Source of the DNA: a virus | Taxonomy: Duplodnaviria; Caudoviricetes | Strand: one strand, 5' to 3' | DNA length: 64,000 nucleotides | Virus record (IMG/VR): IMGVR_UViG_3300023283_000173 | Coordinates: 16,495 to 80,494 of that record | Shown here: piece by piece, positions 1 through 64,000 of the stretch | Numbering within the stretch: position 1 is the stretch's first letter | Layout: each line of letters opens with the position of its first letter | Position numbers and translations under genes: made by a program | The notes under the pieces: generated by a model | Told to the model about the DNA's origin: nothing | The model's database searches: none | What the model saw: the letters and a program-made list of their open reading frames with translations, nothing else

Positions 1-296
1 GAGCACGTCCAATCGGTCACGACCCTGTCGACGTCGGCCAGCCACTGGATGACCGAGTTCTGCAGTACACGACCCAGATGATACGTCACGGCCTCCGAGG
101 TCGACACAGCCCTCGGCGGAACCTCTCGGCCCAGCTCCTTTACCAGCGCGACCTCTCGAGGACAGAACGAACCTCTCGTGAGGTCGGAAGCGTGTACCCG
201 GTCGTACCCCCTGTGCCGGTCCGCATACGGAAGACTCCCGTGCAGTAACTTCGATATACAGCGATCGTCGTCCTTGAACCTGTCAAAGCTCCTCAT
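1..296 (-). CDS. Partial Cas4-like/PD-(D/E)XK exonuclease, N-terminus (runs off window)
   Basis: Manual translation from ATG 296: MRSFDRFKDD...RVHASDLTRGSFCPREVAL. The HxS...CPR motif is typical of phage Cas4-like exonuclease N-termini. ATGA overlap with the upstream gene. Confidence 0.55.
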   Translation of the reverse strand, partial: MRSFDRFKDDDRCISKLLHGSLPYADRHRGYDRVHASDLTRGSFCPREVALVKELGREVPPRAVSTSEAVTYHLGRVLQNSVIQWLADVDRVVTDWTC

Positions 297-637
297 GCCT
301 GCTCAACCTCCCTGAGCCACCACGCCGGCACGAGTGCCCACTCCCCCCTGCGACGTGGACTGCCGTCCCCGTCGGCGAACACCACCGAGAAGACGGGCGT
401 GAGGCCTTTCAGCTCAGCCTCGTGCGCTATCTTGGCGAGCTGACGGTACTTCACCGAGAAGGACAGCTTCTCGGTCGTTTTGACCTCGATCAGCAGCGTG
501 TCGGACCTGACATCTCCCTCCGCTCCGACTACGGAGCCCGAGCCGGGCGTCCTGCGACCCTTGACGCGCCGGGCCACGGTCTCCTCCCCACACTTGCCGA
601 GCTCGCTGGCCCTGGCCCTACCCGGTAGGAGTCTCAT
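293..637 (-). CDS. Holliday junction resolvase-like PD-(D/E)XK nuclease
   Basis: E...GSG...GDV...LLIEVKTT motif; directly downstream of recA-like gene. Confidence 0.7.
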   Translation of the reverse strand: MRLLPGRARASELGKCGEETVARRVKGRRTPGSGSVVGAEGDVRSDTLLIEVKTTEKLSFSVKYRQLAKIAHEAELKGLTPVFSVVFADGDGSPRRRGEWALVPAWWLREVEQA

Positions 638-1724
638 CGCTTACCTCCGTCACCCGTCTGACGATCTCTCTCTTAATCCTCTCCTCGAGGTCCCGGTCGG
701 AGAGGACCGCGTCCCTGCAGTCGGACAGACGCGGGTACTCCTCGCCGAGCATCTTCCACCTCTTGTTCGACTTCTCGATCATGCCGAGCTCCCTCATGTA
801 ACTCAGCACAGTCTCCCAGTCATCCGACCTCCCGACGCCGACCCCGTCCGGCGCATAGGTGACTATCTTGCACTTTCCGGAGACGGAGTAGATCGGGACC
901 TTCCACTTCTTGATCACGAAGGTGACGGCCTTCTTGACCGGTATCACCTTGCTCACACTCTCATCGACCTCGTTCTTGCCGTAGACCCTGAGAGTCAGGT
1001 GCGAGTGGAACAGTTGGGCGTTGCCTCCGGGCAGCACCTCGGGACTACCGAACATCACTCCTACCTTCATCCTGACCTGGTTGATGTAGCAGACCGTCAG
1101 GTGCCTATCGTCCTTCCACGCCTGCTGCAGAGCCTGCGCCGCCTTTCTGCACAACTTGCCGACGACGATCGAGGCCCCACCCGGCTGCGCCTTATCGGCG
1201 CTGCTCTCGAGCTCCTGAGCGGTCACCATGGCCGCCAGGCTGTCCACCCCCACGAACCCCACGTCGTCGGCGTACATGAAGCTCTCTATCATGTCGACGG
1301 CCTGCTCGGCATACCCCGGACGCACGACCACGAGCCTGTCCACGTCCACTCCCATTTTCCGCGCCCAGTCAGGGTCGAACGCATGCTCCAGGTCGACGAA
1401 CACGCACACCTCGTGCGGCCAGATACGCTGGTGCGAGGCCATGGCCTTCAGCATGATACTCGTCTTCGCCGAAGACTCCGGTCCGAATATGATAGACGGA
1501 CGACCCTTCGGGAAGCCTCCCCCGAGGGCGAGGTCGAGCTCGAACAGGCCGGTCGGTATGCGCTCAGTATCCTCGTGCTCCGCTCCCACACTCACGACCC
1601 TCTCACCCAACTTCGCCTGATAGACGTCGACCAGCCCCTGGGCCGTGGTCGTGTCCCTCGACTTAGTCATCGTCGGCCACCAGCCTGTTGAGCTTCTCGT
1701 CCACCCACTTCTCGCAGAACTCAA
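618..1724 (-). CDS. recA: RecA/UvsX-like recombinase
   Basis: TGLFELDLALGGGFPKGR, Walker A-like GPESSAKT, FVDLEHAFDP, VDSLAAM, INQVRMKVGVMFGSPE..PGG. True start probably near 1670. Confidence 0.92.
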   Translation of the reverse strand: MSSARSGWTRSSTGWWPTMTKSRDTTTAQGLVDVYQAKLGERVVSVGAEHEDTERIPTGLFELDLALGGGFPKGRPSIIFGPESSAKTSIMLKAMASHQRIWPHEVCVFVDLEHAFDPDWARKMGVDVDRLVVVRPGYAEQAVDMIESFMYADDVGFVGVDSLAAMVTAQELESSADKAQPGGASIVVGKLCRKAAQALQQAWKDDRHLTVCYINQVRMKVGVMFGSPEVLPGGNAQLFHSHLTLRVYGKNEVDESVSKVIPVKKAVTFVIKKWKVPIYSVSGKCKIVTYAPDGVGVGRSDDWETVLSYMRELGMIEKSNKRWKMLGEEYPRLSDCRDAVLSDRDLEERIKREIVRRVTEVSDETPTG

Positions 1725-1986
1725 ACACCTCGTCGAGTTCCTGGAAGCTCGACGGAGCCGTCAGGCTCACCCCGACCTTGATCGAGTTGTAGTTGCCCTG
1801 GTTGATCGTCATGTGCGCCGACACGTTCACCCTGTACGGCGCGTGGGTCACCTTGTCCGGCCCCTCCTCGGCGACCTTACCTGTCGAGAGAGGTACCTTC
1901 TCGTCGTAGTCCTTGATCTCGCCGGTCTTCGTGTCCTCCACGGAGCTGTGTGCGTGGCCCTGCTTCTTCTCGATCTTGATCGGCAT
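1663..1986 (-). CDS. Hypothetical phage protein
   Basis: Tightly packed with neighbours; TINQGNYNSIKVGVSL segment; GGAG RBS upstream. Confidence 0.7.
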   Translation of the reverse strand: MPIKIEKKQGHAHSSVEDTKTGEIKDYDEKVPLSTGKVAEEGPDKVTHAPYRVNVSAHMTINQGNYNSIKVGVSLTAPSSFQELDEVFEFCEKWVDEKLNRLVADDD

Positions 1987-1995
1987 CTGACTCTC

Positions 1996-3342
1996 CTAGT
2001 TCATGTCTACTACGTCTGCGTCGATAGACCTGTACCACCGCAGCCTCTTGAGGGAATAGGCCTGATACACGGGACTGTCCGAGTCCACCAGGTCTACCCA
2101 CACCGGACTCTGCTTACCCTCGAACTCCCTCCTGATGCGTCCACACACCTGCTCGACCTGCGCCCTCGGCATGGCGAGTACGCCCGCGTCCAGCCACGGC
2201 ACGTCAGTACCCTCCGACATCATCCCGAAAGTCGTCGTGATGATCGGTCGCAACAGTACTCTCTCGCGCCTCTCGGACTCTCTCACGTTGGACACTGGTC
2301 CGTAGCGTCCGATCTCACGCCGCGACACACCTCTCTGCACGACAGCTCTCTCGATCGAGTCCAAGTGAGACAGCAAGCTCGAGAAGACGACCGTATGCCT
2401 CCCCTTCCTGTACAGAGTCACGACGAGGTCGGCAATCATCGCCGTGCGCTCCGGGTCGGCGGCGAGGGCCCTGTCTACGTGCGCACTCTTTCCAGGCTCG
2501 TGAGGCATACGCACGATCTTACGCTCGCCCTTGATCTTCCGCGGTACCCTCGGGCACGTCCACCCCGTCTTATACCTCAATACCTTGGGCACCAGCGGCT
2601 GCAGGCCGACCTCCAGGGCCACCTCACCGATATGTGCGGCGACGAGCAGGTCCTTGCCGTCGTACCGTCGCGGCGTCGCCGACATACCTATCCTGACACG
2701 CGCCGGAAACATGTCGGCCACGACCGAGAACTGGTCGGCCGGGACCCTATGCGTCTCGTCGTACACCACCGTACCGAACTGCGCGCGGTCGAGGTCGGGA
2801 TACCTGTCCGGCTTCGAGAGCGAGTGTATCATCGCGACGCACACGGCCCTGCCGTCGGTCTCGCACCTGTCCTGCTGTATGACACCCACTCTGTACGCGG
2901 GTAGCCCCAGCATCTCTCGTGCCGACTCGACCCACTGCTCCAGCAAGTCCTGTTTGGTCACGACCACGAGCGCCTTCCTTCCCCGCGCCGCGACCGCCCG
3001 CAGCGCCCACGCGGTCTTACCCCACCCTGTTCCGGCGACGGCTACGAACGACCGCCCGTCGAGCACCATCGACTCGATCTCTGAAAACGCCTCAACCTGG
3101 TAGTCGCGCGGCTCCGGTCTGGCGGGGAACTGCACCTCCTCGCCGTCGGAGGTCTCGTCGGGCTCCCGCGGGCAAAGTGCCCGGGCTACGAGCAGGTGGT
3201 CACCGACTCTCCTGGCCAGGTGTACCTCGTCTCCCAGTCGAGACCGGAACCTCAGGCGCCTGTCGAGCTTCCTCGAGTAGGGGTAGTAGGCCGCCTCGGC
3301 CACCCTCAGGGGGGTGTCAATTACCCGGTACCGAGAGAGCAC
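1996..3342 (-). CDS. Superfamily 2 helicase (UvsW-like)
   Basis: Walker A AGTGWGKT, Walker B VVYDETH, motif III SAT, motif VI QVCGRIRR. Confidence 0.88.
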   Translation of the reverse strand: MLSRYRVIDTPLRVAEAAYYPYSRKLDRRLRFRSRLGDEVHLARRVGDHLLVARALCPREPDETSDGEEVQFPARPEPRDYQVEAFSEIESMVLDGRSFVAVAGTGWGKTAWALRAVAARGRKALVVVTKQDLLEQWVESAREMLGLPAYRVGVIQQDRCETDGRAVCVAMIHSLSKPDRYPDLDRAQFGTVVYDETHRVPADQFSVVADMFPARVRIGMSATPRRYDGKDLLVAAHIGEVALEVGLQPLVPKVLRYKTGWTCPRVPRKIKGERKIVRMPHEPGKSAHVDRALAADPERTAMIADLVVTLYRKGRHTVVFSSLLSHLDSIERAVVQRGVSRREIGRYGPVSNVRESERRERVLLRPIITTTFGMMSEGTDVPWLDAGVLAMPRAQVEQVCGRIRREFEGKQSPVWVDLVDSDSPVYQAYSLKRLRWYRSIDADVVDMN

Positions 3343-3343
3343 C

Positions 3344-4186
3344 TCAGAGCTCGTTCTCTAGGCTCTCCTGGTCCACCTTCTGGTCGATCCCGGGACCGCG
3401 CACCGGACTGCCCGCGCCGAGGCGTACCAGCTCGTCCGCGGTGAAGTAGTGGATCTCCTCCGAGTAGTCGGCGGGCACTACGTCCTCGGCGGAGAGGCCG
3501 TACTTCTGGGCTACCTGCTCGAGGGTGTCGTGCTTCTCCTCGAAGTCGAACTGAGACCCGACGCCGGGACTCCGGTCGTCCGCCCGAGACACCTCGAAAG
3601 TACAGCCCGTCAGTCCACCTCGCTTGTTGGCGATCTTGGTCAGTGTCTGGAGCGTCGTCTGCTTCGCGACGAACAACTTCCTCTGGTTCCTGACCTCCTT
3701 ACCTGCGTTCTGACCGCGCTTGATCTTGTGCGGCGTGTGGTCGATGATCGTCATGACGCCGACCAGCGCGGCCTTCTCGTCGGCCTGACATATCGGACAC
3801 GGCTCCTGGTCACCGACACAGACGTAATTCTTGATCCTGCCGGCCACGCGAACCGTGTGCTCGTAGTACATCGGTACGTCGAGCATCCCGTCCTCGTCGA
3901 GCTCGCCATCCAGAAACGTAATCCGTCGGTCCTGCTCGGGCGACATCCAGAACCGGAACAGCCCTCCGCGCTCCGCCTCCTGCGCCTCGCGCCTCGCTCT
4001 CTCCTGCTCTAGCGCCTGCTTGGCTTGGTCACCGCGCTTAAGGAAGCTCGGACTCTGCTTCTCCGACGAGTCTCCCGACGCGGGCTGATCTGAGAACCCA
4101 CCCCCGGTCTCCTGCGTCGACTCGGTCTTCGACTGCGGTGCGGTGTTCTTGGACGAGGGAAACTTCTGTCCGAAGTGGATAGGCAT
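3344..4186 (-). CDS. Single-stranded DNA-binding protein (gp32-like)
   Basis: H...C....CPIC zinc ligands, acidic C-terminus, replication context. Start refined to ATG 4186 with AGGAG RBS. Confidence 0.7.
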   Translation of the reverse strand: MPIHFGQKFPSSKNTAPQSKTESTQETGGGFSDQPASGDSSEKQSPSFLKRGDQAKQALEQERARREAQEAERGGLFRFWMSPEQDRRITFLDGELDEDGMLDVPMYYEHTVRVAGRIKNYVCVGDQEPCPICQADEKAALVGVMTIIDHTPHKIKRGQNAGKEVRNQRKLFVAKQTTLQTLTKIANKRGGLTGCTFEVSRADDRSPGVGSQFDFEEKHDTLEQVAQKYGLSAEDVVPADYSEEIHYFTADELVRLGAGSPVRGPGIDQKVDQESLENEL

Positions 4187-4274
4187 CGTGCATCTCCTAG
4201 GTCTGTTGATAGACGCCTTGGTCTCTACGAGACCCGTGTATTCTGCCCTCTCGGGCAATCGCAGGCAAGAAGTT

Positions 4275-5252
4275 TTACAGCGCGTAGCTCGCCTCCAGCA
4301 TGTTCCTCACGAGGCTCTCTACCTCGTCTTTCGTCATCTCTCCGGGGTCCTTCCTGTGGTCCGGGACGTACGCATGGACGACGTCTACGCCGTAGCGCCC
4401 CAGCACTCTCTCGACGCGCGCCCTGCCCGCGTCCCCGGCATCACCGCGGTCGAGCATCGTGATCACCGAGCTACAGTGACGTAGCCTCCGGTACTTTTCC
4501 CTCGTCGCGTAGCTCGACAGCATCGCCACCACGTTGGGGTACACCCTGTCGACGGACGCGTAGTCGAAGGCGCCCTCGACCACGACCAGTGGCGCGTCGG
4601 AGTTCATGACGTGCTCCCCGAGCCACACGTCCGCGCAGCTCATGTCCCTGTACTTGTAGACCCGGTAGCGAGGCTCCGCTCCGTCTACGGACCGTCCCTG
4701 CATGCCTCGGACGCGGCCGGATACGTCGCGCACGGGGAAACACACCCTCCTCTCGACCGGGTCGGCCCTCAGGTCGAACCTCACCACCTGCTCATCGGTC
4801 ACCCCGCGGTCGACGAGGTAGTTCACCGCCCATCCGTACTCCCGGACGTCCGGGAAACTCTCCAGCCACCAGTCTGGCCACTCATGCTCGTCGTCCAGTC
4901 TCGCCTCGAGCACCTCGCCGACGTCCGGGGCCTCGGCATGCTCCACCTCCTTATCTGAGTCACAGAGGGTCAGGGCCTCGCCGTACCTGCAGCCATCGAC
5001 GAGCCGATCTATGCTGTTCAGACGCCTATGCTCGAAGACCAAAGTCGACATCCGACCGCTCCACCCGCACGAGAAGCAGTGCGTTCTGGCGTCGCCTGGC
5101 TCGTGGCGTATCCCGAAGGACGGGTTCCTGTCCTCGCCTCCGTGACGCCACGGGCCGAGGGGACAGTGAGCCACGAGCCAGCCCGCCCTCGACTGGTCCG
5201 CCGCGGGACGTGCCTGCAGTAGCTCCAGGTACCCTGTCAGCCGCTCACTCAA
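4275..5252 (-). CDS. DNA primase (zinc finger + TOPRIM)
   Basis: CPLGPWRH...HCFSCG zinc domain; VVVEGAFD and MLDRGDAG TOPRIM motifs. TTG start at 5252 with GGAGGG RBS. Confidence 0.88.
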   Translation of the reverse strand: MSERLTGYLELLQARPAADQSRAGWLVAHCPLGPWRHGGEDRNPSFGIRHEPGDARTHCFSCGWSGRMSTLVFEHRRLNSIDRLVDGCRYGEALTLCDSDKEVEHAEAPDVGEVLEARLDDEHEWPDWWLESFPDVREYGWAVNYLVDRGVTDEQVVRFDLRADPVERRVCFPVRDVSGRVRGMQGRSVDGAEPRYRVYKYRDMSCADVWLGEHVMNSDAPLVVVEGAFDYASVDRVYPNVVAMLSSYATREKYRRLRHCSSVITMLDRGDAGDAGRARVERVLGRYGVDVVHAYVPDHRKDPGEMTKDEVESLVRNMLEASYAL

Positions 5253-5330
5253 GATTGACCCTCCCCGACAGGACGCGGCGCAGGAACGCACCCACCTGCC
5301 TCCGCGCGGAAACGTCGTTGTACGCCATGT

Positions 5331-5369
5331 TGAAGCGTAGCATTCCGGAAAACGCGGTCCAACCGCAAC
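5331..5369 (-). promoter_or_regulatory. Class B promoter element upstream of primase
   Basis: GTTGCG-G-TTGGAC-17 bp-TACGCT with extended -10 TG; 38/39 identical to 12918-12956. Confidence 0.7.
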
Positions 5370-5424
5370 GCGGGGGGTCGAACACCGGGAGCGGCCCGAT
5401 GGCCGGGAAGTCGTACACGGCCAC

Positions 5425-5865
5425 CTACCTCTTCGTGATCTTGATGCCGCGTGGTCCGCGCAGCTCCTCGAGCACATTCGACCTCTCCTCCGGGGTCAGG
5501 TAGTCGTCGACCGCCTTGAGGGGAACCGAGATCACGTCGTAGAAGGTGTCGTCCCCGAGAATCGCGTGCACCTCACGCGGGTCCCTCACGCGACGACTGC
5601 GGCCCATCGGCCGGACCTCGAGACGGTACCTGCGACCCTCGACGCGCACGACTTCGTCCGGGTCTCGGTCCGAGAACACCGCGTTGACCGCGTCCTGCAG
5701 CCTGTCGACCGCGACCCTGTGCTCGCGCTGCTGCTCCTGTAATCGCTTGATCTTCGCCTTGATCTTCTCGATCTCGTACTCGGCGTCACCGGCACTGTCG
5801 ACGAGGTCTGGGATGGACGTCTCGTCCACCTCCGCCTGCTGTTTCTGGTCGAACTGTGTAGCCAC
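5425..5865 (-). CDS. Hypothetical coiled-coil protein (possibly Gam-like)
   Basis: ACCAAGGAGGG RBS, GTG start, N-terminal coiled coil. Confidence 0.65.
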   Translation of the reverse strand: MATQFDQKQQAEVDETSIPDLVDSAGDAEYEIEKIKAKIKRLQEQQREHRVAVDRLQDAVNAVFSDRDPDEVVRVEGRRYRLEVRPMGRSRRVRDPREVHAILGDDTFYDVISVPLKAVDDYLTPEERSNVLEELRGPRGIKITKR

Positions 5866-5912
5866 CTGACCCTCCTTGGTCGATTAGAGTGATGTTGTCT
5901 AGTTACGGGTTA

Positions 5913-5941
5913 ACTATCGCACATTTAAGTTAGGATGTAAA
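5913..5941 (-). promoter_or_regulatory. Sigma70-like promoter
   Basis: TTTACA-17-GATAGT in an AT-rich intergenic gap. Confidence 0.45.
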
Positions 5942-5947
5942 GTGTTA

Positions 5948-7198
5948 TCAGATACTGTCCAACTCCTCCAGGTCGTCCTCGGACGTCTCCGAGAAGTCTG
6001 CGTTCTCGAAGTCCCACTTTACGAAGAACTTACCGACCTCCCCGGACCTACCCTTCATGATCTCTACCCGTCTCCTCTGCATGGTCTCGACCGACTCCTC
6101 CTCGAACATCCCGAGTACGACGCTCGACACCTGGGCTATACTGTCCGCGTAACCTATGTCCTCGAGCCCCACCTCGTCGCCCTTCTTCTTCTTTTTGAGC
6201 TTCCGGGCCGCCTCCCGCGAGAACTGCCAGCTCGCGACGACGGGAGCCTCCGCCGACAGCTTCTGCTTTATCAGGTCGGAGTTCTCCGCAACCCTCTTGT
6301 ACCTGTCTCTCTCTGTCGGGTGTTTCAGTAGGTATGCTCCGTCGATGTAGACCACGTCGGGCTTCATACTGCGCATCAAGGTCCACACGTCGTCGACCGT
6401 GGCGGCCATGTTGCCGTCGACGACCCAGAACGCGTTAGGGGCGTCCCTGACCTTGGTCAGACCCTCCTTGAGTCTCTCCCTGTGCGCCTTCGACAGCCCG
6501 GCCCTTTTGAGGCGGTACGGGGGCACGCCGACCTCCATCGCGGCCAGACGCTGCTCCACCAGCAGGTGACTCATCTCCATGGTGACCAGCATCACGTCTC
6601 GACCCTGATGTTTCCAGGCGTGGTGTGCGTTGTAGAAGACCAACCAGGACTTTCCCGCGCCCGTCCTCCCGACCATGGACAGCACGTCTCCGGTCACGAG
6701 GCCGTTGGTCATGTCGTCCAACGTGGGCCACCCGAGCGTCACGCCGGCGACACTCTCCGAGGTCCAGGTCTGTAGGTAGTCCTGGAACACCAGGTCGTAA
6801 GCCTGCCGAAAGTCGTGCACGAGAGTGCTGTTCCTGCGCGACACCGTGTCCATCACACTCCTCGACAGCACGTCCAAGGCCTTCTCCGGGTCCTTTCCGT
6901 CCACGCCAAGGTACTGCTGGGCCTCCTTTACGGCCCCGCGGAGCGACAGCTCCACCCACCTCTGCTGCAGAACGTCGCGGTAGTAGGAGGGGGGGTCCTC
7001 CGCCTTCGGCAGCACCTCTCCCGTATGCGCCTCGAGGGTCTCCCTGGTAGGCAGCGCCCCGTACTCCCGCACAAAGTCGCGCACGAACTCGTACACGGGT
7101 AGCTCGGACTCCTTGAACAGGTGCTCATAGTCTGACGTGAGGGCCGACAGGTCGTCTGCGACCATGACGGACGCTATGTACCTGAGACCCAGTGACAT
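5948..7198 (-). CDS. dnaB: Replicative DnaB-like helicase
   Basis: GWPTLDDMTNGL, Walker A GRTGAGKS, TMEM, VVYIDG, WQFSR, IGYADSIAQ, KGRSG. Confidence 0.92.
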   Translation of the reverse strand: MSLGLRYIASVMVADDLSALTSDYEHLFKESELPVYEFVRDFVREYGALPTRETLEAHTGEVLPKAEDPPSYYRDVLQQRWVELSLRGAVKEAQQYLGVDGKDPEKALDVLSRSVMDTVSRRNSTLVHDFRQAYDLVFQDYLQTWTSESVAGVTLGWPTLDDMTNGLVTGDVLSMVGRTGAGKSWLVFYNAHHAWKHQGRDVMLVTMEMSHLLVEQRLAAMEVGVPPYRLKRAGLSKAHRERLKEGLTKVRDAPNAFWVVDGNMAATVDDVWTLMRSMKPDVVYIDGAYLLKHPTERDRYKRVAENSDLIKQKLSAEAPVVASWQFSREAARKLKKKKKGDEVGLEDIGYADSIAQVSSVVLGMFEEESVETMQRRRVEIMKGRSGEVGKFFVKWDFENADFSETSEDDLEELDSI

Positions 7199-7202
7199 GC
7201 GC

Positions 7203-7748
7203 CTACAGTCCCCTCACCACGTCGCCCATCGCCGACAGCACCTCGGGACCGTACGCGTCGAGCACGCGCCGCTCGCTCGACGCGGTGAACATCGTCTGCA
7301 TGCGACCGCGACGACGCGCGCCGAGTACGTCGAATATGGTCTGCGTCACGAGGGCACGCTGGTACTCACTCCCGACGGACTGCGGAGCGCATCTGGGTAC
7401 GACCACGCAGGTCGCGTCGAGTGCCTCGCCCTCTCGGTACGCCGTGACCAGCTCGTGCAGGGTCATGACGCGCACCCGGATGAAGTTGCGGAGCAGTGCT
7501 CCGGCGACCGCCCCGCACACGTCGTCCGCCGCCTCGTCCGGACACGTCACCAGTACCGAGTGTCTCCGCTCTCCGGGATGGAACTTGAACCGACGTACCC
7601 ACCGGACCAGGCTCTCTCGACACACCTGTCCCATCGGGATCGCGACCCAACTCTTATCGATCCCCGCGTCCTCGGCGACGTGGTCCAGGTCCTGGAGTAG
7701 GCGCCGGTGAACGTCCTTGTCCAGAACACCTGTCGCGTGCTGTTCCAT
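7203..7748 (-). CDS. DnaC-like helicase loader, degenerate ATPase
   Basis: Lies between initiator and DnaB; order of secondary-structure segments resembles DnaC/IstB; no intact Walker A. Confidence 0.45.
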   Translation of the reverse strand: MEQHATGVLDKDVHRRLLQDLDHVAEDAGIDKSWVAIPMGQVCRESLVRWVRRFKFHPGERRHSVLVTCPDEAADDVCGAVAGALLRNFIRVRVMTLHELVTAYREGEALDATCVVVPRCAPQSVGSEYQRALVTQTIFDVLGARRRGRMQTMFTASSERRVLDAYGPEVLSAMGDVVRGL

Positions 7749-7776
7749 CGTCTAGCATCGCTTTCTTCAGGGCGTC

Positions 7777-7813
7777 GAGCGTAACATTCCGAAAAACACA
7801 GTCTGAGCGCAAC
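7777..7813 (-). promoter_or_regulatory. Class B promoter element upstream of loader/helicase
   Basis: GTTGCG-C-TCAGAC-17 bp-TACGCT; same layout as 5331 and 12918 copies. Confidence 0.6.
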
Positions 7814-7821
7814 AGCGCAAC

Positions 7822-8694
7822 TCAGTCTAGCATCGCCTTCTTCAGCGCGTCGACGTCCACGTACGGCACCTTAGACTTCACCTCGTCCGAGGACGTATAG
7901 TCTATCTCCGGCTCGAAAGCCACAGCGGAGCGTGCATATTTCAACAGGAAGCCCGTCTTCGGCGTGGCGGGTACGTTGAACGCTCCCTCGTTCGACCTGG
8001 CGAACCGCGCGAAGGACGACCAGTCTTCGAGTACCTTCCGGAGGACTCCCACGGCCTCTCCGTCGGGGCACTTCTCGGCGAACCTCTTCAGTTGACCCCT
8101 CTCCTGCCCCGTCAGTGGGGGGACGAACTGCCCGGTCGCCTCGTGCACGCCGCACTTCCACTCCGCCTCGAGACTCCGACGGGAGTCACTCCTACCTCCA
8201 ACTACGTCTCTCGCCTTCATGCTGTTCATGTCCTCTCCTGGAGGGGTGTCGTCGTGACGGGAGTCACGACAAGAAACTAGTGATGAAACTAGTGTATAAG
8301 AGATGGTGCCAGTTTTGGTATGAGGGTGGTGCCAGTTTTGGTATGAGGGTGGTGCCAGTTTTGGTATGAGGGGTCGGTCTCGTCCAGGTCTCTGTTCGGA
8401 CCCCGAGACGACCCTCTCACCGTCTGCGGAGAGACGCGTCAGCAGACGTCTCTGATCGCGGAACATCGACGTCTCCGTCTCTACCAGACCCCTCTCCCGC
8501 AACTCGGTCATGGCGCGCATGCAGGCCCTCTCCGACAGACCCGTCTCCTCCGCCCACTCGCGATAGCCCTTGGCAACCCACGTGCGCCCTCTCAGCTCCA
8601 CGCGAGCCCTGGGGTGCCAGTAGGCAACGCGGAACAGCAGTAGACCGTTTCGCGCGCCGCCGGCAGCCTCTACACACCGCGCTATCGTGTTCAT
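7822..8694 (-). CDS. Replication initiator protein (N-terminal wHTH, lambda O-like layout)
   Basis: N-terminal HTH (KGYREWAEETGLSERACMRAMTELRERGLV), internal iterons, followed by loader and helicase. Confidence 0.8.
   Translation of the reverse strand: MNTIARCVEAAGGARNGLLLFRVAYWHPRARVELRGRTWVAKGYREWAEETGLSERACMRAMTELRERGLVETETSMFRDQRRLLTRLSADGERVVSGSEQRPGRDRPLIPKLAPPSYQNWHHPHTKTGTISYTLVSSLVSCRDSRHDDTPPGEDMNSMKARDVVGGRSDSRRSLEAEWKCGVHEATGQFVPPLTGQERGQLKRFAEKCPDGEAVGVLRKVLEDWSSFARFARSNEGAFNVPATPKTGFLLKYARSAVAFEPEIDYTSSDEVKSKVPYVDVDALKKAMLD
8304..8372. repeat. Three perfect tandem 23-bp iterons; putative replication origin
   Basis: TGGTGCCAGTTTTGGTATGAGGG at 8304, 8327 and 8350. Adjacent AT-rich tract has GAAACTAGTG twice (8273, 8285) and hairpin GTCGTGAC-GGGA-GTCACGAC (8251-8270). 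Confidence 0.85.
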
Positions 8695-9314
8695 TGATCC
8701 GAGTGCCCGCTCGCGTCAGACACCAGACCCTCGAGTGCCTTGACCAACTCCTCCGAGTAGTTGGTCACCTGCCCCGACGCGCTTTCCTTCATCTTCGCCG
8801 TGATCTCCCTCTGCTTGATCATGACGTCTATGGCTCGCCTGTTGGTCCGGTAGACGCGCGACCTGAGGGTCTCCGCGAGACGCGGGATCTCGTCCACCGG
8901 GGCGACTCCGGCCAATTGCACCACATGCTCCACAGCCCTCACGAAGGGGTCGTTCTCGTCGGACCCCCTCTTCAGTACCTCGGCCACACCCTCGACGTCG
9001 TCGTCCACCTCGAACGAGACCTCGAACACCGTCGACGCACGCCGCTCGTCGACCTTGGAAAACTCGACGTCCGGCCACCCCTCGGTCAGTGACTTCTGGG
9101 GTAGCGACACAACGTTTCCCGTGTCCTTCTTCTCGTGTACCCACACCGACCGCAGCTTGCACGCCAGCATGTACATGTTGTCTCTCACGCGGACGATACC
9201 TGTCACCTTCAGACCCAGGGCAACCCCCGGCTTCTCGACGACCACCAGGTAGTCCCTCTTCCCGGAGTTACCAGGTACCCACTCCTCATGCCTCTCGCTG
9301 CTCACGTCAGTCAT
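8691..9314 (-). CDS. Hypothetical protein
   Basis: 207 aa ORF overlapping both neighbours. Confidence 0.7.
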   Translation of the reverse strand: MTDVSSERHEEWVPGNSGKRDYLVVVEKPGVALGLKVTGIVRVRDNMYMLACKLRSVWVHEKKDTGNVVSLPQKSLTEGWPDVEFSKVDERRASTVFEVSFEVDDDVEGVAEVLKRGSDENDPFVRAVEHVVQLAGVAPVDEIPRLAETLRSRVYRTNRRAIDVMIKQREITAKMKESASGQVTNYSEELVKALEGLVSDASGHSDQ

Positions 9315-10497
9315 CCGTGTTCTCCTCTGTAAGTTTTCGCTTCACCAGACATGTCGCCGCCTTGACGACCGAGGCATGAGACATCTCGCCTCCCTCGCTA
9401 TACGGTAGCTGACCGATCGCACCCAGCAATTCGTCCTCACCGACGTGCACGCCGTACTCGTCGAACGTCGAGAGGAACACACCTGCGAACTCCATGGCAG
9501 CCTCGAGGTCGAGACCCGCGAGTACCATTGTGTCGTCGACCCTACCCTCCCTGTACAGCTCGGGCGGAATCTTCCTGCGGTCATTGGTCGTCATGACCGT
9601 GAGTACGCGGCTCTCATGCTCGGCCAGCCACCACAGCAGTTGCGACATCATGGTCGACGTCGTTCCGCTCGAGTCGCTCATGCTCGACGCGAACACCTTC
9701 TCTACTTCATCCAGCAGCACCACACAGGGCTGCTCGTCGTCGAGCTGTGCCAGAGCTGTCGACAGTCGTCTCTCCGACTCGCCGACGTACTTGTTCTTCG
9801 CGGAGCCCACGTCCAGCCTGTAGAGAGGTACGCCTAGCGTTCTGGCCAGGTACTTGGCTCCCTCGGTCTTCCCCACACCAGGCATCCCGTCGAACAGCAG
9901 TCCGCGAGGTATCATCCGAGGGTCCTGAGAGTAGAGGAAGAACTCACCCTCCCTCTCGACCCAGTCCACTAGGTCGGGCGTCGGTATGTAGAAACTTCCG
10001 TCCAGGGTGACCTGGTACAGACCGTTCGAGTCCTGGAACAGATCCCTTCGCGAATGCAGCGTCCCGCTGGTCGTTACCTCTCCATCCCGCGCCAGGGTGA
10101 GCTGGAGGACGTCGCTGGTCTCCTTCAGGGTCAGTCCCCCGAGAGACCTCATGATCTGCTCTGTGCGGCCCTCGTCGACGACCCTGGAGACCACGGACCG
10201 CTTCAGAACCTGCGGTACAGGCAACTCGCCGACGTGCGTCACGTAGTCGGCCGTAGACTTCGGGTTCACCATGACGAGAGTCGATCCGACGGACAGCAAC
10301 TTCGAGCAGGCCGGTCTCGCCGGAGGCTTGTCAGGCTCTATCTGCACGTATAGCGCCTTCGGTACAGGGGTCGCCACCGACCCCTGCTTGCACGTCTTCT
10401 TGTCGACGACGTACTCGATCACCGTGTTGGCGTTGATCGTGTCGCGCGTAGACACCGACACGACCGGTATCATTGCCTTTACTGCAAGATCTAGCAT
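9307..10497 (-). CDS. AAA+ ATPase (Ycf46-like)
   Basis: Walker A GMPGVGKT, Walker B VVLLDEVEK, TTN sensor, PPELYREGRVD second region of homology. Confidence 0.85.
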   Translation of the reverse strand: MLDLAVKAMIPVVSVSTRDTINANTVIEYVVDKKTCKQGSVATPVPKALYVQIEPDKPPARPACSKLLSVGSTLVMVNPKSTADYVTHVGELPVPQVLKRSVVSRVVDEGRTEQIMRSLGGLTLKETSDVLQLTLARDGEVTTSGTLHSRRDLFQDSNGLYQVTLDGSFYIPTPDLVDWVEREGEFFLYSQDPRMIPRGLLFDGMPGVGKTEGAKYLARTLGVPLYRLDVGSAKNKYVGESERRLSTALAQLDDEQPCVVLLDEVEKVFASSMSDSSGTTSTMMSQLLWWLAEHESRVLTVMTTNDRRKIPPELYREGRVDDTMVLAGLDLEAAMEFAGVFLSTFDEYGVHVGEDELLGAIGQLPYSEGGEMSHASVVKAATCLVKRKLTEENTDD

Positions 10498-10532
10498 CCA
10501 CCCTCCTTGGTGTAGATGTTGGTTACTTACCT

Positions 10533-10561
10533 ATACTATACTCTATAGCGCGGACAGGCAA
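10533..10561 (-). promoter_or_regulatory. Sigma70-like promoter
   Basis: TTGCCT-17-TAGTAT followed by ACCAAGGAGGG RBS. Confidence 0.6.
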
Positions 10562-10570
10562 GAGAAAAGT

Positions 10571-10879
10571 CTACGCGACCGTGACCGTCACGCCCCCGCC
10601 GGACACACTCACGAGCTCGGCCTTGAAGAACGGCATCCGCACCGTGAGGTTGGTCACGCCGACGGCACTGATCGCCCCGCCGACGTCGTTCCAGCTCACC
10701 CCGTCGATCGACTGCCGAGGCTGAATCGAGAAGGTCGGCGTACCGCTCGTCGTCCGCACCTCCAGCGTTGCCTCGTCGAAGCGGAGCGTCGCGTGCTTGT
10801 ACTCCGGGTTGTTTACGACCACCCCGTCGCCCGGTGCCGTGGCGTCGTCATGGAGTACCCTCGGACTCTTCACCACCAT
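10571..10879 (-). CDS. Hypothetical beta-rich protein
   Basis: ATG with AGGAG RBS; last gene of the lysis block. Confidence 0.6.
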   Translation of the reverse strand: MVVKSPRVLHDDATAPGDGVVVNNPEYKHATLRFDEATLEVRTTSGTPTFSIQPRQSIDGVSWNDVGGAISAVGVTNLTVRMPFFKAELVSVSGGGVTVTVA

Positions 10880-10893
10880 CGTCCTGTCCTCTC

Positions 10894-11640
10894 CTACTGC
10901 GCTCCGTCGACGACCTCTTCGAACGTCCTACGGTACTCCTCGTACAACTCTCTGTGCAAGTCCCTATCCCCCTCTGCGGACCTGCGGAGTAGCAGGGCGT
11001 AGGTCTGCACGCTCTTCATCCACGCCAGCAGGTCGAACAGACCGCGGCGCGTGAACCCCGTGATCTCCCAGTGACACGCGTCGTCCTCGCTCAGGTTAGG
11101 ATACTGCTCCTCTACCTCCTCCCGCGTGTACCCCCGTCCGATCATGTCATAGGCGTCGCAGACCTCCCGGAGGAACTCGGCGTAGTCCGCGGTGACGGTA
11201 ACGGCCATGGAGACTTCGGGGTCTCCGGCAGCGGCTGCACGCTCGGCACAGGCGGCAACGGAATCACGATCGGCGCCTGCCTCGACCTCGCACATGACGC
11301 GCTGAACGTCACGATACACACGATCGCCGACAGCCGCAGGGTTCTCTCGAGCACGTCTCTCATACTGCTGCTCCAGGTCTCTCAGCCGCCTCTGCATCTC
11401 GGCCTCGGCCTCGAGGGCCGTTCTGCGACTCTCCAGGTGGGCCTCGGCACGCTCCTCTCGCAGGGTCCTGAGTTTCTCCTCGTACTCGGCCTCCTGCCTC
11501 GACAGCTCCGCCCTAATACGGTTCTCCGCACTCTCCCTGACCAGGTTGTTATATCCTACGACGAGCTCCCTAAGGCCGAGGAACAGGGCGGGTACCGCCA
11601 CGAGCCCGGCGACGGCGGCGAATATCGCACGGGCGGTCAT
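10894..11640 (-). CDS. Inner-membrane spanin (Rz-like)
   Basis: N-terminal TM helix (IFAAVAGLVAVPALFLGL) then long coiled coil; follows holin with ATGA overlap. Confidence 0.7.
   Translation of the reverse strand: MTARAIFAAVAGLVAVPALFLGLRELVVGYNNLVRESAENRIRAELSRQEAEYEEKLRTLREERAEAHLESRRTALEAEAEMQRRLRDLEQQYERRARENPAAVGDRVYRDVQRVMCEVEAGADRDSVAACAERAAAAGDPEVSMAVTVTADYAEFLREVCDAYDMIGRGYTREEVEEQYPNLSEDDACHWEITGFTRRGLFDLLAWMKSVQTYALLLRRSAEGDRDLHRELYEEYRRTFEEVVDGAQ
11142..11363 (-). CDS. Embedded outer-membrane spanin lipoprotein (Rz1-like)
   Basis: Alternate frame inside Rz; GGAG RBS; hydrophobic LSAIVCIVTFSAS-C lipobox-like site followed by Pro-rich mature part. Confidence 0.55.
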   Translation of the reverse strand: MRDVLERTLRLSAIVCIVTFSASCARSRQAPIVIPLPPVPSVQPLPETPKSPWPLPSPRTTPSSSGRSATPMT

Positions 11641-11903
11641 CTGATCTTGTCCAGTATGTTCTTGTCGTCGATCACGGCCCCGAACACGTACACGCAGACG
11701 ATCACGATCAACGTCAGATACGACATCGTCATGGCGGTCTCCGCGGGCTCCGTGTCGACTCCTGTAGCCAGTATGTAGCATACCGTGGCCATGCAGAACA
11801 GGCCTATCACGAACATCACGAGGCGCCGCATCTTCCAGCTACCGTGGTGCTGTAGATTGATCGTCTCTCTCGCGTCTGCAGTCAACTGCACGTCCTCAGT
11901 CAT
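11637..11903 (-). CDS. Holin
   Basis: 88 aa, two hydrophobic helices, charged C-terminus, between endolysin and spanin. Confidence 0.75.
   Translation of the reverse strand: MTEDVQLTADARETINLQHHGSWKMRRLVMFVIGLFCMATVCYILATGVDTEPAETAMTMSYLTLIVIVCVYVFGAVIDDKNILDKIR
11877..11890 (-). promoter_or_regulatory. 14-bp element TGCAGTTGACTGCA, copy 1 of 8
   Basis: Exact match within the first codons of the holin gene. Confidence 0.8.
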
Positions 11904-12450
11904 AGGCTCGTCTCAACCACCCCCGCAAGAACTTCTCCATGCTCGGACGCCTCGTCGCCAGCACGCGGTAGAAGCCGGCCATCTCCGACCTGAAGGAGGC
12001 CACCACACAGGCCGGTGCTCCGACAGCCCACAAGGCACTCTCGGTCTTCGGACCGACTATACCGTCGTCGTCCAGGTCGCCCCCTCCGGCGGCTCTTATC
12101 GCCCTCTGGAGGAGGCGATGCGCAGTGCGAGGCCCCATGTTCACGCACGCGTCGAACACCTTCTCGCCGACCCCGACCGGCATCTTCTCGTAGTCGTACC
12201 TATCCCAGAACTCTGTCCTGTACAGCTCGACCGCCTGCTCCCTCGTAAGCCCGCGCACGTCGTCCGCATCGACGTCCCCGTCGCCGTCCGCGTCCAGGTC
12301 GATCCCCGCGACGTTCGTACCGGATAGGCGCGCCCGCAGGAACCTCAACGACACGCCCCAGTTCGTCGCCCCACCGGGATCGTCAGGATCGTCCACGAAG
12401 CCGCCCTCGTGATCCAATACCCTCCGAACCGCCTCGTCGAACCTGTTCAT
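11896..12450 (-). CDS. Endolysin, glycoside hydrolase family 108 with peptidoglycan-binding domain
   Basis: HEGGFVDDPDDPGGATNWGVS; FDACVNMG; LQRA...DDDGIVGPKT; FLRGWLRR. Confidence 0.92.
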   Translation of the reverse strand: MNRFDEAVRRVLDHEGGFVDDPDDPGGATNWGVSLRFLRARLSGTNVAGIDLDADGDGDVDADDVRGLTREQAVELYRTEFWDRYDYEKMPVGVGEKVFDACVNMGPRTAHRLLQRAIRAAGGGDLDDDGIVGPKTESALWAVGAPACVVASFRSEMAGFYRVLATRRPSMEKFLRGWLRRAYD

Positions 12451-12884
12451 CGCATCCTCTCGCACTCTGGCGGCGTCCAGACGTTGCCCGTCAGCAGCAG
12501 GTACTCGTGGCGCATCTCCTCGATCTGGTCGAACAGCAGTGAGGCGGCTGCGCGGGCACTCGGGTCGTCCTTTACGTCGCAGTACTGACGCTGGTAGTTG
12601 ATCAGGTTCAGCCGCATGTCGCGCTCCTCCATGCGGTCCCAGCGCGCCATGAGTCGGGTAAACTTCGCGTCGAGCTCGTCGAACTGACTGTTCACCTCCT
12701 GCGCCTGCGCGTAACCGGACAGATACGGTACGAGACCCTTGCTGGCAGCTACGTGTCCGACGACGCCCAGCAGCAGGACCAGGTTGAGTACCAGTAGCAC
12801 CTTAATGGCGTTGACCAGTCGCATCTCGAAGTCCTCCTCGCCGGGACGCCTCGGCCACAGCGATCTGAAGTACACCCTGATCAT
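12447..12884 (-). CDS. Single-pass membrane protein at the head of the lysis cassette
   Basis: TM helix IKVLLVLNLVLLLGVVG then coiled coil; ATGA overlap with endolysin. Confidence 0.65.
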   Translation of the reverse strand: MIRVYFRSLWPRRPGEEDFEMRLVNAIKVLLVLNLVLLLGVVGHVAASKGLVPYLSGYAQAQEVNSQFDELDAKFTRLMARWDRMEERDMRLNLINYQRQYCDVKDDPSARAAASLLFDQIEEMRHEYLLLTGNVWTPPECERMR

Positions 12885-12917
12885 GTCTGCGACTCCGCGT
12901 ATCATCCGAACACCCCG

Positions 12918-12956
12918 TGAAGCGTAGCATTCCGGAAAACTCGGTCCAACCGCAAC
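12918..12956 (-). promoter_or_regulatory. Class B promoter element upstream of lysis cassette
   Basis: 38/39 identical to 5331-5369; TTGGAC-17-TACGCT. Confidence 0.7.
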
Positions 12957-13039
12957 TCTCCGTCGCGACCGAGCATAGCACAACCTGTAGGTCGAGACCA
13001 AAGAGCCAGAAACACACTGGCCGGTATCCGGACCAGGTA

Positions 13040-13411
13040 CTACACTCTATCACCCTCCGTCCTCTGACCCTGCGCCAGCGCATGCCACCGCTCTCGCGTC
13101 ATCACCGCGCCGTTGATCTCGCGGCCTTCACGCACCCATTGGACCCAGCAACAGTCGCCGACGAATGTATATCCGGGCAGCCGGCCGCGCACGTCAGTCA
13201 GGCAGACGTCCGGCCTCGCCGCTCCGCAGCACGGACACATCACCCGCGTCTGTAGCCCGACTTGTTTCCGAGGCAGCGCGAGAGGCTCCAGCTCGTCGGG
13301 CAGAGTACGCGTCTGCCGCTTGAGGCGGACCGACACAGTCTCGACGATCTCCGCCCGCTCGCGGTCGGTCCGCCCCTCCCAGACATCCCGATAGCTCCGC
13401 GTCGCCATCAT
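13040..13411 (-). CDS. Hypothetical protein with Cys pairs
   Basis: CPCC and DCC motifs; ATGA overlap with tail tip gene. Confidence 0.55.
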   Translation of the reverse strand: MMATRSYRDVWEGRTDRERAEIVETVSVRLKRQTRTLPDELEPLALPRKQVGLQTRVMCPCCGAARPDVCLTDVRGRLPGYTFVGDCCWVQWVREGREINGAVMTRERWHALAQGQRTEGDRV

Positions 13412-16400
13412 CCGATCTCCGATTCGAATGTCATGTCCGGCGTGCCCGTAGGCGTCGCGGTCTCCTCCGTCGGGCTACTGTCGTCCTCCTCCCAGGTCAC
13501 GTTCGTCAGGCTGTCGAGTCCGCCTGGCGCGCCGCTCTGGTCGATCAGTTCGATCGCGAACTCGCGGCCCGAGTGGGCCGTCACGTCGTTGCCGACCGTT
13601 TTCGTCGTGGAAACGGATGTGTTGGCACCGGCGCTAATCTGAGCCGTCCCGACCGAGACCCAGCCGCCGCCCTCGTTGATGAAAAACTCAAACGTCAGGT
13701 TGGTGAACTGGTCCGGAAACCCGTCGCCGTCGGTGTCCTCGCTGGTAGCCTGGATATCATAGTTCCACGTCGCCTTGCCGTCGTTCGGCGCCGCGGTCGT
13801 ACTGATGCCCGCCTCCCACCTGATCCCGCTGATTAACACGCCGGCGCCCGACTGCTTGGTCGTCGTGCCCGTGCTCTGGCCGACGATCTTGAGCGACGCG
13901 GTAAACCCCGTCACACTGAGATTCTCGGGCACAAACTTGGGCGAAAAACCGTCTTTCTGGATGCCGCCCGAGAACGCAACCTTCGGTGGGGCGAGGTAGG
14001 GATTCGCAAACGCGACTACGTCGCCGTCGCGCAGGGTGGCAGATTCGAGGCCGAACCGTCCCGGCCGCGCCACTTCCGAACCCTGGTTCATCAGGATGCC
14101 GGCGACGAGCTGGGCTTGCTGCGTGAGCGAGCCGAGGCTGCGGATCGCCGCGTCGCTCAGGCCGCCGGTGACGGGCTGGGGCGAGAGGACCACGTCGTCG
14201 GCCGTCTCGCGCTGGCTGCGGAACGGCGGCTCCTCGAAGGGCAGGGCCTTGGGGCCGCGGTTGAGCATCAACGCTCTACTGAATGCGGTCTCAGTCGTGT
14301 CACGATTCTGCTCAAATACCGCAACAAATGCGGTGCCAGCCGGTATCTCAACCCCTTCAATTGTCGCATCTTGTGGTATATCGCTATTTATATCAGCGCT
14401 CGTCGGCTGCGAAATATTTACGGAATTGCTATCGCGGAATCGCAAAAATAACCGAACGCGATCAGCACCCGTGGCAGACCACAGCTTAGCTCGTGCTGAC
14501 AGGAGCTCTCCGATCTCGAGCTCCAAAACATCAAGCGGAATATCTATATTGCCGTCGCGTAAATTGAATGTCGTCGTCCATGAATTCTCGGGTCCCGTGT
14601 TGGGCCCGAGCAGGTTCTGGCCCCTGCTCTTGCTGTCCGCCTCCACATCTTCCGCCGGGGTGTTAACCACCATATCCCCGGCCAGCAACCCGTCCTGGAA
14701 ACTGAGCCTACCGCTCTCGTTGATCAGTTTCGGGGCGCTGTCGGGCAGGAACGCTTGAGCGAACAACTGCGCCTCATCAATCTGTTCCGAGCTCGAGACA
14801 CAGCCGATGCCGACAATGATGGTGTCGGCGTCTGGCGTCCAATCGGCGATGGTGGAGGCGTTGAGCGCCTTCCACTGGCCCGATTTGTCGCGCCAGACGA
14901 AGGCCCAGTTCCCCTCATCGGCAGCCGGCAAGATTGGGAACACCGTGCCGCGCCGCGCCTTGTCATAGGCGACCCACATCACGCCGTTCCCGGTAGCTCC
15001 GGGGTTCAGGATGTTCGTGGTCGCAGTACTCCCGTCGTTGACGAAATCGACGACCTCGCCGTTGAACACGATCCGCGCCGGGGTAGTGACTGAACGGTTC
15101 CCAGCCGCGTCGATCCCCTGCAGCGTCACCTCGCCGGGGCTGTCTCCGGGGTCTTGGCCAATCCCGACCCACGAGTTGGGGACCAACATGCCCGTGTTCG
15201 ACCTGTTGTCGGCCAGTAACTCCGACGGCGTGACGCTCTGCTCGGCGGCCATCGTCACCTGCTCGTCGTCGAATGCGTCGAAGGAACCGACCCTCACGAA
15301 GCGCTGCGCGGTGTCCCCGACCTGCACCTCTGGCCGCCTCTCGGGTCCCTTGTGTACCAGAGTGGTCGCGTCCGGGGTAAAGCCGGACGTGTCGGAGACG
15401 TGTACCTCGAACCCTGCCAGGTCGTCGTCCCCGGGCGGGACTATGCTCACCTTGAGAGCCTGCGGGAGCGCGGTCAGACTGAACGCCGGAGCCGCCGGCT
15501 GCGGGTTACTCACGACCAGGCTCTGTCCGGGGCTCACCCTCTCGAACTTATCGCGGTAGAACACACGGACCTCAAATGAGCGCACCGGTCCGGACCCATC
15601 GACCTTCCTGTTGTCGAGCTGGTTCTTCTTCATCGAGTAGACGTACTCGGTGGCGACCACGCTCTCCTGCCGCAGGATCGTCCCGTCGGTCCGCCTGACC
15701 TCGACGAGCACGTCCTTCATCATAGGGTCGACCACGCCCTTGCCCGAGTCCTGCGTCCCGGCGACGACGTCGAGCAGGTCTCCGGCCGGCGTCCTGACGT
15801 CCCACTCGAAGTGCGCGTCTGTACCGTCGAACTGCGTCCCACCGTCCTCGAGGGTCAGGTTTTCGATCGAGCCCCCGGCCAGCTCCTCGGTAGTCGGCAC
15901 GATCGGCACGTCGACCGAGACCTCGACCCGGTCGGAACGCGTGCCCAGCGCGTTTATCTGCTGTACGGTGATCTCGTAGGTGCCGAACTTCACCTCCGGT
16001 ATCACCGCGGACGACGTCGCCACCGTCGGCAGGGTCGTCCAGTTGTCGTCGTTCCTGCGAAACCGGACGAGGTACACGTCGGTGCCCGGGTCTGGACGCG
16101 GTTCCACGCTGTTCGGGTCCAGCGGGAAGTCCCAGTCGACCTTGATGCGCCGGTCTACCCTGTCGGCCTGCACGATGCTGATCGGAACTGCCGTCACGTT
16201 GCGGACTGGAGGTGCCTTCGTCGGATCCGGGAGCGTCATGCGCTCCTCCCGGTCCACGTCCATGCCGCGGTCGATCACGTCGTGCTTGGTCTCGTCGTAG
16301 ACCTTGGCGATCACCTCGACCCAGACCTCGTCGACCGGCTCAACCGAGATCACCACGAACTCCTCCGGCACGAAGCCCTGCTCTATCAGCAGGTACACCT

Positions 16401-18423
16401 CTCCCGGCACGACGGCGGTCGCGGGGGTCTCCGCAAGCGTCACCTGGTCGCCGGACCAGGACGCCGACAGCTCCTCTATAGTCCCGTCCATGTGCTCCAC
16501 GTGGAACGTACCGCTCCCGTCGGCCTCGACCGAGCGGTCCAGGGTGACGACGTCGACACCGTCGAAGTCGACGACGCGACCTGCAGCCACCGCGTTCCCG
16601 CGCGCCTCGTCGGCGATCAGTATGTGATCTCCAGGCGCTACTCCCGTCGCCCCGTCCTCGCCTCCGCGCTCCAGGTAGTCATGGTCCCACGCCGCCTGAT
16701 ACGACACGACCTCGTCCTCGACCTCCTGACTGCGCAGGAAGTGCAGTCCCTGCCTCCTGGCCTGCGTCCGAGAAGCTATGCCGATCGACCCGAGCTCTTT
16801 CACGCGAAAACCGAACTTGCGTCGCAGGTCGTTGTCCTCGACCGTCTCCACCGCCTTCTTGAACAGGTTGTCCGGGTCCGCGTACGACACCTCGACGACC
16901 GAGTAGCGCTGTCTCTCGCTCTCGCCGCTGTAGTTGAAGTCCCCGTCGCGCACGTTGCTGTTGGTGACCAGCTTCACGGGCGACCTGGGCTGATCGGGTA
17001 CGGCCCACGCCTTGGCGTCGACCCAGTACAACATGCCCCGGAAGGTCGACACGAGTTCGGAGAGCAGGTGGAACGCCTCTCCGCGGTTGCGGATCGCTGC
17101 GTTCATCGCGAAGCGCGGCTCCACCTCGTCCGCAGTAGGACTCGTCCCCGTCGGGTCCTGTCCCGGATCGGAGCCCAGGTCGAGCACGAAAGTCGTGTCG
17201 TCCGTCACACTGTCTACGAAGAAGTGGTCGTTGTAGAACGCCTGGTCGAACCCGTCGAGCATCACGTACTGCCAGCGACCGTCCCGGCTCAGGCGGTGAC
17301 CGGTCGCCGTGCTAACGGTCAGTCTGTCTCCGTTCCTGACCGTCGTCGAGACGTCTCGTACACCCTTGCCCCTGCTGATCATCTCGTCCGACCACTTGCC
17401 GAGCTTGAACAGGGTCGGGTCGTCTATCAGGCTCTCATCGACCCAGTTACCGAGTCCGAAGCGAGGGTGCAGCAGCATGAGTCGGAGGCAGAAAGAGGGG
17501 TTGTTCGAGTACACGAGGTCCGGGTCCGGCACACCACCCTCGTCCACTAGTTGTCCCGGCGTCCAGGTCCCATCCCAGGCGCCCGAGAACTTGCGCTGCC
17601 GAGGATCATAGTTCGACGGCACCTGCATGAGCGACCCGAACAGGTGGTACTGCCTGTTCGGCAGGCGGTTGCCGAACTGCTTGGCGTCGAACTCGGTACC
17701 TACGACGGCCCGGTCCTCGTAGTTCACCTTCAGCTCCAGTACCTTGGTGTACCTGGCGAACTTGATATCGTTCGTGGTCTTCACACTGGTGGCCTCGGGC
17801 GTGGTCCGGGTCACCCTTATCTCGATCATGCCCGGATCTGAGATCGGCACCCGGAAGTCGCGCTCGAAGAACTTACTCTGCTTACCGCGAATCGTGGCCT
17901 CTCCGACCTCCTCGAAGGCACTGCTGTTCTGAGCTCTCTCGATTTTGAACGTGACGGACGTCCCGACTACATCACCGTCCTCCTCGACCTTGAGGAAGGA
18001 GTCGGTACTGATCGTCACGATTACGGCGGTCGTCTCGACGTCGTTGAAGGAGATTGTGACGGGCGTGTCCGCCGGCAGGTCCTGGGCGACCTGGACCGTG
18101 GTGCGCACGTCGTCGAACCCCGGCAGCGCCGGCTGGTCTCCGGTGCCGTTGTTCATGAACACGACCACGCCCTCGAAGTTGGCGACGCCGTCCAGAGACC
18201 GCATCCTCGTCTGATTCAGAAATATCGAGCTGTCATCCTTGACGAGACCGCCGATAGGACCCTCGGCCACCAGGTCCACCACGCGACCCGTGATATTGCT
18301 CTTGAGACTGTCGGGGGCCTCCTCAGGCGACCCTCCACCCTTACCGCCGCCGGCACCGGACGGTCGGAAGACGACCTCTACCCCCTCATCTACGCGAGCT
18401 TGACTAGAATATGAATCGGCCAT
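13408..18423 (-). CDS. Tail tip/central fibre protein (lambda J-like)
   Basis: DLVAEGPIGGL, VPSNYDP...Y/F.G.WDG, NNP, YSVVEVSYADP, FN3-like segments; about 1670 aa after M-L-K-I genes. Confidence 0.92.
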   Translation of the reverse strand: MADSYSSQARVDEGVEVVFRPSGAGGGKGGGSPEEAPDSLKSNITGRVVDLVAEGPIGGLVKDDSSIFLNQTRMRSLDGVANFEGVVVFMNNGTGDQPALPGFDDVRTTVQVAQDLPADTPVTISFNDVETTAVIVTISTDSFLKVEEDGDVVGTSVTFKIERAQNSSAFEEVGEATIRGKQSKFFERDFRVPISDPGMIEIRVTRTTPEATSVKTTNDIKFARYTKVLELKVNYEDRAVVGTEFDAKQFGNRLPNRQYHLFGSLMQVPSNYDPRQRKFSGAWDGTWTPGQLVDEGGVPDPDLVYSNNPSFCLRLMLLHPRFGLGNWVDESLIDDPTLFKLGKWSDEMISRGKGVRDVSTTVRNGDRLTVSTATGHRLSRDGRWQYVMLDGFDQAFYNDHFFVDSVTDDTTFVLDLGSDPGQDPTGTSPTADEVEPRFAMNAAIRNRGEAFHLLSELVSTFRGMLYWVDAKAWAVPDQPRSPVKLVTNSNVRDGDFNYSGESERQRYSVVEVSYADPDNLFKKAVETVEDNDLRRKFGFRVKELGSIGIASRTQARRQGLHFLRSQEVEDEVVSYQAAWDHDYLERGGEDGATGVAPGDHILIADEARGNAVAAGRVVDFDGVDVVTLDRSVEADGSGTFHVEHMDGTIEELSASWSGDQVTLAETPATAVVPGEVYLLIEQGFVPEEFVVISVEPVDEVWVEVIAKVYDETKHDVIDRGMDVDREERMTLPDPTKAPPVRNVTAVPISIVQADRVDRRIKVDWDFPLDPNSVEPRPDPGTDVYLVRFRRNDDNWTTLPTVATSSAVIPEVKFGTYEITVQQINALGTRSDRVEVSVDVPIVPTTEELAGGSIENLTLEDGGTQFDGTDAHFEWDVRTPAGDLLDVVAGTQDSGKGVVDPMMKDVLVEVRRTDGTILRQESVVATEYVYSMKKNQLDNRKVDGSGPVRSFEVRVFYRDKFERVSPGQSLVVSNPQPAAPAFSLTALPQALKVSIVPPGDDDLAGFEVHVSDTSGFTPDATTLVHKGPERRPEVQVGDTAQRFVRVGSFDAFDDEQVTMAAEQSVTPSELLADNRSNTGMLVPNSWVGIGQDPGDSPGEVTLQGIDAAGNRSVTTPARIVFNGEVVDFVNDGSTATTNILNPGATGNGVMWVAYDKARRGTVFPILPAADEGNWAFVWRDKSGQWKALNASTIADWTPDADTIIVGIGCVSSSEQIDEAQLFAQAFLPDSAPKLINESGRLSFQDGLLAGDMVVNTPAEDVEADSKSRGQNLLGPNTGPENSWTTTFNLRDGNIDIPLDVLELEIGELLSARAKLWSATGADRVRLFLRFRDSNSVNISQPTSADINSDIPQDATIEGVEIPAGTAFVAVFEQNRDTTETAFSRALMLNRGPKALPFEEPPFRSQRETADDVVLSPQPVTGGLSDAAIRSLGSLTQQAQLVAGILMNQGSEVARPGRFGLESATLRDGDVVAFANPYLAPPKVAFSGGIQKDGFSPKFVPENLSVTGFTASLKIVGQSTGTTTKQSGAGVLISGIRWEAGISTTAAPNDGKATWNYDIQATSEDTDGDGFPDQFTNLTFEFFINEGGGWVSVGTAQISAGANTSVSTTKTVGNDVTAHSGREFAIELIDQSGAPGGLDSLTNVTWEEDDSSPTEETATPTGTPDMTFESEIG

Positions 18424-19171
18424 GGAAGAACGCCCCTCCTCCGAACCTGTTGAACCCTGTCGTCGGCGGAGACACCGCGCCGGTCGACGAGGACTCCAGC
18501 GCAGACGAGACGACGACACCTCCCGTCACGACCTCACCCAGCAGTACCGGTATCGTCGCGCCCTCCCTGTTCACAGCAATCGGCGCCCCGAAAGTGAAGC
18601 TCGACGGCGAGTCCTCGTCGGCGCCGGACGAGGGCTGCTTAGCGACCAGGTTCGACAGGCCCCCGAGGGCGAAGGCGGCCCCGAGGACCGTGAGCGTCCC
18701 GAACGTGACGGTAGTCCCCAACGCGGTGAACGCGGTAGCCCCGAATCCGGCCTGGATACCGGCGGCTGCGGGAGAGACGCCGAGCGCGGCCGCCGCAGAG
18801 GCCTGCGCGCCGGTGGTCGTACCGGCTGCAGAGGTAGCCAGCGCGCCGCCTATGCCCGTGGCGAGCAGTGCCCCCCCGATCGCTATCTGGAAGATCGCCT
18901 TACCGGTGCGACTCTTACCTCCGACCATGGCCGGCACGAAGTGGAAGTCTCCGGCTTCTCGCGGGATCGTGACCTCTGCCGGCATGATCTCCCTGCTCGG
19001 AGCCGGCTCGTCTCCGACCGCCACGTGCCACCACCCACGGCGTACGTCGAGCTCGAACTCAGGGTAGTTACAGGTCATCACCTGTACCGCGTCCTTCGGG
19101 GACCAGGCGGCCAGTCTGTGCTCGTGACCGTACTTGTCCGCCAGCGGACCGTACAGGAACACGCCGCGCAT
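18404..19171 (-). CDS. Tail assembly protein I-like
   Basis: LYGPLADKYG, HFVPAMVGG, Gly/Ala-rich middle, IPVLLGEVVTGG. Confidence 0.85.
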   Translation of the reverse strand: MRGVFLYGPLADKYGHEHRLAAWSPKDAVQVMTCNYPEFELDVRRGWWHVAVGDEPAPSREIMPAEVTIPREAGDFHFVPAMVGGKSRTGKAIFQIAIGGALLATGIGGALATSAAGTTTGAQASAAAALGVSPAAAGIQAGFGATAFTALGTTVTFGTLTVLGAAFALGGLSNLVAKQPSSGADEDSPSSFTFGAPIAVNREGATIPVLLGEVVTGGVVVSSALESSSTGAVSPPTTGFNRFGGGAFFHGRFIF

Positions 19172-19190
19172 CGGCGGGTTGTGGTCTCTC

Positions 19191-19937
19191 CTACGCACTC
19201 TCTCTCCTCCTGAACACCGCCTCGACCCTGTGCCAGTGGTGCGCCACGCTGTCCTCTCTGGACAGACCTCGAGGCATGTGATGCAGCATCGTGTCGCCCT
19301 GCACGAACACGGCACAGTGAGACGGTACCGACGTGCCGAGTAGCCGGGCGACCAGCATGTCTCCCGGCAGCAGGTCTCCCCGCGACAATCTCCCGAGGTT
19401 CTCCAGACCACACCTCTCGCAGCTCTCCATGAACGGACTTTGCCCCCTGTCCACAAAGTCCGGGTCGTAGCCGAAATTGGGCGGGGTCCAGCCCCTCATA
19501 CGCCACCAGTCTCTGTATAGGCTGTAGCACCAGTAAACACCCCACACGAATCGACGTCGAAGTAGAGGGGCCACAGGGAGTGAGTCACCCCACCAGACGA
19601 TCCTCTGGGCAGCTCCATCACGCACCGGGATCACGCCGTAAGTCGTCCCGACCAGGTACTGCTGCTCTATGTCCCGCGCCGTCGGATGAGGCGGACCGTC
19701 TGGGTGCGAGTGCACCACCGCGGCGACCAGACCGGCCCTCCACATGCGGTCCACCTCGGGGTCGTCGACGGCGAACTCCTGCTCGGGGTCCCTCGCCGCG
19801 TTCCTGCACGGCAGGTAGGTCCCGTCGGACAGTACCACCCCGCAGGACTCACGCGGATACTCCGTCACCGCGTGCCTGCGCGCGACTTCGGCGGCCTCGG
19901 GCCAGGGGTCGTCGGGGACGTCTACGTAGGCGCTCAC
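19191..19937 (-). CDS. Tail tip protein K-like (JAB + NlpC/P60)
   Basis: ESCGVV, VVHSHP...PTARD, WCYSLYRDWW, SHCAVF, LHH. Confidence 0.9.
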   Translation of the reverse strand: MSAYVDVPDDPWPEAAEVARRHAVTEYPRESCGVVLSDGTYLPCRNAARDPEQEFAVDDPEVDRMWRAGLVAAVVHSHPDGPPHPTARDIEQQYLVGTTYGVIPVRDGAAQRIVWWGDSLPVAPLLRRRFVWGVYWCYSLYRDWWRMRGWTPPNFGYDPDFVDRGQSPFMESCERCGLENLGRLSRGDLLPGDMLVARLLGTSVPSHCAVFVQGDTMLHHMPRGLSREDSVAHHWHRVEAVFRRRESA

Positions 19938-20692
19938 TGGGCCTCTCCGACGCGTCCTATACCGGGGAAGAACGCCCCAGGTAGAGACACCTCCTTGCCG
20001 AATCGCAACTCGCACCCCCTAGGCGTCTTACTACACATATCCTGCGTCGGGTCAGCGGTGGACTGGTCGTCCACCGTGAAGAACGCGGACCCGGCGTACG
20101 GGCAGGGGAAGTTTCGGCCGGTCGTCGTGAACGTCCCGTCGTCGTTGCTAAATCTGTAATCCCGATCGCAGTACCTCTTGAGGGCTACCCGCCTCGGTAA
20201 CTGCACTCCCTGGACGTCGAAAGGTGAAGTCAACTGCATCTCGAGTACCCTCTTGTTGACACCCAACTTCCGGTCTACGATGAATTGATCCAGGCCGAAC
20301 ACGGCCGCCGCGTCCGCGTCCGGGTTCGCCTCGACACCCCCCTGTCCGTCGGGTCTCAGGTCTAGGAACTTGGCCAGTGTAAAGAACCTGCGGACCACGG
20401 CCCCGCGGAAGTCGTCGAACTGGGCGACCAGCGCCGCCACGTTGCTACCAGACGTCGCTATGCGAAACGTCGGCTGAGCGGGCTTGCCGTCTCCGGAGGT
20501 GGCGGGAGCGTCCATCTCGACCGGCAGCCAACTGTAGTCGACACCCCCGAACCTGATCAGGACCCTCTCCTCGAATATGGTGCTCGTGTAGTAACGCACC
20601 TGGTCGTCACCGAGCGCCGTGGCGTCAACCTCGAACAGCTCAACGACCTCTCCCACCGAGAAACTACGTAACTCTTCCTTCAACTCGGGCAC
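19934..20692 (-). CDS. Minor tail protein L-like
   Basis: VELFEVD, C...YR...CPYAG, D.CSKT..GCELRF Cys cluster. Confidence 0.88.
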   Translation of the reverse strand: MPELKEELRSFSVGEVVELFEVDATALGDDQVRYYTSTIFEERVLIRFGGVDYSWLPVEMDAPATSGDGKPAQPTFRIATSGSNVAALVAQFDDFRGAVVRRFFTLAKFLDLRPDGQGGVEANPDADAAAVFGLDQFIVDRKLGVNKRVLEMQLTSPFDVQGVQLPRRVALKRYCDRDYRFSNDDGTFTTTGRNFPCPYAGSAFFTVDDQSTADPTQDMCSKTPRGCELRFGKEVSLPGAFFPGIGRVGEAQ

Positions 20693-20700
20693 GATACCTC

Positions 20701-21048
20701 CTACGGGTCGAACACCTCTCTGAACGTCGCCGAGAGCGCAAACACCCCTGCGTCTACCAGGTCGAAACTCCAGCTCGGGCAGACCCACCGCCTCGACGAA
20801 CTCTCCGTCGGCATCTGCCAGTCGAATGCCTCGTAGCCACCGCGGGCCACGAGGAACGCGTCGATCTCGTCCTTCTCACTTTCCGTCAGGTTGGTCCAGC
20901 TCAGTCTCAGCGTCAGCGGGTCGCTGTTGATACCGTCTCGAGCTCTCTGAGCGAAGCCGTCACCGAAGTCGGCCTGCAGCACCCTAGGCTCGTGACCCGT
21001 GGTGAGGCCGAAGTCCGGTCCTCTCTGCGGCGCGAACAGCTCTGCCAT
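20701..21048 (-). CDS. Minor tail protein M-like (distal tail)
   Basis: PRVLQADFGDGFAQR..DGIN, FLVARGGYEAFDW, SATFREVF. Confidence 0.88.
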   Translation of the reverse strand: MAELFAPQRGPDFGLTTGHEPRVLQADFGDGFAQRARDGINSDPLTLRLSWTNLTESEKDEIDAFLVARGGYEAFDWQMPTESSSRRWVCPSWSFDLVDAGVFALSATFREVFDP

Positions 21049-24000
21049 CAGAACCTCCTGCCAGCCCGGGCCTGCTGCGGGTCTAGGATGCCCCCTGGAC
21101 GCGCCTCGTCGACAAGGACCTTCTTCACCTTGACACCTATCTCATCCTCCAGCAGGCGACTGAGCTGCCGGGCCTGCCTGTCGGTTATCCGAGTACCTAC
21201 CTGGACATTACCTCCCTGCCTCTCGCCGTTCACCACCACAGGAGCGGTCACGCTCACGGCTATACCGCCTCCTCCCCCGCTCTGCAGCGCCTGCGTCTCG
21301 TCTCGAGACAGTACCCTCTCGCCCCTGTGTAGGATCGCTGGAAACTCATCCTTACCTACGAGACCCGTCCCCGACTGAAAGCGCGGTGCACCGGCGAACA
21401 GGGCGGCGGGCACCATACGCCGCTGGTCCGGCGACTCCGCGCGCCCGCCCCCGTGAAACAACCCCGCGAACAGACTGCTGCCTCCCAGGGCGTTTCCGAT
21501 GAACTGCTCGAACGGCTGAAACAGCGTGATCTGCAGGATCAGCTCAGACAATCTCCGCGCCAGGTTACCGAAGGCGTCACCTATACTGTCAGACTGGAAC
21601 ACGATCTCCGACGCCGACCGCGTGAACTCCCGGGCGATGTCCCTGGCGGCCTCCTCGGCTCGCCGCTGCTGCTCGGCGGCCTGACGTAGTGCCTCCTGGT
21701 TCTCGTTCAGACTCTGCGTCGCGGCGAGTCTGGCGTCTACGAGCTCGCGGGCCGCGTCCGCCGCCACACCCCTCGCCTTCGCCTCTTCTATCAACTTGCG
21801 ACGCGTCTCCTCGATGGCCTGGTTCTCCTCCACGCGCCGAAGCGCGTCCTCGCCCTGAGCGGCCGCCCTGGCTCTCTCCATGAGCTGCTCGGTTTCGAGG
21901 CGAGTCTGCTCTAGGAAGTCCTGCCTCTCGAGGCGCGCCGCGTCCTCGTCTCGCACGCGCAGAGCCAACTGCAGCATCTGCGCCATCCTCTCGGTCTCGT
22001 CGGCAGTGAATCCGGCCTCCTCGGCCAACTTCCTAAACGCATCTACCTCGCCGAGCCTAGACTGCCTCTCCTCAAACTGCCGGAGCGCCGCCGCACCCTC
22101 CCTACGAGCCTGGGTCTCGGCGAATATAAGTTCTATACGCTCCCTGGTAGAGGCTCGTAGGTCCGCGGCCTCGTCCGTCTCCTCCTGCTGTCTACCCCCC
22201 CTAACGTCTACGTCGGACACGGACGACACCAGATCGTCGAAGAACTCCCTCGTCGTCGACGCGCCGCTCCTGAGTCTGGCGAGAGCCTGCTGCACGTTGT
22301 CCAGTCGTTCCTCGGCGTCGACGAACTCCCTGGTCTCGGGAAGAAGGTTGATGACCTCGGCCTCCCGTCCGGTCTCCCTGGCCGCCTCCCGGAGACGCTC
22401 AAACGCCTCCGCCTGCCCTATAGCGCCGCTAACGAACTCAGCCTGTATCTCGCGTACGCGTCGCAGGAACGGGACCCTCGGGTCGTCCGCGGGCGCGATT
22501 ATCGCGGTCTGATCCCTGAAGAACTCGCGCAGCTCCTCGGCAGACTCGGCCGCGTCTTGGTTGAGGCGCTCCCTGGCCAGTACCAGGTCGATCTCTATAG
22601 TCCGCAACTGCTCTCGGTTGAGCTCGTCCAGGCCGTCCAGGGCCTCCCCGGCCTGTCCCTGGAGTCTAGCCAGCGCCTCTCCCTGCGCCCTGGCGGCCTC
22701 CGCAGCCTCTCGGTGACGTCCGATCACCGTGGTCAGGGTGACAGCCAGAGTACCTATCACCGCGATGGCGGCCGTCACGGGGTTCACAAGGAGGGCGGTG
22801 AGGTTGAGGAAGCGAAAGGCCAGCGCGAGGGTACGGACGGCCGCGGCGGCTGCGAGTAGGGCTGGTCCGAGCGTGACCATCAAGGCCAGCAGGCGCTGCG
22901 TCTCCTCCGGCAGGTCTCTGAAACTCGCTGTCAGTCCTCCTATCGCCTCGGACGCGGCGTCTATGGTGTCCTTCACGTCCAGGGCCTTGCCGAGTGCTGT
23001 CGCAAACTGATTCATGTTGTCCTGCAGCACGATCAGCCTGGAGTTGACCCCGCTGGCGAAGATCTCGAACTCCTCGTCGAGGGCCGACACGTTGGACGCC
23101 TCGTCGAAGGCAAGGTCCATGGATCTCGTGAGTTTGTCGAAGTTCTGCGCCAGGGGGACGATCGTCTTGTTGATCTCCTCCTGCTGTAGGTTCAACGACT
23201 CCAGTAACCGTGCACCGCGGGTCGAGGTAGGCCCGAGCTCGTTCAGCGTCTGCAGCAGCGCCAGGAAGGCCCTCTCCGGCGACTCCCTTACGAGATCCTG
23301 GAGGGCGTCCTGCGTGACGCCGGTCACGCGGGCGATCTCCTCGACGGCCTCTCCGCCCTCGCGGGCCGCCTCGTTGATGGCCCTGAATGTCCGACCCACC
23401 GACGTACCGGCGATCTCCGCCCTGAGGCCGAGGGAGGCCATCGCCGCGGCTATGCCGGCGGCGGCTGTCGTACCGGTCTCGAAGGCCGCCGTCGCGAGAC
23501 TGATCTCCGTGGCCATCCGCGCGATCTCCTGCTCGGAGGCGGCGGAGTTGTTGCCGAGCCTGACGAGGACAGACGCCAATCTACGGGCCTCCTCGGTACC
23601 CTCGCCCATCACGTTGAGCATGCGGGCGATCGACGTAGCCCCCTCCTCCCCGGCCAGGTTCGAAGCGGTACCGAGGCGGGCTATCACGTCGGTGAACTCG
23701 AGGATGTTCTCTCGGCCCTGGATGCCGAGCTGACCGGCCACCTGTGCGATGGCCTGCATGTCGGCGGTCGCGACGGGTAGCGTCAGCGACAGTTCCGCGA
23801 ACTCTCGCGAGAACAGCTCCAGCTCGCGTCCGGCCAGGCCCGTGGTCTTGGCGACGCCGAGCACGCCCGCCTCGAAGTCCCCGAATGCGCCGACCGTGCC
23901 CCTTAAAAGACGCGTCGAGGCCACGATACCGGCCATCGCAGCCGCGGCGTCCCGTATGGCCCTGCCTGCCCCCTCGAAGTCGCGCGTGGCGCTCTTGGCC

Positions 24001-24101
24001 GCGCTGCCGGCCTGCCTGAAACCCCTGCCCTGCCTGTTGAGGACGCGCGTCGCCTCGTCGCGCATCCGCATGATGAACAGTAGCTCTTCCTGCTCAGCCA
24101 C
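21048..24101 (-). CDS. Tape measure protein
   Basis: 1017 aa Ala/Glu/Arg-rich helical protein with TP901-type core, between chaperones and M. Confidence 0.92.
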   Translation of the reverse strand: MAEQEELLFIMRMRDEATRVLNRQGRGFRQAGSAAKSATRDFEGAGRAIRDAAAAMAGIVASTRLLRGTVGAFGDFEAGVLGVAKTTGLAGRELELFSREFAELSLTLPVATADMQAIAQVAGQLGIQGRENILEFTDVIARLGTASNLAGEEGATSIARMLNVMGEGTEEARRLASVLVRLGNNSAASEQEIARMATEISLATAAFETGTTAAAGIAAAMASLGLRAEIAGTSVGRTFRAINEAAREGGEAVEEIARVTGVTQDALQDLVRESPERAFLALLQTLNELGPTSTRGARLLESLNLQQEEINKTIVPLAQNFDKLTRSMDLAFDEASNVSALDEEFEIFASGVNSRLIVLQDNMNQFATALGKALDVKDTIDAASEAIGGLTASFRDLPEETQRLLALMVTLGPALLAAAAAVRTLALAFRFLNLTALLVNPVTAAIAVIGTLAVTLTTVIGRHREAAEAARAQGEALARLQGQAGEALDGLDELNREQLRTIEIDLVLARERLNQDAAESAEELREFFRDQTAIIAPADDPRVPFLRRVREIQAEFVSGAIGQAEAFERLREAARETGREAEVINLLPETREFVDAEERLDNVQQALARLRSGASTTREFFDDLVSSVSDVDVRGGRQQEETDEAADLRASTRERIELIFAETQARREGAAALRQFEERQSRLGEVDAFRKLAEEAGFTADETERMAQMLQLALRVRDEDAARLERQDFLEQTRLETEQLMERARAAAQGEDALRRVEENQAIEETRRKLIEEAKARGVAADAARELVDARLAATQSLNENQEALRQAAEQQRRAEEAARDIAREFTRSASEIVFQSDSIGDAFGNLARRLSELILQITLFQPFEQFIGNALGGSSLFAGLFHGGGRAESPDQRRMVPAALFAGAPRFQSGTGLVGKDEFPAILHRGERVLSRDETQALQSGGGGGIAVSVTAPVVVNGERQGGNVQVGTRITDRQARQLSRLLEDEIGVKVKKVLVDEARPGGILDPQQARAGRRF

Positions 24102-24504
24102 GTCTCTTGCCCCTGCTCCGCCGCGCCGCGTCGAGCTCGCGCTCGCGCTGGTCGCACCCGGCCCTGGCGGCCTCCGCGGACTGCATCAGTCTCAGGCCCC
24201 TGTTCGACTGCGCAGTGACCGGTCCGTCGTCCGGTAACCTGCCATTTCGGTACTCCCCGTAGTAGAACAACAGATCTCTCCAGTAGGACGGGTCGTCCAG
24301 AACAGGCCTGCGCGGACACTGCCACTGCAGCTCGTCGTCCACCTCCACCGGCGTCACCGCCGGGTCGCGCCACACGACCTCCCCGTCCTCGTCTCGCACG
24401 ACCTCGTTGGTGTCGAGGTCTCTCTCCGGCTCGGCGTAGCAGCCCCACTCGACCTGTCTGGTACACCGAGAGCAGTCGCGCTCGGGCAGCAAGCGGATGG
24501 CCAC
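24094..24504 (-). CDS. Tail assembly chaperone T part (G-T frameshift product)
   Basis: Open in the -1 frame from the slippery site at the end of G. Confidence 0.75.
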   Translation of the reverse strand: MAIRLLPERDCSRCTRQVEWGCYAEPERDLDTNEVVRDEDGEVVWRDPAVTPVEVDDELQWQCPRRPVLDDPSYWRDLLFYYGEYRNGRLPDDGPVTAQSNRGLRLMQSAEAARAGCDQRERELDAARRSRGKRRG

Positions 24505-25001
24505 TACGCCGCGTCGTAGTTTTTTTCCTCGTCCTTCGACACCTCGCTGATTTTCTTGATCTCCCCTGCGAGCTCGGAGATCAACTGTATACCCAGCCTA
24601 GAGATACACTCGTCGGAGGCCACCTGGTACTTGCGTCCGTTCGTGTACACGCGCTTCGTATCGAACTCGATCTCGTTGCCGTCCTCGTCCAGGAAATGTC
24701 TCCAGCCGGCCAAGCCGTAGCGCACGGCGTCGATGTTCGTACTGTTGATGTGTGTCTCGACAGACACGGACCCGTCCTCGCGGTTCCCGACCGTCTGCGC
24801 CCTATCGTAGATGCGACCCATGAGGAACACGTCGAGCGGACGCAGGAGGAACACCGTCGCACCCTCCTGTATCTCGACCTCGGTTCTCTTACCCTTCTTG
24901 GGGTCCTTCGGGTCTACGGGGACCTGCCGCGTGACCTTGGCGGGGTCCGTGTTCGACACGTACTCGATCTCGTCGAGGCGGGTGATGCCCCTCAGTGCCA
25001 T
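24504..25001 (-). CDS. Tail assembly chaperone G-like
   Basis: Between tail tube and tape measure; slippery heptamer at 3' end. Confidence 0.8.
   Translation of the reverse strand: MALRGITRLDEIEYVSNTDPAKVTRQVPVDPKDPKKGKRTEVEIQEGATVFLLRPLDVFLMGRIYDRAQTVGNREDGSVSVETHINSTNIDAVRYGLAGWRHFLDEDGNEIEFDTKRVYTNGRKYQVASDECISRLGIQLISELAGEIKKISEVSKDEEKNYDAA
24519..24525 (-). other. Programmed -1 ribosomal frameshift site A AAA AAC
   Basis: GAG GAA AAA AAC TAC four codons before the G stop; -1 shift reads KKLRRGVVAIRLLPER into the T ORF. Confidence 0.85.
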
Positions 25002-25191
25002 GATTGCCTCCTCGGCTGCCTGGCCCGTTCATGTCTGTGGTCTTGTCCGCGACCACGAGGTCCACCTTACACGGTGCGTGCTCCTTAGCAAGAGCCTGCG
25101 CCGCGGCACGAGTCAGTTTCGCACCTACGATCTCGGGAACGTCCACTCCGGCCCTCGAGACGACGTAGACCTTGATGCGGGTCTCGCTCAC
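24889..25191 (-). CDS. Small hypothetical protein
   Basis: Fills the gap after the tail tube gene but overlaps G by 113 nt. Confidence 0.4.
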   Translation of the reverse strand: MSETRIKVYVVSRAGVDVPEIVGAKLTRAAAQALAKEHAPCKVDLVVADKTTDMNGPGSRGGNHGTEGHHPPRRDRVRVEHGPRQGHAAGPRRPEGPQEG

Positions 25192-25201
25192 GAACTCGTC
25201 C

Positions 25202-25215
25202 TGCAGTCAACTGCA
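25202..25215 (-). promoter_or_regulatory. 14-bp element, copy 2 of 8
   Basis: Exact match just after the tail tube stop codon. Confidence 0.8.
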
Positions 25216-25220
25216 GAGCA

Positions 25221-26459
25221 TCATATAAAGCAGACGATAAACTCATCGTCACCGTCGAACTGAGGAAACTTCAGACCCGCGTCGAAGGTACGGAAGCCGT
25301 TCCGATCCTGGTAAGTCAGTCCCGTGTATTGTATACCCGGGGCCAAGATCCACACGGTGTTACCGCGCTCCGTGCCGACCCGCATCTGGAACGGTATCGC
25401 GTCGGCCGCGGAGAACTGCTTCCAGAAATCGTTGTCGGCCACCAGGGCCGCCTCGGGGTCGAGACCACCCTCCGGACTCCGACCGACGATTCGCACGCCG
25501 TCGAAGGCGTCGCTCCTGTTGGCATCGAGCCTGGGCTGGATGTCGTTGTTCACGTTCAGACTAAACGTCTCGACGACCGCCGAGAACTCCTGCAGCCTCA
25601 TCCGGGCCAGCTCAACCTGCCGAGGCTTGGTCTTCTCGAACGTCGCGGACGGGAGGGGTGTGTCGACGGGATCGAAGTACTGCCCCTGGAAGTCGAACTG
25701 CACGTTCGCGAACTGACCGCCCTGGGCGTTGATCGTGAACGTCCCCATGGAGCCCGTCATCTTGTGCTCGAGACCGTCGAAGAACATCTTCGATGTGACG
25801 CTCTCGAAGTTGTCCGACACGGGGTCCATCCGGAACCCGGTCGGGAGAGCCCAGATCACCCACCGCTGACCGACTGCGAGGTCGCCGGAGAACGTGGGCG
25901 TGGCCGTGAGTCCGCTGGCGCCGATCGTGAAGGACGAACCGCTCGTCACGACCGCGGCGGCATTCCCCTCCCCGGTCGTGTCCGACGTGACAGTGATCTG
26001 CGCCGTCGCCGACGGCCCGCCCGTGGTGACCTCGAGGTAGTAGGCGATCACGTCCTCCGTCGCGAGGGTCGAATCGTCCGGCACCCACGACACGACGTTG
26101 GCGTGCTCCCCCACGTCGAACATCTTGGTCGCCTCGGGGGCACCCATCGCCGTGAGCGACAGGCCGCAGCCTCTGAACAGGCGCGTGATGATGGGCTCGT
26201 CTCCGAGTACCCCCGAGCTCTGCTTGCCGTTGCCGCGCAGCTCGGTTTGGAAGGTCATCTGCGCGATCTTCCGCCCGATGACGTGTCGCTGCACGGACAG
26301 ACTGGCCTGCGTGAAGTTACGCTCCAGGACGCTCTCGTCGACCTGGTAGTCCTGGTCGGCGGCGAGGATCGCGTCCGCGGAGGCGTCGAGAATCTCCTCC
26401 TGGTTGAACACGGCCTCGTTCTTAGCGAGTAGCAGGGCCTTACGGCTAAGGAGACTCAT
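25221..26459 (-). CDS. Major tail tube protein
   Basis: 412 aa; LLAKNE...RNF...S...IGRKIAQMTFQTEL; FDGLEHKMTG.MG; position in tail module. Confidence 0.82.
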   Translation of the reverse strand: MSLLSRKALLLAKNEAVFNQEEILDASADAILAADQDYQVDESVLERNFTQASLSVQRHVIGRKIAQMTFQTELRGNGKQSSGVLGDEPIITRLFRGCGLSLTAMGAPEATKMFDVGEHANVVSWVPDDSTLATEDVIAYYLEVTTGGPSATAQITVTSDTTGEGNAAAVVTSGSSFTIGASGLTATPTFSGDLAVGQRWVIWALPTGFRMDPVSDNFESVTSKMFFDGLEHKMTGSMGTFTINAQGGQFANVQFDFQGQYFDPVDTPLPSATFEKTKPRQVELARMRLQEFSAVVETFSLNVNNDIQPRLDANRSDAFDGVRIVGRSPEGGLDPEAALVADNDFWKQFSAADAIPFQMRVGTERGNTVWILAPGIQYTGLTYQDRNGFRTFDAGLKFPQFDGDDEFIVCFI

Positions 26460-26472
26460 CCTGTCCCTCCTG

Positions 26473-26486
26473 TGCAGTCAACTGCA
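26473..26486 (-). promoter_or_regulatory. 14-bp element, copy 3 of 8
   Basis: Exact match abutting the AGGAGGG RBS of the tail tube gene. Confidence 0.8.
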
Positions 26487-26493
26487 GATACAG

Positions 26494-26700
26494 TCACGCC
26501 TTCAGAGCGGCGATGAGCTCGTTGACCTTGGTCGCCACATCCTCGGTCGTGGCGGTCGCCGGGTCGACGATAGCGTCGACAGCAACCAGCTCGGCCTTAT
26601 CGTTACCGACCTTCGTGTTCAGCACGGAAGCCAGGTCGTCGGTCTGGGCACCGGTCAGGTTGGCTCCGCCGGCGAAGTGGTCGTTGCTTACCAGAGGCAT
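26494..26700 (-). CDS. Small virion protein, head-fibre-like
   Basis: C-terminal ATTEDVATKVNELIAALKA resembles head fibre trimerisation helices. Confidence 0.55.
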   Translation of the reverse strand: MPLVSNDHFAGGANLTGAQTDDLASVLNTKVGNDKAELVAVDAIVDPATATTEDVATKVNELIAALKA

Positions 26701-26710
26701 CTTCGTTCTC

Positions 26711-26926
26711 CTACGTCGTGTCGGGCTTCACCCTGCTACCGCGTCCGCGAGAGACGTACACCCCCCCTCGTCCGTACGGCACGTATTCCTCGACTCGTCT
26801 CTTCCTACTCCCCGTCTTGGCGCGCATCTTCCCGCTCCTCTTGGTCGAGGCGCCGGACGGTGTCTCCTCGTCCGCGACACCAGTATCGTCCGTACCTGTG
26901 TGGCCGGTCAACGTCTCGTCAGCCAT
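26711..26926 (-). CDS. Small hypothetical protein
   Basis: GAGGAGG RBS; fills gap. Confidence 0.55.
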   Translation of the reverse strand: MADETLTGHTGTDDTGVADEETPSGASTKRSGKMRAKTGSRKRRVEEYVPYGRGGVYVSRGRGSRVKPDTT

Positions 26927-26944
26927 GCCTTCCTCCTCGGGTCG

Positions 26945-27415
26945 CTACTGGTCCTCGCGCGGATCGTCGACCGACCGTCTGTAGATCACGTTTACCTCCA
27001 GGAACCCCTCGACCGTGCGGTCGGCCACGAAGTCGAGGGTCACCTCACTGGCCACCTCTACCATGTCCTGGGCCAGGCCGTCGAGGGGCGGATTCTCCCT
27101 GAGTCTCCTCTGGACCACCCCGAGGACCTCCTCGCCCTGCTCCTCACTCGACCCGCTCCCGCTCTGCACAACCCTTCGGAACTCGACGACTACCGGCAGC
27201 GTCGCCTGGACGAACGGATATAGAGTGACGGTGGTCTCTCTTCCGGGGACCACACCCCCGACGAGCTCCTTCCGCATGTCGGGATCACCTATAGGCCCCA
27301 GCCCTATCGACGAGAAGTCTATCGGATACGGGTCGTCCGGCGGCTGACCCCTCTCTACCGAGGCCAGCAGTGCCGTGAGCGCCCTCAGGACGCGTACCCT
27401 CACCGTGTCGGTCAC
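26945..27415 (-). CDS. Tail terminator-like protein
   Basis: Size and position between neck and tail tube; GTGA overlap. Confidence 0.65.
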   Translation of the reverse strand: MTDTVRVRVLRALTALLASVERGQPPDDPYPIDFSSIGLGPIGDPDMRKELVGGVVPGRETTVTLYPFVQATLPVVVEFRRVVQSGSGSSEEQGEEVLGVVQRRLRENPPLDGLAQDMVEVASEVTLDFVADRTVEGFLEVNVIYRRSVDDPREDQ

Positions 27416-28056
27416 GCGAGCAGCTCCTTGAGCATCTTGTCGAACGCCCTGTCTACGAAGCCCGGGACGACGATATCGAGCGTGTCTTCTAGACCCAGTC
27501 TCGGTGGTATCGTAACCTCCCTCTTCAACGCGTAGAGCGGTACGACGCGACTACCCCTCCGCTGAAAGATCAACAGGTTGCCGTTCTTCGACCTGGCCAC
27601 AAACGTGTTTCGCCACTGCCTGGCTGATTGCTTCACGGGCGTACCGTCGCTGTTCAGTGCCGCCCTCAAAGGTATCGTCAGGTACTGCGCCTTCCTAGGC
27701 CTGATCTTACCTCCGGTCTCGTGTATACGCAGGTAAAACACCCCGCGCATCTCCCCTCGTACGGACTCCAGCGTAGTCCCGGTCACCCGGACGCCGTCCT
27801 TGAGGGACTGCATGGCCCTGCCCGACCTTCGCGAAAGCGTGTTCTTCGTCGTACCTCCCGGCCACGGCTGTCCGTGTGCCCGGGCCATGGCCTCGGCCAC
27901 GCTGTCGAGGAACACCTTGAGCTCCCTGTTCATGACGGCACCGACACCCTTCCAGTTCTTTCCCAGCCGGTTCTGAAACGCGACGAGACCCCTCTCGGCG
28001 TCGCGAAACCTCCTGTTACGGAACTGGAACTCTAGGGTGATCGGTTCTCGGGCCAC
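27412..28056 (-). CDS. Neck/tail completion protein
   Basis: LSRRSG...S, YLRIHETGG.I, IPPRLGL; basic. Confidence 0.65.
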   Translation of the reverse strand: MAREPITLEFQFRNRRFRDAERGLVAFQNRLGKNWKGVGAVMNRELKVFLDSVAEAMARAHGQPWPGGTTKNTLSRRSGRAMQSLKDGVRVTGTTLESVRGEMRGVFYLRIHETGGKIRPRKAQYLTIPLRAALNSDGTPVKQSARQWRNTFVARSKNGNLLIFQRRGSRVVPLYALKREVTIPPRLGLEDTLDIVVPGFVDRAFDKMLKELLA

Positions 28057-28062
28057 CTCCGT

Positions 28063-28749
28063 CTACTCCGATAGGAGGGCCGTCGGCGCGTACCGCGTCT
28101 TGGGCACCACCACGGCCTCGACCTGCTGCCAGAGCGACTTGCTGTCGAGCCCGGCGTCGGCGTTGGCGAACACAGGGTTGTCAGACAGCGTGGCCAGCGT
28201 GGCCAGGCGCGCCGCCTCCTGTAGCCAGGACGGTACCTGCGACAGGTCGTAGCTCTGCGGGTCGTCCACATCAGTCTCGAAGCCGGCGTCGTAGGTCACC
28301 TGTACCCACGCGGCTCGGAAGTCGTGGCGTAGAGACACCAACTCACCGGCAGACTCATTCAGTCTTACCTCTGCGGTTATGTCCGTCGGGGAGTCCTCCG
28401 GGTCGAAGCCGTCCACATGACTCGACACCAGCACCTCCACACTACCCGGTGCGACGAAGCCACGCGAAAGCAACATCTCCGTGCGTACCCCACCCGCGGT
28501 CCTGAGATTCACGGCCGGCACATGCGCCGCGTGCCTGACCTGCGGCCGCTCGACGAAGAAGAGGTCTACCTGTCCGTCCACCCGTCCGAACTCGGTCCGG
28601 AGCATAGCCGACAGCCGCGGCTCGACGCCGTCCATAGCCTTACGGACGGCCGACACGACGTCAGGCATGTCGTCGAACCCTATACTCTCTCTGACGTCGG
28701 CTACGGACGCGAGCAGCACCTCATACCTCCACGGCCTCCTCGTCATCAC
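28063..28749 (-). CDS. Head-tail adaptor
   Basis: LASVADVRES, VTYDAGF, VPSWLQEAA, typical of adaptors. Confidence 0.75.
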   Translation of the reverse strand: MMTRRPWRYEVLLASVADVRESIGFDDMPDVVSAVRKAMDGVEPRLSAMLRTEFGRVDGQVDLFFVERPQVRHAAHVPAVNLRTAGGVRTEMLLSRGFVAPGSVEVLVSSHVDGFDPEDSPTDITAEVRLNESAGELVSLRHDFRAAWVQVTYDAGFETDVDDPQSYDLSQVPSWLQEAARLATLATLSDNPVFANADAGLDSKSLWQQVEAVVVPKTRYAPTALLSE

Positions 28750-29158
28750 CGGAGTCAGAGGACGAGCCGCGCTCGATCCTCACGCCACCCTTACGCAGTC
28801 TCGCGGAGGTGGCCCGGTCTCGGTCCTCCGAAGTGATACGGAACCCGAGCACACTCGAGAGAGCGTCTACCTGAGGCTTCCCGGACTTCGTGAAGTGATC
28901 CTCATTGTCGGGATCGAGCTCCAGCGTCGCCTTGCGGATACGCTCGTCCTTCTCGTCCTGAGGCATGTCCAGGAACTCGCTCTCCATGCGCTCTCGCTCG
29001 CGCTGCTCCTCATCGACGTCCCTGTAGTCGAAGTACTGTCGTCGAGACCGTACGATATCCTCCAGAGAACGCGGGACGGGTACCTCTACACCGCGGCGAA
29101 AGACGTACCCCTCGACGCTGTAGGTTCGTGGTCCCTTCAGAGTAGCGTACAAAGCCAT
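28721..29158 (-). CDS. Hypothetical head-associated protein
   Basis: DHFTKSGKPQVDALS..LGF.IT...RD motif; immediately after MCP. Confidence 0.6.
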   Translation of the reverse strand: MALYATLKGPRTYSVEGYVFRRGVEVPVPRSLEDIVRSRRQYFDYRDVDEEQRERERMESEFLDMPQDEKDERIRKATLELDPDNEDHFTKSGKPQVDALSSVLGFRITSEDRDRATSARLRKGGVRIERGSSSDSGDDEEAVEV

Positions 29159-29185
29159 GACCTTACCTCCTGTAAGTCAGCCGAT

Positions 29186-29216
29186 AAAAATGAGGGGACG
29201 GTGTGACCCGCCCCCT
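29186..29216 (-). terminator. Rho-independent terminator after major capsid gene
   Basis: RNA AGGGGGCGG-GUCACA-CCGUCCCCU (9 bp including one G-U) then CAUUUUU. Confidence 0.75.
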
Positions 29217-29272
29217 ACGTCGTTATACGCCTCGGGTCCACGGCGTAGTCGTCAGACTACACCGCCAGATCC

Positions 29273-30226
29273 TCACTGCGCAATGTTGTTGTACACCACC
29301 ATCGCATCGGGCTCCTCGACCTTGAAGTCGATGCGGAGGGTCAGGACGATGATGTACACGCGAGCTGAGATGTCCTTGTCGAACTCCATGCTCACGTCGC
29401 GCTGGATGCCGAAGATGAGGTTGTTGGGGTTGGTGAAAATACCCTTCGTGTTCGGCATGAGGCTTGCCGCACGCACCGGGGTCCCGAACGCAAACGCGTC
29501 GCTCAGGCCCGTGGTCATACTGTCGCCGAGTCCGGTGCCGCGACTCGCCAGGCTGTCCCGGTACTCCGTCTCCTGGTCCTGCGAAACGTAGTGACGCATG
29601 GCGCCCCGATTCCGGAGGAACTGGTCGGGCATGGTCTTGATGCCCTGCTTGAACACGGCCTTCGAGATCGCGGCCCCCGCCACGTCGGCTACGTTACCGT
29701 CGGTCTCCCCGATCTTGAGCCAGCCGTCCAACTGGGCCAGGAACGTGTCCCCGGAACCGGTGTCCGCCGTGATAGCGAGCTCCTCGAGGTCCGTAGACGA
29801 CCGCTCGGCGATCAAGTCGATCAGAGTCTGACGGAGACCTCCGGGACCTGTGTTCGAGGGCTCGTTGTTCGCCGCCGTGGCACGCTCAACGTTGTCCTCG
29901 AGCACGTCGTACGGCAGACGGACCTCTGCGATCTGCTCCTTCGTATCGAGCTGGATCTGCTCAGTCACCGGCTTCGCTCGGTCGGCCTCCGACAGGGCCG
30001 TGGCGCTCGTAGCCTTGCGGAGGATACGACTCGTGAAGCCGATCTTGTTGATGTTGCGCTTCGGAGCCCGCATCTCGACGACGCGGGCGTCGTTGATGGT
30101 CGTAGGTTGCTTGATCAACTTACGGATAAACCGCGCGCCCTCCTCCGGCTGGAGTGCCCCGCCGTTCGCCTCGAGATCAGCGATCGTGAGGTCTGCCTTG
30201 TTCAGCAGTTCCTGGGTGCTCGTCAT
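29273..30226 (-). CDS. Major capsid protein (HK97 fold)
   Basis: GGALQPEEGARFI, AEVRLPYDVLEDN, DLEELAI.AD, NLIFGIQRDV, RIDFKVEE. Confidence 0.9.
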   Translation of the reverse strand: MTSTQELLNKADLTIADLEANGGALQPEEGARFIRKLIKQPTTINDARVVEMRAPKRNINKIGFTSRILRKATSATALSEADRAKPVTEQIQLDTKEQIAEVRLPYDVLEDNVERATAANNEPSNTGPGGLRQTLIDLIAERSSTDLEELAITADTGSGDTFLAQLDGWLKIGETDGNVADVAGAAISKAVFKQGIKTMPDQFLRNRGAMRHYVSQDQETEYRDSLASRGTGLGDSMTTGLSDAFAFGTPVRAASLMPNTKGIFTNPNNLIFGIQRDVSMEFDKDISARVYIIVLTLRIDFKVEEPDAMVVYNNIAQ

Positions 30227-30266
30227 GTCCCCTCTCTCCTCAGTAGACTCGTCCCGACGGGACCGG

Positions 30267-31349
30267 TCACTCTGCCTTCATGTATGCGGTGTCCAGGTAC
30301 GGAGGCTCACCCGACCGCGTCGAGTTGCTCTTCGCCACACGGATCTCCTCCTGCGGCGCCTCCGCGTTCGTGGTGCCCTTCAGCACCTTCTCCGTGTCGG
30401 AGACACGCGAGCTCAGACCCTCCACGCTCTTGGAGATCTTGTCGACCGTCTCGGTGAGTTCGCCGAGTGTCTTCTCCATCGAAGTCGCGGTGTCCTGTAC
30501 CTGCTTCTGCAGGTCGTCTCGGAGCGACTTGACCACCTCGTGGAGGCCGCTCGCCTCCGTCCCTTCAGACTGACTCTGATCCTCCTGAGAGGGCTCTTCC
30601 TGAGCGTCGGTCTCACCGTCGGTGCCGGAGGCGGAGCCCTCGGACGTCGAGGTGGCGGACGCCTCGGACTCCGCCCCGGCCGCCTCCCCCTCCGTGACCT
30701 CGGGCTTCTTGGTCTCGACCGGCGTAGACTTGTCGAGCTTGAACGCCTCGACGGGGATGTTCGACACCAGCACGCCGACCCACCGCTTAAACTCGTCGAC
30801 GGCCTTCTCGATCTCACCCTGGGCCTCGTCCGGCGTGTCGACTTTCTGCATGATGTTGCCGATGGTGTTGTTCAGCATGTCGCTCCCGAGCCGCAGCGAC
30901 GGGAAAAACGACTCCTGACTGAACACCTCGTTGAACGAGGTCGACTCGAAATTCAGGTCACTGAACGCCTTCTCGATGTGGCTGATGATCAGACCGAGGT
31001 CATCGTCGATCTTCAGCACGCCGATCTCCTCGGCGGGCACCCCCGGCTGGACGAAGTAGACATCGCCGTCCTTCGTCTCCTGCTGCTCGATGCTCAGCCC
31101 GGCCTTCTGGAGTCGGTCGCGCACGAGGTCAAGGTCCGCTCCCTTCCGCACCACCGCGGCGACGACGGCCGGGCCGACGCTCTCCTCCTTACCGAACATG
31201 CGTCGACCGAGGGCGTACAGGTCGAGTCCCATCTCGTTCTCTCCCTTCGTGAATCGGAACGGCACGCGATTCGCTCCCTTTGTTACCAGAGAAAGGAAGT
31301 CTACGTCAGCCCCCTCCAGTTGGTTGGCACTAATCTGGACCTTTGGCAT
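30267..31349 (-). CDS. Capsid scaffolding protein
   Basis: VDFLSLVTKGAN N-terminal motif, acidic linker, coiled-coil C-terminus, directly before MCP. Confidence 0.75.
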   Translation of the reverse strand: MPKVQISANQLEGADVDFLSLVTKGANRVPFRFTKGENEMGLDLYALGRRMFGKEESVGPAVVAAVVRKGADLDLVRDRLQKAGLSIEQQETKDGDVYFVQPGVPAEEIGVLKIDDDLGLIISHIEKAFSDLNFESTSFNEVFSQESFFPSLRLGSDMLNNTIGNIMQKVDTPDEAQGEIEKAVDEFKRWVGVLVSNIPVEAFKLDKSTPVETKKPEVTEGEAAGAESEASATSTSEGSASGTDGETDAQEEPSQEDQSQSEGTEASGLHEVVKSLRDDLQKQVQDTATSMEKTLGELTETVDKISKSVEGLSSRVSDTEKVLKGTTNAEAPQEEIRVAKSNSTRSGEPPYLDTAYMKAE

Positions 31350-32076
31350 TTAGGATACCCTCCACAAAACTGAACCGGTGCTTGTGCCCCTGCGCCTCTT
31401 TCGTAAACGTCCCGTGCACGATCTGGTGCGTATGCCCGTCCGGTCCGGGTCCCGTAGAGCCCCCCAGAAACTCACCGCTGTCCGAGAACCTGACCTGGAA
31501 GTCGTGCGAGTGTCCGGCCACCTCGTCGGTCTCTCCCTTCAGCACCTCTGGGAGCTCGACCTCGATCGTCGTCGGCTTCTTGAACCCACGCCCCCCTATC
31601 GAGAACCCGTTCAACTCACCCTTCTTGATCTTGTCCCAGAGGTCCTGGTCCTCGACCTTCACCGCGGCGACCCACGCACCCGCGATGAAGTCGGGGTCCC
31701 CCTCTCTAGCGACGAAGCTCTCAACGATATAGCTCCCCGACTCCTTGCCGTCGTGCTGCACGTCCACCTTGTTCACGCCGCCCTTGGCCATGAACGCGTA
31801 GGCCATGTCGCGGACGCCCTCCGCCGTCATGAAGTCACCGTCGCTGTCCGGGAACCCCGGGACGTACACCTCGCCCCAGACGATCTGCAGCTCCTCATCG
31901 ACCTTCTTCAGCTCGGAGACTTCCATGACGTCGCTCTTGTTCGCCTCCTGACTGGCCAGGATCGCGGCCGCCTGCTTCAGCGCCTTCTCCTTGCCGTCAG
32001 GTCCGGTGAAGCACGTCCCGCCACGGCCCCACTTCCAGCCGGGTTCGTTGTCCTTCTGGCAGCGCATGAGCGGCAC
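31330..32076 (-). CDS. Prohead protease (XkdF-like)
   Basis: QIVWGEVYVPGFPDSDGDFM, VDVQHD, VESFVA, GAWV, GELNGFSIGG. Confidence 0.85.
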   Translation of the reverse strand: MPLMRCQKDNEPGWKWGRGGTCFTGPDGKEKALKQAAAILASQEANKSDVMEVSELKKVDEELQIVWGEVYVPGFPDSDGDFMTAEGVRDMAYAFMAKGGVNKVDVQHDGKESGSYIVESFVAREGDPDFIAGAWVAAVKVEDQDLWDKIKKGELNGFSIGGRGFKKPTTIEVELPEVLKGETDEVAGHSHDFQVRFSDSGEFLGGSTGPGPDGHTHQIVHGTFTKEAQGHKHRFSFVEGILNAKGPD

Positions 32077-32128
32077 GGATACACCTCGTACACCACATAT
32101 CGTGTCTACCTTTACCCTCGGACAAGAG

Positions 32129-32142
32129 TGCAGTCAACTGCA
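32129..32142 (-). promoter_or_regulatory. 14-bp element, copy 4 of 8
   Basis: Exact match between the terminator and the protease gene. Confidence 0.8.
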
Positions 32143-32173
32143 GGCCCGAATGCGCCCCGCGTGTGATCTGAAT

Positions 32174-32208
32174 AAAAAAAAAGCCGACGCTAGGCCGGCC
32201 TCAGTCGG
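32174..32208 (-). terminator. Rho-independent terminator closing the early-gene insert
   Basis: CCGAC...AGGCC/GGCCT...GTCGG stem followed by a 9-T run. Confidence 0.75.
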
Positions 32209-32248
32209 GAAGGTATAGGTTTCGGTTAGTCGATGCGGTTTCCGTTCA

Positions 32249-32479
32249 TCACGTCCTCGACACCAATCTCTTTACGACATCCATATCGATCAACATCGAC
32301 TCGATCTCATCGAGGAGGTCGTCGTCGCTCGGGTCCTCCGCGACCCACTGCTGCCGCGGGATGACTACCTTGAGGTCTGAACGCCGACGGACCTCCCCGA
32401 AGACGTTACCGAAGTCTGAGACCTCCCACCTGAACTCATAGGCGTCGTCGAAGATCGGTGTGGAACCATATGCCTGCAT
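32249..32479 (-). CDS. Small acidic hypothetical protein
   Basis: ACCAAGGAGGGT RBS; within promoter-terminator cassette. Confidence 0.7.
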   Translation of the reverse strand: MQAYGSTPIFDDAYEFRWEVSDFGNVFGEVRRRSDLKVVIPRQQWVAEDPSDDDLLDEIESMLIDMDVVKRLVSRT

Positions 32480-32503
32480 CTCTTCTACCCTCCTTGGTCT
32501 GAT

Positions 32504-32764
32504 TTATCGAACGAAGCACTTCCCGTTGTGAGGTCCGACTCCCCTCCAGACCTGAGTCCCGCTCCTCAAGGTCCGAGAGAAGACGAACTTCATCTCGAGG
32601 TCGAGAGTGTTGCTCTCGTCGTTGACGTCGTGGACTGTCCCCTTCGCCCAGAAGGACTTCTGGTTAACCACCGTGACCTCGAGTGTTCCCGAGAAACCGA
32701 AGAACTTGACACCGCCGGAAGACCAGGTGTTACTAAACTCAACCATCTGACCTTGCTCAACCAT
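32504..32764 (-). CDS. Small hypothetical protein
   Basis: ACCAAGGAGGGT RBS before ATG 32764; in-frame upstream ATG at 32803. Confidence 0.7.
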   Translation of the reverse strand: MVEQGQMVEFSNTWSSGGVKFFGFSGTLEVTVVNQKSFWAKGTVHDVNDESNTLDLEMKFVFSRTLRSGTQVWRGVGPHNGKCFVR

Positions 32765-32809
32765 CTTACCCTCCTTGGTCTTGGGATTTGTGTTTGTATT
32801 CATACTCTT

Positions 32810-32838
32810 AACTTAGGAGGTAGGATGTAGTTTGTCAA
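32810..32838 (-). promoter_or_regulatory. Strong sigma70 promoter, copy A of 92-bp cassette
   Basis: TTGACA-17-TAAGTT with A/T-rich upstream tract. Confidence 0.85.
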
Positions 32839-32865
32839 GTAGGCAGGTAAAGATTTTTACGTTTT

Positions 32866-33030
32866 TTACCTGTTCGTTTTCGTGGGATCGACCTCGATCT
32901 CGAGACCCTCCGCAGAGGCCCACACCCACTTCAGGCGACGTGCCTCCACAGGTACGTCCTCGGGAGACACCTCCGTCGCGACCGCGGCCTCCTCGTCAGT
33001 AAGCTCCTGCTTCTCTACCTTATCACTCAC
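32866..33030 (-). CDS. 54-aa acidic protein, candidate ART immunity/partner (not in ORF track)
   Basis: Manual translation MSDKVEKQELTDEEAAVATEVSPEDVPVEARRLKWVWASAEGLEIEVDPTKTNR; GTGA overlap with the ART stop. Confidence 0.6.
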   Translation of the reverse strand: MSDKVEKQELTDEEAAVATEVSPEDVPVEARRLKWVWASAEGLEIEVDPTKTNR

Positions 33031-34556
33031 TCTATCAACTCCGCTTCTACGACCCTCACTCCGTTTATGGTCTCCTGCGTGACCTTAGTCAGGCGTAACT
33101 TGGTACGCCTCGCTAGTAACAACTCTGACTCGAAGGAACTGCCTCCGACCTCTGACTTACCTATAGGTATAGCTCTCGTACCTCTTTTCAACTTGATACG
33201 AAGGACCACGTCTTCTAGAGGATTCTCGACGAAACTCTTCATTACATCTCTGTCCGTTGTAACCGACATAAACCCTGGATCTCTTACAGCAGATCCCTCC
33301 AAGAAAGACAGGTCGTCTACACCAAATGTATCTTTAGCCTTTCTCACACCCCTGTACACGACCACATCTCTCTGGATCGCAGACACCCTGACTACTGAGT
33401 CAAGTGAGTCGACAACACGCTCGAAACCAAGAAAGTCGAGCCTGTCCTCAGAGACCTCGGCTATTATAGTAGGAGGTAGTGTCTGACCTCTCAACCTAGC
33501 ATTCAACGCCAAGTACCCATCACCCTGATAGAACTCTACCATGTTTCTCTCGGTTGAAGTGAGGTCTCGCGCTATGGTGGCCTTCTCAACAAACTCTTTG
33601 TACCCCTTAGTCCCTACGAACTCCTTGAAATCAGCCTGCTCGACAACCGGGGCCTCCACCTGCTGCGTATCCGGTGCCTGCTGCACGGGCACCACCTCGG
33701 TGACCGACCCCGCCTCGACCAATACGCCCCGGCAATTCGGATGGTACGGTGGACTTCCCAGGTTCTCGTCCTGAAGCTGCTGCGGCGTTTTCGAGCGGAG
33801 GACCGCCACCGCTTCCGGCTTCTGACTGGGCCACGGCGCTACGCTCCTGAGCTCCTGCGGATCCTGCGTGCGTAGTGCTCCGTCTATCCTCGAGAATTCC
33901 TTGCTTACCTCGAACGTCTTGCCATGCATCGTCTCGCAGACGGGACATATCCGGTCGTCGAGTATCTCGCTGACCTGATAAGTCGTGATCTGGAGCTGCT
34001 GCGCCTCGGCGAGGAACCCAAAAGTCACGAGGCGGCTAGTGAACAGGTTCGCCCCGATCTCGGTGACACTGCGACCGCCCCCGAGCACCACCCTGTTGAT
34101 CTTCTCGACCAACACCTCGTCTGCCTGCTTCTGCAGTACCTCCCCGTCGTCGTCCTTGCTCAGGCGCTGCTCCTCAGCGTCAAGTAGTCGGTCCAGGCGG
34201 TCCCGCAGTCCGTCAGACAGGTCCTCGAGCAGCTCGTCGAACTGCCTCACCGCGTTGTCGACCACCTCGCTGACCGACACGCCGCCCTGCACGATCGCCG
34301 TCTGCTCTACCTCGGTGAGTCTGGCCCCGCCCAACAGCATCGCCGACACAGCCAGCTCCTCCAGCCTGTTCCGTATCGCGTCGACCACCCCTCGCGTGGA
34401 GATCGAGTCCGCAGCGTCGGACGCCTGCTTGAACTTCCCCTCCGCGAGTAGGTCGGCAACCTGTCGTGCCTTCTCCTCGGCCTCCGCCCGCCACGCCTCG
34501 AAGACCGCGTCGGCCACGGTGGACTCCAGCGACAGGAAGGCCTCAACCTTGACCAC
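33027..34556 (-). CDS. MuF/SPP1 gp7-like minor head protein fused to a C-terminal ADP-ribosyltransferase
   Basis: EILDDRICPVC...HPNCRG (MuF); YQGDGYLALNARLR, VYRG, GFMSVT, ESELLL (R-S-E clade ART). Confidence 0.88.
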   Translation of the reverse strand: MVKVEAFLSLESTVADAVFEAWRAEAEEKARQVADLLAEGKFKQASDAADSISTRGVVDAIRNRLEELAVSAMLLGGARLTEVEQTAIVQGGVSVSEVVDNAVRQFDELLEDLSDGLRDRLDRLLDAEEQRLSKDDDGEVLQKQADEVLVEKINRVVLGGGRSVTEIGANLFTSRLVTFGFLAEAQQLQITTYQVSEILDDRICPVCETMHGKTFEVSKEFSRIDGALRTQDPQELRSVAPWPSQKPEAVAVLRSKTPQQLQDENLGSPPYHPNCRGVLVEAGSVTEVVPVQQAPDTQQVEAPVVEQADFKEFVGTKGYKEFVEKATIARDLTSTERNMVEFYQGDGYLALNARLRGQTLPPTIIAEVSEDRLDFLGFERVVDSLDSVVRVSAIQRDVVVYRGVRKAKDTFGVDDLSFLEGSAVRDPGFMSVTTDRDVMKSFVENPLEDVVLRIKLKRGTRAIPIGKSEVGGSSFESELLLARRTKLRLTKVTQETINGVRVVEAELIE

Positions 34557-34557
34557 C

Positions 34558-36327
34558 TCAGCCCCCGGTCATAGAGGCCATGACAGACAGCGTGCACGCA
34601 GACAGTCTGGCCAGACCCTCGGGGTCGTTCTCCACGTCGTTGTACTGGAGCGCGGCCAGGGCCTGCCGGAACTTCGCGTACCCGTCCTGGTCGAGGGTAC
34701 TGGTGGCCAGGGCTACGTTCTTCTCGACCTCCACGAAGTCCCTCTTCCGCATGGCAAGCAAGACCTCGACGGCGAGCGCAGACGCTCTGGCGTCGCTCTT
34801 ATCGAACGCGAGGACCTCAGCCGGCTGACTGTCCGGAGGTCCATCCTGTGGCTGCGACGTCTCGTCGGACGACGGGTCGACCGACTGCTGCTCGACCTCG
34901 TCTACTCCCGACTGCTCCGACACCTTGATGTTCAGCCCCGTGCACTCGTTCACCACCGAGACCACCTCGTCGGAGTCTACGTCTCCGGTGGCCGCCGCCA
35001 TCTGCAGCCCCTCGAGCTTACTGCTGATGTCGGCGATCACGATAGGCAGCGATCGCATCCTCACGTCGTCATACCCAAGAGCAGGCAGTAGCTGAGTAGT
35101 GACGATCTCATCGAACTCCTGGCGCTCAGGAGCGAACACCTGCTCCTCACCCACCCTGTACGACGTCCAGGCGGTCGCAAAGCTGTAGTCCTCAGCCTTG
35201 CCGATGAAGATGGGGGGTACGCGGAAGCCGACGCGCGTGTGTTCCGACGTGCGCTCGTCGTATTTCAGGAACATCGCGTCGCTCTGCCTCTCTCCCCCGA
35301 ACCTCTCAACGCTCACACGGGAGTTACCAGGACTGTCGATGGTCCCTCCCGACGGCTGTACTTCGAACACCAGGACCTTGTTCTTCTGACTCGGTCCCAT
35401 GCTCATCATCTGCTGCAGCGATCTGCGAGCCCTCTCCGTCAGTACGCCTCCCTGCAGGAAGATCATCGCGGGCGGTACGCCCCCGCTGTTGAAGAAGTTG
35501 AGGTTCAGCTCCTCGGCCTTGCGGGACCCGAGGACAGACGGCACCTGCGATATCCACCGCGGCAGACCGTACGGGGAGTTGCCGTCCGGTATCAGACGGA
35601 AGCAGAGCACCTCGGTAGCCCTCCTGTCGAGGGGTACATCCTGCTGATCCCCCCACTCGCCCGTCGTCTTGTCGAGTTCACGTCGAACACCGAAGTCCTT
35701 GAAGAACCGCAATTTGTTGTTCGTGGATAACTGGGCGTACCGTCGCTGACGCATCTCTACCTTGAGCGTCTCCTCCTGTCCCCTGCGTTTGACCGTGACA
35801 TCGACCGGCACCGGCCTGTCCAAGCGGACCAGACGCATCGAGACCGAGCGCATCTGCCTCAGCAACACGATCTCGCCGCCAGCGTTCCTGATCACCTCGA
35901 GGTAAGCCATCCCGGTCTGCTCCAGGTCCCGACGCAACTCCTTCCGCATCGTGACGAACGACTTGCCCGGCCACGGCTCCTCGAAGAACTCCTCTAGGTC
36001 CCTGATCTTCCTTTCGTCGTCGTCGGTCGGATCGTCACCGCTCTTCATCTCGAAGACGAACCCAGTACCGTCGACGTTCGTGACCATGGCCTCCACGCAG
36101 GGGGCGAGCGTGTTGTTCTCCTCCTGGGCCAGGCGCTGCAACAAACGCAGGTTGAAGGGGGGCTGTATCAGGCCCTTGTCTCTGTCCTCCCCGATATAGA
36201 ACGGCCTGAACTCGTCGTCTACCTCGATTGCGTTCGAGATCAGCACCCCGTCCGCGTTCTCCTGCTTGTCGAGCTCGTGCACGTCGTAAACGGCGTAGTT
36301 CTCGTCCGAGGTCTGGTCGTCGGGCAC
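34558..36327 (-). CDS. Portal protein
   Basis: IQPPFN, DLEQTGMAYLE, PYGLPRWIS, FFNSGGVPP, GFRVPPIFIG. Confidence 0.92.
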   Translation of the reverse strand: MPDDQTSDENYAVYDVHELDKQENADGVLISNAIEVDDEFRPFYIGEDRDKGLIQPPFNLRLLQRLAQEENNTLAPCVEAMVTNVDGTGFVFEMKSGDDPTDDDERKIRDLEEFFEEPWPGKSFVTMRKELRRDLEQTGMAYLEVIRNAGGEIVLLRQMRSVSMRLVRLDRPVPVDVTVKRRGQEETLKVEMRQRRYAQLSTNNKLRFFKDFGVRRELDKTTGEWGDQQDVPLDRRATEVLCFRLIPDGNSPYGLPRWISQVPSVLGSRKAEELNLNFFNSGGVPPAMIFLQGGVLTERARRSLQQMMSMGPSQKNKVLVFEVQPSGGTIDSPGNSRVSVERFGGERQSDAMFLKYDERTSEHTRVGFRVPPIFIGKAEDYSFATAWTSYRVGEEQVFAPERQEFDEIVTTQLLPALGYDDVRMRSLPIVIADISSKLEGLQMAAATGDVDSDEVVSVVNECTGLNIKVSEQSGVDEVEQQSVDPSSDETSQPQDGPPDSQPAEVLAFDKSDARASALAVEVLLAMRKRDFVEVEKNVALATSTLDQDGYAKFRQALAALQYNDVENDPEGLARLSACTLSVMASMTGG

Positions 36328-36355
36328 GTTGGCGCTCCTTCCTGGTACCACCCCG

Positions 36356-38722
36356 TCAGGTCGCGGGTACGGGGTGTGCAGTCAACTGCAACTCCTCCAC
36401 GTCTCCCATGTTATAGCCCAACTGTGCGTCGACAGGGAAGGGCACAGTCGGACGCCATCCGACTCGCTCCAGCGGGAGGTTCTCCATGATCTCCGCCTGT
36501 TGTCTAGCGAGTTCCTCGGCCCTCGACTCGGACACGTAGCTCACCGAGTTGTCGTGTACCATACCGCAGACCACCAGGTCGTCCTCGTCGAAAGAGGCCT
36601 CGATCTCGGAGACCGCGTAGACCATCATGTCGGTAAGCGTAGACTGGATAGGTGAGTTGATGGCCTGCCTTTCAGCACGCGACTGCACGACCCAGTCCCT
36701 GCTCGCTATGTGGGGTAGGTGCCTTATCCGACCCAGCGGACTCCTGACCATCTTGTACTTGTGCGCAGTCCTGATCATCCGATCGTGGTACGTGAGCAGA
36801 CCCGGGTAGAGCTCGAAGAACGCGTCTATCATCTGCTGCGCCTCTTCGAGCGTCAGACTGATACCGTAGTTGGCCCAGGCGTAGTCCACGAACCCGGCGG
36901 CCCTCATACCGAACAGTAGACCGAAGTTTCCCGCCTTGGCCCGCGTGCGCACCGACTTGAACATGTCGGAGTCACTGTCCTTGAGTCTCAGAAACTCGGC
37001 CAGCGCGTAACCCGCTAGCTTCGCGCCGGTGATCGAGTGAGGGTCCTGACCCTCCAGGAACGCCCTCGCCAGGGTCGGCTCCGGCGCCACCTCGGCCGCC
37101 ACACGCAGCTCTCCCTGTGCGTAGTCCTCTATCAGGATCTTCATCCCGGGCGGGGCCACAAAGCAGCGTCGTATCTCCTTCGCCCACTTCGTCTTGTTCG
37201 GTAGCGTCTGGTACGGAGGGTCCTTGCAGGCGAGCCTGCCGGACACGGTACCCGACTCCTCACGGTCCATGTAGTCCCCGTGGAACAGCATGTAGCTCGG
37301 ATGCAGCAACCCGTCGTCCCTCACGTCGTCCAGAAACCCGTCTACGAAGGACGACTTCGTCTTCTCCGCCCCGTTCAGCTCCTTCAGCACGTCGCACATC
37401 GCAGCCGCATCGGGGTGGTCGCGAAACATCTCGAGGTGTGCCCTCGTCGTCGACGGCTCACCGGTCTTCTCCGTCCTCATCTTCGGTCGTAGTCTGAGGC
37501 CCCTTTTCCCGAAGAAATACTCCTTGACGAGCGCGGGAACCAGCGGCGACTTTCCCCTCCGCGCTTGGTCTTCAATTTTGTCAGAGTACTCCCTGCGCAG
37601 GCCCGGTGTCAGCAGACTCACTGCCCTCTTGCGTTGCTCTACTATCTCCGACTCCAAACGTGACTGGAGCCTCGCGTAGCGGTCCTTGTCTATCCAGACC
37701 CCACAGCGCTCCACCCTCTCGAATGCGCGGGCACCGGGGTGGAGTATGTTGACGTAGAACCGCGCCAGGACCCCGTCCCCCAGCAGCTCGTCACGCTCTT
37801 CCTCCGCCACCCTGTAGGTCGCATCGCAGTCTCCTCCCTGGTATTCCAGCAGGTCGTTCGGCGGTACGAGGTCCATCCTGCCCTTGTCGTACTTGGCGTC
37901 GAACTCGGCCTCGTAGCCGCCGATGTCAGTGTAGGTCTTCGCGTGCAGACTGAGGCTGTTCCGTCGGTTCTCATTGAGCAGGGACCCCACGAGAGTCGTA
38001 TCCAGGCGGAAGTTCGTACACTCGACGCCCCACTTCAACCACAGCCAGTGCAGGTCGAACTTGAAGTTCGCGCCCCTCATGGATACGAAGTCCGCCTGTA
38101 GTAGCCACCTGACGTTCTCCAGCAACCTACTCGACAACTGCACAGGGTGCGTCCTCGGACCTACGTACGCGCAGTCGGCCCTGCCGGCCGCGTCTGAGAA
38201 TCCGATCGAGACGATGTTCTTCGACCTGGCCCACGGGTCCAGGCCCTCGGTCTCGAGGTCGCAGGCTACGGCTACCCGCTCACCCGTATCCTCGTGTCTC
38301 TTCTTCACGCGTCGTATCAGGTCCTCGAAGTCGGCCACCCACCTGTACGTCCCGGTCGAGGGTAGCATCGACCCCGTGCGAGACACCCTCGCGGCCAGCC
38401 TACAGTCCCACTCCAGGTACGGCTCCTTACCCGGGTCGTTGTCCACGACGCCGGGGTCGTAGGTCACGAACAGGGGCACCTCAGAAGACCTGAACTGCCT
38501 CTCCCTGAGCGAGTCGATCGTGCGGTTACGAGGCAGTACTCCCGCCCCCTGCAACTCCTTCACTGCTGCCGACCCGCAGACGAGGACGGGATGATTCTGT
38601 ACGACGGCGTCTCGTACCCCTTCCGGCTCGACGCACCTCACCTGGTCTCTCGAGAGGCCGCCCCTGACGAGTGCGTCTAGGACCCTGCGCCGCGGCTCTC
38701 CCCTGCGGACCACGACTATCAT
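36356..38722 (-). CDS. polA: Family A DNA polymerase with N-terminal UDG-like and 3'-5' exonuclease domains
   Basis: ACDLETEG (ExoI), ANFKFD, YQGGD, TVSGRL...P..Q, DYAQGELR, RTRAKAGNFG, GMVHD; N-terminal VLVCGSAA...VTYDPG. Confidence 0.93.
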   Translation of the reverse strand: MIVVVRRGEPRRRVLDALVRGGLSRDQVRCVEPEGVRDAVVQNHPVLVCGSAAVKELQGAGVLPRNRTIDSLRERQFRSSEVPLFVTYDPGVVDNDPGKEPYLEWDCRLAARVSRTGSMLPSTGTYRWVADFEDLIRRVKKRHEDTGERVAVACDLETEGLDPWARSKNIVSIGFSDAAGRADCAYVGPRTHPVQLSSRLLENVRWLLQADFVSMRGANFKFDLHWLWLKWGVECTNFRLDTTLVGSLLNENRRNSLSLHAKTYTDIGGYEAEFDAKYDKGRMDLVPPNDLLEYQGGDCDATYRVAEEERDELLGDGVLARFYVNILHPGARAFERVERCGVWIDKDRYARLQSRLESEIVEQRKRAVSLLTPGLRREYSDKIEDQARRGKSPLVPALVKEYFFGKRGLRLRPKMRTEKTGEPSTTRAHLEMFRDHPDAAAMCDVLKELNGAEKTKSSFVDGFLDDVRDDGLLHPSYMLFHGDYMDREESGTVSGRLACKDPPYQTLPNKTKWAKEIRRCFVAPPGMKILIEDYAQGELRVAAEVAPEPTLARAFLEGQDPHSITGAKLAGYALAEFLRLKDSDSDMFKSVRTRAKAGNFGLLFGMRAAGFVDYAWANYGISLTLEEAQQMIDAFFELYPGLLTYHDRMIRTAHKYKMVRSPLGRIRHLPHIASRDWVVQSRAERQAINSPIQSTLTDMMVYAVSEIEASFDEDDLVVCGMVHDNSVSYVSESRAEELARQQAEIMENLPLERVGWRPTVPFPVDAQLGYNMGDVEELQLTAHPVPAT
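36377..36390 (-). promoter_or_regulatory. 14-bp element, copy 5 of 8
   Basis: Exact match in the last codons of the polymerase gene, 50 nt before the portal start. Confidence 0.8.
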
Positions 38723-39048
38723 CTGACACGCTCCCACCCGTCCTCCTGCCTCCACTTGGCCTTACACTTACCATCGTCCCTCAGCTCCAGGAACACGGTC
38801 ACGTAGGGCGGCCGCGCACGATACATGACGAACTCTACGCCCTCCCGTACGCACACGACGAACTCCTCACGGCCCCTCACCTTCCTCGATCCTACGAACA
38901 TCAGCGTCAGACGGAGTGGGTTATCGTCAGGACCAGGTACCGGTATCGGGACTTCCGAGGCCCCGTAGTTCTCTCCGAACGAAGACGAACGCCACACAGT
39001 CATCTCGAAGGTATCGGCAACGTTCGCCAGCCTCACTCCTCCATCCAC
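38719..39048 (-). CDS. Hypothetical protein
   Basis: ATGA overlap with polymerase. Confidence 0.6.
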   Translation of the reverse strand: MDGGVRLANVADTFEMTVWRSSSFGENYGASEVPIPVPGPDDNPLRLTLMFVGSRKVRGREEFVVCVREGVEFVMYRARPPYVTVFLELRDDGKCKAKWRQEDGWERVR

Positions 39049-39245
39049 TGCCAGCCTCCTCCTACACTCGCCGTCGCGCGTCCCAGCCCGCAGCCCAGGT
39101 ACGACACCTCTACCTCGATCGAGTCTGCGGACACGGACAGTACGACCATGTCGACTCCCTCCTCTGCCAGACCGGGGAACAAGGGGTCCTCGGTCGACAC
39201 CAGGTCGCCCCCCTGCACCTGCCCTATCATCTCCGCCAGTCTCAC
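39033..39245 (-). CDS. Small hypothetical protein
   Basis: Overlapping gene packing. Confidence 0.55.
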   Translation of the reverse strand: MRLAEMIGQVQGGDLVSTEDPLFPGLAEEGVDMVVLSVSADSIEVEVSYLGCGLGRATASVGGGWQWMEE

Positions 39246-39246
39246 G

Positions 39247-39978
39247 TCACTTCCCCTGTATCTTCTTGATCACCGGCACCGGCGTCGAGACGTTCCCGAC
39301 CGCCGCGAGTATGGCGCCCACGGTACGCGCAGCATTGTCCGGTACAATTACGTCTAAGTGTGCGGACATGTGTCCGTCCTGGTGATACGCCATACACACC
39401 TTCTGTAGCTGCACTCTGTCTTCCTCGTCGACGTTCTCGGCCCTCACACTCAGCGCCGTGCCAGACACTCTCGCCGCTATCTTGGTCCCCCTGTCCGTCC
39501 AACCCACCACGAAGTAGCGACTGCCTGGACTCGATCCCTTGACTGGCTGGTAGAGCCTGGTCGCGTCCTTCAGCAGGACGGGGGTCATCGACGTCATCTC
39601 GTTCTCCGAAACCTCGCCGTGGTGCTCGACGCCATCGGGTACGGAGACGTCCGTTCCGGGGGTGATCTCTACGTCGACAACTGTCTTGGCCTGTTTCTGC
39701 TTCTTTAACCCGAACAAAGCATCGGCGACGATGTCCCTGAGTTTGTTGACCGTAGCGAGATTGCACGTCTTTAGTGCCCCCTTGGAGGCCCCGTCCTGCG
39801 TATTGTGCACCTCGAAGAACGCACCCTTCGGCACCTCCTTCGTCACAACGGCGGCGCCGGCCTCGAACACGAGCTTCTCGCCCGAGACGTCTCGCCAGAC
39901 CGTCAGGTCCTCGGACTCATAGGTGAGCTTTAACAACGAGAGTAACACCTTCTCGTCAACCTGTATCATCGCAGCCAT
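39247..39978 (-). CDS. Hypothetical protein
   Basis: ACCAAGGAGGGT RBS; 243 aa. Confidence 0.75.
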   Translation of the reverse strand: MAAMIQVDEKVLLSLLKLTYESEDLTVWRDVSGEKLVFEAGAAVVTKEVPKGAFFEVHNTQDGASKGALKTCNLATVNKLRDIVADALFGLKKQKQAKTVVDVEITPGTDVSVPDGVEHHGEVSENEMTSMTPVLLKDATRLYQPVKGSSPGSRYFVVGWTDRGTKIAARVSGTALSVRAENVDEEDRVQLQKVCMAYHQDGHMSAHLDVIVPDNAARTVGAILAAVGNVSTPVPVIKKIQGK

Positions 39979-39996
39979 ACGACCCTCCTTGGTCTC

Positions 39997-40641
39997 CTAG
40001 ACGTCGTGTACCTCGGATCCGACATCATCGTCGTCTACCCTACCGAAGATCGACCACCTCGTACCCTCGAGGTGCATCACCCGTCTCCCGCTCCCGGTAT
40101 CGAACGACGTGTAACTGCACGAATCCCCCCACTTCTTCTCCCTCGCCTCTACCCTCGTCACACCGTAGTACTCTACCAGGAAGTCTACCTGCTCCTTCGA
40201 CTCAACAGCCTTCTCACAGTAGTGCTCACGCACATACCCTATCGCGTCGATAGTACCACAGAGAGAGACCATGGCTGCCAGCACCGTACCCGTACGTCCG
40301 TGCCCCCCTATACACCCTACATGTACCTTCTTCCCGTCGAACACCTGCTCGACCAACCACTCAACCATGTCGCGGAAATCAGAGGGATTATCAGGCGCAC
40401 ATCTGTCACTGACGGGGAACAGGAACTCAGTACCGTTCCTCCACGGCCACGCCCGTCTACTCACCCGCATCGAGCAGTCCAGTCCAACGTAGACGTCAGC
40501 GTCAGTCACGACCGGGCTCGAGCACGAACCCCCGTAGACTACTGGTCCGTCGTCCCACAGAGCTATAGGTTGATGACCAGTGTAACACCTCTTGACCTTA
40601 CCAATCATGTCTGGTCCGTTCTTATGTCTCTTATACGACAT
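39997..40641 (-). CDS. Dual-specificity/protein tyrosine phosphatase-like
   Basis: VHVGCIGGHGRTG (CX5R), IGYVREHYCEKAVESKEQ. Confidence 0.85.
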   Translation of the reverse strand: MSYKRHKNGPDMIGKVKRCYTGHQPIALWDDGPVVYGGSCSSPVVTDADVYVGLDCSMRVSRRAWPWRNGTEFLFPVSDRCAPDNPSDFRDMVEWLVEQVFDGKKVHVGCIGGHGRTGTVLAAMVSLCGTIDAIGYVREHYCEKAVESKEQVDFLVEYYGVTRVEAREKKWGDSCSYTSFDTGSGRRVMHLEGTRWSIFGRVDDDDVGSEVHDV

Positions 40642-41581
40642 CTCGCTCGACCTTCTTCACTACCAGATCAGGCATGACCCAGAACGCGCTCTCGTCTTTG
40701 GTCGCCAACTGGTTAGCCTTATATGTGTCGTATGACATCAATGAACCAGCCTCCTCTACGAGAGACCAGTCTACGTAGTCTCCGACCAGATCTCGTACAT
40801 AGTCTTTCATAAAGTATGCAAGAGTACTTGTCTCTTTAGTCAAGAAGTGTACCCAACGACCCTCTACTATACCCTCGATCACCTGACCTGACCTCTGTAC
40901 ATCCAGTAACTCTATCAAATAGTTCGAGTACATATCGTAATGCATACCTTTATTGAATATAGGTCCGTTGTTGTGACACAGACTCCACACCGTATCCAAG
41001 AACATCTCCGGCGTGTAGCTCCCGTCCACGTAGCGAACGACGTTCCTCGCCACCTGTGCCCACGGCTCTCCACCGAACTGCTTACCGAACATACCCTCGC
41101 GAAACGCCAGGTCCACCGCTCTGAACGCGTCACCTACGGGTACGTACGCACAGGATAGGATGCCGTCTGGAGCTCCGCCGCCGGCCATCATGAACCTGAC
41201 GAAAGACGCCGCATCCAGAGAGGTCTCGTCTACTAGACGCTTCTCCAACTCTGGATCATCCTTACTGCCACAGTGACGCATCTCTCGCGTACAGATCACG
41301 ATGGAGTAGAGGAGAGCCCGTCCTACCGCCTTAGCTGTACGCCCCCTCCATGCAAGCAGGTGTCGGTACAGGTCGTCACGAACGACCTCGTGTTCGTGAT
41401 GCACCCTGTGCATGAGACCCAACGCCTGAACACCCACATAGAAGTCCAGCATGTCGGTCTCAGGTCTAGTCGAGTCACATAGTGACATGGTTAATCTGTT
41501 GTATATCTGATTTACAGACACGTGAGATACGTCTCGTGGAGAGAATAACGGAGACTTTCGTATCTCAGCTATGCAAGTCAA
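40631..41581 (-). CDS. Hypothetical protein, lower GC
   Basis: Own promoter and RBS before TTG 41581; REMRH, GGEPW, HNNGPIFNKG. Confidence 0.75.
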   Translation of the reverse strand: MTCIAEIRKSPLFSPRDVSHVSVNQIYNRLTMSLCDSTRPETDMLDFYVGVQALGLMHRVHHEHEVVRDDLYRHLLAWRGRTAKAVGRALLYSIVICTREMRHCGSKDDPELEKRLVDETSLDAASFVRFMMAGGGAPDGILSCAYVPVGDAFRAVDLAFREGMFGKQFGGEPWAQVARNVVRYVDGSYTPEMFLDTVWSLCHNNGPIFNKGMHYDMYSNYLIELLDVQRSGQVIEGIVEGRWVHFLTKETSTLAYFMKDYVRDLVGDYVDWSLVEEAGSLMSYDTYKANQLATKDESAFWVMPDLVVKKVERDVV

Positions 41582-41607
41582 GTGTACCCTCCTTGGTCTC
41601 ACCTAGT

Positions 41608-41636
41608 ATACTAGTCCTATACACACTATCAGTCAA
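41608..41636 (-). promoter_or_regulatory. Sigma70-like promoter
   Basis: TTGACT-17-TAGTAT; -10 lies in palindrome CTAGTATACTAG. Confidence 0.7.
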
Positions 41637-41639
41637 TAT

Positions 41640-42155
41640 TTAATGCCTAGTCCACTCTCCGATAGTCATACCTACACGTCTAGCCAGTACCAACAACCAC
41701 GTCGGACACCTACGCACCAACTCCTCCTGCTCGGTCGTCTCGACGGCGCCCTCATAATACGCGGACCGAAGCACCTTTACTACGTCACCTCTAACCCCGC
41801 TCGCCTTCAGGACGAGAGCCATGATCGTACCCGTCCGCCCCTGTCCGAAGTGACAGCCAACACCCACCGTACCAGCCCTCACTCCCTCTGCGTAGACAAA
41901 TACGACCGACCTCAGTACCTGCCATAGCGTGGGTACACCGAAGTCTCGGACACCCACGTACAGGTCTCCGGACGCGACGAAGCCCTCTCGCAGGCACAGT
42001 GTGCGTACGAGTGGGTACTGAATACATACCTTGTCGTACGCACCTCCGACCATGACGAACAGGCCGGACCTGCCGTGAGATACTAAGACACCCACCGGGT
42101 CCAGGCCCACGGTACGGTGTGTCGACGTGTCGCGTGAGAGATCAACGGCGGTCAT
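41640..42155 (-). CDS. Second CX5R phosphatase-like protein
   Basis: VGVGCHFGQGRTG, LRSAYYEGAVETTEQ. Confidence 0.8.
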   Translation of the reverse strand: MTAVDLSRDTSTHRTVGLDPVGVLVSHGRSGLFVMVGGAYDKVCIQYPLVRTLCLREGFVASGDLYVGVRDFGVPTLWQVLRSVVFVYAEGVRAGTVGVGCHFGQGRTGTIMALVLKASGVRGDVVKVLRSAYYEGAVETTEQEELVRRCPTWLLVLARRVGMTIGEWTRH

Positions 42156-42377
42156 CTACGTCTCCATCTTGAACACAGACAATACCCTGCCGTCCTCGAC
42201 CCACATCAGGAAGTCCTCGAACCTACGGTTGGCGAACTCGTGTGTGACCGGTGCCGAACGTCTAGCCATACGTCTTATGCGTGCCGCCACATCACCCCCC
42301 ATACCGAGGGCGCGAGCGTCCTGAACGGCCCCTCTCGTAGGCTCGTACTTACGAAAATCCTCGTGACTACTCTCCAC
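42156..42377 (-). CDS. Small hypothetical protein
   Basis: Packing; SAPVTHEFANRRF. Confidence 0.6.
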   Translation of the reverse strand: MESSHEDFRKYEPTRGAVQDARALGMGGDVAARIRRMARRSAPVTHEFANRRFEDFLMWVEDGRVLSVFKMET

Positions 42378-42639
42378 GCGCCCTGTCTCCTCGTATGATC
42401 TCCAACGACCGCGGCGCGTCGATGACCAGCCTCACGTAAGCCGGTGAGCTACGACTCCCCACGGACAGAAACACGTCCGGAAGGACTTCGGTAGCCAGGT
42501 CCTCGGTGATCTCGAACCTCTCGCCGTCCTCCCTAACCACGATGCACCCCGCCGGTTTACTGACTATATCGCATACTACCAACACGGCGTCGCCGACATA
42601 CAGGTCTTCTCCCTCGTGCATCGTAAGGACTAGTGCCAC
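42367..42639 (-). CDS. CsrA/RsmA-like protein with internal insertion
   Basis: MALVLTMHEGEDLYVGD at N-terminus and VRLVIDAPRSLEIIR at C-terminus match CsrA beta strands. Confidence 0.6.
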   Translation of the reverse strand: MALVLTMHEGEDLYVGDAVLVVCDIVSKPAGCIVVREDGERFEITEDLATEVLPDVFLSVGSRSSPAYVRLVIDAPRSLEIIRGDRARGE

Positions 42640-44729
42640 TCCGTCTCTCCTGCCTCTAGGTACCCCAGCAGCAACTGGCCTGGGACGAACAGCTCACCGA
42701 CCGGACACACAGACAAGGACTGCTCCTCTGCCTTACTCAGTACGACGTCCATGATCTCTCTACCCCCGAACAGTTCGTCCGCAACGTCGTCTCGTACCAT
42801 GAACGGAACACCCGATAGCACCTCCCTCAGGTTCTTCGCCTCTCTCAGGTTCTTGAACCCAGCATACTGACTGGTAGTATGCGCCACCAGCCTGTGCTGA
42901 TACCCGGATAAGTCGTGCTGCATCATCCGCGACAAGACGTCCTCACACCAGTCCTGAAACGACGACTCCGTATACGGCTCCACAAGGTACGTCATCTCTC
43001 CCGGCAGCACGTACCGCTCTCGAGAGCAGTCTACGACCAATACAGACGGACCGCACTCTACCATAGCACCAACTACCATCTCCACGACCTCGTCAGGTGT
43101 CGTACCGAGTCCGTACAGTAACTCCATCTTCACCCAGTAGGGACACCCCGACACCGGTTCGTCGAACCCGGCACCCACGACACGCCGTGCAGTCAACTGC
43201 AGTGCTGTGTCGAGACCCGGCGGGTCACCGTCCTCCACAGGTACGTCCTCATCAACCCACACCGAGCCGCTCTCGCCGCACACCGTCAGTATGGTGTCTG
43301 CCGTCAGCGGTACCCCATTCAGGTACACAGCTCCTGCCTCATTGAAGCTCAGGTCGTTACACCCTACCACGCAGGGGACCCCCATCGCCCGCGTCACCAC
43401 GGCGGCGTGGCTCGTCGACCCTCCGTTACGAGTCACCACCGCGGCCGCCTTGCGAATTGCCTCGACGTCCTCCGGCGAGGTGTCGTGTACGACCAGCACC
43501 TTGTCCTCCGTATCCTCGTCTCGAGAGTAGGCGGCCCTTCCCGACCCCACGCCCGGTGTCACTGCGATACCCTTGCCCGTCGGCTCGACGTCGTACCCCT
43601 CGCGCACTCTCGGTCGAGTAGCGGTCTTGTAGTGCTCCGGCCTGACCATCCTGACCAGGTCGTCGCCGCCCACCATACCCCCGTCTACCATATCGGAGAA
43701 GATGCGGAACGCCGCCTTACCGGTCCTCTTGCCGGGACGAGCCTGTAGGACGTAGAGCACGCCCTCCTCGACGGTGAACTCCACGTCCACCATGTCGCGG
43801 TACTCGTCCTCGAGGACCGCCGAGACGGTCGTCAGCTCGTCGTAGACCCTCTTCCACACAGGTCCGAAGTCACCGTTCTCCGCCAGTCTCAGGTCGTGGG
43901 GGGTCACCCTACCGGACACGAGGTCCTCCCCCTGAGCGTCAGGCAGAAACTCTCCGTAGATCCCTCTATCGCCGGTTCGCGGGTCTCGCGTAAACAGCAC
44001 ACCGGTGCCGCTGTCCGGACCTCGGTTACCGAACACCATCTGTTGCACGACCACGGCCGTGTACATGTCATCAGACAAGCAGTCGGCTCTCCGGTAGGCG
44101 ACGGCCCGTTCGGATGACCAGCTCCTGAACACCGCCGTGATAGCCTCGTACAGTTGTTCCTCCACCGTGTCAGGCCACTCCCTGCCCGTGTACTTCTCGA
44201 GGGTGTCCACTAACCTTTGTACACGGTCCAGGTCGTCGAGCAACTCATCGTGCAACAGCACGTCCCACATGTTCGTGAGCGTCGTCTCCGATACACCCCA
44301 CGCGGACGTCGCGAGCGACCACACCAGGTTCCGTAAACACCGAACAGCGGTAGCGTCTCCGACGTCCTCCTCGACGTCCCGGTAGGTCTCGGACGTGACG
44401 CCTACGTTCAACACCGTGTCCATCATGCCCGGCATGGAGACGGGAGCACCTGACCGTACCGACACCAGCTTCCCGTCGAAGCCGCCTGACTCGCACGGAA
44501 ACATGGCGGACACTACTTCGCCCACGAGGCTCTTCACGAACTCGTGACGTCCGTCTTCGTCCTCGTAGTACCTGTGACACGCCGAGGTCGGGACGACCAC
44601 CCCGGGCGGTATCCTGAGATACTCCTGCTCTATACGAGACATACGGACGAGACCTGCGCCCTTACCCCCCAGCAGCTCAGGGTCGGGCTCGACGCTCGGT
44701 ACGACGTCACCAAACCTCACGATGTCCAT
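42630..44729 (-). CDS. PPDK-family dikinase: ATP-grasp and phosphohistidine domains plus a non-canonical C-terminal domain
   Basis: LLGGKGAGL, LVSVRSGAPVSMPGMMDTVLNVG, QQMVFGN..SGTGVLFTRDP, QGEDLVSG, DVEFTVE, LQARPGKRT, GGSTSHAAVV (His 43407-43409). Confidence 0.9.
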   Translation of the reverse strand: MDIVRFGDVVPSVEPDPELLGGKGAGLVRMSRIEQEYLRIPPGVVVPTSACHRYYEDEDGRHEFVKSLVGEVVSAMFPCESGGFDGKLVSVRSGAPVSMPGMMDTVLNVGVTSETYRDVEEDVGDATAVRCLRNLVWSLATSAWGVSETTLTNMWDVLLHDELLDDLDRVQRLVDTLEKYTGREWPDTVEEQLYEAITAVFRSWSSERAVAYRRADCLSDDMYTAVVVQQMVFGNRGPDSGTGVLFTRDPRTGDRGIYGEFLPDAQGEDLVSGRVTPHDLRLAENGDFGPVWKRVYDELTTVSAVLEDEYRDMVDVEFTVEEGVLYVLQARPGKRTGKAAFRIFSDMVDGGMVGGDDLVRMVRPEHYKTATRPRVREGYDVEPTGKGIAVTPGVGSGRAAYSRDEDTEDKVLVVHDTSPEDVEAIRKAAAVVTRNGGSTSHAAVVTRAMGVPCVVGCNDLSFNEAGAVYLNGVPLTADTILTVCGESGSVWVDEDVPVEDGDPPGLDTALQLTARRVVGAGFDEPVSGCPYWVKMELLYGLGTTPDEVVEMVVGAMVECGPSVLVVDCSRERYVLPGEMTYLVEPYTESSFQDWCEDVLSRMMQHDLSGYQHRLVAHTTSQYAGFKNLREAKNLREVLSGVPFMVRDDVADELFGGREIMDVVLSKAEEQSLSVCPVGELFVPGQLLLGYLEAGETEWH
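43188..43201 (-). promoter_or_regulatory. 14-bp element, copy 6 of 8
   Basis: Exact match inside the PPDK-like gene near the start of the novel C-terminal domain. Confidence 0.75.
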
Positions 44730-44754
44730 GTAACCCTCCTTGGTCTCACCTAGT

Positions 44755-44783
44755 ATACTAGTCGTTATGTGTCGAAATTACAA
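44755..44783 (-). promoter_or_regulatory. Sigma70-like promoter
   Basis: TTGTAA-17-TAGTAT; 31-bp leader identical to 41586-41616. Confidence 0.7.
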
Positions 44784-45222
44784 GTATTTTTCGATACAAC
44801 TCGAGACCCTGCAGCAGCCTCACCGCCTCCCCTGATCGCGCCACCACGCGTCTACTGTCTACGTCTCCGTCCTCCCCTGCCTCGTCCCACAGGGCCAGTG
44901 ACGACAAAACGGCGGTGCTGTGTACGTCATGCCACAGGCCCTCGTCTACCAGACGCAGGACCAGGTGTGCAACGGTCAGGAGTGTCTCTCGTCCCTCTCC
45001 ACCCCCCACACGAGACAAGACGTACTCGACCAGTCTATACACGAGCGATACGACCCTGGCCGAGTCCTTGTGAGAGCGTACACCGCGCACGATCTCCTTC
45101 TTCAGGTTATCTACAAGGTCCTCGCGCAGCACGTAACCGTCTGTACGCGCCAAGTCCGAGGCCCTGAGCACAGCCATGGCCGGGAAGACAGCTTCCACCA
45201 CGTCTCGATCAGACACTCTCAC
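44758..45222 (-). CDS. Hypothetical helical protein
   Basis: GTGA overlap; 154 aa. Confidence 0.65.
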   Translation of the reverse strand: MRVSDRDVVEAVFPAMAVLRASDLARTDGYVLREDLVDNLKKEIVRGVRSHKDSARVVSLVYRLVEYVLSRVGGGEGRETLLTVAHLVLRLVDEGLWHDVHSTAVLSSLALWDEAGEDGDVDSRRVVARSGEAVRLLQGLELYRKILVISTHND

Positions 45223-45373
45223 CTCCCAGTGACTGAACCTCGTCCTTTACCCTGTCGTCCGTCTCGTCGACCGAAACACCCTCGTCATCGTACTCATAGT
45301 CGTAGCCGTGCCCGTCCAGCCAATCCACGAACTGCGACAACCCAACGTCGGACCCGAAGACGTACCTAGGCAA
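45209..45373 (-). CDS. Small acidic protein
   Basis: TTG start overlapping the terL stop; MPRYVFGSDVGLSQFVDWLDGHGYDYEY. Confidence 0.55.
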   Translation of the reverse strand: MPRYVFGSDVGLSQFVDWLDGHGYDYEYDDEGVSVDETDDRVKDEVQSLGGESV

Positions 45374-47675
45374 CTCGGTCCTCCCTCTGTACCTGCTCCA
45401 GTATAGATGCAGGCATATGCTCGAGCCCGACCTCGTGCCGGAGCCACACCTCGCGCTGACGCACGAGACCGAACGCCACCCCCGCCATAGCATCGGCAAC
45501 GTCCTTACTGAAGTTAGGGGGGTGATCGATCTTGTTCCGCTTGAAGTCCCTCTCCAACGAGACGATCTCCTTCTCGGCCTTGGCGTGAGGCGGAGCCTGC
45601 ACGCGCCGGTCATAAAGAGCCTGCTTCAGCACGTCATACGGCTGGGTCGTCGCGTCCACGCTCTGCACCCCCGTCGAGAACCCCTTCTGACTGAGGATCT
45701 GGAGTGAGTCCCTCGACTGCCACGAGTCGTAAGTCACCCACTTCACCGGGCACCCCAGGTCGCACAGCGCGTACAGTAGCTCCCTGATCTTCTCGAACGA
45801 CACCTCTCCTCCCCGCGGCGGCCGCACTTCAAGCAACACATCGTACTCGACCACCGGCAGAGTCTCCACCTCCTGACCGCGCCGCACGTGTACGAACCCG
45901 GGTACGTGGCCCACGGCGACCCCGGCCGAGTCAGAGCTCAGGCCCAGGTCCACGTGAGCGAAGCGTGGCTCGGACAGGTGACGCATCCGCTTCGGGTATA
46001 TCTGGACCTTCGTACCTCGGAAGTCACACCACTCCCGACTCAGTATCCTAGGCGATGTCCCAAAGCACGCAGCGACTGACTCCCTGTCCTGGATGAACGG
46101 GTGCACCGCCAGTGTAGAGACGCCCCCGATATCCCGCAGGGCCGCCATGAGGTCTTCCTCGAAGGCATGCCTGTAGTCCGTCGGTATGCGCTCGCACATG
46201 TCCCTGTCGTCTTCCGCGAGTTCCTCGTACTCGTCGTCCTCGAGTATCCGAGGTCTCCTGGACTCGTCCCCGCGGAACACCCAGAACCACCTCTCGGAGA
46301 ACGTACCCTCCGGCTTCACCTCCCAGAGCTTCTTGTCGAACACGAATATCTTATCGTTGCGCCGGGCCTCCTCGATCTTCTTGTCGGTGAACTCCCCGGG
46401 ATACTTCTTCGACGACACCAGGCAGAGCATCCCCGGTACGGTACCTCTCCGCATGAAGCGAGACTCACGACGACGCGAGATCGACCTGTAGAGCGCCAGT
46501 GCCTGGTCGTAGAAGCCATTCTCATCGCCGGCCTTAGACCGCTCGACCACGGCCATGTAGTTGCAGTTGTGCACGACTACGCCGTTGGCGACGTAGGTAT
46601 GCGTACGCCGCGTCTCTATATTGTACACCTGCCTATGACCTAATTTTCTGACGAAAACAACTCGTGCTCGATCAAGACCGTGAACACCCGACTCCCCTCC
46701 TCGGCGAACCTCCTCGCAGCCTCTTAGGCCCCCGGATCTTTCGGTGCCGGCACAATGAACCTCTTGTCCTACTCGTAGGTCTCCCAGACCTACCCAACCC
46801 GTGCTCGTCAGTAACGGGTGACTGGCAGTACCTACGAGACGAGACCCGTTATCGAACTCTACCTCCAATACATCTTTGAGTCCCGTGTATCTACTCGCCT
46901 CGACACGATCACGAACTACCTGTCCGTCCTCTACGCCGTATACAGCGTCTCCGGCGACCAAGGAATCGATCCTCACCGGTCCCGCGGGGGTGGACACGAG
47001 CGAGTCACCCACCAGGCACTCGTCCATGACGCCCCCGAACACGTTCTTCCCTATAGCAGCACTAGGGTCGCCACTAAGAGGCTCCACTATGATTCTGCGC
47101 GGGAACTCCATACGAGACTCTAGACTGCGGTTGTACGGAAAATCCCGGCGGAAGAACGGCGAGTTGTCGATCATCGCCCGAAAACGGTCGTAGTCGACGG
47201 ACTTGGACAGCTCCTTCTTCAGGTTCTGGAACACGAACTCGATCTCCGAGCTCGGCTGCAGGTCAAAGAACCCGTGCGGGTCGTCCATGCAGGCCAGCTC
47301 ATACAGCGAGTACGCGGTGGCCAGCAGGGCCAGCGTCGTTTTTCCACTTCCGATACTGCCCGTCAGGACGGCCTCGACGTAATTGCCGAGACACAGCTCC
47401 TCCAGACTTTCCATGACGACAGGGTAGACCTCCCCCGTCATCGCCATCAGGTCGGTCGACTCGACGAAGGTCCGAGGGTCGACCGGCAACTCCCGATACC
47501 TTATGGACGACCTGGCCCTGCGTCGTAGTTGTACTATCGCGCCGCGCAGGTACTCCAGCCTGTCGTCGGAATCGGACACGGTCTTCGAGTACGCCCACAC
47601 GACCCTCCCCGATCTGCCCATCCCAGAGAGTATCCTGCAGGCGGCCACCAGGGGGTGACAGACGTCACCCGTCAT
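45366..47675 (-). CDS. terL: Terminase large subunit (intein-containing)
   Basis: Walker A TGSIGSGKT, Walker B GGVMDE, nuclease HVDLG..SD.AG, SKDVADAMAG. Confidence 0.9.
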   Translation of the reverse strand: MTGDVCHPLVAACRILSGMGRSGRVVWAYSKTVSDSDDRLEYLRGAIVQLRRRARSSIRYRELPVDPRTFVESTDLMAMTGEVYPVVMESLEELCLGNYVEAVLTGSIGSGKTTLALLATAYSLYELACMDDPHGFFDLQPSSEIEFVFQNLKKELSKSVDYDRFRAMIDNSPFFRRDFPYNRSLESRMEFPRRIIVEPLSGDPSAAIGKNVFGGVMDECLVGDSLVSTPAGPVRIDSLVAGDAVYGVEDGQVVRDRVEASRYTGLKDVLEVEFDNGSRLVGTASHPLLTSTGWVGLGDLRVGQEVHCAGTERSGGLRGCEEVRRGGESGVHGLDRARVVFVRKLGHRQVYNIETRRTHTYVANGVVVHNCNYMAVVERSKAGDENGFYDQALALYRSISRRRESRFMRRGTVPGMLCLVSSKKYPGEFTDKKIEEARRNDKIFVFDKKLWEVKPEGTFSERWFWVFRGDESRRPRILEDDEYEELAEDDRDMCERIPTDYRHAFEEDLMAALRDIGGVSTLAVHPFIQDRESVAACFGTSPRILSREWCDFRGTKVQIYPKRMRHLSEPRFAHVDLGLSSDSAGVAVGHVPGFVHVRRGQEVETLPVVEYDVLLEVRPPRGGEVSFEKIRELLYALCDLGCPVKWVTYDSWQSRDSLQILSQKGFSTGVQSVDATTQPYDVLKQALYDRRVQAPPHAKAEKEIVSLERDFKRNKIDHPPNFSKDVADAMAGVAFGLVRQREVWLRHEVGLEHMPASILEQVQREDRVA
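46566..47018 (-). mobile_element. 151-aa mini-intein in TerL without a homing endonuclease
   Basis: CLVGDSLVST N-block, TASHPLLT B-block, VYNIET...YVANGVVVHN/C C-block; inserted right after the Walker B DE. Confidence 0.93.
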
Positions 47676-48282
47676 CGACCGTCTCACCCTCTATCACGCG
47701 GTAGAGCTCCTCCTGCTCCTCCGTCCAGTCGAAGTGAGTCTCCCGTCCGTCCGGACCGACCAGGGTCCCGGTCATGTGCTTCGGAGCCCGCGACATGATG
47801 CCTGTCTCCAGTTGCAGCCTGCCCAGCTCGACGAGCAGGTCCTTCAGGAAGCGCATCTCTTCCGTCACCATCTTGAGGAGCATACCTTGTGGACGCCCGG
47901 TCTTCCGCTCGTTCCTGGCGACGGCCTCGACGCGCTCCTTCTGCTCTACGACGAGTCTCTCTACCTCGTCTATCACGTTCAGGTTCTGCACGACGTGCGT
48001 CGTGGCCCGCTGTCTGTTCACTGCCAGGGCGCGCTCCGTGATCTCCTCGACCGTTCTCTTCCTAACGACGTTCCTGACGTACCGGAGCAGGTACCTGTGC
48101 AGGGTAGTTCTATTGACGCCCTGGACGAGGCCCCACTCCTCGTGGATCTTCTTGGCTACCTTGAGTGCGCTCACCCCGTCGCGCAGCAGTGCGTCGACCT
48201 CGTTCAGTTTATTCGGAGGCAACTCCAGGAGTTTGGACGGTATACCCTTGGCCACAGACCTACTCCGAGTCTGTCTCGGCAT
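47665..48282 (-). CDS. Terminase small subunit
   Basis: N-terminal HTH, coiled coil, overlaps terL start. Confidence 0.7.
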   Translation of the reverse strand: MPRQTRSRSVAKGIPSKLLELPPNKLNEVDALLRDGVSALKVAKKIHEEWGLVQGVNRTTLHRYLLRYVRNVVRKRTVEEITERALAVNRQRATTHVVQNLNVIDEVERLVVEQKERVEAVARNERKTGRPQGMLLKMVTEEMRFLKDLLVELGRLQLETGIMSRAPKHMTGTLVGPDGRETHFDWTEEQEELYRVIEGETVDDG

Positions 48283-49120
48283 CCTCGACGTTCGCCCTCG
48301 TCGGGTGCCCGGAGAGGTTCTTCGGTAGCTTCACCTCGGGAGACTTCTCCACGAGCTTCTCGACGAGCTCGTCGAGGTAGCCCTGTGCAATTGACTGCAG
48401 CACCCCTCCCACGATGTCATCCATGAGCCTCCGGTGTTCTATGCAGAGATCGGCCACCTTGTCGAACGCCCTCATCGTGTCCTTCCGAGCCTCCACCCAT
48501 ACCGACCTGCGTCCTCCGTAGTCGAAGACCATAAACCCGTACGGCACGGTGTCTCCGTATTTGGAGAACAGCTCGTTCAGCACGCGAGACAGCCCGTCGA
48601 TGGTCCTGATCTCCCTGGCGGCCTCCCTGAATTTTTCCCTCATGCCGGGGTCGTCGATCGACTTGGCCGTCTGGTCGATCAGCCTCTTGAACTCCTTCTC
48701 CTCGGCAAAGCCGAACGCCTCCTGCAGGACGTCGTCCGCATACTTGTCAGCCATCTGCTGATACAGATCGAAGAACGCGGCCGGGTCAAATTGACCCCTG
48801 ATCACGTTGTGCCTGACCATCTGGAAACGCTCGGCCTCCTCGTCGAACTCCGGGTCGTCTATCACCGAGCACGGAACCTCCTCATAGTCGAGATACACCG
48901 CGGCGTCGTACCTGTGATGTCCGCCAACGATACGGTAGGTGCCGTCGTCGAGAGGCCTGACCAGGATCGGGTCCGTGAATCCCATGCGCTGGACGTTGTC
49001 GACCAGGAGGTCGAACTGCCTCCCGGTCATCTTGTTCGGGTTGTCGGGATTCGGGACCAACGCCGAGACCGGCAGGTCCTTACGCACCACCATGTCGATC
49101 CTCCTTGATTTGGTGACCAC
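48260..49120 (-). CDS. ParB/Srx N-terminal-domain protein
   Basis: LVPNPDNPN, GFTDPILVR, YRIVGGHHR. Confidence 0.88.
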   Translation of the reverse strand: MVTKSRRIDMVVRKDLPVSALVPNPDNPNKMTGRQFDLLVDNVQRMGFTDPILVRPLDDGTYRIVGGHHRYDAAVYLDYEEVPCSVIDDPEFDEEAERFQMVRHNVIRGQFDPAAFFDLYQQMADKYADDVLQEAFGFAEEKEFKRLIDQTAKSIDDPGMREKFREAAREIRTIDGLSRVLNELFSKYGDTVPYGFMVFDYGGRRSVWVEARKDTMRAFDKVADLCIEHRRLMDDIVGGVLQSIAQGYLDELVEKLVEKSPEVKLPKNLSGHPTRANVEDAETDSE

Positions 49121-49132
49121 TATACCATCTCT

Positions 49133-50641
49133 TCACGTGCGCACCAAGTGCCCCACCTCCAGAGACGCGTCCTCATACCCGTAGTGCATCATCAAGGCTC
49201 GTCGGTATACGTTAAAATCAGACAGGAACGTCATAGTCTCTTTCATCCTGCTCTCTAAAGGTAGGCCCCTCGCCAACGTCTTCAGCTCTCCCGTATCACA
49301 CACGTCCTCTATCCTACTCAGCATCCGTATCTCGTCGGGACCCTCCAACGCACACACTACATCGTTGTTCTTAAGAGAGGCAGGAACACAATCGACCATC
49401 TCCCTCTCGGTCCTGTCGACGAACTCCAATAGCTGGTTGACGAACCACATCGCATTCTTGTCCTCCAAGAGAGGTAAGAACACCTCCTGCTGCCATCGAA
49501 GGAACCTCTCGTACATTTCCGCGTAGTCGTCGATCATGGCCCTCACGACCGCGTACGCCTCCTCGACGCCACTCACGAAAAACGGGTAGTCCTCGCCGAG
49601 CATACCAACCGAATAAGTCGCTCTCTGCACGATCGCCGGCGTACCGCGAACCAGCGGCTCAAGGAGCGACAGCGTGTACCCATCATCACGCGCCATCACG
49701 AGGATCACGTCCACCTCCTCGCGCATGGTCCGCCAGAACTCCTCTCTCGGCAGGCGCATGAACTCGATACCGGAGAGTTCTATTCCCGTCCTCTTAGACA
49801 CCCTCTTCGCCTGTGCCACTGCTGTTTTCGTGTTTGACGTACACACCATTCTGACGTGACCCCTGCCGCCTCGCACAATCCAGTGCCTCTCCATCACGGA
49901 CAGGATGTCCTCGACGCGCCTGTGCACGAGCTCGAACCGCTGCGTGAACCCGACCGTGAACGGCTTCTCCATCCTGTCAGTCCTGGCCACCTGCTCGCCG
50001 GTCTTCGATTCTACACCGGATAATCGCACTGGGACCGCCCCGAGAGACTTGTGATCCAGCGATCTCACCGCCGTAGGGGTCAAGTAGTGTCTGGCGACCT
50101 GCAGAACCTGTTCACGCTCCCACGGGTTTATGAACAGGTTCAGATCGGACGCGGAATAACCTACCAGGTGCTGCAGGTCCTGAACCTCCGAGACAGCCTG
50201 GGCCACACATTCCTTGAAGCTCATCACAGGCATGTCGTCTATCACGACGATCTTCCGGAGTCCCCTATATCCCGATCCTCGTATACCCGTCAGGTTCACC
50301 CTGTAGTGCGGAACCAGCGGGACCCGGCATGTCAGCAGCAGGTCCGTGTCCCAGTACGGTCCGCCGAAGTAGACTATCTTCCTGATCTCGTCCGAAAACC
50401 TGTAGTACTCCTTCATGCGGTCGGTATACATCTCCACATACAGGTACTCGAGTCGGGGGTGACGGTATAGCCAGGTCTCGTCTACGTTCCACCTCCCACA
50501 CCGTCCAGACCTCGGGAGTATAAATCTGATGTACACGTCCTCCCGCCTGTCCAGGATCTCCTTTGCCGCCTCCTGCATCTTGTAGCACATAACGCAGAAC
50601 TGCGGTTCTGCAGTGACGATGGGATCGAAAACCATTTTCAT
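49133..50641 (-). CDS. GT-B glycosyltransferase 3
   Basis: VILVMARDDGYTLSLLEPLVRGTPAIV resembles the GT4 D/E-x7-E donor-binding motif; in sugar operon. Confidence 0.7.
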   Translation of the reverse strand: MKMVFDPIVTAEPQFCVMCYKMQEAAKEILDRREDVYIRFILPRSGRCGRWNVDETWLYRHPRLEYLYVEMYTDRMKEYYRFSDEIRKIVYFGGPYWDTDLLLTCRVPLVPHYRVNLTGIRGSGYRGLRKIVVIDDMPVMSFKECVAQAVSEVQDLQHLVGYSASDLNLFINPWEREQVLQVARHYLTPTAVRSLDHKSLGAVPVRLSGVESKTGEQVARTDRMEKPFTVGFTQRFELVHRRVEDILSVMERHWIVRGGRGHVRMVCTSNTKTAVAQAKRVSKRTGIELSGIEFMRLPREEFWRTMREEVDVILVMARDDGYTLSLLEPLVRGTPAIVQRATYSVGMLGEDYPFFVSGVEEAYAVVRAMIDDYAEMYERFLRWQQEVFLPLLEDKNAMWFVNQLLEFVDRTEREMVDCVPASLKNNDVVCALEGPDEIRMLSRIEDVCDTGELKTLARGLPLESRMKETMTFLSDFNVYRRALMMHYGYEDASLEVGHLVRT

Positions 50642-51705
50642 GAGGCGCCTCTCTCGAACCCCACCATCTGCTCTACTGTCCTGTCTACCGGAGTCCGTGG
50701 CGCCCACCCGTACACGTCGACCAGCGGCCCGTTGTCGGTGACCCACCACGCGTGGTCTCCCATACGCACTCGATCGATGACCTCGTACTCGACACCTCTC
50801 CCGACCGCACTACCCACGAGGTCTATCGCCTCCAGTACCGACAAACTCGTCTCAAGCCCCCCACCGACGTTGTAGACGGACCCCGGCTCCACACCCACCT
50901 CGAGCATGGTGCACACCAGCTCGGCCAGATCAGCCGCGTGGAGGTTGTCGCGCACCTGCCTGCCGCCGTATCCCTCGACGACATAAGGCGTGCAGTTGAC
51001 TGCACTACGCACCAGGTAGGCAAGAAACCCGTGTAGCCTAACCCCAGCGTGGCCTGGTCCCGTCAAGCACCCCGCCCTAAGACAGACGGTGGGCATCCCG
51101 AAGTACCGCCCGTACTCCTGTACGTAGAGGTCTCCCGCCAACTTAGAGACACCGAACAAACTGTGCATCGACCTGTCGACGTCGAGGTCCCCTACTCGGA
51201 ACCCTCTCACAGACCACTCGGACGGCGTCAGTCTCGTATGTCTCACGTCGTAGTCTAGTCGGTTCGGTGCGTCGCCGTATACCTTGTTCGTACTCATGTA
51301 CACGAGGGGTATATCGGTAGAGACCTGTCGTACGGCGTCCAACAGTAATAACGTAGCCCGCGCGTTAACGTCGAAGTCCACCGTCGGTATGCGCACTGCC
51401 TTGTCGTGCGACGGCTGCGCCGCGGCGTGTACGACCCCCGACAAGTTTGGGATCGACGAGACGACCTCTCGTACACATCCCTCGTCGCGCAGGTCGATGT
51501 CGATGTGTACATAGGAGTCCCCTAGCTCTCTCTTCAATCTCCTCACGCTCCGCCTCGTCGACGCGGCCTCTCCGAAGAACTCACCACGCATGTCGCAATC
51601 TATGCCATAGACACGACAGCCGGGAGACCGACGAGTCAGCTCCCTCGCGACGGCCGAACCCACCAACCCTGCGGACCCCGTGATCAGAAACGAAAGGTCA
51701 CGCAT
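50638..51705 (-). CDS. NAD-dependent epimerase/dehydratase (CDP-paratose 2-epimerase-like SDR)
   Basis: ITGSAGLVG, HAAAQPSHD, STNKVYGD, FGVSK, CLRAGCLTGP, QVRDNLH. Confidence 0.9.
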   Translation of the reverse strand: MRDLSFLITGSAGLVGSAVARELTRRSPGCRVYGIDCDMRGEFFGEAASTRRSVRRLKRELGDSYVHIDIDLRDEGCVREVVSSIPNLSGVVHAAAQPSHDKAVRIPTVDFDVNARATLLLLDAVRQVSTDIPLVYMSTNKVYGDAPNRLDYDVRHTRLTPSEWSVRGFRVGDLDVDRSMHSLFGVSKLAGDLYVQEYGRYFGMPTVCLRAGCLTGPGHAGVRLHGFLAYLVRSAVNCTPYVVEGYGGRQVRDNLHAADLAELVCTMLEVGVEPGSVYNVGGGLETSLSVLEAIDLVGSAVGRGVEYEVIDRVRMGDHAWWVTDNGPLVDVYGWAPRTPVDRTVEQMVGFERGAS

Positions 51706-52666
51706 CAGTGAGCTCGGCTCTGAAGAAGTCCACCGTCTTCGACAATCCCTCGGAGAGGCTCACCCTCGGCTCCCAGCCCAGTAGCGTACGAGCCCTCGAT
51801 ATGTCGGGTCGTCTTTGCCTCGGGTCGTCCTGGGGTAGACTACAGTACGCTATACTGACCCCTCCGAACATCTCCGACACGATATTTGCCAGCTCTCCCA
51901 CAGCATACTCGTCGGGATTCCCGAGGTTCACAGGTCCGTATTTCCAGTCAACTTCTAACAGTCTAACGAGGCCGTCCACTAGGTCGTCAACGTAGCAGAG
52001 AGACCGCGTCTGACTGCCGTCGCCGTACACGGTGATAGGGCCTCCAGACAACGCCTGCGTGACGAAGTTAGACACCAGCCTCCCGTCCCGGGAGTGCATC
52101 ATCGGACCGTAGGTGTTGAATATCCTAGGTACACGAACGTCGAGATTGCGGTCACGCATGTAGTCGAAGCACAGCGTCTCAGCCGCGCGCTTCCCCTCAT
52201 CGTAGCAAGCCCGCGGGCCAACGGGATTCACGTTACCGCAGTACTCCTCAGTCTGCGGGTGCACCTCCGGGTCGCCGTACACTTCAGACGTACTCGCCTG
52301 CACGAACCGCGCCCCATAGAAGACAGCTACGTTCAGCAGATTGAACGTTCCCAAGACGGAGGTCCGCAGCGTGTACACGCGGTCCCTCTGATAGTGGATC
52401 GGACTCGCGGGACAGGCGAGGTTCCACACGACGTCTATACCTTCCCTCCGAGCGATCGGGGGTAGGTCCTCGATCAAGGTCCTCTCGTCTTCTTGGACGT
52501 CGCGATAGACGTGTTTGACGCCGTCCCCACAGAACGCACTTACCCTCTCCGTAGGCCAGCCTGTGAGACCGTTATCGACGATCACGACCTCGTCCCCTCG
52601 ACCGAGTAGTCGACGCGTCAGGTGCACCCCTATGAACCCCGCACCTCCGGCTATCAAGTGTCTCAT
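51698..52666 (-). CDS. uxs: UDP-glucuronate decarboxylase (UDP-xylose synthase)
   Basis: AGGAGFIG, NLACPASPIHYQ, STSEVYGDPEVHPQTEEY.GNVNP.GPRACYDEGKRAAET, RIFNTYGP, QTRSLCYVDD. Confidence 0.92.
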   Translation of the reverse strand: MRHLIAGGAGFIGVHLTRRLLGRGDEVVIVDNGLTGWPTERVSAFCGDGVKHVYRDVQEDERTLIEDLPPIARREGIDVVWNLACPASPIHYQRDRVYTLRTSVLGTFNLLNVAVFYGARFVQASTSEVYGDPEVHPQTEEYCGNVNPVGPRACYDEGKRAAETLCFDYMRDRNLDVRVPRIFNTYGPMMHSRDGRLVSNFVTQALSGGPITVYGDGSQTRSLCYVDDLVDGLVRLLEVDWKYGPVNLGNPDEYAVGELANIVSEMFGGVSIAYCSLPQDDPRQRRPDISRARTLLGWEPRVSLSEGLSKTVDFFRAELTDA

Positions 52667-53694
52667 CTCTCCCCTCCTAGTAGGAATCCATTCAGTATAG
52701 CCTCTATCTCGTCGACATAGCGACCCATGCCGTAGCGCCCCCTCACGTAAGGTGCCGCCTCCTCGTAGTTCTGGCGAACCCAGATCATCGTGTCTAATAG
52801 CCGATCTCTAGGTACCGTGAACCTGTAACCGGGTAGTAGTCGCCGCACCCAGTCCCGGTCCTTGAAGATACCCACCACCCCGCTGAGTAAGAGCTCCAAG
52901 TAAAACAACCCAAACGACTCGAACGCAGATGTAGATAGAAACATCCCGTACCCCCGTAACGCGGCGGCGTATTCGTCTCGATCCATGAACACAGGTAGGA
53001 CTTGGTATACCGACTCGTCGAGTCCGCTCCGCCCGAACATACTCTGCGACTGCCGCGTCATGTAGAAGTCAGTCCTCGCCACGAGACCTCGAGACGCGGC
53101 CCAGGCGTGATAGCGCGTCGTCAGGTCGTGGTGCTCCCGAACCCTCTTCTGGGGCTCACGGAACTGTGTATACGGCACAACCAGACGGTCGGGGTCGTTG
53201 TCTCCAGGAAAGAACTTGTCCTCCATGCCGTACTCCAACACGGAGGCACGCTGCTTGAACCTGCCGAACGTCTCCGCATTCAGGTACTCACCAGCCAGGG
53301 CGAGGACGTCTCCCAGCGACTTCTCAGTTGGAGAGACGTGCCTTACGGGGACGTCTCCATAGACGTCGCCGAAGAAGATCGACAAGTACCGGAGCCCGTT
53401 CGGCGCGTCCATGCCCTCCCAGTTGTCGATGGCGACGGACAGAAGTCCTGCAGGACGATATCGGGACTGATGAACCATCAGGTTTGCCACCCGCCGCTCC
53501 ATGAAAGTCACGACCGGCTTCCCGTCGTCCTCGACATAATAGTCTTCCTTCGTGCTCTGCTTCATCGGACGCATCGTCACACTCCACCCGCGCCGCTCGA
53601 GCTCGACACGCAGAACACGCGCCAGGACGGCGGAACTTAGCTCCTCCATGCCGTAGTACACCAGGACGACCTCTCTTGCCTGCCCAGACATCAT
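52663..53694 (-). CDS. GT-B glycosyltransferase 2
   Basis: FLSTSAFESFGLFYLELLLSG (GT4 E-x7-E). Confidence 0.82.
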   Translation of the reverse strand: MMSGQAREVVLVYYGMEELSSAVLARVLRVELERRGWSVTMRPMKQSTKEDYYVEDDGKPVVTFMERRVANLMVHQSRYRPAGLLSVAIDNWEGMDAPNGLRYLSIFFGDVYGDVPVRHVSPTEKSLGDVLALAGEYLNAETFGRFKQRASVLEYGMEDKFFPGDNDPDRLVVPYTQFREPQKRVREHHDLTTRYHAWAASRGLVARTDFYMTRQSQSMFGRSGLDESVYQVLPVFMDRDEYAAALRGYGMFLSTSAFESFGLFYLELLLSGVVGIFKDRDWVRRLLPGYRFTVPRDRLLDTMIWVRQNYEEAAPYVRGRYGMGRYVDEIEAILNGFLLGGER

Positions 53695-54731
53695 CGCCGC
53701 ACGAAGTCATCTAATATGCTCTCAACACGGTCGACGTACGTACTCATGGCGTACCGTTCGCGCAGCATCGGGGCGACCTCCTCGAGAACGTATCTCCGCG
53801 CCTCCTCGTAGTTCTGGCGAACCCAGATCATCGTGTCTAATAATTCGCTCGTCGGGACGACGAACCTGTAGCCAGGGACCAGGCCGCTCGGCCAGCCGGT
53901 ATCCTGAAATATCCCGACGACGCCACTCAGCAGAAGTTCGACGTAGTACATCCCGAACGACTCATAGGCCGACGTACACAGGAACATCCCGTATTGCCGA
54001 AGCCCGGTGGCCAGCTCTTGCCTGTCCGAGTAGCTCGGCTTGACCGTGTATACCGACTGGTCGATCGAACGCTTCTTGAGCTTCTTGGCAGCACCCTTGG
54101 TCGTCAGGAAGTCGGTCGACACATCGAGGCCTTGTTGTGCCGCCCAAGCGTGATACTTCGACGTGACCTCGTTGTGTCTCTTGATGTTCTTCTGCGTGTT
54201 GTCAGGCCAACTGTACGGCACAACCAGACGGTCGGGGTCGTTGTCTCCAGGAAAGAACTTGTCCTCCATGCCGTAGCCACATACACCTACCTGCGTCTGC
54301 ATCGCCCGTATACAAGACGGTGCCAAATATCTCTTGGCGACGTGCATCATCCCGCGAAGCGCGTAGTCAGTAGGCGACAGATGTTGGACAGGAATCGTCC
54401 CGAACTTCGGCTTGACGAAGCAGGCGAGATATTGCAGAGCGTCCGGTAGGGGGATGTCCTCCCAGTTATCGATCTGTATGGATAAGACCCCCTTGGGTCG
54501 GTACACCTGCTGGTGTACGAGGAGCGACGACACCCCTCTCTCCATAAAGATCACAACCGGTAGCTGGTTGTCCTCGACGTAGAACTTCTTCTCCGTCGAG
54601 GTCATGTACCTGTGGACGACCTCCCACCCACGAGCCTCAAGCTCCTCCTTCAGTCTGCTCGATAGGGAAGTAGGGCTGATACGTTCCGTCTTGTAGTAGT
54701 ATATAACGACTCTCTTACCATCTTCCGGCAT
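53691..54731 (-). CDS. GT-B glycosyltransferase 1 (paralogue of GT2)
   Basis: FLCTSAYESFGMYYVELLLSG. Confidence 0.82.
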   Translation of the reverse strand: MPEDGKRVVIYYYKTERISPTSLSSRLKEELEARGWEVVHRYMTSTEKKFYVEDNQLPVVIFMERGVSSLLVHQQVYRPKGVLSIQIDNWEDIPLPDALQYLACFVKPKFGTIPVQHLSPTDYALRGMMHVAKRYLAPSCIRAMQTQVGVCGYGMEDKFFPGDNDPDRLVVPYSWPDNTQKNIKRHNEVTSKYHAWAAQQGLDVSTDFLTTKGAAKKLKKRSIDQSVYTVKPSYSDRQELATGLRQYGMFLCTSAYESFGMYYVELLLSGVVGIFQDTGWPSGLVPGYRFVVPTSELLDTMIWVRQNYEEARRYVLEEVAPMLRERYAMSTYVDRVESILDDFVRR

Positions 54732-55830
54732 ACCCCATGATCCTCACCCGTGCTTCGTGTAGGTCAGGCAGCGCCTCCTTGACCAATGCCGTGACCTCGT
54801 CGAACGCCTCTGGTGGACAACCCGCACCCTTACATGTCATCGTCCGCATGGCCTCATCGTCGATGACGTCCCAATACGGATACACGAGTCGATTCCGACA
54901 GCGCGTCGCCTCGACCACGAAGACCGCGGTCCCGGCGACCTCAAACACCTTATCGTGCGGCATCAACTCGCTCAACCTTTTCTTCAGGTCAGCACGCATC
55001 TTCAGCCAGTATCCTATCGCGCGCTTCCCCTCTCCGCAGTGTCTGTCCAGTCCCTCGCTAGGGTACACCCCGATCTTCGGAGCCTGCCAGAACTCATCGT
55101 CTCTGAACTCGCCATCGCCAGCCAAAAACAGGTCGTTCACGAGAGGTAGGAATGCGGGCATTTGCGACCACTGAACCTTCAGACCCCAGTCGATCGTCTC
55201 CAACATCTGCTCCGGACAACCCCTCTTGGCGTAGGCCTCAAGCAGCCTCGTCTTTCCGTTTGAGGGAGATACCTTCGGACGCGACCTGCCGGTAGCCAGC
55301 AACCAGGCCGACATGAGCGCCTCGTCCATGTCGTCCGTCCTGGCGAGGAGCCGTACGAGAGAATCAGCGGACACCGAGTATAGCTTGCTGCGGAGGTCAT
55401 TCCGGCTGACTGAGTGCTCCGCAAGAGTCCCCATCTCGCAGGAGTTCCGGTCCTTCGGAGACCGACACATCTGCTCGACCAGGTAACACAGAGTCTTCGT
55501 CGCGTCCCCGTTCCCCCACATCCGTCGTCGATTCATAGAAGCCCAGAAGTACTGGCGACACAGTTCCAGATTCCCTACGCCTATGTCCTCGACGACGACC
55601 ACACCAAGACGCCTCCACGCGTAGTTAGGGTCGAACGTACACAGTCCCTCGACGAGATCGAGCGCTGTATCCACGTCGCCTCGTCGAATAGCCTTCTGCA
55701 TAGAAGAAGACACCAACCATTTCTTACCTCCGTCTCGCAAGACTGTTCTACGCGGCTTATAATCATATAACTCGACCGCGGACTGTAACTTTTCTGCTAC
55801 GTCCTCCCCTATAATCCCTGTCATCTGCAT
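54715..55830 (-). CDS. RarA/MgsA C-terminal-domain-like protein lacking the ATPase
   Basis: SSMQKAIRRGD...AL...P..AWRRL.V...EDIG matches the MgsA helical domain pattern; no Walker A. Confidence 0.6.
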   Translation of the reverse strand: MQMTGIIGEDVAEKLQSAVELYDYKPRRTVLRDGGKKWLVSSSMQKAIRRGDVDTALDLVEGLCTFDPNYAWRRLGVVVVEDIGVGNLELCRQYFWASMNRRRMWGNGDATKTLCYLVEQMCRSPKDRNSCEMGTLAEHSVSRNDLRSKLYSVSADSLVRLLARTDDMDEALMSAWLLATGRSRPKVSPSNGKTRLLEAYAKRGCPEQMLETIDWGLKVQWSQMPAFLPLVNDLFLAGDGEFRDDEFWQAPKIGVYPSEGLDRHCGEGKRAIGYWLKMRADLKKRLSELMPHDKVFEVAGTAVFVVEATRCRNRLVYPYWDVIDDEAMRTMTCKGAGCPPEAFDEVTALVKEALPDLHEARVRIMGYAGRW

Positions 55831-55856
55831 TTACATGCCTCCTTGCGTTATACTTC

Positions 55857-55885
55857 ATTATACTTATTAACCCACAACAGTACAA
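55857..55885 (-). promoter_or_regulatory. Sigma70 promoter at the head of the glycosylation-terminase gene run
   Basis: TTGTAC-17-TATAAT then AAGGAGG RBS. Confidence 0.8.
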
Positions 55886-55888
55886 TAG

Positions 55889-56428
55889 TTATAAATGCCT
55901 CTCTGGGCTACTGACGCCCCTCCGGCTGAAGTAGCGCAGGCGGTACTTATCCTCTATGGACCTCGACCCGAGCAGTCTGTTGCACTCCTCGTGGCACAGC
56001 GTGACGTTCCTCAGTCTATTGTCACCCCCGTTGGCCATGGGGTCGAGGTGCTCGAACGTCACGTCGGCCCCGGTCATCCTACTCCCGCACAGCCAGCAGC
56101 GACCTCCGTCACGCATGTACAGGAACGTACGCAGACGACCCCTCCTTCTGCCACTCTTGGGCATGCACCCACCGACGAAGAAGTACGACTCGACGTCGCT
56201 CGCGTCTATCGTCTTACAGTACCAGTCGTAGGTCCGTATCACCCTGGCCGGCCACTTGGTCAGACCGTGTTTGTCGAAGTACACCACGAACACGCCCCCC
56301 TTGCCCCTGACCCTGAGGGCCTCCCACTCGCTCGTGGGGTCCATCACGACAGCTCCGTGACCCCTCGCCCACCTCTCGAACCCGAGCATGTCCACCGAAC
56401 CGAGGTAGGGTCCACTCTCGTATCTCAT
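55889..56428 (-). CDS. HNH endonuclease
   Basis: CWLCG, TFEHLDP..NGG.N..RNV.LCH..CN. Confidence 0.88.
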   Translation of the reverse strand: MRYESGPYLGSVDMLGFERWARGHGAVVMDPTSEWEALRVRGKGGVFVVYFDKHGLTKWPARVIRTYDWYCKTIDASDVESYFFVGGCMPKSGRRRGRLRTFLYMRDGGRCWLCGSRMTGADVTFEHLDPMANGGDNRLRNVTLCHEECNRLLGSRSIEDKYRLRYFSRRGVSSPERHL

Positions 56429-56757
56429 CCTAGTGCTCCGTGCCTGACCTCCACCTCGTACCCCCTGGTGCGGAGCTCATGCGCGAGCAACTCCACGACA
56501 GCCACGCTGCGGTGGACGCCGCCGTAGCACCCGAGGGCGACGAACTCTCCGTCATCTACGCGGTCGACCAGGTCGGCGACCATCTGCGCCCCGCCGGAGT
56601 TCGCGACGAACTCCTGCACCCTCGGGTCTCTCCCGTCGAGGTCTCTCATGCCGGATACGAAGTGCGGGTTGGGCAGGTGACGGCAGTCGACAACGCGCCT
56701 GATCACGGCAGCCTGCGGCGCACCGTCGCGGTACGCGAACGACAACAGCCTGATCAT
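56425..56757 (-). CDS. RapZ C-terminal-domain-like protein
   Basis: LLSFAYRDG.P, VDCRHLPNPHF...R.L.GRD..V, ALGCYGGVHRSVAV. Confidence 0.82.
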   Translation of the reverse strand: MIRLLSFAYRDGAPQAAVIRRVVDCRHLPNPHFVSGMRDLDGRDPRVQEFVANSGGAQMVADLVDRVDDGEFVALGCYGGVHRSVAVVELLAHELRTRGYEVEVRHGALG

Positions 56758-57224
56758 CGCTGGGCCTCCATCTCTCGTACCGTCTCAACGAGTCTCACGT
56801 AGTCGACGAGACCGACGACAGGATCCAAGGTGTCCTCCTCGTCGCCGGGCTGACCATACTGCAGCACATTAGTCAGCAGATCTAACCGGTACAGCCACTC
56901 GATGTCTCCGTGCTGCCCCGTGGTCGGTTCGACCGACCCTATCTTCCAGCTCAAAGCCGTACTGCACTCTGCCTTCCTCCGGTAGTAGTCGAGCAGAGTG
57001 ACCTGCGGGAGCCCAAACATCCAGGCGTGGTCCTGCATCCCGAGCAGGACCATCCAGCCACCGGCCTGGACCGTGTTACGCCGTATCTGTCCCTCCTCGA
57101 CCATCTTCATGAACCTGAGGATGAGGGGGAGCGTCCCCTCCGGGTAGCCGTCACTGTGCTTGTAGAACCACATCTTCCCTCTGTAAGACTGGTCGTACAG
57201 TACTATGTTCGCCCTGGTGCTCAC
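56754..57224 (-). CDS. Hypothetical phage protein
   Basis: STRANI...YKHSDGYPEG; GTGA overlap. Confidence 0.7.
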   Translation of the reverse strand: MSTRANIVLYDQSYRGKMWFYKHSDGYPEGTLPLILRFMKMVEEGQIRRNTVQAGGWMVLLGMQDHAWMFGLPQVTLLDYYRRKAECSTALSWKIGSVEPTTGQHGDIEWLYRLDLLTNVLQYGQPGDEEDTLDPVVGLVDYVRLVETVREMEAQR

Positions 57225-57556
57225 GTCTCGCTCTCCCCTGGAAACAGTTTCTCGAAGTCGGCGGGCCTCACGTAGCAACGGCCACTCCGTATGATCTGCG
57301 AGGCCAGAGGCTCGTTCAGGGCCTCCGCCACGAAGTATGGAGCCACCACCCGGTAGCGACCCGTCGGGGCCATGCCCCGGTCGAACGACGGCCTACACAG
57401 CACCTCCGGCAGGTCCATCTCGAAAAACACGACGCCCTGACTGAACTGACCCTCGCAGGTCGCGCAGGGTCGGTAATCGTAGACCCTGTATGCGAGACCG
57501 TCATCGTCGCCCTTAGGACTACCACACCAGAAGCAGGCCTCCACCACGTCACTCAT
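57221..57556 (-). CDS. Small zinc-binding hypothetical protein
   Basis: CFWCG and CATC. Confidence 0.65.
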   Translation of the reverse strand: MSDVVEACFWCGSPKGDDDGLAYRVYDYRPCATCEGQFSQGVVFFEMDLPEVLCRPSFDRGMAPTGRYRVVAPYFVAEALNEPLASQIIRSGRCYVRPADFEKLFPGESET

Positions 57557-58070
57557 ACTCCTTCTCCTCGATCTCGTTCTCCAACCCGCGACTCTCGAAC
57601 AACCACCGCGGTCCAATGGCGACGCACTCTCCGTTTACGGTGACCAGTTTCTTCGGCAGGAAGTACATCACACCCTTCAGCTCGAACTTCCACGACTTAC
57701 CAGTGCTCGTGTCACCCAGACACGCGTCGAACGACACCTGCACGACGTCTCTTTCGAACTTCCCACCGGTACTCTCGGCGTCCCCGACCGGCGGCTGGTC
57801 GAGCAGTACCTCGAGGTCGAACCCGGCTCTCTCGAGCTGCTTCCTGTACTTCCAAAGCAAGCCGTTCTTGCCGTCCCTGTTCTCGACCCTCTGTATGCCC
57901 CTCAGTTGTCCGGGCGACAGGCGACCGTACTTGATCACCGCGTTCGCCAGCGAGTGCCCGAACTCTGCGTCCCACTTCGAGAACCCCTGTTCGTCCCAGG
58001 ACTTCGCCCCGTCGCACTTCCCCGCTAGGAACAGGACGGCGTTCTCACAAGTCTGTTTCTTCAGCTCCAT
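57549..58070 (-). CDS. Hypothetical protein
   Basis: CDGA..DEQGFSKWDAEFGHSLA; own promoter and RBS. Confidence 0.7.
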   Translation of the reverse strand: MELKKQTCENAVLFLAGKCDGAKSWDEQGFSKWDAEFGHSLANAVIKYGRLSPGQLRGIQRVENRDGKNGLLWKYRKQLERAGFDLEVLLDQPPVGDAESTGGKFERDVVQVSFDACLGDTSTGKSWKFELKGVMYFLPKKLVTVNGECVAIGPRWLFESRGLENEIEEKEYE

Positions 58071-58103
58071 CTTACCCTCCTTGGTAGTAGATGTGTGCGT
58101 ACT

Positions 58104-58132
58104 AGACTATCTTGTGTTCCCTACACAGTCAA
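58104..58132 (-). promoter_or_regulatory. Sigma70-like promoter
   Basis: TTGACT-17-TAGTCT. Confidence 0.7.
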
Positions 58133-58145
58133 GCCTGTAGGGGCG

Positions 58146-58159
58146 TGCAGTCAACTGCA
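58146..58159 (-). promoter_or_regulatory. 14-bp element, copy 7 of 8
   Basis: Exact match; contains the upstream gene's TGA; lies 13 nt upstream of the -35 box. Confidence 0.8.
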
Positions 58160-58423
58160 CGCCTCCGCCTCGAACACGTCGGCCGGCCTCGCCAGCTCGA
58201 CCCTGCAGCGCGTCACCAAATCGGCCCAAGCCTCCTCGAATGTCAGGTCGTACACCCCGTAAAACCGACCACCTCCGTCGCGGGCCTCCCAGTGCGTGCT
58301 GAACCTGTTCTCGACCGGCGACCCGTCGTCCAGTCTCTCGACGAGGACCACGTCGAACGGGCGCGTCGCCCTCTGCTTCGGCAGGCTCATGCGAGCCACC
58401 ACCCTCTCCGTACCGTACGTCAT
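58151..58423 (-). CDS. Hypothetical protein
   Basis: ATG 58423 with GGAGGAG RBS. Confidence 0.65.
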   Translation of the reverse strand: MTYGTERVVARMSLPKQRATRPFDVVLVERLDDGSPVENRFSTHWEARDGGGRFYGVYDLTFEEAWADLVTRCRVELARPADVFEAEACS

Positions 58424-58644
58424 GTCAGCTCCTCCGTCCACTCGGGAAACAGCCTTATGTCTCCCGACTCCAGGGGTACGAGCAGCTCGTCGTCTCACTC
58501 CATCCCGCTCATCCGGAATACCTCTTCCAGCGCCAGGCCGTTCCACTGCGCGACCTCCATTACCTCCTCGGGGGTCACGCCGCCGCGGTGCGACCCAAGC
58601 AGCAAAAGCTCGTCTCTGGCCGCCGTACCAGGGTTCGCGCTCAT
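58420..58644 (-). pseudogene. Small ORF interrupted by an in-frame TGA at 58495-58497
   Basis: MSANPG...MSGME*DDELLVPLESGDIRLFPEWTEELT*; the second stop makes an ATGA overlap with the next gene. Confidence 0.45.
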
Positions 58645-58652
58645 GTCCACAC

Positions 58653-58838
58653 CTAGTCGGCCGGGAGGAGCATGACACCCGACTTCGAGAACCGTACCCC
58701 ACCGTAGTCTTGGATATACTGCTTCATACTGGCAACGCTCTCTCCCGGCGCGTATATCTTCAGCGCCTCCTCAAGAGGAAGCTGCCCGACCAGCTTGTCG
58801 GTACCGTCTGAACTGTCCCTGTATATCTCTACGATCAT
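58653..58838 (-). CDS. Small early protein
   Basis: GCCAAGGAGGGT RBS after the strong promoter. Confidence 0.65.
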   Translation of the reverse strand: MIVEIYRDSSDGTDKLVGQLPLEEALKIYAPGESVASMKQYIQDYGGVRFSKSGVMLLPAD

Positions 58839-58883
58839 CCTACCCTCCTTGGCTCTGGGATGTGTGTTTGTGTTCATAGTCTT

Positions 58884-58912
58884 AACATAGGAGGTAGGAT
58901 GTAGTTTGTCAA
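58884..58912 (-). promoter_or_regulatory. Strong sigma70 promoter, copy B of 92-bp cassette
   Basis: TTGACA-17-TATGTT. Confidence 0.85.
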
Positions 58913-58930
58913 GTAGGCGGGTAAAAAATT

Positions 58931-59197
58931 TTACTCCCTAAGCATGGCCTCCAGCTCGTAGCCCAGTACGTAGAGACACCTCTCGATCGCCTCCACAGTA
59001 CCCGGTGACTCACCGGCCTCTATCCTGCGTATCGTGGAGCGGCCGACACCGGCCGCGGCGGCGAGGTCTCGTTGCGTGTAACCTCGCTCCGTCCTGATCT
59101 CTCGGAGTATCCTGCCCCACGCGGTAGCGTTCACGCCCATACCACGGTACCCCGCACTGTCCGAGGCGAGGTTACACAGGTCTGTTACGGGACTCAA
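58931..59197 (-). CDS. XRE-family HTH transcriptional regulator
   Basis: LREIRTERGYTQRDLAAAAGVGRSTIRRIEAG. Confidence 0.9.
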   Translation of the reverse strand: MSPVTDLCNLASDSAGYRGMGVNATAWGRILREIRTERGYTQRDLAAAAGVGRSTIRRIEAGESPGTVEAIERCLYVLGYELEAMLRE

Positions 59198-59622
59198 GCG
59201 TTACCTCTCGCCCCGTCGTACAGGTAGGACACCCTGTTCTCCACGAAGCCGAGTCTCTCGAGTACGGTGACCAGCGTCTCGTCAAGGGCGTGCGCGTCAG
59301 CGGTGACCTGCTCCCCGACGGCCTCCGCCATCTGCACGACGGCGTCTACCATGAGAGTGGCTACCCCCGTCCTGCGGGACGACGGCTCCACATAGAGCAG
59401 GTCAACGTGCGTGTACCAACCAGATCTCCTGTACGCTAGAACACCCACCACGTGGTCGTCCTCGGACAGCACGTAGCAGGCGGAGTGTTCCGGCGTCACC
59501 CGGAATCCCCTCATCCCGTCCTCGCGCCCGTCCTGCACCGCCATGTTATACCCCTCGACGGCCAGTGCCCACGCGCGACTCGTCCCTACGTGCTCGGTAT
59601 GTCTGAGGTCACGTCTCGTCAC
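59194..59622 (-). CDS. GNAT acetyltransferase
   Basis: LYVEPSSRRTGVATLM acetyl-CoA motif A; LERLGF. Confidence 0.82.
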   Translation of the reverse strand: MTRRDLRHTEHVGTSRAWALAVEGYNMAVQDGREDGMRGFRVTPEHSACYVLSEDDHVVGVLAYRRSGWYTHVDLLYVEPSSRRTGVATLMVDAVVQMAEAVGEQVTADAHALDETLVTVLERLGFVENRVSYLYDGARGNA

Positions 59623-60085
59623 TTCTCTCTCCCACGCCTAAGTAGTCTCTCCAGTGGACCCACCCCCTCGAGGTCCAGAACCCCCAGTCTCGGACCTTCG
59701 GTCCGGTCAAGAACAGGGTCCTCGGTATGTCCCGCGACGACGGGACCAGCTCCAGTCTGTGCGTGAACGTAGCTGGTCGGTAGACGAGCCTCCCAGGCTG
59801 AATCACCCTCGTCTCGTACTTACCCCTACGTACGTATATCTCCTTGAGGACCCCGGTCAGCATCAGCGACAGCGACGCCCAGGGATGGTCGTGCAGCGCC
59901 CTGTCGAGGTCCGAGCCGACGTACTCGTGTACGTACAGGTTGCTCCACCCCACTCCCTTGGCCCTGCGCCACAGGTGCCAGCGTCGGAGGTACGCCTCCC
60001 CCGTCTCCGGGTTCGGGATGCACTCATCCGGCTCCCTGGAACGGACGGTCCCGCTCAGTACGAACTCTCTGATAGTATCCAACAC
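59609..60085 (-). CDS. Cupin/double-stranded beta-helix protein
   Basis: LHDHPW.S.S..L.G...E and FTHRL metal-binding pattern. Confidence 0.65.
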   Translation of the reverse strand: MLDTIREFVLSGTVRSREPDECIPNPETGEAYLRRWHLWRRAKGVGWSNLYVHEYVGSDLDRALHDHPWASLSLMLTGVLKEIYVRRGKYETRVIQPGRLVYRPATFTHRLELVPSSRDIPRTLFLTGPKVRDWGFWTSRGWVHWRDYLGVGERSDET

Positions 60086-60115
60086 GTGTACCCTCCCTGG
60101 TAGTCTACGTGCTCT

Positions 60116-60144
60116 AGTCTAGGCTAGGTCAGGTCGGTTGTACA
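60116..60144 (-). promoter_or_regulatory. Sigma70-like promoter
   Basis: TGTACA-17-TAGACT. Confidence 0.5.
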
Positions 60145-60154
60145 GCCTGATACG

Positions 60155-60547
60155 TCACGCGGCCTCCACAGTCCTATCTATCACTACCTCCCCTATCGCC
60201 ACAGGCACCTCGGCGTCGGACGCGTCGACGGCCACGAGCACGTGCCTGTAGGTCCCCTCCAGACCCTCTGTGTCTGCAGGCTCCAGGGTCACCCTGGCGG
60301 TCGCCTGCGACCCGTCGTCGGTAACGACGATCCCCGCAGTCTGACTCTTGGTCACAGTAGGTACCTTCGAGAACACGCCACTGCTGAGACGGGGAGCGAG
60401 ACGCCACTCGAAGGACAGCCCCGTCGTGTCGAGCGACGGCTGCGACCCGTCTGCCAGGGGGGGCGCGTCGTCGTCGAGCAGGTCGAAGACGATCTCCCTC
60501 GGGGTACCCGCGAAGAACCTGTCATCCTGGTGCCGCCGTACCATCAC
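60155..60547 (-). CDS. BppU N-terminal-like virion adaptor
   Basis: V.LEPADTEGL.GTYRH.L.A...P.A.GEVVI, all-beta pattern. Confidence 0.55.
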   Translation of the reverse strand: MMVRRHQDDRFFAGTPREIVFDLLDDDAPPLADGSQPSLDTTGLSFEWRLAPRLSSGVFSKVPTVTKSQTAGIVVTDDGSQATARVTLEPADTEGLEGTYRHVLVAVDASDAEVPVAIGEVVIDRTVEAA

Positions 60548-61137
60548 ACACCGTTCTGGGTGTGGTTGACGAAGAACTTCAGGGTGTCGTTACTGGTCTT
60601 CGAGAACGAGCTGAGGTCAAAACCAGTCAGGAGCGGATCCCCTGACGCCCCGCCGAACGTGGCCGCGGCGATGGACACGGTCCCCGCCACGATAGCCGAG
60701 CTACTGAAGTCGGCCTTCGAGTAAGAAAACCGCCAGCTCACCACGTCAACTCCCGAGCCGTCGTTGTCTGTGTCGTCGTCGTTCGTCTTGGGATACCCTG
60801 CGTCTGCGGCCTTCTCGGACCCCGCGATCACGCTGGCCAGGTTGTCTGCAGTCGACCCCTTGGCGGGGTGTCCGGCGTCCCAGGCACCCTCGGACAGGTA
60901 GAGGCTCGTGAACGCGTTCGTCACGGCCTCCTCCGCCATGCGCTGGGCGTAGTACTGGTCTCCGGCGTCGGTCACGATGTTACTCGCCGCGACCAGTCTC
61001 CGGCCCTCGGGTCCGACCAATACCGCCAACACGTTCCGGTGTCGAGACACGAGCACGTCGTGCCGGGTCAACCAGAGTCCAACACGACTGCGGTACACCC
61101 GCTCGCCCAGGCCGTCAATGACGTCTCTTATCAACAT
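60544..61137 (-). CDS. Putative virion structural protein
   Basis: NIVTDAG...F..LYL; acidic, Ser/Thr-rich, beta-rich. Confidence 0.55.
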   Translation of the reverse strand: MLIRDVIDGLGERVYRSRVGLWLTRHDVLVSRHRNVLAVLVGPEGRRLVAASNIVTDAGDQYYAQRMAEEAVTNAFTSLYLSEGAWDAGHPAKGSTADNLASVIAGSEKAADAGYPKTNDDDTDNDGSGVDVVSWRFSYSKADFSSSAIVAGTVSIAAATFGGASGDPLLTGFDLSSFSKTSNDTLKFFVNHTQNGV

Positions 61138-61306
61138 GTCCGTCTCCTCTCCTCACGACGGAGACCAGGCTCTCCTCCGTCTGCACCACCGAGTTCGTAG
61201 GTGCCGAGCCACCCCTGCCCCGTCTCGCGAGGTAACCCACGACCGCCAGTGACACCACGCTCACTATAGCAGTCCCGCCCACGACTATGAACAACCACAC
61301 AGTCAT
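61115..61306 (-). CDS. Small membrane protein
   Basis: One TM helix followed by RRGRG. Confidence 0.5.
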   Translation of the reverse strand: MTVWLFIVVGGTAIVSVVSLAVVGYLARRGRGGSAPTNSVVQTEESLVSVVRRGDGHVDKRRH

Positions 61307-63381
61307 CTCGACCCCGTCAGGCTCCGGATCAGGTCCCGCGCCGCGGTCCTCAGGGCTCGGACAGACCGTGATGCAGTCAACTGCACACGCGCCACGACCA
61401 CGCCGAAGGCACCCTTCGCGAAGGACTCTACCACCTCCAGGCCCTCGTTTACCAGTACCATGAGACCTCGGACGAACAGAATCCCCTCCTGCGTCCTGAG
61501 TTCCTCCTCCAGTAGACGGACGAGTACGGACGCACGAGTCAGTGCCTCGGACACCTCCGAATCCTCGTCCACGGCCCAGAGCAGGTCGCGCCTCGACGTC
61601 AGGTCCTCGAGCGTCGCAAGCTCCTCAACCAGCCTCCTCGTGAGTACCCTCGTCCTGCGCGTGTTCTCGAGGGTCTGCAGGGTCTCCGCCAGCGCCCGCA
61701 CGAGACCAACCACGCCCGCGGTACCCTCGGCCGTCTGCAGAGCCTCCTGTACGGCCTGCGTGACCCCTATCGCTCGAGACGAGGACTCGCCGGTCTCGAC
61801 AATCTCCTGTATTCCGGTCGTCACACCCCTAGCAAGGTCCGTACCCTCAGAAACGTTCGTGAACTCGTCCCGCCTCCGCGTCAAGTCGCGCAGGTTACTC
61901 GACGTCTCGGTGGTCCACACCTCCTCAAGCAAGCTCCTCGTCAGGGCTCGAGTACGTGTCGCGTCCTCGACGACCTCTACTAACTCTCCCACGACTCGAG
62001 CCAACGTACGAGACCTACCCGGCGACTCAGTCGTGTCCAAGATCTCAGCAACGCTCCTCAGCAATACCGACGACGTAGCCAGAGCCTCTACGGACTCCAT
62101 CGACTCTACCAGACTCCTCACGACGCCTCTCACGACGTCCCTCATCTCCTGTGTCTCAACAGTCTCCAGCATGGAACGAACTATCCCTGCGGTCGACTGC
62201 AGCCCTTCGGACGTATTCAGCGCCTCTGCCTCACGTCGAACGAGCTCCCGGAACACCGCGCTCTGCTCCTGTGTCTCGACAGACTCCCCGTGTACGCGAA
62301 CGAGGGCATCACCTCCCCCCACATCCTCCACCGCCCCCGCAGTCGCGAAGCTGGTCGGGTCGGACTGGTTGTTGAATTCAGTAGTGATCCAGTCGGCCGA
62401 GATTGTGCCTGCGCGTAACCGCCAACCAAACATCTCCCACAAATCGCCGCCATTGAACGCGGAATCCAGCATCTTCGCACCGAGACCCATGTCGTTTGTA
62501 TGTGCATGTGGGTTCGTCGATACCGTAACAGTCCCGCGCGACGCGGCATCATCAAAGAATTCCGCGTTACCAGCGGAATCAACAACAACTCCAAGCCGTC
62601 GCCATCGTGTATTTAAGTCAGTTATGTCGTTTCTTTGTGGTGCATCGTTAGCCGCAATACCGAACCAAATTAGCCGCCCTTCTTCGCCTGTGGTTTCTGC
62701 AAAACCCCACCCCTCATTAGCCGAATTTCGTTTCCAGAAAAAATTTCTCAAGTCTACGCCCCCACCGTCACTCGTCAGCAGCCAACCGAACGCCGACATC
62801 GGCACCTGGGCTCTAATCGCTGGGGAATCAACGACTCTATAGACGTCATCGACGCCGTCGAAATCAGTTGCTGTATTACCATACACACCATTTGATGACG
62901 CCGGCGACCCTAGCGCCATGATTGACTGTTTCCCCGCAGAGTCAACCACATTGGCCGGATCGCCATGAAACACGAGTTCGTAATCCGCCCACACCGCATT
63001 GCGCCCGAGCGGGTCGGTGACGGCGGGCTGGGAGTCCGTGCCCGCTGTGTTCCACCAGACATAGACGATCGTGTCGTTGTCCTGGGAGAGGCTCGGGATC
63101 AGAACCCAGATCTCGGCGGAGCCGTTAGCCGGGTCGGGATCGGTGACGAAGCTGACGACTTCGAGCGGGATCGCATTCGTCCCGGCCTCGTCGGAGGTGA
63201 AACGGATATCCCCACCGCCGTTCTGGGCCGGGCTCGCCCCGTCGGAGTCGAACATCTCCGAAGGCAGATTAGCCGCGGTGATCAGCGCGGGGAAATTAGT
63301 CAGAGTTCCGCTTGATCCGCCGATCTTGGTATGATCGACGGTGACGGAGGCTTTCTTGTTATGCGTGAGTCCGCCGGCCAT
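61303..63381 (-). CDS. Putative fibre protein: DUF2341-like + LamG/ConA-like head and 20-aa repeat shaft
   Basis: TNFPALI, GGDIRFT, AEIWVLIPSL...VYVWW (DUF2341-like); LamG-like W..L.VV...F.D...MGLG; 15 x 20-aa repeats. Confidence 0.78.
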   Translation of the reverse strand: MAGGLTHNKKASVTVDHTKIGGSSGTLTNFPALITAANLPSEMFDSDGASPAQNGGGDIRFTSDEAGTNAIPLEVVSFVTDPDPANGSAEIWVLIPSLSQDNDTIVYVWWNTAGTDSQPAVTDPLGRNAVWADYELVFHGDPANVVDSAGKQSIMALGSPASSNGVYGNTATDFDGVDDVYRVVDSPAIRAQVPMSAFGWLLTSDGGGVDLRNFFWKRNSANEGWGFAETTGEEGRLIWFGIAANDAPQRNDITDLNTRWRRLGVVVDSAGNAEFFDDAASRGTVTVSTNPHAHTNDMGLGAKMLDSAFNGGDLWEMFGWRLRAGTISADWITTEFNNQSDPTSFATAGAVEDVGGGDALVRVHGESVETQEQSAVFRELVRREAEALNTSEGLQSTAGIVRSMLETVETQEMRDVVRGVVRSLVESMESVEALATSSVLLRSVAEILDTTESPGRSRTLARVVGELVEVVEDATRTRALTRSLLEEVWTTETSSNLRDLTRRRDEFTNVSEGTDLARGVTTGIQEIVETGESSSRAIGVTQAVQEALQTAEGTAGVVGLVRALAETLQTLENTRRTRVLTRRLVEELATLEDLTSRRDLLWAVDEDSEVSEALTRASVLVRLLEEELRTQEGILFVRGLMVLVNEGLEVVESFAKGAFGVVVARVQLTASRSVRALRTAARDLIRSLTGSR
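61372..61385 (-). promoter_or_regulatory. 14-bp element, copy 8 of 8
   Basis: Exact match near the 3' end of the fibre gene. Confidence 0.8.
61405..62304 (-). repeat. Fifteen gap-free 20-residue protein repeats
   Basis: Consensus [LV][VT]Rx[LV]xEx[LV]x[TV]xExxxxxRx; Glu7 and Glu13 invariant. Confidence 0.9.
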
Positions 63382-63391
63382 AACGTGACTC

Positions 63392-63694
63392 CTAGAGGTT
63401 AATTACCTCGTCGAGTCGTGCCAGCGGTCCATTGGTGATCGCATCGCGCACCTGCTGCGCGCGCGCTTTGACCAGATCGAGCGTCTCGGCCTTGTGAATC
63501 CCGTCCTTGTCCGCCACAGACTGCTGGATGGTCTGTCCGCCGACGAGCGCGCGGTCGGCCATCGCCTGGAGCTGCGAAACGAGTTGCCGTGCACGCTGGT
63601 CGAGATCACGGATTTCATCCGCCGTGTCGCGAAGTCGTTGAAGCCGTTCGATTTCCGTAGTCATGACCTGTTGTTCCTTCTGGGCTTTGCTCAA
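63392..63694 (-). CDS. Hypothetical coiled-coil protein
   Basis: Packing; start probably ATG near 63664. Confidence 0.55.
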   Translation of the reverse strand: MSKAQKEQQVMTTEIERLQRLRDTADEIRDLDQRARQLVSQLQAMADRALVGGQTIQQSVADKDGIHKAETLDLVKARAQQVRDAITNGPLARLDEVINL

Positions 63695-63700
63695 TGCTAG

Positions 63701-64000
63701 CTATAGTTCCTTCGGTAAAAACGCATGCCGAAGCGATATAGGTGCGTTCGCCGCCCCCCGGCGCTCGATCGCGTCTCTCAGCTTGCGATAGTCCTCACGC
63801 GCGCCAGGGATATCGACATGCGTCGCTGCCGCGATCGCGCCTAAAGTCGCCTTCGCGCGTCGAGTCCTGACATGTCTTGCCCCCCAATCCTCGGGCGGGA
63901 AGTCGTCGGTGGCGAAGTCGCCAGCGCCCCGCAGTTCCAGATTCGCCCGGATAATATCGGGCCAATTGTCGTGCCAGTCCGACGGCGCCGGGCCGAGTTC
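63701..64000 (-). CDS. Partial ORF, C-terminus only
   Basis: Open frame ELGPAPSDWHDNWPDII...HAFLPKEL* from the window edge. Confidence 0.5.
   Translation of the reverse strand, partial: ELGPAPSDWHDNWPDIIRANLELRGAGDFATDDFPPEDWGARHVRTRRAKATLGAIAAATHVDIPGAREDYRKLRDAIERRGAANAPISLRHAFLPKEL

Follow-up and report, generated by a model that had tools for sequence, protein, structure and literature searches.

Which factor reads a 14-bp quasi-palindrome that recurs, mostly facing the same way, along the genome of a tailed phage, and does that factor recognise an oriented signal or a symmetric one? The window, namely the whole 64,000-nucleotide stretch analysed here, covers bases 16495–80494 of an 80,494-bp IMG/VR virus record that is 83% complete. 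According to the original prediction, the motif occurs eight times, always in the transcribed orientation, and acts as an asymmetric repressor roadblock, an RNA hairpin or a ParB-loading site.

Copies of the motif in the window and the record

The eight predicted copies are all present on the − strand, which is the coding strand, but the window holds nine exact copies in total. The ninth, at 50991–51004, had been missed; it lies on the + strand, inverted with respect to the genes, and the transcribed orientation thus applies to 8/9 copies in the window rather than to all of them. Over the whole record, on which the proposed genome-wide count was run, there are 14 exact copies, 12 sense and 2 antisense, so that the bias persists (two-sided binomial p = 0.013, by our own arithmetic) without being uniform. 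Two one-mismatch copies, at 20225 (−) and 48386 (+), are also found in the window, and the wider pattern TGCA-N6-TGCA occurs at 15 sites in this phage. The chance expectation is indeed far below one, with a mean of 0.00 copies in 100 dinucleotide shuffles. In a codon-model gene call, all ~115 genes of this phage are located on the − strand; hence, orientation relative to transcription is inseparable from orientation relative to the genome. Furthermore, three sense copies, the one at 58146 and two outside the window, share a common flank, cgaggcggaggcg, and are therefore partly duplications rather than independent orientation events.

The predicted placement at gene junctions is confirmed: 7/15 TGCA-N6-TGCA sites are intergenic or situated at the edge of a gene, compared with an expected 8.5% (p = 1e-4), and all seven intergenic copies in this phage are co-oriented with the genes. 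The predicted [VL]QLTA peptide is likewise found, with four window copies situated in coding sequence in the frame xTG-CAG-TTG-ACT-GCA.

A palindrome lattice shared by related phages

When conservation in relatives was checked, the same TGCA-N6-TGCA palindrome recurred in many phage genomes, and the 14-mer represents the local variant of TGCA-R-T-Y-R-A-Y-TGCA. The phages carrying this lattice, with 15–38 sites per genome, form a large group with genomes of 80–100 kb and a site every 2–6 kb, and infect Rhodobacter (RcZahn, RcDurkin), Stenotrophomonas (DLP3, DLP5), Rhizobium (TM16, Y1_11), Agrobacterium (JP1), Aeromonas (HJ05) and, for several members, Vibrio. The TGCA-N6-TGCA counts are 27 in RcZahn, 35 in DLP3, 38 in DLP5, 18 in TM16, 15 in Y1_11, 26 in KarBoss, 31 in RcDurkin, 35 in JP1, 34 in PG28, 33 in V-YDF132 and 18 in HJ05, whereas the controls, consisting of other spacings or a backward control, give 0–6 sites. 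No publication describing this palindrome lattice was found.

Both arms have been altered together in the phage of the window, which carries TGCAG/CTGCA in place of the TGCAA/TTGCA seen elsewhere, even at the site within the epimerase gene. Perfect 14-bp palindromes are found in the sister phages RcDurkin (TGCAATCGATTGCA), JP1 (TGCAAACGTTTGCA) and V-YDF132 (TGCAATTAATTGCA), which fits a symmetric dimer as the binder. The centres differ between phages of one host strain, R. capsulatus YW1, being TCAA/TTAA in RcZahn and TCGA in RcDurkin. In DLP3 and DLP5, where all genes lie on one strand, the orientation is mixed (22:11 and 22:12, respectively). Ares1, PJ32 and PP24 each contain 17–28 half-degenerate sites, in which one arm is degenerate, some of them at promoters. 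Judged by these sequence comparisons, the asymmetric centre and the transcribed orientation are a quirk of the lineage and not the basis of function, because sister phages have perfect palindromes and many copies fall outside transcripts. For this window, the palindrome lattice is what matters, and asymmetry and orientation come second.

Placement of the sites relative to genes and promoters

The gaps between sites are more even than random in 6/6 core genomes, with a coefficient of variation of 0.44–0.61 against ~0.93 (P < 0.04 in each genome and < 1e-4 for DLP3), and the intergenic enrichment in these genomes has p values from 2e-2 to 2e-9. Summed over six genomes, intergenic copies are more uniformly oriented (44:6) than coding copies (47:30); the stronger co-orientation of the intergenic copies is unexplained by a symmetric dimer.

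Several copies are located within genes. The exact copies at 11877–11890 (−; 5 nt past the upstream stop, within an 88-aa gene that starts 13 nt earlier), 43188–43201 (−; within a PPDK-like gene, 42630–44729) and 61372–61385 (−; within a 692-aa gene, 61303–63381, with a stop 69 nt further on) encode VQLTA, LQLTA and VQLTA, respectively, and the one-mismatch copy TGCAGTTGACTTCA at 20225–20238 (−) lies within a tail-region gene. Some sites keep their position inside orthologous genes across relatives. The exact inverted copy at 50991–51004 (+; sense strand TGCAGTCAACTGCA) encodes AVNC within the NAD-epimerase gene, and in relatives the epimerase/WcaG genes, annotated or identified by Pfam, have a site that consistently lies 674 nt from the start. 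The window's NAD-epimerase gene is weakly similar (24–26%) to its counterparts in RcZahn, DLP3 and DLP5, and no similarity was detected to those of TM16 or Y1_11. The one-mismatch copy at 48386–48399 (+; sense strand TGCAGTCAATTGCA) is situated in the 3' part of the ParB-like gene; a site occupies the same position, 718–730 nt from the start, in the ParB-like genes of DLP5, TM16, Y1_11, L220 and L221, and the same part of the gene in DLP3.

Other copies mark gene boundaries. The exact copy at 36377–36390 (−) falls near the end of the DNA polymerase gene, whose stop follows after 21 nt; the portal gene starts 49 nt downstream of the copy. A DLP5 site likewise directly precedes the portal gene, 3 nt past the stop of the last gene, and the matching genome end of DLP3 also carries a site. 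The exact intergenic copy at 32129–32142 (−) is placed 52 nt upstream of the capsid protease start, similar to the sites just upstream of the protease genes in RcZahn, DLP3 and DLP5. A terminator-like hairpin with a T-run (32180–32202, −) lies just upstream of this copy, giving the order terminator, then site, as in the Vibrio phages. Two further exact intergenic copies border the 412-aa tail gene: that at 26473–26486 (−), which follows a stop codon by 7 nt and precedes the ATG by 13 nt, abuts the GGAGGG ribosome-binding site, and that at 25202–25215 (−) lies 5 nt past the stop. Many intergenic copies end 10–16 nt before a start codon in this manner, abutting the ribosome-binding site.

In relatives, many copies sit between a terminator T-run and a −35 box. 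In two Vibrio phages, a TTGACA-N17-xATAAT promoter follows the site in 11/34 cases (PG28) and 11/33 cases (V-YDF132), compared with ~3% at random intergenic positions, and the −35 box begins 7–13 nt, mostly 7–10 nt, after the site. In the phage of the window, the only promoter-proximal copy recognised is that at 58146–58159 (−), which follows the shared upstream flank and whose TGA forms the stop codon of the upstream small gene; the promoter-like TTGACT-N17-TAGTCT at 58104–58132 (−) begins 13 nt downstream of it and is a relaxed consensus match only, with a weak −10.

A ParB-like protein as candidate reader

The candidate reader, put forward tentatively and at somewhat less than even odds, is the 277-aa ParB-like protein at 48260–49093 (−). 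Its gene is the only one of this phage that is present in 9/9 compared full-palindrome lattice phages and absent from Ares1. A comparison starting from PG28 genes left three that many of the phages have but PJ32 and Ares1 lack; this gene is among them and has the broadest distribution of the three. Ares1, PJ32 and PP24 have in its place an unrelated 243-aa gene (241 aa in PP24) while keeping sites, so that another protein may be the reader everywhere. The Arthrobacter phage KellEzio encodes a 38%-identical ParB-like gene, but no TGCA lattice was found in its genome. The gene belongs to a conserved run comprising a glycosyltransferase, the ParB-like gene, a small-terminase-like gene and the large terminase. 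The model of the 196-aa protein (47665–48255, −) encoded between the ParB-like gene and the large terminase shows a small helical domain at the N-terminus, a helix of 70 residues and a β hairpin, an architecture resembling that of a small terminase.

In the ParB-like protein, a ParB N-domain is followed by a helical middle part of low model confidence and then by a C-terminal domain for which dimerisation is predicted. Residues 3–101 superpose on CTP-bound ParB (7bnr) with Z 13.7 and an rmsd of 2.1 Å over 95 residues, residues 3–130 superpose on KorB (8qa9) with Z 13.1 and an rmsd of 3.5 Å over 122, and the profile alignment to Noc spans positions 5–201. In the two-copy model, dimerisation is predicted to take place via residues 185–269 with a score of 0.53 (best control, 0.00), passing a mark reached by 20/30 proteins solved as pairs and 1/23 solved as single chains; at least 77% of the contacts agree between runs, and the partner pLDDT is at least 66. 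This result may partly reflect likeness to solved ParB dimers. The middle part is modelled with a pLDDT of 51–77, and the putative DNA-binding domain consists of low-pLDDT helices aligned to Noc, with an acidic second helix (AEEKEFKRLI) in the putative helix-turn-helix. No match to the Pfam KorB and HTH_ParB models was found in the genome. Meanwhile, the ParB nucleotide box GERRxRAA reads GGHHRYDAA, in which only the second Arg is kept, making CTP use uncertain.

Comparison with known dispersed-site systems

KorB of the IncP plasmid RK2 is a CTP-dependent clamp of the ParB family and a global repressor, whose OB operators lie either proximally, 4–10 bp upstream of target promoters, or distally, up to >1 kb away (PMC11790492). 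Like the OB operators, the lattice repeats one short palindrome many times along a mobile replicon, with some copies just a few bp ahead of a −35 box (mostly 7–10 nt in PG28 and V-YDF132) and others remote from promoters. A further likeness is the ParB-fold protein, with a predicted C-terminal dimer interface, that the phage encodes; no ParA was found in the record. RK2 carries about a dozen OB sites, whereas the phages have 15–38 evenly spaced sites per 80–100 kb, many inside genes. The phage candidate also differs in having GGHHR for GERR and no recognisable KorB or ParB helix-turn-helix, and no KorA-like partner was identified.

Similar repeats exist in Cluster O mycobacteriophages, where Corndog has 34 copies of a 17-bp dyad of unknown function, TGTTCGG-NNN-CCGAACA; according to the authors' prediction, a dimer binds it, and a protein with a ParB-like domain is encoded in the same genome (PMC4351075). 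Both systems have invariant inverted arms around a variable, weakly oriented centre and more than 30 copies genome-wide, about a third of them inside genes. The Cluster O repeats differ in sequence, phage lineage and host, which is an actinobacterium; most are not near predicted promoters, in contrast to the third that are in Vibrio lattice members. In the case of Cluster A, the stoperators read by L5 gp71 also comprise dozens of copies of a short site, frequently where genes meet, with a single protein presumed to act over the whole genome. However, stoperators are asymmetric and strictly oriented with transcription (PMC4351075), whereas the lattice site is palindromic and its orientation is a bias in some members only.

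With parS/ParB and Noc/NBS, the lattice shares 14–16-bp palindromes, the readers in those systems being ParB-fold dimers; for Noc, the dispersed sites number in the dozens. The ParB-like gene itself contains a lattice site, just as B. subtilis spo0J contains a parS site. Unlike parS, the lattice sites are dispersed rather than clustered as a centromere, and part of them are promoter-linked. A ParABS centromere is ruled against by this dispersal and by the absence of ParA, since no AAA_31 or CbiA match was found in the 80-kb record (83% complete). ParB loading is the best supported of the three predicted options, with the ParB-like protein as candidate binder, but as a putative KorB-type operator lattice rather than a centromere.

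Alternative explanations

If the sites were L5-type stoperators, an immunity repressor, possibly the XRE protein (58931–59197), would block elongating RNA polymerase in one direction and silence the prophage. The co-orientation of 12/14 copies and of all seven intergenic copies with the genes is in line with this, as are the many copies at gene junctions, the 88-aa HTH_3 protein encoded in the window and the temperate character of DLP3 and DLP5, the latter carried as a phagemid (PMC7326821). However, the arms are 5-bp inverted repeats here and perfect palindromes in three sister phages, both orientations occur (12:2 here, 22:11 in DLP3 and 22:12 in DLP5), and XRE homologues were found, at BLAST-level sensitivity, only in RcZahn, TM16 and Y1_11. 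This distribution is narrower than that of the lattice, so XRE is not the whole-lattice reader unless readers were swapped repeatedly, and stoperators are unlikely. The predicted RNA hairpin, with a 5-bp stem and a UUGA loop serving antitermination, processing or translation control, would account for the compensatory arm change (G-C here, A-U elsewhere), the copies abutting ribosome-binding sites and the orientation bias among intergenic copies. Against it, a third of the copies in Vibrio relatives are situated 7–10 nt upstream of a −35 box, often past a terminator T-run, and copies between T-run and −35 box are not in the downstream transcript. In addition, the stems are weak: the predicted ΔG is −4.7 kcal/mol in this phage and −2.5 in its relatives, and for Ares1-type sites, which form no hairpin, it is 0 to −0.3. 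The closing pair is mismatched as A:C in 7/18 of the copies listed for RcZahn. Coding copies are found in both orientations. The hairpin is accordingly regarded as highly improbable.

Another DNA transaction, such as recognition by the small terminase or for packaging, the priming of replication, recombination at hot spots or T5-like strand-specific nicking, would suit the even spacing and the copies inside genes, which suggest a genome-wide rather than gene-wise role. The ParB-like gene stands in a conserved run with the small-terminase-like and large terminase genes, a small helical domain is modelled at the N-terminus of the adjacent 196-aa protein, and the phage has genes of its own for a primase, helicases, a RecA-like protein and a Cas4-like nuclease. 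In PG28 and V-YDF132, the fixed spacing of 7–10 nt from consensus −35 boxes nevertheless points to transcription, and perfect palindromes carry no strand information for nicking or Chi-like action; we consider this explanation fairly unlikely. Operators of a conserved host regulator of the LacI/PurR type, borrowed by the phages, are suggested by TGCAAACGTTTGCA of JP1 and TGCAATCGATTGCA of RcDurkin, which fit the general LacI-family pattern TGNAANCGNTTNCA, the JP1 core being identical to the PurR box core, and by the lack of a clear DNA-binding domain in the ParB-like protein. However, the same arms occur across Vibrio, Aeromonas, Stenotrophomonas, Rhodobacter, Rhizobium and Agrobacterium hosts, RcZahn and RcDurkin differ in their centres within strain YW1, both arms are altered in the present phage, and the TTAA and TTGA centres do not contain the CG typical of LacI operators. 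A borrowed host operator is quite improbable.

A proposed docking-site model

We favour, with a probability of roughly 0.6, a reading in which a lineage-wide lattice of putative docking sites on double-stranded DNA, represented in this phage by its own allele, the 14-mer, provides KorB-like control of transcription over the whole genome. That the sites are docked by a phage-encoded protein is likely; that their main effect is on transcription has a little less than an even chance. A phage-encoded homodimer would read both TGCA(R) arms around a centre keeping a flexible pyrimidine–purine step (CG, CA/TG or TA). The placement of sites just ahead of some promoters, at junctions and, filling gaps, within genes leaves no stretch of the chromosome far from a site. 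We infer that the reader would dock at promoter-proximal and distal operators, as KorB does on RK2, and silence or time transcription across the whole one-directional genome. A more speculative extension, which we hold distinctly below even odds, is that a ParB-derived protein encoded beside the terminase loads on the lattice, coats or bridges the whole chromosome in this proteobacterial siphophage clade (80–100 kb), silences strong host-type promoters, and marks or compacts the genome for packaging. Such silencing would serve lysogeny or timing, as a phage counterpart of KorB/Noc acting genome-wide, and where the reader gene was swapped, as in Ares1-type phages, the sites would have been rewritten into an asymmetric form.

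Significance

If this model is true, dozens of cultured and many uncultured phages would share an undescribed genome-wide control layer consisting of one protein and 15–40 sites, including the Stenotrophomonas phages DLP3 and DLP5, which are studied for therapy, and phages of Rhodobacter, Rhizobium, Agrobacterium and Vibrio. Because several members can be cultured, the system lends itself to direct testing. The lattice would provide a simple sequence marker for the clade and account for the silencing or timing of genomes whose roughly 100–150 genes lie entirely or almost entirely on one strand; furthermore, it would extend long-range regulation of the ParB/KorB type from plasmids to lytic and temperate phages.

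The 14-mer in the phage genome

The quasi-palindrome TGCAGTTGACTGCA occurs in nine exact copies in the window, eight on the minus strand and one on the plus strand at 50991. Shuffled sequence contains none. The eight copies listed in the original prediction were all recovered in place, and the ninth, at 50991, had been overlooked. One-mismatch copies were found by word search at 20225 (minus strand) and, within the gene of the ParB-like protein, at 48386 (plus strand). The entire source record (80,494 bp; CheckV completeness 83%), of which the window covers bases 16,495–80,494, holds 14 exact copies, 12 on the minus strand and two on the plus strand, and codon-usage gene calling places all of its approximately 115 genes on the minus strand. 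Twelve of the 14 copies are thus in the sense orientation (two-sided binomial p = 0.013), and the claim that the motif always lies in the transcribed orientation fails on the two antisense copies, one of which is that at 50991.

The proposed placement at gene junctions is borne out by the wider pattern TGCA-N6-TGCA, of which the 14-mer is this phage's version: seven of its 15 sites in this phage are intergenic or at the edge of a gene, where 8.5% would be expected (p = 1e-4). Of five coding copies in the sense orientation, four are read in the frame xTG-CAG-TTG-ACT-GCA. In the copy at 58146, the embedded TGA terminates the preceding gene. This copy and two outside the window, at genome positions 6871 and 3695, have the extended upstream flank cgaggcggaggcg in common, pointing to local duplication. 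Three small early-region genes with cgaggcggaggcg appear to share the end peptide EAEACS, with the TGA of the motif as stop, and these ends resemble those of paralogous genes or duplicated cassettes at gene junctions.

Next in over-representation across the whole genome comes ACCAAGGAGGGT, present in 11–14 copies on the sense strand, for example upstream of 58070, and never on the opposite strand. It corresponds to an extended ribosome-binding-site context, and RcZahn carries ACCAAGGAGGGT six times and CCAAGGAGGG 13 times.

A lattice of sites in related phages

The portal protein places the phage with RcZahn of Rhodobacter (53% identity), RHph_TM16 and RHph_Y1_11 of Rhizobium, and DLP3 and DLP5 of Stenotrophomonas, with several Vibrio phages more distant; a search for related loci with the same protein returned only short contigs of 37–42% identity. 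The RcZahn genome is colinear with that of this phage and carries every gene on a single strand; an unbiased k-mer count in it yielded TGCAATCAACTGCA and TGCAATCAATTGCA. The pattern TGCA-N6-TGCA recurs along each of these six core genomes as a lattice of sites, 15 in this phage, 27 in RcZahn, 35 in DLP3, 38 in DLP5, 18 in TM16, and 15 in Y1_11, whereas the control spacings N3–N9 other than N6 give 0–6 sites. Among more distant phages, comparable lattices exist in KarBoss (26 sites), RcDurkin (31, mostly the perfect palindrome TGCAATCGATTGCA), Agrobacterium JP1 (35, TGCAAACGTTTGCA), Vibrio PG28 (34), Vibrio V-YDF132 (33, mostly the perfect palindrome TGCAATTAATTGCA), and Aeromonas HJ05 (18, TGCAACCGGTTGCA and a CTGG variant). 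Ares1, PJ32, and PP24 have few full sites and instead 17–28 sites with a strong arm, TTAATTGCA, and a degenerate other arm, and the count in Arthrobacter phage KellEzio is zero.

Constant throughout the clade are the TGCA at both ends and, mostly, R at position 5, T at 6, A at 9, and Y at 10, around a central pyrimidine–purine step (CG, CA/TG, or TA). In this phage, the arms are changed in a paired manner, TGCAG/CTGCA versus TGCAA/TTGCA elsewhere, and the center is TTGA; in terms of sequence, this paired change and this center are what is specific to its divergent lattice. Reading TTGA as the flipped form of the TCAA found in RcZahn and the DLP phages was dropped, because sister phages with TTAA and TCGA show a transition series at the central step. 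The conservation in relatives to which the original prediction looked holds for the palindrome, which is widespread, and not for the exact 14-mer, which is never present in the four closest relatives by ParB-like protein (L220–L223, 63–65% identical); their sites read TGCAGTTAATTGCA, TGCAATTGATTGCA, and the like. When IMG/VR was scanned for exact copies of the 14-mer, scattered single matches came up, with no second multi-copy contig among the matches listed. Literature searches on the motif words and the RcZahn and DLP3 papers yielded no description of the lattice.

Spacing and conserved positions

All six core genomes have their sites spaced more evenly than expected by chance, with a coefficient of variation of the gaps of 0.44–0.61 versus about 0.93 (P < 0.04 for every genome, and < 1e-4 for DLP3). 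In these genomes, the sites are enriched between genes, where a copy typically lies 0–20 nt past a stop codon and is followed either, at 10–16 nt, by the next start codon, with the ribosome-binding site directly adjoining the copy, or closely by a −35-like hexamer.

Several positions are kept over considerable divergence. A site lies approximately 718–730 nt into the ParB-like genes of this phage (the 48386 variant), DLP5, TM16, Y1_11, and two metagenomic relatives, and the DLP3 gene has one in the corresponding part. Another precedes the protease genes of this phage (32129), RcZahn, DLP3, and DLP5. The epimerase/WcaG genes of RcZahn, TM16, DLP5, and Y1_11 contain a site 674 nt from their start, and the inverted copy at 50991 in the epimerase gene of this phage has a similar position and a similar encoded peptide; orthology is only putative, since this gene is 24–26% identical to those of RcZahn, DLP3, and DLP5 and has no detected similarity to those of TM16 and Y1_11. 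The copy at 50991, one of the two inverted exact copies, and the inverted 48386 variant thus both lie in conserved genes in which relatives also have sites, and their centers are fixed by the coding sequence, which indicates that either orientation is acceptable to the reader of the sites. Summed over the six genomes, orientation is 44:6 for intergenic sites versus 47:30 for coding sites. The intergenic bias is left unexplained by a symmetric dimer; in this phage, the flank duplication accounts for part of it, together with the service of the embedded TGA as a stop codon and of xTG as a start codon.

Promoters beside the sites and the nature of the signal

In the AT-rich Vibrio phages, whose promoters and terminators stand out readily, the sites take part in a recurrent arrangement, in which a terminator T-run is followed by the site and, after 8–9 nt, by TTTACA-N17-TATATT. 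A strict scan for consensus sigma-70 promoters with a −35 box starting 7–13 nt (mostly 7–10 nt) after the site links 11 of 34 sites to a promoter in PG28, 11 of 33 in V-YDF132, 4 of 26 in KarBoss, 5 of 28 in Ares1, 4 of 17 in PP24, and 3 of 21 in PJ32, compared with 2–5% at random intergenic positions. PG28 (L183–L187) and V-YDF132 (L215–L219) each possess 11 near-identical strong promoters, TTGACA-N17-(G/C)ATAAT, with a lattice site 7–10 nt upstream of every −35 box. The same scan finds no site-adjacent promoter in the high-GC members, this phage included, possibly because alphaproteobacterial promoters have a weak consensus. The sole copy in this phage with a recognizable promoter-like sequence is that at 58146, with TTGACT-N17-TAGTCT 13 nt downstream; the copy at 32129 comes after a terminator-like hairpin.

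This arrangement bears on two readings from the original prediction. An RNA hairpin with a UUGA loop, formed by the 14-mer in the transcript, is unlikely, because many copies in relatives sit after a terminator and upstream of a −35 box, outside transcripts. The predicted stems also have little stability (−4.7 kcal/mol in this phage, −2.5 kcal/mol in relatives, and close to 0 for sites of the Ares1 type), the closing pair is an A:C mismatch in seven of the 18 listed RcZahn copies, and coding copies are found in both orientations. Asymmetric repressor sites like the stoperators of phage L5, with the XRE protein as reader, are poorly supported. L5-type stoperators are asymmetric and strictly oriented (PMC4351075), whereas the site here is a palindrome, perfect in several sister phages, and its orientation is 22:11 in DLP3 and 22:12 in DLP5 even though all genes run one way; homologues of the XRE protein occur only in RcZahn, TM16, and Y1_11. 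On inspection, sigma-54 promoter, IHF, Fis, ARG-box, and FNR-type patterns were set aside for misfitting spacing or arms.

The ParB-like protein as candidate reader

When the proteins of this phage were profiled for presence or absence in eleven genomes, the 277-residue ParB-like protein (48260–49093, minus strand) was the only one found in all nine compared phages with a full-palindrome lattice and absent from Ares1. With PG28 proteins as queries, its gene is among three widely shared genes absent from PJ32 and Ares1, and is the most widely shared of the three. Ares1, PJ32, and PP24, exactly the phages whose sites lost one arm, have an unrelated gene at this locus (hhalign probability 0.1), encoding a Cys-rich protein of 243 residues (241 in PP24) with no Pfam match (L189:17489–18220 in Ares1, L213:15271–16002 in PJ32, and L208:1543–2268 in PP24); it is possibly a swapped reader. 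A strict link between lattice and ParB-like gene was rejected, since these three phages keep half-degenerate sites without the gene, HJ05 has, ahead of its terminase, only two highly divergent genes with a ParB N-domain, and KellEzio has the gene without the TGCA lattice.

The gene belongs to a conserved run of glycosyltransferase, (a small gene), ParB-like gene, a gene of about 200–270 residues, and large terminase, at 47665–50635 in the window and in the compared sequences L164, L166, L167, and L165, kept from Vibrio PG28 to RcDurkin and Agrobacterium JP1; KellEzio retains its glycosyltransferase–ParB part. The 196-residue neighbor (47665–48255) has 275 homologues in a representative library, and its model (pLDDT 91), with a small N-terminal helical domain, a 70-residue helix, and a β-hairpin, is read as a small terminase; Foldseek at E ≤ 0.001 and a profile search against PDB sequences gave no match. 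On these grounds, it was discarded as the DNA-binding half of a split ParB. Elsewhere, a 290-residue protein (7822–8694), encoded upstream of the DnaB-like helicase and primase genes, has weak PHROG matches to O-like replication initiators and DnaD-like helicase loaders.

The model of the ParB-like protein has a mean pLDDT of 80, with residues 100–200 at 51–77. Residues 3–101 match CTP-bound ParB (Z 13.7, rmsd 2.1 Å over 95 residues) and residues 3–130 match KorB 8qa9 (Z 13.1, rmsd 3.5 Å over 122 residues); a match to Noc reaches residue 171 with a poor rmsd, and the sequence profile aligns to Noc over positions 5–201 (E = 8e-4). In this alignment, the GERRxRAA box reads GGHHRYDAA and the segment opposite the Noc helix-turn-helix is acidic. 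His59, His60, and Arg61 are invariant in 44 homologues, and GGHHR in place of the GERR of ParB CTPases suggests a changed nucleotide or catalytic chemistry. Pfam models for KorB, HTH_ParB, and ParA-type proteins have no match in the genome (83% complete record). A two-copy model favors a dimer via residues 185–269, with a score of 0.53 against 0.00 for the best control; among solved proteins, 20 of 30 pairs and one of 23 single chains attain this mark. The runs have at least 77% of contacts in common, and the partner pLDDT is at least 66, although the pass may stem in part from resemblance to ParB dimers of known structure.

Proposed role of the lattice

The sites are probably double-stranded DNA docking sites for a phage-encoded dimer and would work in the manner of KorB operators. 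KorB with its OB operators is the closest mechanistic analogue: the target promoter lies 4–10 bp or 45 to >1,000 bp downstream of an OB site, and distal promoters are reached by KorB acting as a CTP-dependent sliding clamp (PMC11790492). The element is kept outside the KorB family, since its candidate reader has a noncanonical nucleotide box and a putative DNA-binding domain, and binding to the sites is predicted. Among phage lattices described in print, the nearest is a 17-bp dyad repeat found in Cluster O mycobacteriophages, with 34 copies in Corndog and a predicted dimeric binder; these phages, too, have a gene for a ParB-like protein (PMC4351075).

In PG28 and V-YDF132, the promoters linked to sites have consensus strength, which suggests that they are repressed rather than activated. 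The regular spacing and the presence of copies within genes point to the importance of covering the entire chromosome. Lysogens of DLP3 are stable, and DLP5 is maintained as a phagemid (PMC7326821), which makes genome-wide silencing in lysogeny plausible for some members.

Follow-up and report, generated by a model that had tools for sequence, protein, structure and literature searches.

The window analysed here, a 64,000-nt stretch of the 80.5-kb IMG/VR record IMGVR_UViG_3300023283_000173 (Caudoviricetes), carries on one strand a dikinase gene, then genes for two CX5R phosphatase-like proteins and the phrog_20946 protein, and then the gene for DNA polymerase I (PolA) (Table 1). An identical module order is found in Rhizobium phage RHph_TM16 and Stenotrophomonas phage DLP3. 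The initial annotation had put the end of the kinase at 699 aa, which holds, and the gene is a single open reading frame; the strand, which it did not give, is minus.

Table 1 Features of the dikinase module, with positions in the window
Feature	Position	Strand	Basis
19-nt element GACTAGTATACTAGGTGAG, 15 nt ahead of the kinase ATG; 12-nt palindrome and -10-like TAGTAT	44745..44763	minus	
Dikinase gene P0001, 699 aa, ATG start, stop codon included	42630..44729	minus	ORF list and translation; Pfam PPDK_N, PEP-utilizers; phrog_18609
ATP-grasp nucleotide-binding domain, residues ~1-375	43605..44729	minus	Alignment to PPDK, invariant motifs, pLDDT
Swivel phosphohistidine domain, residues ~376-494; His441 codon 43407-43409 in GGSTSH	43248..43604	minus	
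C-terminal region, residues 495-699: linker helix and apparent short beta/alpha barrel remnant without catalytic motifs	42633..43247	minus	AF2, Atlas, hhalign, conservation
Small conserved protein, 90 aa, weak CsrA-like C-terminus	42367..42639	minus	PF02599, NF002469
Small conserved protein, 73 aa, no family	42156..42377	minus	30/82 loci, position unchanged
CX5R phosphatase-like protein b, P0243, 171 aa	41640..42155	minus	Motif, Pfam, structure match
Second copy of the 19-nt element GACTAGTATACTAGGTGAG, 16 nt ahead of the phrog_20946 gene start	41598..41616	minus	
phrog_20946 protein P0122, 316 aa, all-helical; candidate acceptor-binding partner	40631..41581	minus	
CX5R phosphatase-like protein a, P0242, 214 aa	39997..40641	minus	Motif, Pfam, structure match
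Conserved hypothetical protein, 243 aa, phrog_25950	39247..39978	minus	45/82 loci, between phosphatase and PolA
DNA polymerase I (family A, with 3'-5' exonuclease), downstream end of module	36356..38755	minus	Pfam DNA_pol_A 3.5e-62; downstream in 60/82 loci

Pfam recognised PPDK_N (PF01326, 5.7e-43) and PEP-utilizers (PF00391, 2e-21 at residues 408-487) in the kinase. Across 88 family members, the ATP-grasp residues G21, G22, K23, R92-D104, E317, Q329 and R331 are invariant, as are the motifs GGK, RSGAxSMPGMMD, DxEFT and LQxRxGKR, and an alignment of the kinase profile matched the same residues to pyruvate phosphate dikinase (PPDK). The ATP-grasp domain as a whole aligned to residues 3 to ~400 of the PPDK chain (profile against 5jvn, starting at residue 3), and its AF2 model has pLDDT values mostly of 70-94. 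H441, which closes the GGSTSH motif (residues 436-441), is likewise invariant among the 88. The intact ATP-grasp motifs and GGSTSH reported initially are thus borne out by the Pfam matches, the invariance and the PPDK alignment; judged by these conserved residues, the ATP-grasp and His441 swivel domains are intact and under strong constraint.

The likeness to PPDK stops near residue 494-540 in several comparisons. The PPDK model TIGR01828 (EC 2.7.9.1) scored 400.3 bits against a cut-off of 843.45, with the match limited to residues 18-494, and the short 'PPDK' model NF004531 (PRK05878, 534 positions) scored 362.1 bits against a cut-off of 456 over residues 15-459. The model for rifamycin-inactivating phosphotransferase (NF041857) reached 68.9 bits against a cut-off of 999, and structural overlap with rifampin phosphotransferase was limited to residues 1-494 of the kinase model. 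The phage family phrog_18609 matched with an E value of 1.8e-122, residues 18-512 aligning to profile positions 23-517 of 685, and the C-terminal third of that profile was left unmatched. A megablast search of phage records with the kinase gene gave no match. PPDK itself (Clostridium symbiosum 1KBL/1DIK, Flaveria 5JVN) shares with the phage kinase the ATP-grasp and swivel histidine domains, at ~40% identity over residues 1-~495, together with the catalytic histidine in GGxTSH and the linker helix. In contrast, its C-terminal domain is ~340-385 aa long, whereas that of the phage kinase has ~165-205 aa and lacks the blocks GLxRTE, NPMxGxRGCR, FSFGTNDLTQ, CGEHGG and SCSP.

In the AF2 model, the C-terminus (residues ~495-699) consists of strands alternating with helices at pLDDT 47-78, and VIA-align placed it on the barrel region of PPDK and Enzyme I. 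Its 10 nearest Atlas models, at TM 0.42-0.53, are presumably mostly barrel-type enzymes. The alignment of 88 family C-termini to 32 PPDK barrels with hhalign was confined to 30 linker columns (probability 27.7%), a forced alignment retained 9 of 115 near-invariant PPDK C-domain positions in the kinase, and the PPDK barrel motif blocks occur in 0-3 of the 88 family members. The motifs are therefore absent, as initially noted. From the weak structural likeness and the forced alignment, the C-terminus looks like a poorly conserved, decayed barrel remnant of about half size rather than an unrelated insert, and no PPDK catalytic residue is left in it by alignment. The initial annotation had instead seen the barrel as replaced by an unknown domain, a fresh acceptor domain swapped in as in rifampin phosphotransferase and glucan water dikinase; the short, low-confidence alpha/beta piece, which resembles part of a TIM barrel, speaks against such a replacement.

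Neither does a barrel appear to be supplied from elsewhere. A Pfam search found no PEP-utilizers_C (PF02896) in the kinase protein, and a six-frame search found none in the whole 80.5-kb record, while the control was detected in 14 of 14 genomes; the 316-aa neighbour is all-helical. Because no PPDK barrel motif survives and the record contains no PEP-utilizers_C, the kinase is, on sequence grounds, not a pyruvate/PEP enzyme and not a central-metabolism PPDK. On this point the earlier reading stands, with the TIGR01828 score and the lost barrel behind it, and neither of the two refuting outcomes open to computation, a C-terminus modelling as a PEP-binding TIM barrel or a neighbouring gene supplying one, was observed; its swapped-in acceptor domain does not stand.

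Several positions of the C-terminus are nevertheless conserved family-wide (VPV, WWG, D567, a second Asp, FG and a terminal P..YA.F..L), but this copy departs from the consensus, with LYG for WWG, M for D and YT for FG. Family C-termini are 109-227 aa long, with two modes, and this copy is a long variant. A phmmer search of 1.84 billion representatives with the C-terminal 205 aa gave two matches, the query protein and P0121. The latter, a repeat protein of 3,796 aa, scores through the sum of 41 weak repeat matches, and we regard it as an artefact. With the C-terminus alone, tblastn gave no match in 82 loci.

Relatives of the kinase are encoded on 170 IMG/VR stretches. The short forms, 88 of the best 120 protein matches, separate from 29 full-length PPDKs with a support of 1.0 in a tree that omits three long sequences without the motif used for cutting. 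Members of phrog_18609 carrying the 'PPDK' or kinase label come from Vibrio phages J26, SIO-2 and VHS1, Stenotrophomonas phages DLP3, DLP5 and Summit, Rhizobium phage RHph_TM16 and Rhodobacter phage RcZahn, the kinase being gp135 in DLP3, EVB27_131 in RHph_TM16 and ORF98 in J26. They have in common with the present kinase the family, the gene order (RHph_TM16, DLP3) and the shortened architecture, but identity is 32-42%, the BLAST match covers residues 1-~491 alone, and the C-terminus described here is a long variant that is off consensus.

Genomic context is a stronger clue than the C-terminus, as the kinase is tightly linked to its downstream neighbours. Among the 63 loci with at least 5.6 kb of DNA after the kinase, 61 encode, within 6 kb, the phrog_20946 protein plus a phosphatase; all three partners are present in 59. 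The two loci without partners encode proteins of 866 and 877 aa, full PPDK size, so that the linkage holds for the short phage kinase and not for the full-length PPDKs of the set. In the reverse direction, a search of 185,579 species genomes found the kinase upstream in 9 of 9 phrog_20946 loci. The 90-aa protein (PF02599 at 4.9e-6, its 26.8 bits just short of the cut-off of 27; NF002469 at 5.5e-4) is present in 48 of the 82 loci and in 7 of 9 genome loci. Nearness to two phosphatases and to a sugar operon had been pointed out initially. Both were located, the sugar/glycosyltransferase run lying upstream of the kinase from position 49133, but the proposed co-occurrence with glycosyltransferase clusters in other phages was found in 14 of 82 loci, many of them with short upstream flanks. 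The kinase is loosely associated with glycosyltransferase clusters and tightly associated with the two CX5R phosphatases, the new-fold protein and PolA. The loss of the pyruvate-handling part, together with the linkage to the phosphatases and phrog_20946, therefore suggests that the kinase probably phosphorylates an acceptor other than pyruvate.

A further connection between the kinase and phrog_20946 genes is the 19-nt element (Table 1), which occurs exactly twice in the 80.5-kb genome, once ahead of each gene; two or more matches were obtained in 0 of 100 shuffles. The kinase had been credited with its own promoter. However, a consensus scan listed no sigma-70-like site ahead of it, and the region contained 3 sites compared to 2.3 +/- 1.4 in shuffles; what is real there instead is the 19-nt element. 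By our own count, the hexamers upstream of the kinase (TTGTAA-17-TAGTAT) have 8 of 12 consensus matches, and a promoter-like TTGACT-17-TAGTAT was listed at the second copy. Upstream motifs common to the two genes, often of 12-22 nt, are present in relatives too but are not specific, because they recur elsewhere in the same loci.

The phrog_20946 protein (~320 aa across loci) gave a confident all-helical model. No Pfam, NCBIfam or PADLOC family and no PDB fold match was found for it, and a BFVD search returned four viral relatives alone. Atlas feature matches to restriction-enzyme recognition domains scored 0.81-0.86, under the 0.9 bar, and serve as a lead only. When kinase residues 376-699 were modelled as a complex with phrog_20946, the median score was 0.38 (runs 0.38, 0.48 and 0.00; best of three controls 0.00). 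Of 157 solved pairs, 116 reach the mark, as do 2 of 215 mismatches, and scores of at most 0.60 take in 18 of the 157 solved pairs and both passing mismatches. In this weak band, a pass is wrong more often than right if the pairing was not already likely. At least 58% of contacts agreed between runs, with a partner pLDDT of at least 73. The prediction lends weak support to binding between the two proteins. A weak search among proteins of 684-2000 aa found no fusion of kinase and phrog_20946.

Both phosphatase-like proteins have the CX5R signature. Protein a contains CIGGHGRTG with an Asp 31 residues upstream and scored 28.3 bits for PTP-SAK against a cut-off of 27; among solved structures it comes closest to small archaeal PTPs (5z5a, 1.3e-8). 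Protein b contains CHFGQGRTG with an Asp ~30 residues upstream, matched Tc-R-P and PTP-SAK just below the Pfam cut-offs, and is nearest to DUSP23 (4erc, 1.2e-6). The candidate general-acid Asp in both fits ordinary hydrolysis and is silent on the substrate. In phrog_17568 and DLP3_141, it is a phosphatase-like protein that carries the label 'thymidylate synthase'.

Dikinases acting on acceptors other than pyruvate provide points of comparison. Rifampin phosphotransferase (RPH-Lm, 5HV1/5FBS) and other non-pyruvate dikinases differ from the phage kinase in domain order and acceptor domain, and no separate acceptor domain is recognisable inside the phage protein. Glucan water dikinase, a member of the PPDK superfamily, works on one substrate with dual-specificity phosphatases of the CX5R type (SEX4/LSF2 or laforin-type). 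The phage module resembles this system in pairing a PPDK-superfamily dikinase with CX5R phosphatases, but no carbohydrate-binding module was found, the partner is helical, and the homology seen between the two is that of the common superfamilies.

Our main reading, to which as a whole we assign a probability of roughly 0.6, is that the phage gene descends from PPDK and belongs to an ATP-driven phosphotransfer module whose acceptor lies outside the kinase. If the enzyme works as PPDK, PEP synthase and rifampin phosphotransferase do, the beta-phosphate of ATP would pass to His441, and the swivel domain would then hand it to a non-pyruvate acceptor. The co-inherited all-helical phrog_20946 protein would provide the acceptor site, alone or jointly with the kinase, and the two CX5R cysteine phosphatases would strip phosphate from either the product or a competing substrate. 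We propose this split site and these phosphatase roles because of the strict gene linkage, the common upstream element and the weak complex prediction.

A different view of the kinase is that it is complete in itself, an autonomous small-molecule dikinase in which a new metabolite would still find its acceptor site in the C-terminal remnant, two half-barrels perhaps pairing as a homodimer, with the phosphatases and phrog_20946 acting later in the pathway. The family-wide conservation of C-terminal positions would agree with this, as would the existence of PPDK-family enzymes with other acceptors, such as rifampin phosphotransferase (5hv1) and HpeI (9goj), both among the structure matches. Nevertheless, several of those conserved residues are missing from this copy, phmmer found no relative of the C-terminus and its length varies widely, all of which suits a structural role better than a catalytic one; we consider an autonomous enzyme unlikely. 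A working PPDK, encoded as an auxiliary metabolic gene to raise glycolysis or gluconeogenesis in the host, as the literature on cultured relatives has it, is highly improbable: PPDKs are the best database matches of the kinase, but the match ends at ~residue 500, every barrel motif block is missing and the score for TIGR01828 falls below half of the cut-off. Moreover, strict linkage to phosphatases and PolA is unexpected for a glycolytic gene, and both full-length PPDKs among the linkage loci are without these partners.

Two further explanations assign the phosphate to proteins. Enzyme I-type His domains phosphorylate proteins, and the nearest relatives of the phosphatases are small protein Tyr/dual-specificity phosphatases, which would suit a kinase with host or phage proteins as its targets during takeover, and phosphatases that undo host or phage phosphorylation. 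However, no Enzyme I-like protein-docking subdomain was seen in the kinase model, the known acceptors of PPDK-family enzymes apart from Enzyme I are small molecules and glucans, and the constant placement by PolA and phrog_20946 would go unexplained; such a writer and eraser pair seems quite unlikely to us. CX5R enzymes also typically form phospho-Cys intermediates, and the His domain of the kinase is homologous to that of Enzyme I. Together with the retention of two paralogues in 59 of 63 loci, this could be read as a phosphorelay resembling the sugar phosphotransferase system, in which His441 would pass its phosphate to the catalytic Cys of one CX5R carrier or of both, for delivery to a final target. 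We hold this to be very unlikely, as both proteins keep the Asp, ~30 residues ahead of the Cys, that normally drives hydrolysis, and the solved structures closest to them are those of ordinary small protein phosphatases.

Returning to the phosphotransfer module with an acceptor outside the kinase, its target may lie in the metabolism of nucleotides or DNA and not in central carbon metabolism. Nucleotides or DNA are a guess, made because DNA polymerase I adjoins the module and the DNA of cultured relatives is reported to be restriction-resistant, and on these two points alone. PMC7326821 gives DLP3 DNA as resistant to all 15 restriction enzymes tried, and PMC8228603 describes restriction resistance from the same laboratory in unrelated S. 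maltophilia phages as well. Glycosyltransferase/ParB cassettes in these phages could explain restriction resistance. Pfam scans of the ORFs found no thymidylate-synthase-like or other known base-modifying enzyme in this genome.

PPDK chemistry phosphorylates an enol oxygen. Similarly, a base carbonyl or another hydroxyl of low reactivity, in a nucleotide or in DNA, might be activated for substitution by the new-fold protein, with the phosphatases clearing canonical or mis-activated substrates. The dikinase, phrog_20946 and the two CX5R phosphatases would then form a previously unrecognised nucleotide/DNA modification pathway, a tentative proposal that we think rather unlikely. If true, it would explain why the DNA of cultured relatives, DLP3 among them, resists restriction.

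The family has been annotated and discussed as a glycolytic auxiliary gene, and the present evidence indicates that this label is wrong. PMC12038007 carries the glycolytic auxiliary-gene label in its title and docks PEP into a family protein; in a paper on cultured relatives that uses the PPDK label, the overlap with 1GGO is restricted to residues 1-527, with four strands only. In the literature outside subscription journals, genome descriptions name the family PPDK, and no paper questioning the label was found.

The family is widespread, and the gene set is strictly conserved next to the replication genes in phages of ~80-100 kb that infect Proteobacteria, including therapeutic candidates against Stenotrophomonas and Vibrio. 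That four to seven genes are held together so strictly, around a protein with a confidently modelled new fold, points to an unrecognised phosphotransfer process in phage infection, which may underlie an uncharacterised DNA modification of these phages. As cultured relatives exist, the question is directly testable.

In Pfam, the kinase has just two matches, PPDK_N at 5.7e-43 and, over residues 408-487, the mobile PEP-utilizers domain at 2e-21. Its catalytic GGSTSH motif occupies residues 436-441. The NCBIfam PPDK equivalog TIGR01828 scored 400.3 bits, short of its 843.45 cut-off, aligning residues 18-494 to profile positions 16-504 of 865, and the phage family phrog_18609 ('kinase') matched at 1.8e-122 over residues 18-512 only. 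Among the best 120 protein matches, 88 were short forms of 608-744 aa carrying only PF01326 and PF00391, and the other 32 were at least 860 aa long with PF02896 in addition. GGK 21-23, RSGAxSMPGMMD 92-104, E317, Q329, R331 and T439/H441 are invariant in the 88-member alignment, and the invariant ATP-grasp and His residues superpose in alignment on those of solved PPDKs. Together, the Pfam domains, the GGSTSH motif and these residues bear out the initial annotation of an intact two-domain core.

The similarity stops beyond this core. The alignment of the family profile with solved PPDKs ends at about chain residue 550, after the linker helix and inside the first barrel strand. When C-terminal profiles of the 88 short forms and the 32 full-length PPDKs, both from one search, were compared with hhalign, 30 linker columns aligned at 27.7% probability and none further. 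In a forced joint alignment, the kinase retains 9 of 115 near-invariant PPDK C-domain positions (the same in at least 31 of 32 sequences), and the GLxRTExMF, NPMxGxRGCR, FFSFGTNDLTQ, GxCGEHGG and SCSP blocks survive in 0-3 of the 88 short forms. A six-frame search of the full 80,494-base record (CheckV 83% complete, so a piece may lie outside it) gave no PF02896 at E<=1; the control found it in 14 of 14 genomes. Hence the conserved ATP-grasp and swivel-His engine has been kept and the pyruvate site lost.

The initial annotation had regarded the C-terminus as an unknown domain swapped in for the barrel. AlphaFold modeled the whole kinase with pLDDT 76 and pTM 0.70, and residues 500-699, at pLDDT of only 47-78, as a linker helix followed by strands alternating with helices. 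The ten nearest rows to the Atlas model of residues ~505-699 lay at TM 0.42-0.53, and most are what we take to be barrel enzymes (GHL10, URO-D, AP_endonuc_2, melibiase, radical SAM, chitinase). Relics also appear in the forced alignment, namely the Gly after the first strand (72/88), the Pro of LLDP (69/88) and the terminal Pro (73/88). The beta/alpha model, the barrel-type neighbors and these relics lead us away from a swapped domain; on these models we tentatively read the C-terminus as a PPDK barrel that has decayed to half its size. For the Vibrio phage J26 homologue, PMC12038007 describes only four strands in the C-terminal part and an overlap with 1GGO restricted to residues 1-527. Judged by sequence, the putative remnant is loosely constrained, because its length is bimodal across the 88 proteins (109-166 aa in 46, 184-227 aa in 42), this copy, of the long mode, breaks with the consensus at several conserved positions (WWG reads LYG, a 91%-conserved Asp is M, and FG is YT), and the C-terminus alone had no phmmer relative in 1.84 billion representatives. 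The sole other phmmer match was rejected as a repeat-protein artefact.

In a tree of the shared N-terminal part, a branch of support 1.0 parts the 88 short forms from 29 long forms; three long sequences were omitted as the motif cut missed their His motif, and the long forms being those returned by one search, the tree shows one clade and not its place of origin. Relatives in cultured phages (Vibrio J26/SIO-2/VHS1 groups; Stenotrophomonas DLP3, DLP5 and Summit; Rhizobium RHph_TM16 and RHph_Y1_11; Rhodobacter RcZahn) are 32-42% identical over residues 1-~491, and none in 60 records reached 80% coverage of the kinase query. The kinase would act as a PPDK-superfamily dikinase but falls outside PPDK itself on the barrel and the curated score; nor is it a rifampin phosphotransferase, scoring 68.9 bits where that family's cut-off is 999. 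It belongs both to phrog_18609 and to a conserved phage module.

Positions of the features discussed, in window coordinates
Feature	Position	Strand	Remark
Kinase	42630-44729	-	single ORF, 699 aa, ATG start
Kinase ribosome-binding site	44730-44745		within short inverted repeat, ACC-AAGGAG-GGT
90-aa protein, weak CsrA-like tail	42367-42639	-	first gene downstream of kinase
73-aa protein	42156-42377	-	second gene downstream
CX5R phosphatase-like protein	41640-42155	-	third gene downstream
phrog_20946 protein, 316 aa	40631-41581	-	fourth gene downstream
Second CX5R phosphatase-like protein	39997-40641	-	fifth gene downstream
phrog_25950 protein	39247-39978	-	sixth gene downstream
DNA polymerase I	36356-38755	-	end of downstream series, after phrog_25950
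Large terminase ORF	45366-47687	-	773 aa
MuF-ADP-ribosyltransferase gene	33027-34556	-	509 aa, directly after portal gene
Endolysin	11896-12465	-	glycoside hydrolase family 108 + PG_binding_3

The gene order of this module is identical in RHph_TM16 and DLP3. Searching IMG/VR with the family alignment gave 229 pattern matches, of which 170 encode a relative; the best 80 of the 170 and the two named loci (RHph_TM16, DLP3) made up 82 loci, which were searched with the window proteins. Where at least 5.6 kb followed the kinase match, phrog_20946 and at least one phosphatase lay within 6 kb downstream in 61 of 63 loci, and phrog_20946 with both phosphatases was present in 59. The two partner-less loci (L063, L071) code for proteins 866 and 877 aa long, in which 422-428 residues follow the His motif, and this is full-PPDK size. 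Conversely, when one genome for each of 185,579 species was scanned by pattern for phrog_20946 relatives, nine loci emerged, all with the kinase upstream and the phosphatases; they are mostly on ~60-95-kb contigs in metagenome bins, or on larger chromosomal contigs, and a chromosomal relative of the module (L090) belongs to a Thalassobaculaceae genome. The kinase is thus obligatorily accompanied, beside PolA, by two Cys phosphatases and a new-fold protein. The genes upstream of it encode a 154-aa protein, the intein-bearing large terminase and a ParB-like protein, together with a glycosyltransferase run. The proposed link with glycosyltransferases survives in weaker form: one was seen in 14/82 loci, a lower bound given many short upstream flanks, but the association is clearly looser than that with the phosphatases and phrog_20946.

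Some features of these loci were noted in passing. G+C falls to 0.543 at window 40001-42000, over the phosphatase and phrog_20946 genes, and to 0.546 at 32001-34000, whereas most of the window stays at about 0.59-0.66. A DUF1643 protein (8.7e-33) encoded in locus L083 (707-1240, minus strand) has a counterpart in DLP3 (DLP3_128), a gene common to the phage group. The 509-aa protein combines a MuF-like head domain (PF04233, 3.1e-5, below cut-off) with an ADP-ribosyltransferase exoenzyme domain (PF03496, 3e-16), which suggests an ADP-ribosyltransferase carried in the capsid and possibly ejected with the DNA. In the terminase ORF, whose terminase matches are themselves weak, an intein splicing domain spans residues 250-374 (PF14890, 8e-8, below cut-off). 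The endolysin's domain pairing is one known from phages that infect Gram-negative hosts; despite the 62% G+C, this phage may therefore infect a proteobacterium.

Regarding the partners, the phrog_20946 protein was confidently modeled from 49 homologues as all-helical (pLDDT 91.9, pTM 0.87) and thus is not a TIM barrel; no neighboring gene supplies one. Its 27 invariant positions are rich in Arg, His, Lys, Asn and Asp, include R99, R102, H103, D196, H203, N204, N210, K211, D227, Q229 and R230, and look like a site for catalysis or ligand binding. C-x5-R-T is retained in both phosphatase-like proteins (CIGGHGRTG, CHFGQGRTG), with an Asp 30-31 residues upstream; among solved structures, they come closest to small archaeal PTPs and DUSP23. 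Both match phrog_17568, and a 'thymidylate synthase' label sits on a protein of this kind in DLP3 (gp141 = DLP3_141, L002 12647-13423; phrog_17568), probably an annotation error copied between phages.

The 80.5-kb genome contains exactly two copies of a 19-mer, GACTAGTATACTAGGTGAG, located 15 nt upstream of the kinase ATG and 16 nt upstream of the start of phrog_20946; two matches arose in 0 of 100 shuffles, and no further copies with up to 3 mismatches were found elsewhere in the genome. Part of the 19-mer is a 12-nt palindrome, and it also has a -10-like hexamer. The kinase ORF begins 28 nt from the upstream stop codon of the preceding ORF. The claim that it has its own promoter was not borne out as worded: a consensus scan placed a promoter-like site at the phrog_20946 copy and none at the kinase copy, with no excess of such sites across the region. 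To us the 19-mer suggests that the two genes are regulated together; it is a putative promoter at most. In relatives, the regions upstream of kinase and phrog_20946 often have 12-22 nt in common, motifs that recur elsewhere in the loci, and similar hairpin ribosome-binding motifs precede both genes. The phage CsrA-like protein may exert translational control at these hairpins.

By analogy with the PPDK superfamily, His441 would be phosphorylated in an ATP-dependent manner and would then deliver the phosphate to a non-pyruvate acceptor. We predicted a complex between the phrog_20946 protein, given 49 alignment rows, and residues 376-699 of the kinase, given 88. Its three runs scored 0.38, 0.48 and 0.00 (median 0.38; best of three controls 0.00), to be read against a mark reached by 116/157 solved complexes and 2/215 mismatched pairs, those reaching it at scores of 0.60 or less being only 18 of the 157 and both passing mismatches. 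Contacts agreed by at least 58% between runs, partner pLDDT was at least 73, and a weak search found no fused kinase-phrog_20946 protein. The prediction nudges the idea of a split acceptor only slightly upward. Linkage, the shared element and this low score suggest that the acceptor site could lie on, or be shared with, the phrog_20946 protein, with the barrel remnant as a possible scaffold; PPDK subunits pair through their barrels.

Our guess for the phosphate target is a nucleotide or DNA. PMC7326821 reports DLP3 DNA as resistant to all 15 restriction enzymes tried, and PMC8228603 tabulates DLP5 as likewise resistant. This is weak evidence for a DNA target, because several unrelated S. maltophilia phages are resistant in the same table (PMC8228603), these phages also carry glycosyltransferase/ParB cassettes, and no known base-modifying enzyme was found in this genome. 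PMC12038007 and PMC7326821 label the gene PPDK, and we found no literature questioning that label for the phage gene. The module is widespread, mislabelled, testable in cultured phages and built around an unfamiliar fold.

What the first reader, a model, noticed from the sequence alone, without database searches (positions are those of the whole stretch)
48260..55885. Nucleotide-pentose synthesis plus three glycosyltransferases in one gene run with ParB and terminase: candidate new DNA or virion glycosylation system
Seen: behind a TTGTAC-17-TATAAT promoter, overlapping or closely abutting genes run RarA-C-like, GT1, GT2, UDP-glucuronate decarboxylase, epimerase-like SDR, GT3, ParB-N, TerS, TerL. 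Known: UXS makes UDP-xylose, a 4-epimerase can turn that into UDP-L-arabinose, some phages glycosylate DNA bases (T-even glucosyl-hmC, RB69 arabinosyl-hmC), ParB-N proteins recur in phage DNA-modification clusters, and some mycobacteriophages glycosylate virion proteins. Inference: the phage makes its own pentose or deoxy-sugar donor and builds an oligosaccharide of up to three steps on its DNA or particle, timed with packaging. No hydroxymethylase, TET or thymidylate-synthase homologue is visible in the window, so the acceptor is unknown.
Basis: partly seen in the sequence, partly recalled or inferred. Interest (0 to 1): 0.88.

Follow-up and report, generated by a model that had tools for sequence, protein, structure and literature searches.

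The report
Phage xylose glycosylation module beside terminase
An uncultured ~100-kb phage carries, just ahead of its DNA-packaging genes, an enzyme that makes UDP-xylose and three sugar transferases. They belong to a widespread, unstudied phage module (transferase plus ParB-like plus RarA-C-like protein) whose target, probably phage DNA and possibly particle proteins, is unknown.

Summary
On the minus strand, tightly coupled genes run: RarA/MgsA-C-like protein, two paralogous small GT-B transferases, a UDP-glucuronate decarboxylase (UXS), a second SDR, a large GT-B transferase, ParB-like protein, TerS, and TerL with an intein.

Corrections:
- The -35 hexamer matches the consensus at only 3 of 6 positions.
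- GT3 starts at 50644, not 50749.
- The second SDR is closest to CDP-tyvelose 2-epimerase, not a 4-epimerase, and has Phe in place of the catalytic Tyr.

Comparative genomics shows a mobile module. Large GT, small GT and ParB-like protein are the only genes shared with an otherwise unrelated Arthrobacter phage; a RarA-C-like protein is weakly matched too. In relatives the sugar genes between the conserved parts vary.

No ThyA, ThyX, TET/JBP or DpdA homologue is in this 80-kb contig. Seven complete phages that carry the module lack ThyA too. So this is not a known DNA-glycosylation pathway.

The published restriction resistance of relative DLP3 is mostly absence of sites: 10 of 15 enzymes have none. 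Carriers avoid palindromes, which argues against a global protective modification.

Best reading: ParB-assisted, partial glycosylation of phage DNA (about 0.4). Virion protein glycosylation is about 0.3.

This scan noted the same GT-ParB-terminase module in other genomes.

The parts
56425..56757 (-). RapZ C-terminal domain (PapZ_C) protein, 110 aa. In relatives it lies directly upstream of the RarA-C-like gene. A possible accessory part.
   Evidence: Pfam PF22740 E 8e-25. NCBIfam RapZ positions 162-275. Same position in RcZahn, TM16, L003, L018, L030 and L031.
55889..56428 (-). HNH homing-type endonuclease inserted between the PapZ_C and RarA-C-like genes. Not part of the module.
   Evidence: Pfam HNH_5 and HNH, and several PHROG HNH families. 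Absent at this position in relatives.
55857..55885 (-). Promoter-like TTGTAC-17-TATAAT in the 58-nt gap, followed by AAGGAGG and ATG
   Evidence: Read directly. Single match. The -35 matches at only 3 of 6 positions and the generic scan does not report it.
54715..55830 (-). RarA/MgsA C-terminal-domain-like protein, 371 aa, without an AAA+ ATPase domain. A conserved member of the module.
   Evidence: PDB 2qw6 and 2r9g (MgsA_C domains) E 3e-5. Pfam MgsA_C E 1e-3, below threshold. Atlas structural hits to RarA. Homologues lie beside or between the GTs in 18 loci. Conserved SSxQKAIRRG, EDIGxGD and MCxxPK motifs.
53691..54731 (-). GT1, small GT-B (GT4-like) glycosyltransferase, 346 aa; candidate extension transferase
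   Evidence: AF2 pLDDT 93.7. VIA Z 28.4 to BshA 3mbo over 312 residues, rmsd 2.9. E257-x7-E265 conserved. phrog_30253 E 5.5e-6. 9 of 43 family members hit Glycos_transf_1.
52663..53694 (-). GT2, paralogue of GT1, 343 aa
   Evidence: 51% identity to GT1, E 9e-128.
51698..52666 (-). UDP-glucuronate decarboxylase (UDP-xylose synthase), 322 aa
   Evidence: Human UXS1 E 1.8e-100, 340 bits, full length. The next family (Pal) is at 1.6e-36. GAGFIG and YDEGKR motifs.
50638..51705 (-). Atypical extended SDR, 355 aa, CDP-tyvelose-2-epimerase-like, with Phe at the catalytic Tyr position
   Evidence: PDB 9rl0 and 1orr E 1e-33 and 5e-32. In the alignment HSLFGVSK pairs with HSPYGCSK. The L003 orthologue, 48% identical, has the same Phe.
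49133..50644 (-). GT3, large conserved GT-B (GT4-like) glycosyltransferase of about 503 aa, with a C-terminal extension of about 85 aa; candidate priming transferase
   Evidence: 23 homologues of 484-502 aa. AF2 pLDDT 90.3. VIA Z 23.9 to BshA over residues 1-413. BFVD full-length relatives in Arthrobacter phages, TM 0.7. Always near ParB-like, TerS and TerL.
48260..49120 (-). ParB-CTPase-fold (ParB_N) protein, 286 aa; the conserved partner of GT3
   Evidence: Pfam ParB_N E 8e-10. phrog_26387 E 3e-84. 33% identical to Arthrobacter phage DanielleIgnace gp98, E 6e-44. A large GT lies beside it in every lineage inspected.
47665..48282 (-). Small terminase subunit (by position and homology to relatives); downstream neighbour in the same operon
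   Evidence: Overlaps ParB by 23 nt. Homologues lie between ParB-like and TerL in relatives.
45366..47687 (-). Large terminase subunit interrupted by an intein
   Evidence: About 50% identity to TerL of TM16 and RcZahn in two pieces. Intein_splicing/HINT at residues 230-375.

Best explanation
This is the pentose (UDP-xylose) variant of a mobile, late-expressed phage glycosylation module.

Shown:
- UXS should convert host UDP-glucuronate to UDP-xylose.
- Three soluble GT4-type GT-B transferases are encoded with it: a large one conserved across phage lineages (GT3) and two tandem paralogues (GT1, GT2).
- The transferases travel with a ParB-CTPase-fold protein and a RarA/MgsA-C-like protein.
- The genes are translationally coupled to TerS and TerL.

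Inferred:
- GT3 primes a phage-intrinsic, host-independent acceptor. GT1 and GT2 extend it, giving a glycan of up to three residues that contains xylose or a xylose-derived pentose.
- The acceptor is most likely phage DNA, modified after replication and before packaging. The ParB-like protein would load or activate the transferase on DNA, as ParB-like proteins do for phage thymine dioxygenases.
- The modification would be partial or sequence-limited, not a complete base replacement.
- The chemical handle on the base is unknown, because no ThyA-type or TET/JBP-type enzyme is present.
- The role of the Tyr-less SDR is unknown. It could be a non-redox partner or an unusual epimerase.
For: Enzymes:
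- UXS: E 1.8e-100 to human UXS1.
- GT-B folds: GT3 pLDDT 90, Z 23.9; GT1 pLDDT 93.7, Z 28.4.
- The top structural neighbours (BshA 3mbo, MshA 3c4q, sucrose-phosphate synthase 6kih, 7qsg, 2gej, 7fg9/8x3q, 5ze7) are the same ones reported for the DNA arabinosyl and glucosyl transferases (two tested experimentally, the rest predicted) of RB69, Acinetobacter phage DLP3 and RL38JI (PMC13326640). T4 alpha-glucosyltransferase 1y8z is also among the GT1 hits.

Module:
- GT3, small GT and ParB-like protein are the only BLASTP-detectable genes shared with Arthrobacter phage DanielleIgnace, whose terminase is unrelated. A weak RarA-C motif match exists too.
- The ParB-like proteins are 33% identical.
- Every lineage with a full-length ParB-like homologue that I inspected has a 480-530 aa GT beside it.
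- The RarA-C-like gene sits between the large and small GT in L012 and L018, and directly after the large GT in L017.
- Sugar genes vary between the conserved parts: UGDH+UXS+SDR, or PIG-L+dehydratase+DegT+methyltransferase+WbqC.

Association with nucleic acid:
- ParB_N here matches ParB-fused type II DNA methyltransferases.
- Other lineages have DprA-like and RapZ-C neighbours.
- Published: phage ParB-like proteins are obligatory activators of post-replicative, sequence-specific DNA thymine dioxygenases, and GT, ParB and terminase co-occur (PMC13229309; bioRxiv 2023.12.21.572611).

Other:
- Junctions of -23 to +12 nt tie the genes to TerS.
- No module protein has a transmembrane segment.
- Steno DLP3 DNA was reported uncut by SmaI despite 68 sites.
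Against: - No handle-making enzyme. ThyA, ThyX, Tet_JBP and TGT are absent from the contig. ThyA is absent from seven complete carriers: RcZahn, TM16, PG28, KarBoss, DanielleIgnace, Steno DLP3 and RcDurkin, and also from JP1.
- The whole-contig Pfam inventory shows no oxygenase, dCTPase or dNMP kinase.
- Carriers avoid 6-bp palindromes: own contig mean z -1.56 with CAGCTG at 0 against 20 expected, DanielleIgnace -1.88, Steno DLP3 -4.0 with 25 of 64 palindromes absent. This implies that virion DNA is exposed to type II restriction.
- The only experimental hint, DLP3 resistance to 15 enzymes, is largely explained by 10 enzymes having no site and by ClaI sites overlapping GATC.
- The GT4 fold does not tell DNA from protein, lipid or small-molecule acceptors.
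- The pI values of the GTs are neutral.
- The contig is only about 83% complete.
Confidence: 0.4

Rival explanations
1. Virion (or other phage protein) glycosylation. The module is expressed with the late packaging and structural genes and decorates capsid, tail or fibre proteins with a lineage-specific glycan, as in mycobacteriophages and giant viruses. The ParB-like and RarA-C-like genes would be neighbours for packaging reasons only.
For: - Late operon position.
- The phages carry their own diverse nucleotide-sugar pathways, typical of surface glycans.
- Palindrome avoidance suggests unprotected DNA.
- The sugar-pathway SDR gp97 was abundant in Steno DLP3 virion preparations.
- DanielleIgnace has a further GT inside its structural gene block.
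- An earlier scan note on a relative proposed a Ser/Thr-rich acceptor protein (unchecked).
- RarA-C-like look-alikes are common in giant viruses.
Against: - The major capsid protein has no Ser/Thr-rich C-terminal tail, and no mucin-like stretch occurs in any structural ORF of the window; the maximum is 13 S/T in 30 residues.
- The module is shared by phages with no detectable similarity in any structural protein.
- This reading does not explain why the ParB-like and RarA-C-like genes move with the GTs, or why the RarA-C-like gene sits between the GTs.
- DanielleIgnace gp21 is not a member of these GT families.
Confidence: 0.3
2. Synthesis of a soluble small-molecule glycoside, such as a low-molecular-weight thiol-like, signalling or inhibitory compound. 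The GT4 plus PIG-L deacetylase pairs of bacillithiol, mycothiol, lincomycin and selenoneine pathways are the analogy.
For: - The best structural matches are small-molecule GT4s: BshA, MshA, SenB, LmbT and the BH4 glucosyltransferase.
- Relatives pair the GT with a PIG-L deacetylase and a GNAT.
- Deoxy-amino-sugar tailoring resembles antibiotic sugar pathways.
Against: - These structural hits are generic for GT4 and are also the top hits of proven DNA transferases.
- No aglycone pathway, ligase or exporter is present.
- The window's variant has no PIG-L.
- The link to ParB-like protein and terminase is unexplained.
Confidence: 0.1
3. Modification of host envelope glycans (LPS or O-antigen, capsule, teichoic acid) for superinfection exclusion or lysogenic conversion, as the authors proposed for Steno DLP3 gp102.
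For: - GT4 enzymes include LPS-core transferases: WaaG Z about 21, and the RfaB CD hit quoted in PMC7326821.
- Some carriers are temperate (DLP3 and DLP5).
Against: - No transmembrane segment, flippase or Gtr-type component.
- The same GT family and partners occur in phages of Vibrio, Stenotrophomonas, Rhizobium, Rhodobacter and Gram-positive Arthrobacter. These hosts share no envelope acceptor.
- The acceptor-side residues of GT3 are invariant across these hosts.
- The genes lie in a late packaging operon.
Confidence: 0.07
4. Glycosylation of RNA (for example a tRNA or sRNA base) or of a nucleotide pool metabolite. The RapZ-C-like RNA-binding protein and the phage tRNAs in relatives suggest this.
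For: - A PapZ_C gene sits directly upstream in many relatives.
- Relatives encode tRNAs.
- From my own knowledge, untested here: a GT4-family enzyme mannosylates queuosine in animals.
Against: - PapZ_C is absent from the Arthrobacter, RcF/JP1 and several other carriers.
- No queuosine genes or TGT are present.
- There is no direct evidence.
Confidence: 0.05

Closest known systems
GT-ParB-like-terminase cassettes of cultured relatives: Stenotrophomonas phages DLP3, DLP5 and Summit (gp96-gp106), Rhizobium phages RHph_TM16 and Y1_11, Rhodobacter phage RcZahn (gp140-146 plus gp1), Vibrio phages KarBoss and PG28
   Same: - Homologous large GT (26-27% identity over 73-84% of the protein by tblastn), ParB-like protein (41-57%; about 25% in PG28), TerS and TerL (about 50%).
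- RarA-C-like and PapZ_C genes are shared too.
- Same order and orientation, and the same PPDK-like and phosphatase block after TerL.
   Different: - They make amino or deoxy-hexose donors (PIG-L, WcaG-type SDR, DegT/WecE aminotransferase, methyltransferase), not a pentose.
- Most lack the two small GTs.
- None has been characterised biochemically.
- Only the metagenomic relative L003/L015 shares UXS and the Tyr-less SDR, and it adds a UGDH-like gene.
Glycosylated 5-hydroxycytosine and 5-hydroxymethylcytosine DNA pathways (RB69, Acinetobacter phage DLP3, RL38JI, T-even phages; PMC13326640)
   Same: - Phage-encoded nucleotide-pentose supply plus up to three sequential GT-B/GT4-like transferases.
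- Identical structural neighbours in the PDB.
- A glycan of up to three residues.
   Different: - Those pathways need a ThyA homologue (5hodCMP or 5hmdCMP synthase), a dCTPase and dNMP kinases, and they replace all cytosines. None of these is present here or in complete relatives.
- The pentose there is arabinofuranose made from ribulose-5-phosphate, not xylose made from UDP-GlcA.
ParB-dependent phage thymine dioxygenase (5mYOX) hypermodification clusters (O'Toole et al., PNAS 2026, PMC13229309) and MT/5mYOX/GT clusters (bioRxiv 2023.12.21.572611)
   Same: A ParB-CTPase-fold protein sits beside a DNA-modifying enzyme, often with GTs, sugar epimerases and terminase. The modification is post-replicative and sequence-specific, so partial.
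   Different: No 5mYOX/TET-JBP gene is detectable here or in four relatives. Here the ParB-like protein pairs with a GT4 transferase, not a dioxygenase.
Mycobacteriophage virion glycosylation (Che8, Corndog, Myrna; Freeman et al. 2023, known to me and cited in hits)
   Same: Several phage GTs, sometimes with sugar-tailoring genes, are expressed late and decorate phage structures.
   Different: Those acceptors are Ser/Thr-rich C-terminal extensions of capsid and tail-tube proteins. No such tails occur here. Those clusters are not reported to include ParB-like or RarA-C-like partners (my knowledge, not tested here).
UDP-xylose synthase (UXS1, PDB 2b69 and 4gll) and CDP-tyvelose 2-epimerase (PDB 1orr and 9rl0)
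   Same: UXS: full-length match at E 1e-100 with the catalytic motifs. SDR2: full-length match at E 1e-33.
   Different: SDR2 has Phe in place of the catalytic Tyr, so it may not catalyse the transient oxidation that TyvE and GalE use.

Membership tests
UDP-glucuronate decarboxylase / UDP-xylose synthase (extended SDR) | Full-length similarity to characterised UXS that is clearly above other SDR subfamilies | tested here: met
   Human UXS1 E 1.8e-100 (340 bits) over residues 2-319. The next family is at 1.6e-36, and ArnA is near 1e-21.
UDP-glucuronate decarboxylase / UDP-xylose synthase (extended SDR) | N-terminal GxxGxxG NAD motif and catalytic YxxxK | tested here: met
   GGAGFIG near the N-terminus and CYDEGKR, read from the translation.
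UDP-glucuronate decarboxylase / UDP-xylose synthase (extended SDR) | Decarboxylation of UDP-GlcA to UDP-xylose in vitro | not testable with these tools
   Needs an enzyme assay.
   HSLFGVSK aligns to HSPYGCSK of TyvE, so Tyr is replaced by Phe. The L003 orthologue has the same.
   The best matches are CDP-tyvelose 2-epimerases at 1e-33. GalE-type enzymes are at about 1e-14.
GT-B fold, GT4-like (Glycos_transf_1) glycosyltransferases | Two Rossmann-like domains with an interdomain cleft | tested here: met
   GT1: Z 28.4, rmsd 2.9, 312 residues aligned to BshA. GT3: Z 23.9, rmsd 3.5, 333 residues aligned. pLDDT 93.7 and 90.3.
GT-B fold, GT4-like (Glycos_transf_1) glycosyltransferases | Pfam PF00534 above the gathering score | tested here: inconclusive
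   GT1 E 0.046 (13.7 bits against a cut-off of 26.4). GT2 and GT3 get no hit. 9 of 43 small-GT family members hit at E down to 2.6e-5.
GT-B fold, GT4-like (Glycos_transf_1) glycosyltransferases | E-x7-E motif in the C-terminal domain | tested here: met
   GT1 E257-x7-E265, invariant or nearly invariant in 43 sequences. GT3 has D-x7-E with E328 invariant.
Known phage DNA glycosylation pathways (hmC, hoC or hmU based) | A handle-making enzyme: a ThyA homologue or a 5mYOX/TET-JBP dioxygenase | tested here: not met
   PF00303 and PF12851 are absent from the 80-kb contig. PF00303 is absent from 8 complete carrier genomes and PF12851 from 4. The contig is 83% complete, but the complete relatives settle the point for the module.
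Known phage DNA glycosylation pathways (hmC, hoC or hmU based) | Transfer of sugar to DNA by the GT | not testable with these tools
   Needs in vitro transfer assays or nucleoside LC-MS.
Known phage DNA glycosylation pathways (hmC, hoC or hmU based) | Genome-wide protection, seen as relaxed restriction-site avoidance | tested here: not met
   6-bp palindromes are depleted: own contig z -1.56, DanielleIgnace -1.88, Steno DLP3 -4.0.
ParB-dependent phage DNA base-modification systems (O'Toole 2026) | An orphan ParB-CTPase-fold gene next to the modifying enzyme | tested here: met
   The ParB_N protein lies 12 nt downstream of GT3. The pair is conserved in all inspected lineages.
ParB-dependent phage DNA base-modification systems (O'Toole 2026) | The partner is a clade C1 5mYOX thymine dioxygenase | tested here: not met
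   No Tet_JBP match at E <= 0.1 in G000, RcZahn, TM16, PG28 or KarBoss.
Mycobacteriophage-type virion O-glycosylation | Ser/Thr-rich C-terminal extensions on the capsid or tail-tube subunit | tested here: not met
   The major capsid protein candidate ends ...VVYNNIAQ. No structural ORF exceeds 13 S/T in 30 residues.
Mycobacteriophage-type virion O-glycosylation | Glycans on virion proteins | not testable with these tools
   Needs glycoproteomics or staining.
Seroconverting O-antigen modification (Gtr-type or membrane GT) | Membrane-embedded transferase, flippase or bactoprenol-linked components | tested here: not met
   The maximum 19-residue Kyte-Doolittle hydropathy is 0.7-1.5 for all seven module proteins. 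No Gtr or flippase family appears in the contig inventory.

The most novel reading that the evidence does not exclude
The GT3/ParB-like/RarA-C-like trio is a new kind of DNA glycosylation system that needs no ThyA- or TET-made hydroxyl handle. A ParB-type CTPase clamp would load at specific sites and guide a GT4 transferase to glycosylate a canonical base, or a still unrecognised intermediate, in a sequence-limited way just before packaging. In this phage the product would be a xylose-containing oligosaccharide, a sugar not yet reported on any nucleic acid. The mark might identify phage DNA for packaging or block defences other than type II restriction, rather than acting as a general shield.
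Probability: 0.22. Interest if true: 0.9.

Novelty: new variant of a known kind. Interest (0 to 1): 0.66.

Why it matters
The same pairing of a large transferase with a ParB-like protein occurs in phages of Vibrio, Stenotrophomonas, Rhizobium, Agrobacterium, Rhodobacter and Arthrobacter, and in many metagenomic contigs. No member has been studied.

If the target is DNA, the module would extend phage DNA glycosylation beyond the ThyA- and TET-dependent routes, add a pentose made from UDP-glucuronate, and give ParB-fold proteins a second role in base modification.

If the target is the virion, it would be the first self-supplied glycan coat described for this group of Gram-negative siphoviruses, to my knowledge.

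Either outcome bears on the therapeutic use of carriers such as Stenotrophomonas DLP3, through its effect on defence evasion, immune recognition and engineering. Several carriers are in culture, so the question can be tested directly.

The reanalysis also corrects a published inference: DLP3's restriction resistance is mostly absence of sites.

Tried and rejected
- Megablast of the region against 50,697 phage records found nothing.
- Pfam and NCBIfam give no above-threshold family for GT1, GT2, GT3 or the RarA-C-like protein.
- The word-indexed homologue search with GT1 found only itself and its paralogue. The exhaustive profile search was needed.
- Sequence search of GT3 against PDB gave only E about 0.4.
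- PADLOC shows no defence-system family for the GTs, the RarA-C-like protein, PapZ_C or the PPDK-like protein.
- The ESM Atlas gave no usable hit for the conserved 323-aa unknown at 40631-41602.
- Handle-enzyme searches for ThyA, ThyX, TGT/DpdA and Tet_JBP were all negative on the contig.
- pI of the GT families as a proxy for DNA binding was uninformative, at 5.7-9.2.
- I first treated the DLP3 report of resistance to 15 of 15 enzymes as strong support for DNA modification. I rejected that weight after counting sites.
- The promoter as a statistically notable feature is rejected. The region has 1 promoter-like site against 3.5 in shuffles, and the stated site fails the scan's -35 criterion.
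- L007:735-1715 was tried as a RarA-C-like homologue and does not align.
- DanielleIgnace gp21 is not a member of the small-GT family; hhalign probability is 1%.
- Literature searches for any characterisation of this module in Vibrio or Stenotrophomonas phages found none.

Full report
**What is there.** The window is the right-hand 64 kb of an 80.5-kb IMG/VR viral contig estimated at 83% complete. Nearly all genes lie on the minus strand. The stated run is real:
- RarA/MgsA-C-like protein, 54715-55830
- GT1, 53691-54731
- GT2, 52663-53694
- UDP-glucuronate decarboxylase (UXS), 51698-52666
- a second extended SDR (SDR2), 50638-51705
- GT3, 49133-50644
- ParB_N protein, 48260-49120
- TerS, 47665-48282
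- an intein-containing TerL, 45366-47687

Junctions are -17, -4, -4, -8, -7, +12 and -23 nt. TTGTAC-17-TATAAT sits at 55885-55857 in a 58-nt gap, followed by AAGGAGG and ATG. Its -35 matches the consensus at only 3 of 6 positions, and the generic scan does not report it. The 538-aa ORF overlaps SDR2, so GT3 most likely starts at 50644, which matches its 484-502 aa homologues. Upstream lie an HNH endonuclease and a RapZ-C-domain gene. In relatives the RapZ-C gene directly precedes the RarA-C-like gene, so the HNH is an insertion.

**The enzymes.**
- UXS is secure. It matches human UXS1 at E 1.8e-100 over its full length, far above other SDR families, and has the GxxGxxG and YDEGKR motifs.
- SDR2 is not a GalE-type 4-epimerase. 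Its best solved relatives are CDP-tyvelose 2-epimerases (E 1e-33), and the catalytic Tyr is replaced by Phe (HSLFGVSK against HSPYGCSK). The change is conserved in the 48%-identical orthologue of a metagenomic relative. Its activity is therefore open.
- GT1 and GT2 are 51%-identical paralogues. An exhaustive profile search finds about 80 cluster representatives of this small-GT family at E < 1e-30, and more distantly the GT3-type proteins. Nine of 43 members reach Pfam Glycos_transf_1.
- The AF2 models are confident, at pLDDT 93.7 and 90.3, and both are GT-B/GT4 folds. GT1 has Z 28.4 to BshA. GT3 residues 1-416 have Z 23.9, and an extra C-terminal part of about 85 residues is untested.
- Their structural neighbours are the same ones published for the DNA arabinosyl and glucosyl transferases (two tested experimentally, the rest predicted) of RB69, Acinetobacter phage DLP3 and RL38JI. 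These neighbours are generic for GT4 and do not identify the acceptor.
- The 371-aa protein matches solved MgsA_C domains at E 3e-5 and lacks an ATPase domain.

**The module in other phages.** TerL and GT3 place the phage with Rhizobium RHph_TM16 and Y1_11, Rhodobacter RcZahn, Stenotrophomonas DLP3, DLP5 and Summit, and Vibrio KarBoss- and PG28-like siphoviruses. All keep a large GT beside ParB-like, TerS and TerL, usually with RarA-C-like and RapZ-C genes. The sugar genes between them vary: PIG-L deacetylase, dehydratase or epimerase, DegT aminotransferase, methyltransferase and WbqC in most; UGDH-like plus UXS plus the Tyr-less SDR plus one small GT in the closest relative, whose GT3 is 53% identical. 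The RarA-C-like gene lies between the large and small GT in L012 and L018, and directly after the large GT in L017.

Most of these phages are related to each other, so their shared gene order is weak evidence. The informative case is Arthrobacter phage DanielleIgnace. Its terminase is unrelated. A BLASTP comparison of all ORFs finds only three shared genes: GT3 with gp97, ParB-like with gp98 (33% identity, E 6e-44), and GT1/GT2 with gp91. There is also a weak RarA-C motif match to gp90. RcF-cluster Rhodobacter phages and Agrobacterium phage JP1 have the GT and ParB-like pair with a DprA-like gene and no sugar genes. The transferases and the ParB-like protein therefore form a mobile functional unit, probably with the RarA-C-like protein.

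**What is the acceptor?** The known DNA-glycosylation routes need a ThyA homologue or a TET/JBP dioxygenase to make a hydroxyl handle. Neither is on this contig. ThyA is absent from eight complete carriers and TET/JBP from the four tested. DpdA and ThyX are absent here as well. A Pfam inventory of the contig shows replication, recombination and structural genes, a truncated PPDK-like kinase, two PTP-type phosphatases and a MuF-ADP-ribosyltransferase, but no oxygenase.

The one experimental hint is that Stenotrophomonas DLP3 DNA resisted 15 of 15 restriction enzymes (PMC7326821). It weakens on inspection:
- Ten of the 15 enzymes have no site in the 96.9-kb genome.
- 25 of 64 six-base palindromes are absent (mean z -4.0).
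- 16 of 18 ClaI sites overlap GATC.
- Only SmaI (68 sites), EcoRI (7), NdeI (4) and XbaI (1) remain unexplained.

This contig and DanielleIgnace also avoid palindromes, at z -1.56 and -1.88. CAGCTG occurs 0 times here against 20 expected. Such avoidance implies that virion DNA meets restriction enzymes largely unprotected. That argues against a T-even-like global modification.

A recent paper shows that phage ParB-like proteins are obligatory activators of post-replicative, sequence-specific thymine dioxygenases, and that GT, ParB and terminase genes co-occur (PMC13229309). The ParB_N domain here also resembles those fused to phage DNA methyltransferases. A partial, ParB-assisted modification of DNA fits both the conserved partnership and the palindrome avoidance.

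For the virion alternative, the major capsid protein has no Ser/Thr-rich tail and no structural ORF has a mucin-like stretch. The module also occurs in phages with unrelated structural proteins. The late operon position, the glycan diversity and the abundance of the pathway SDR in DLP3 virion preparations keep that reading alive. Host-envelope modification is unlikely: all module proteins are soluble, and the hosts span Gram-negative and Gram-positive bacteria.

**Verdict.**
- I read this as the UDP-xylose variant of an uncharacterised mobile phage glycosylation module.
- DNA as acceptor, partial and ParB-assisted: about 0.4.
- Virion protein: about 0.3.
- The remaining alternatives share the rest.
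- It is not a member of any characterised DNA-glycosylation pathway, because the defining handle enzyme was tested for and is absent.
- Earlier notes of this scan describe the same GT-ParB-terminase module in other genomes, with the target likewise unresolved. One of them leaned on the restriction resistance of cultured relatives, which my site counts undercut.

Noticed in passing
L037+L038 (Stenotrophomonas phage DLP3, MT110073.1, whole genome): The published resistance to 15 restriction enzymes is mostly absence of sites. BamHI, HindIII, KpnI, SphI, PstI, SacI, SalI, ApaI, SpeI and XhoI have 0 sites. 25 of 64 six-base palindromes are absent (mean z -4.0), for example CGATCG at 0 against 55 expected. 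16 of 18 ClaI sites overlap GATC. Only SmaI (68 sites) is a substantial unexplained case.
   Followed up: yes
window 50638-51705 (-): This extended SDR has Phe where the YxxxK catalytic Tyr should be (HSLFGVSK). The NAD-binding motif and the Lys are intact. The orthologue at L003:8932-9999 has the same change, so it looks like a conserved functional variant, not decay.
   Followed up: partly
window 45366-47687 (-): The large terminase is interrupted by an intein (Intein_splicing/HINT at residues about 230-375). Relatives' TerL aligns in two pieces around it.
   Followed up: partly
window 55889-56428 (-): An HNH endonuclease gene is inserted between the RapZ-C-like and RarA-C-like genes, which are adjacent in relatives. 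The promoter-like site lies just after it.
   Followed up: partly
window 39997-44729 (-): A PPDK-like protein (699 aa) matches the first 500 or so residues of PPDK at E 1.5e-119, lacks the pyruvate-binding barrel and has an unrelated C-terminus. A CsrA-like gene, two PTP/DSP-type phosphatases and a conserved 323-aa unknown follow it. The block is conserved after TerL in the proteobacterial relatives and absent from the Arthrobacter carrier, so it is not part of the mobile GT module.
   Followed up: partly
whole contig (G000), e.g. CAGCTG: CAGCTG (the PvuII site) is completely absent, at 0 against 20 expected (z -8.8). GGGCCC occurs 3 times against 18 expected. This suggests restriction pressure from the unknown host.
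   Followed up: partly
L038:17295-17975 (Steno DLP3 gp99, annotated 'Erm'): The methyltransferase reported as an erythromycin-resistance Erm sits inside the sugar cluster, at the position held by a sugar-pathway methyltransferase in relatives (RcZahn gp145, L009-L011). Its primary role may be sugar methylation. I did not test this.
   Followed up: no
L003:12512-13315: The closest relative adds a short (267 aa) UDP-glucose-6-dehydrogenase-like gene after its small GT. It matches only the N-terminal and central domains and lacks the C-terminal UDP-binding domain. The window's phage has no UGDH and presumably relies on host UDP-glucuronate.
   Followed up: partly
window 33027-34556 (-): A MuF-like head protein is fused to an ADP-ribosyltransferase domain (ADPrib_exo_Tox, E 3e-16), directly after the portal gene. 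DNA polymerase A (36356-38755) lies between the packaging block and the portal gene.
   Followed up: no
window 48260-49120 (-), residues 72-188: The ParB-like protein gives a weak, far sub-threshold NCBIfam match to 'P450-derived glycosyltransferase activator' (E 1.7e-4, 21 bits against a cut-off of 343) and to the ParB/Srx-fold serine kinase SerK (E 4e-5). Probably noise, but noted because the protein is a GT partner.
   Followed up: no
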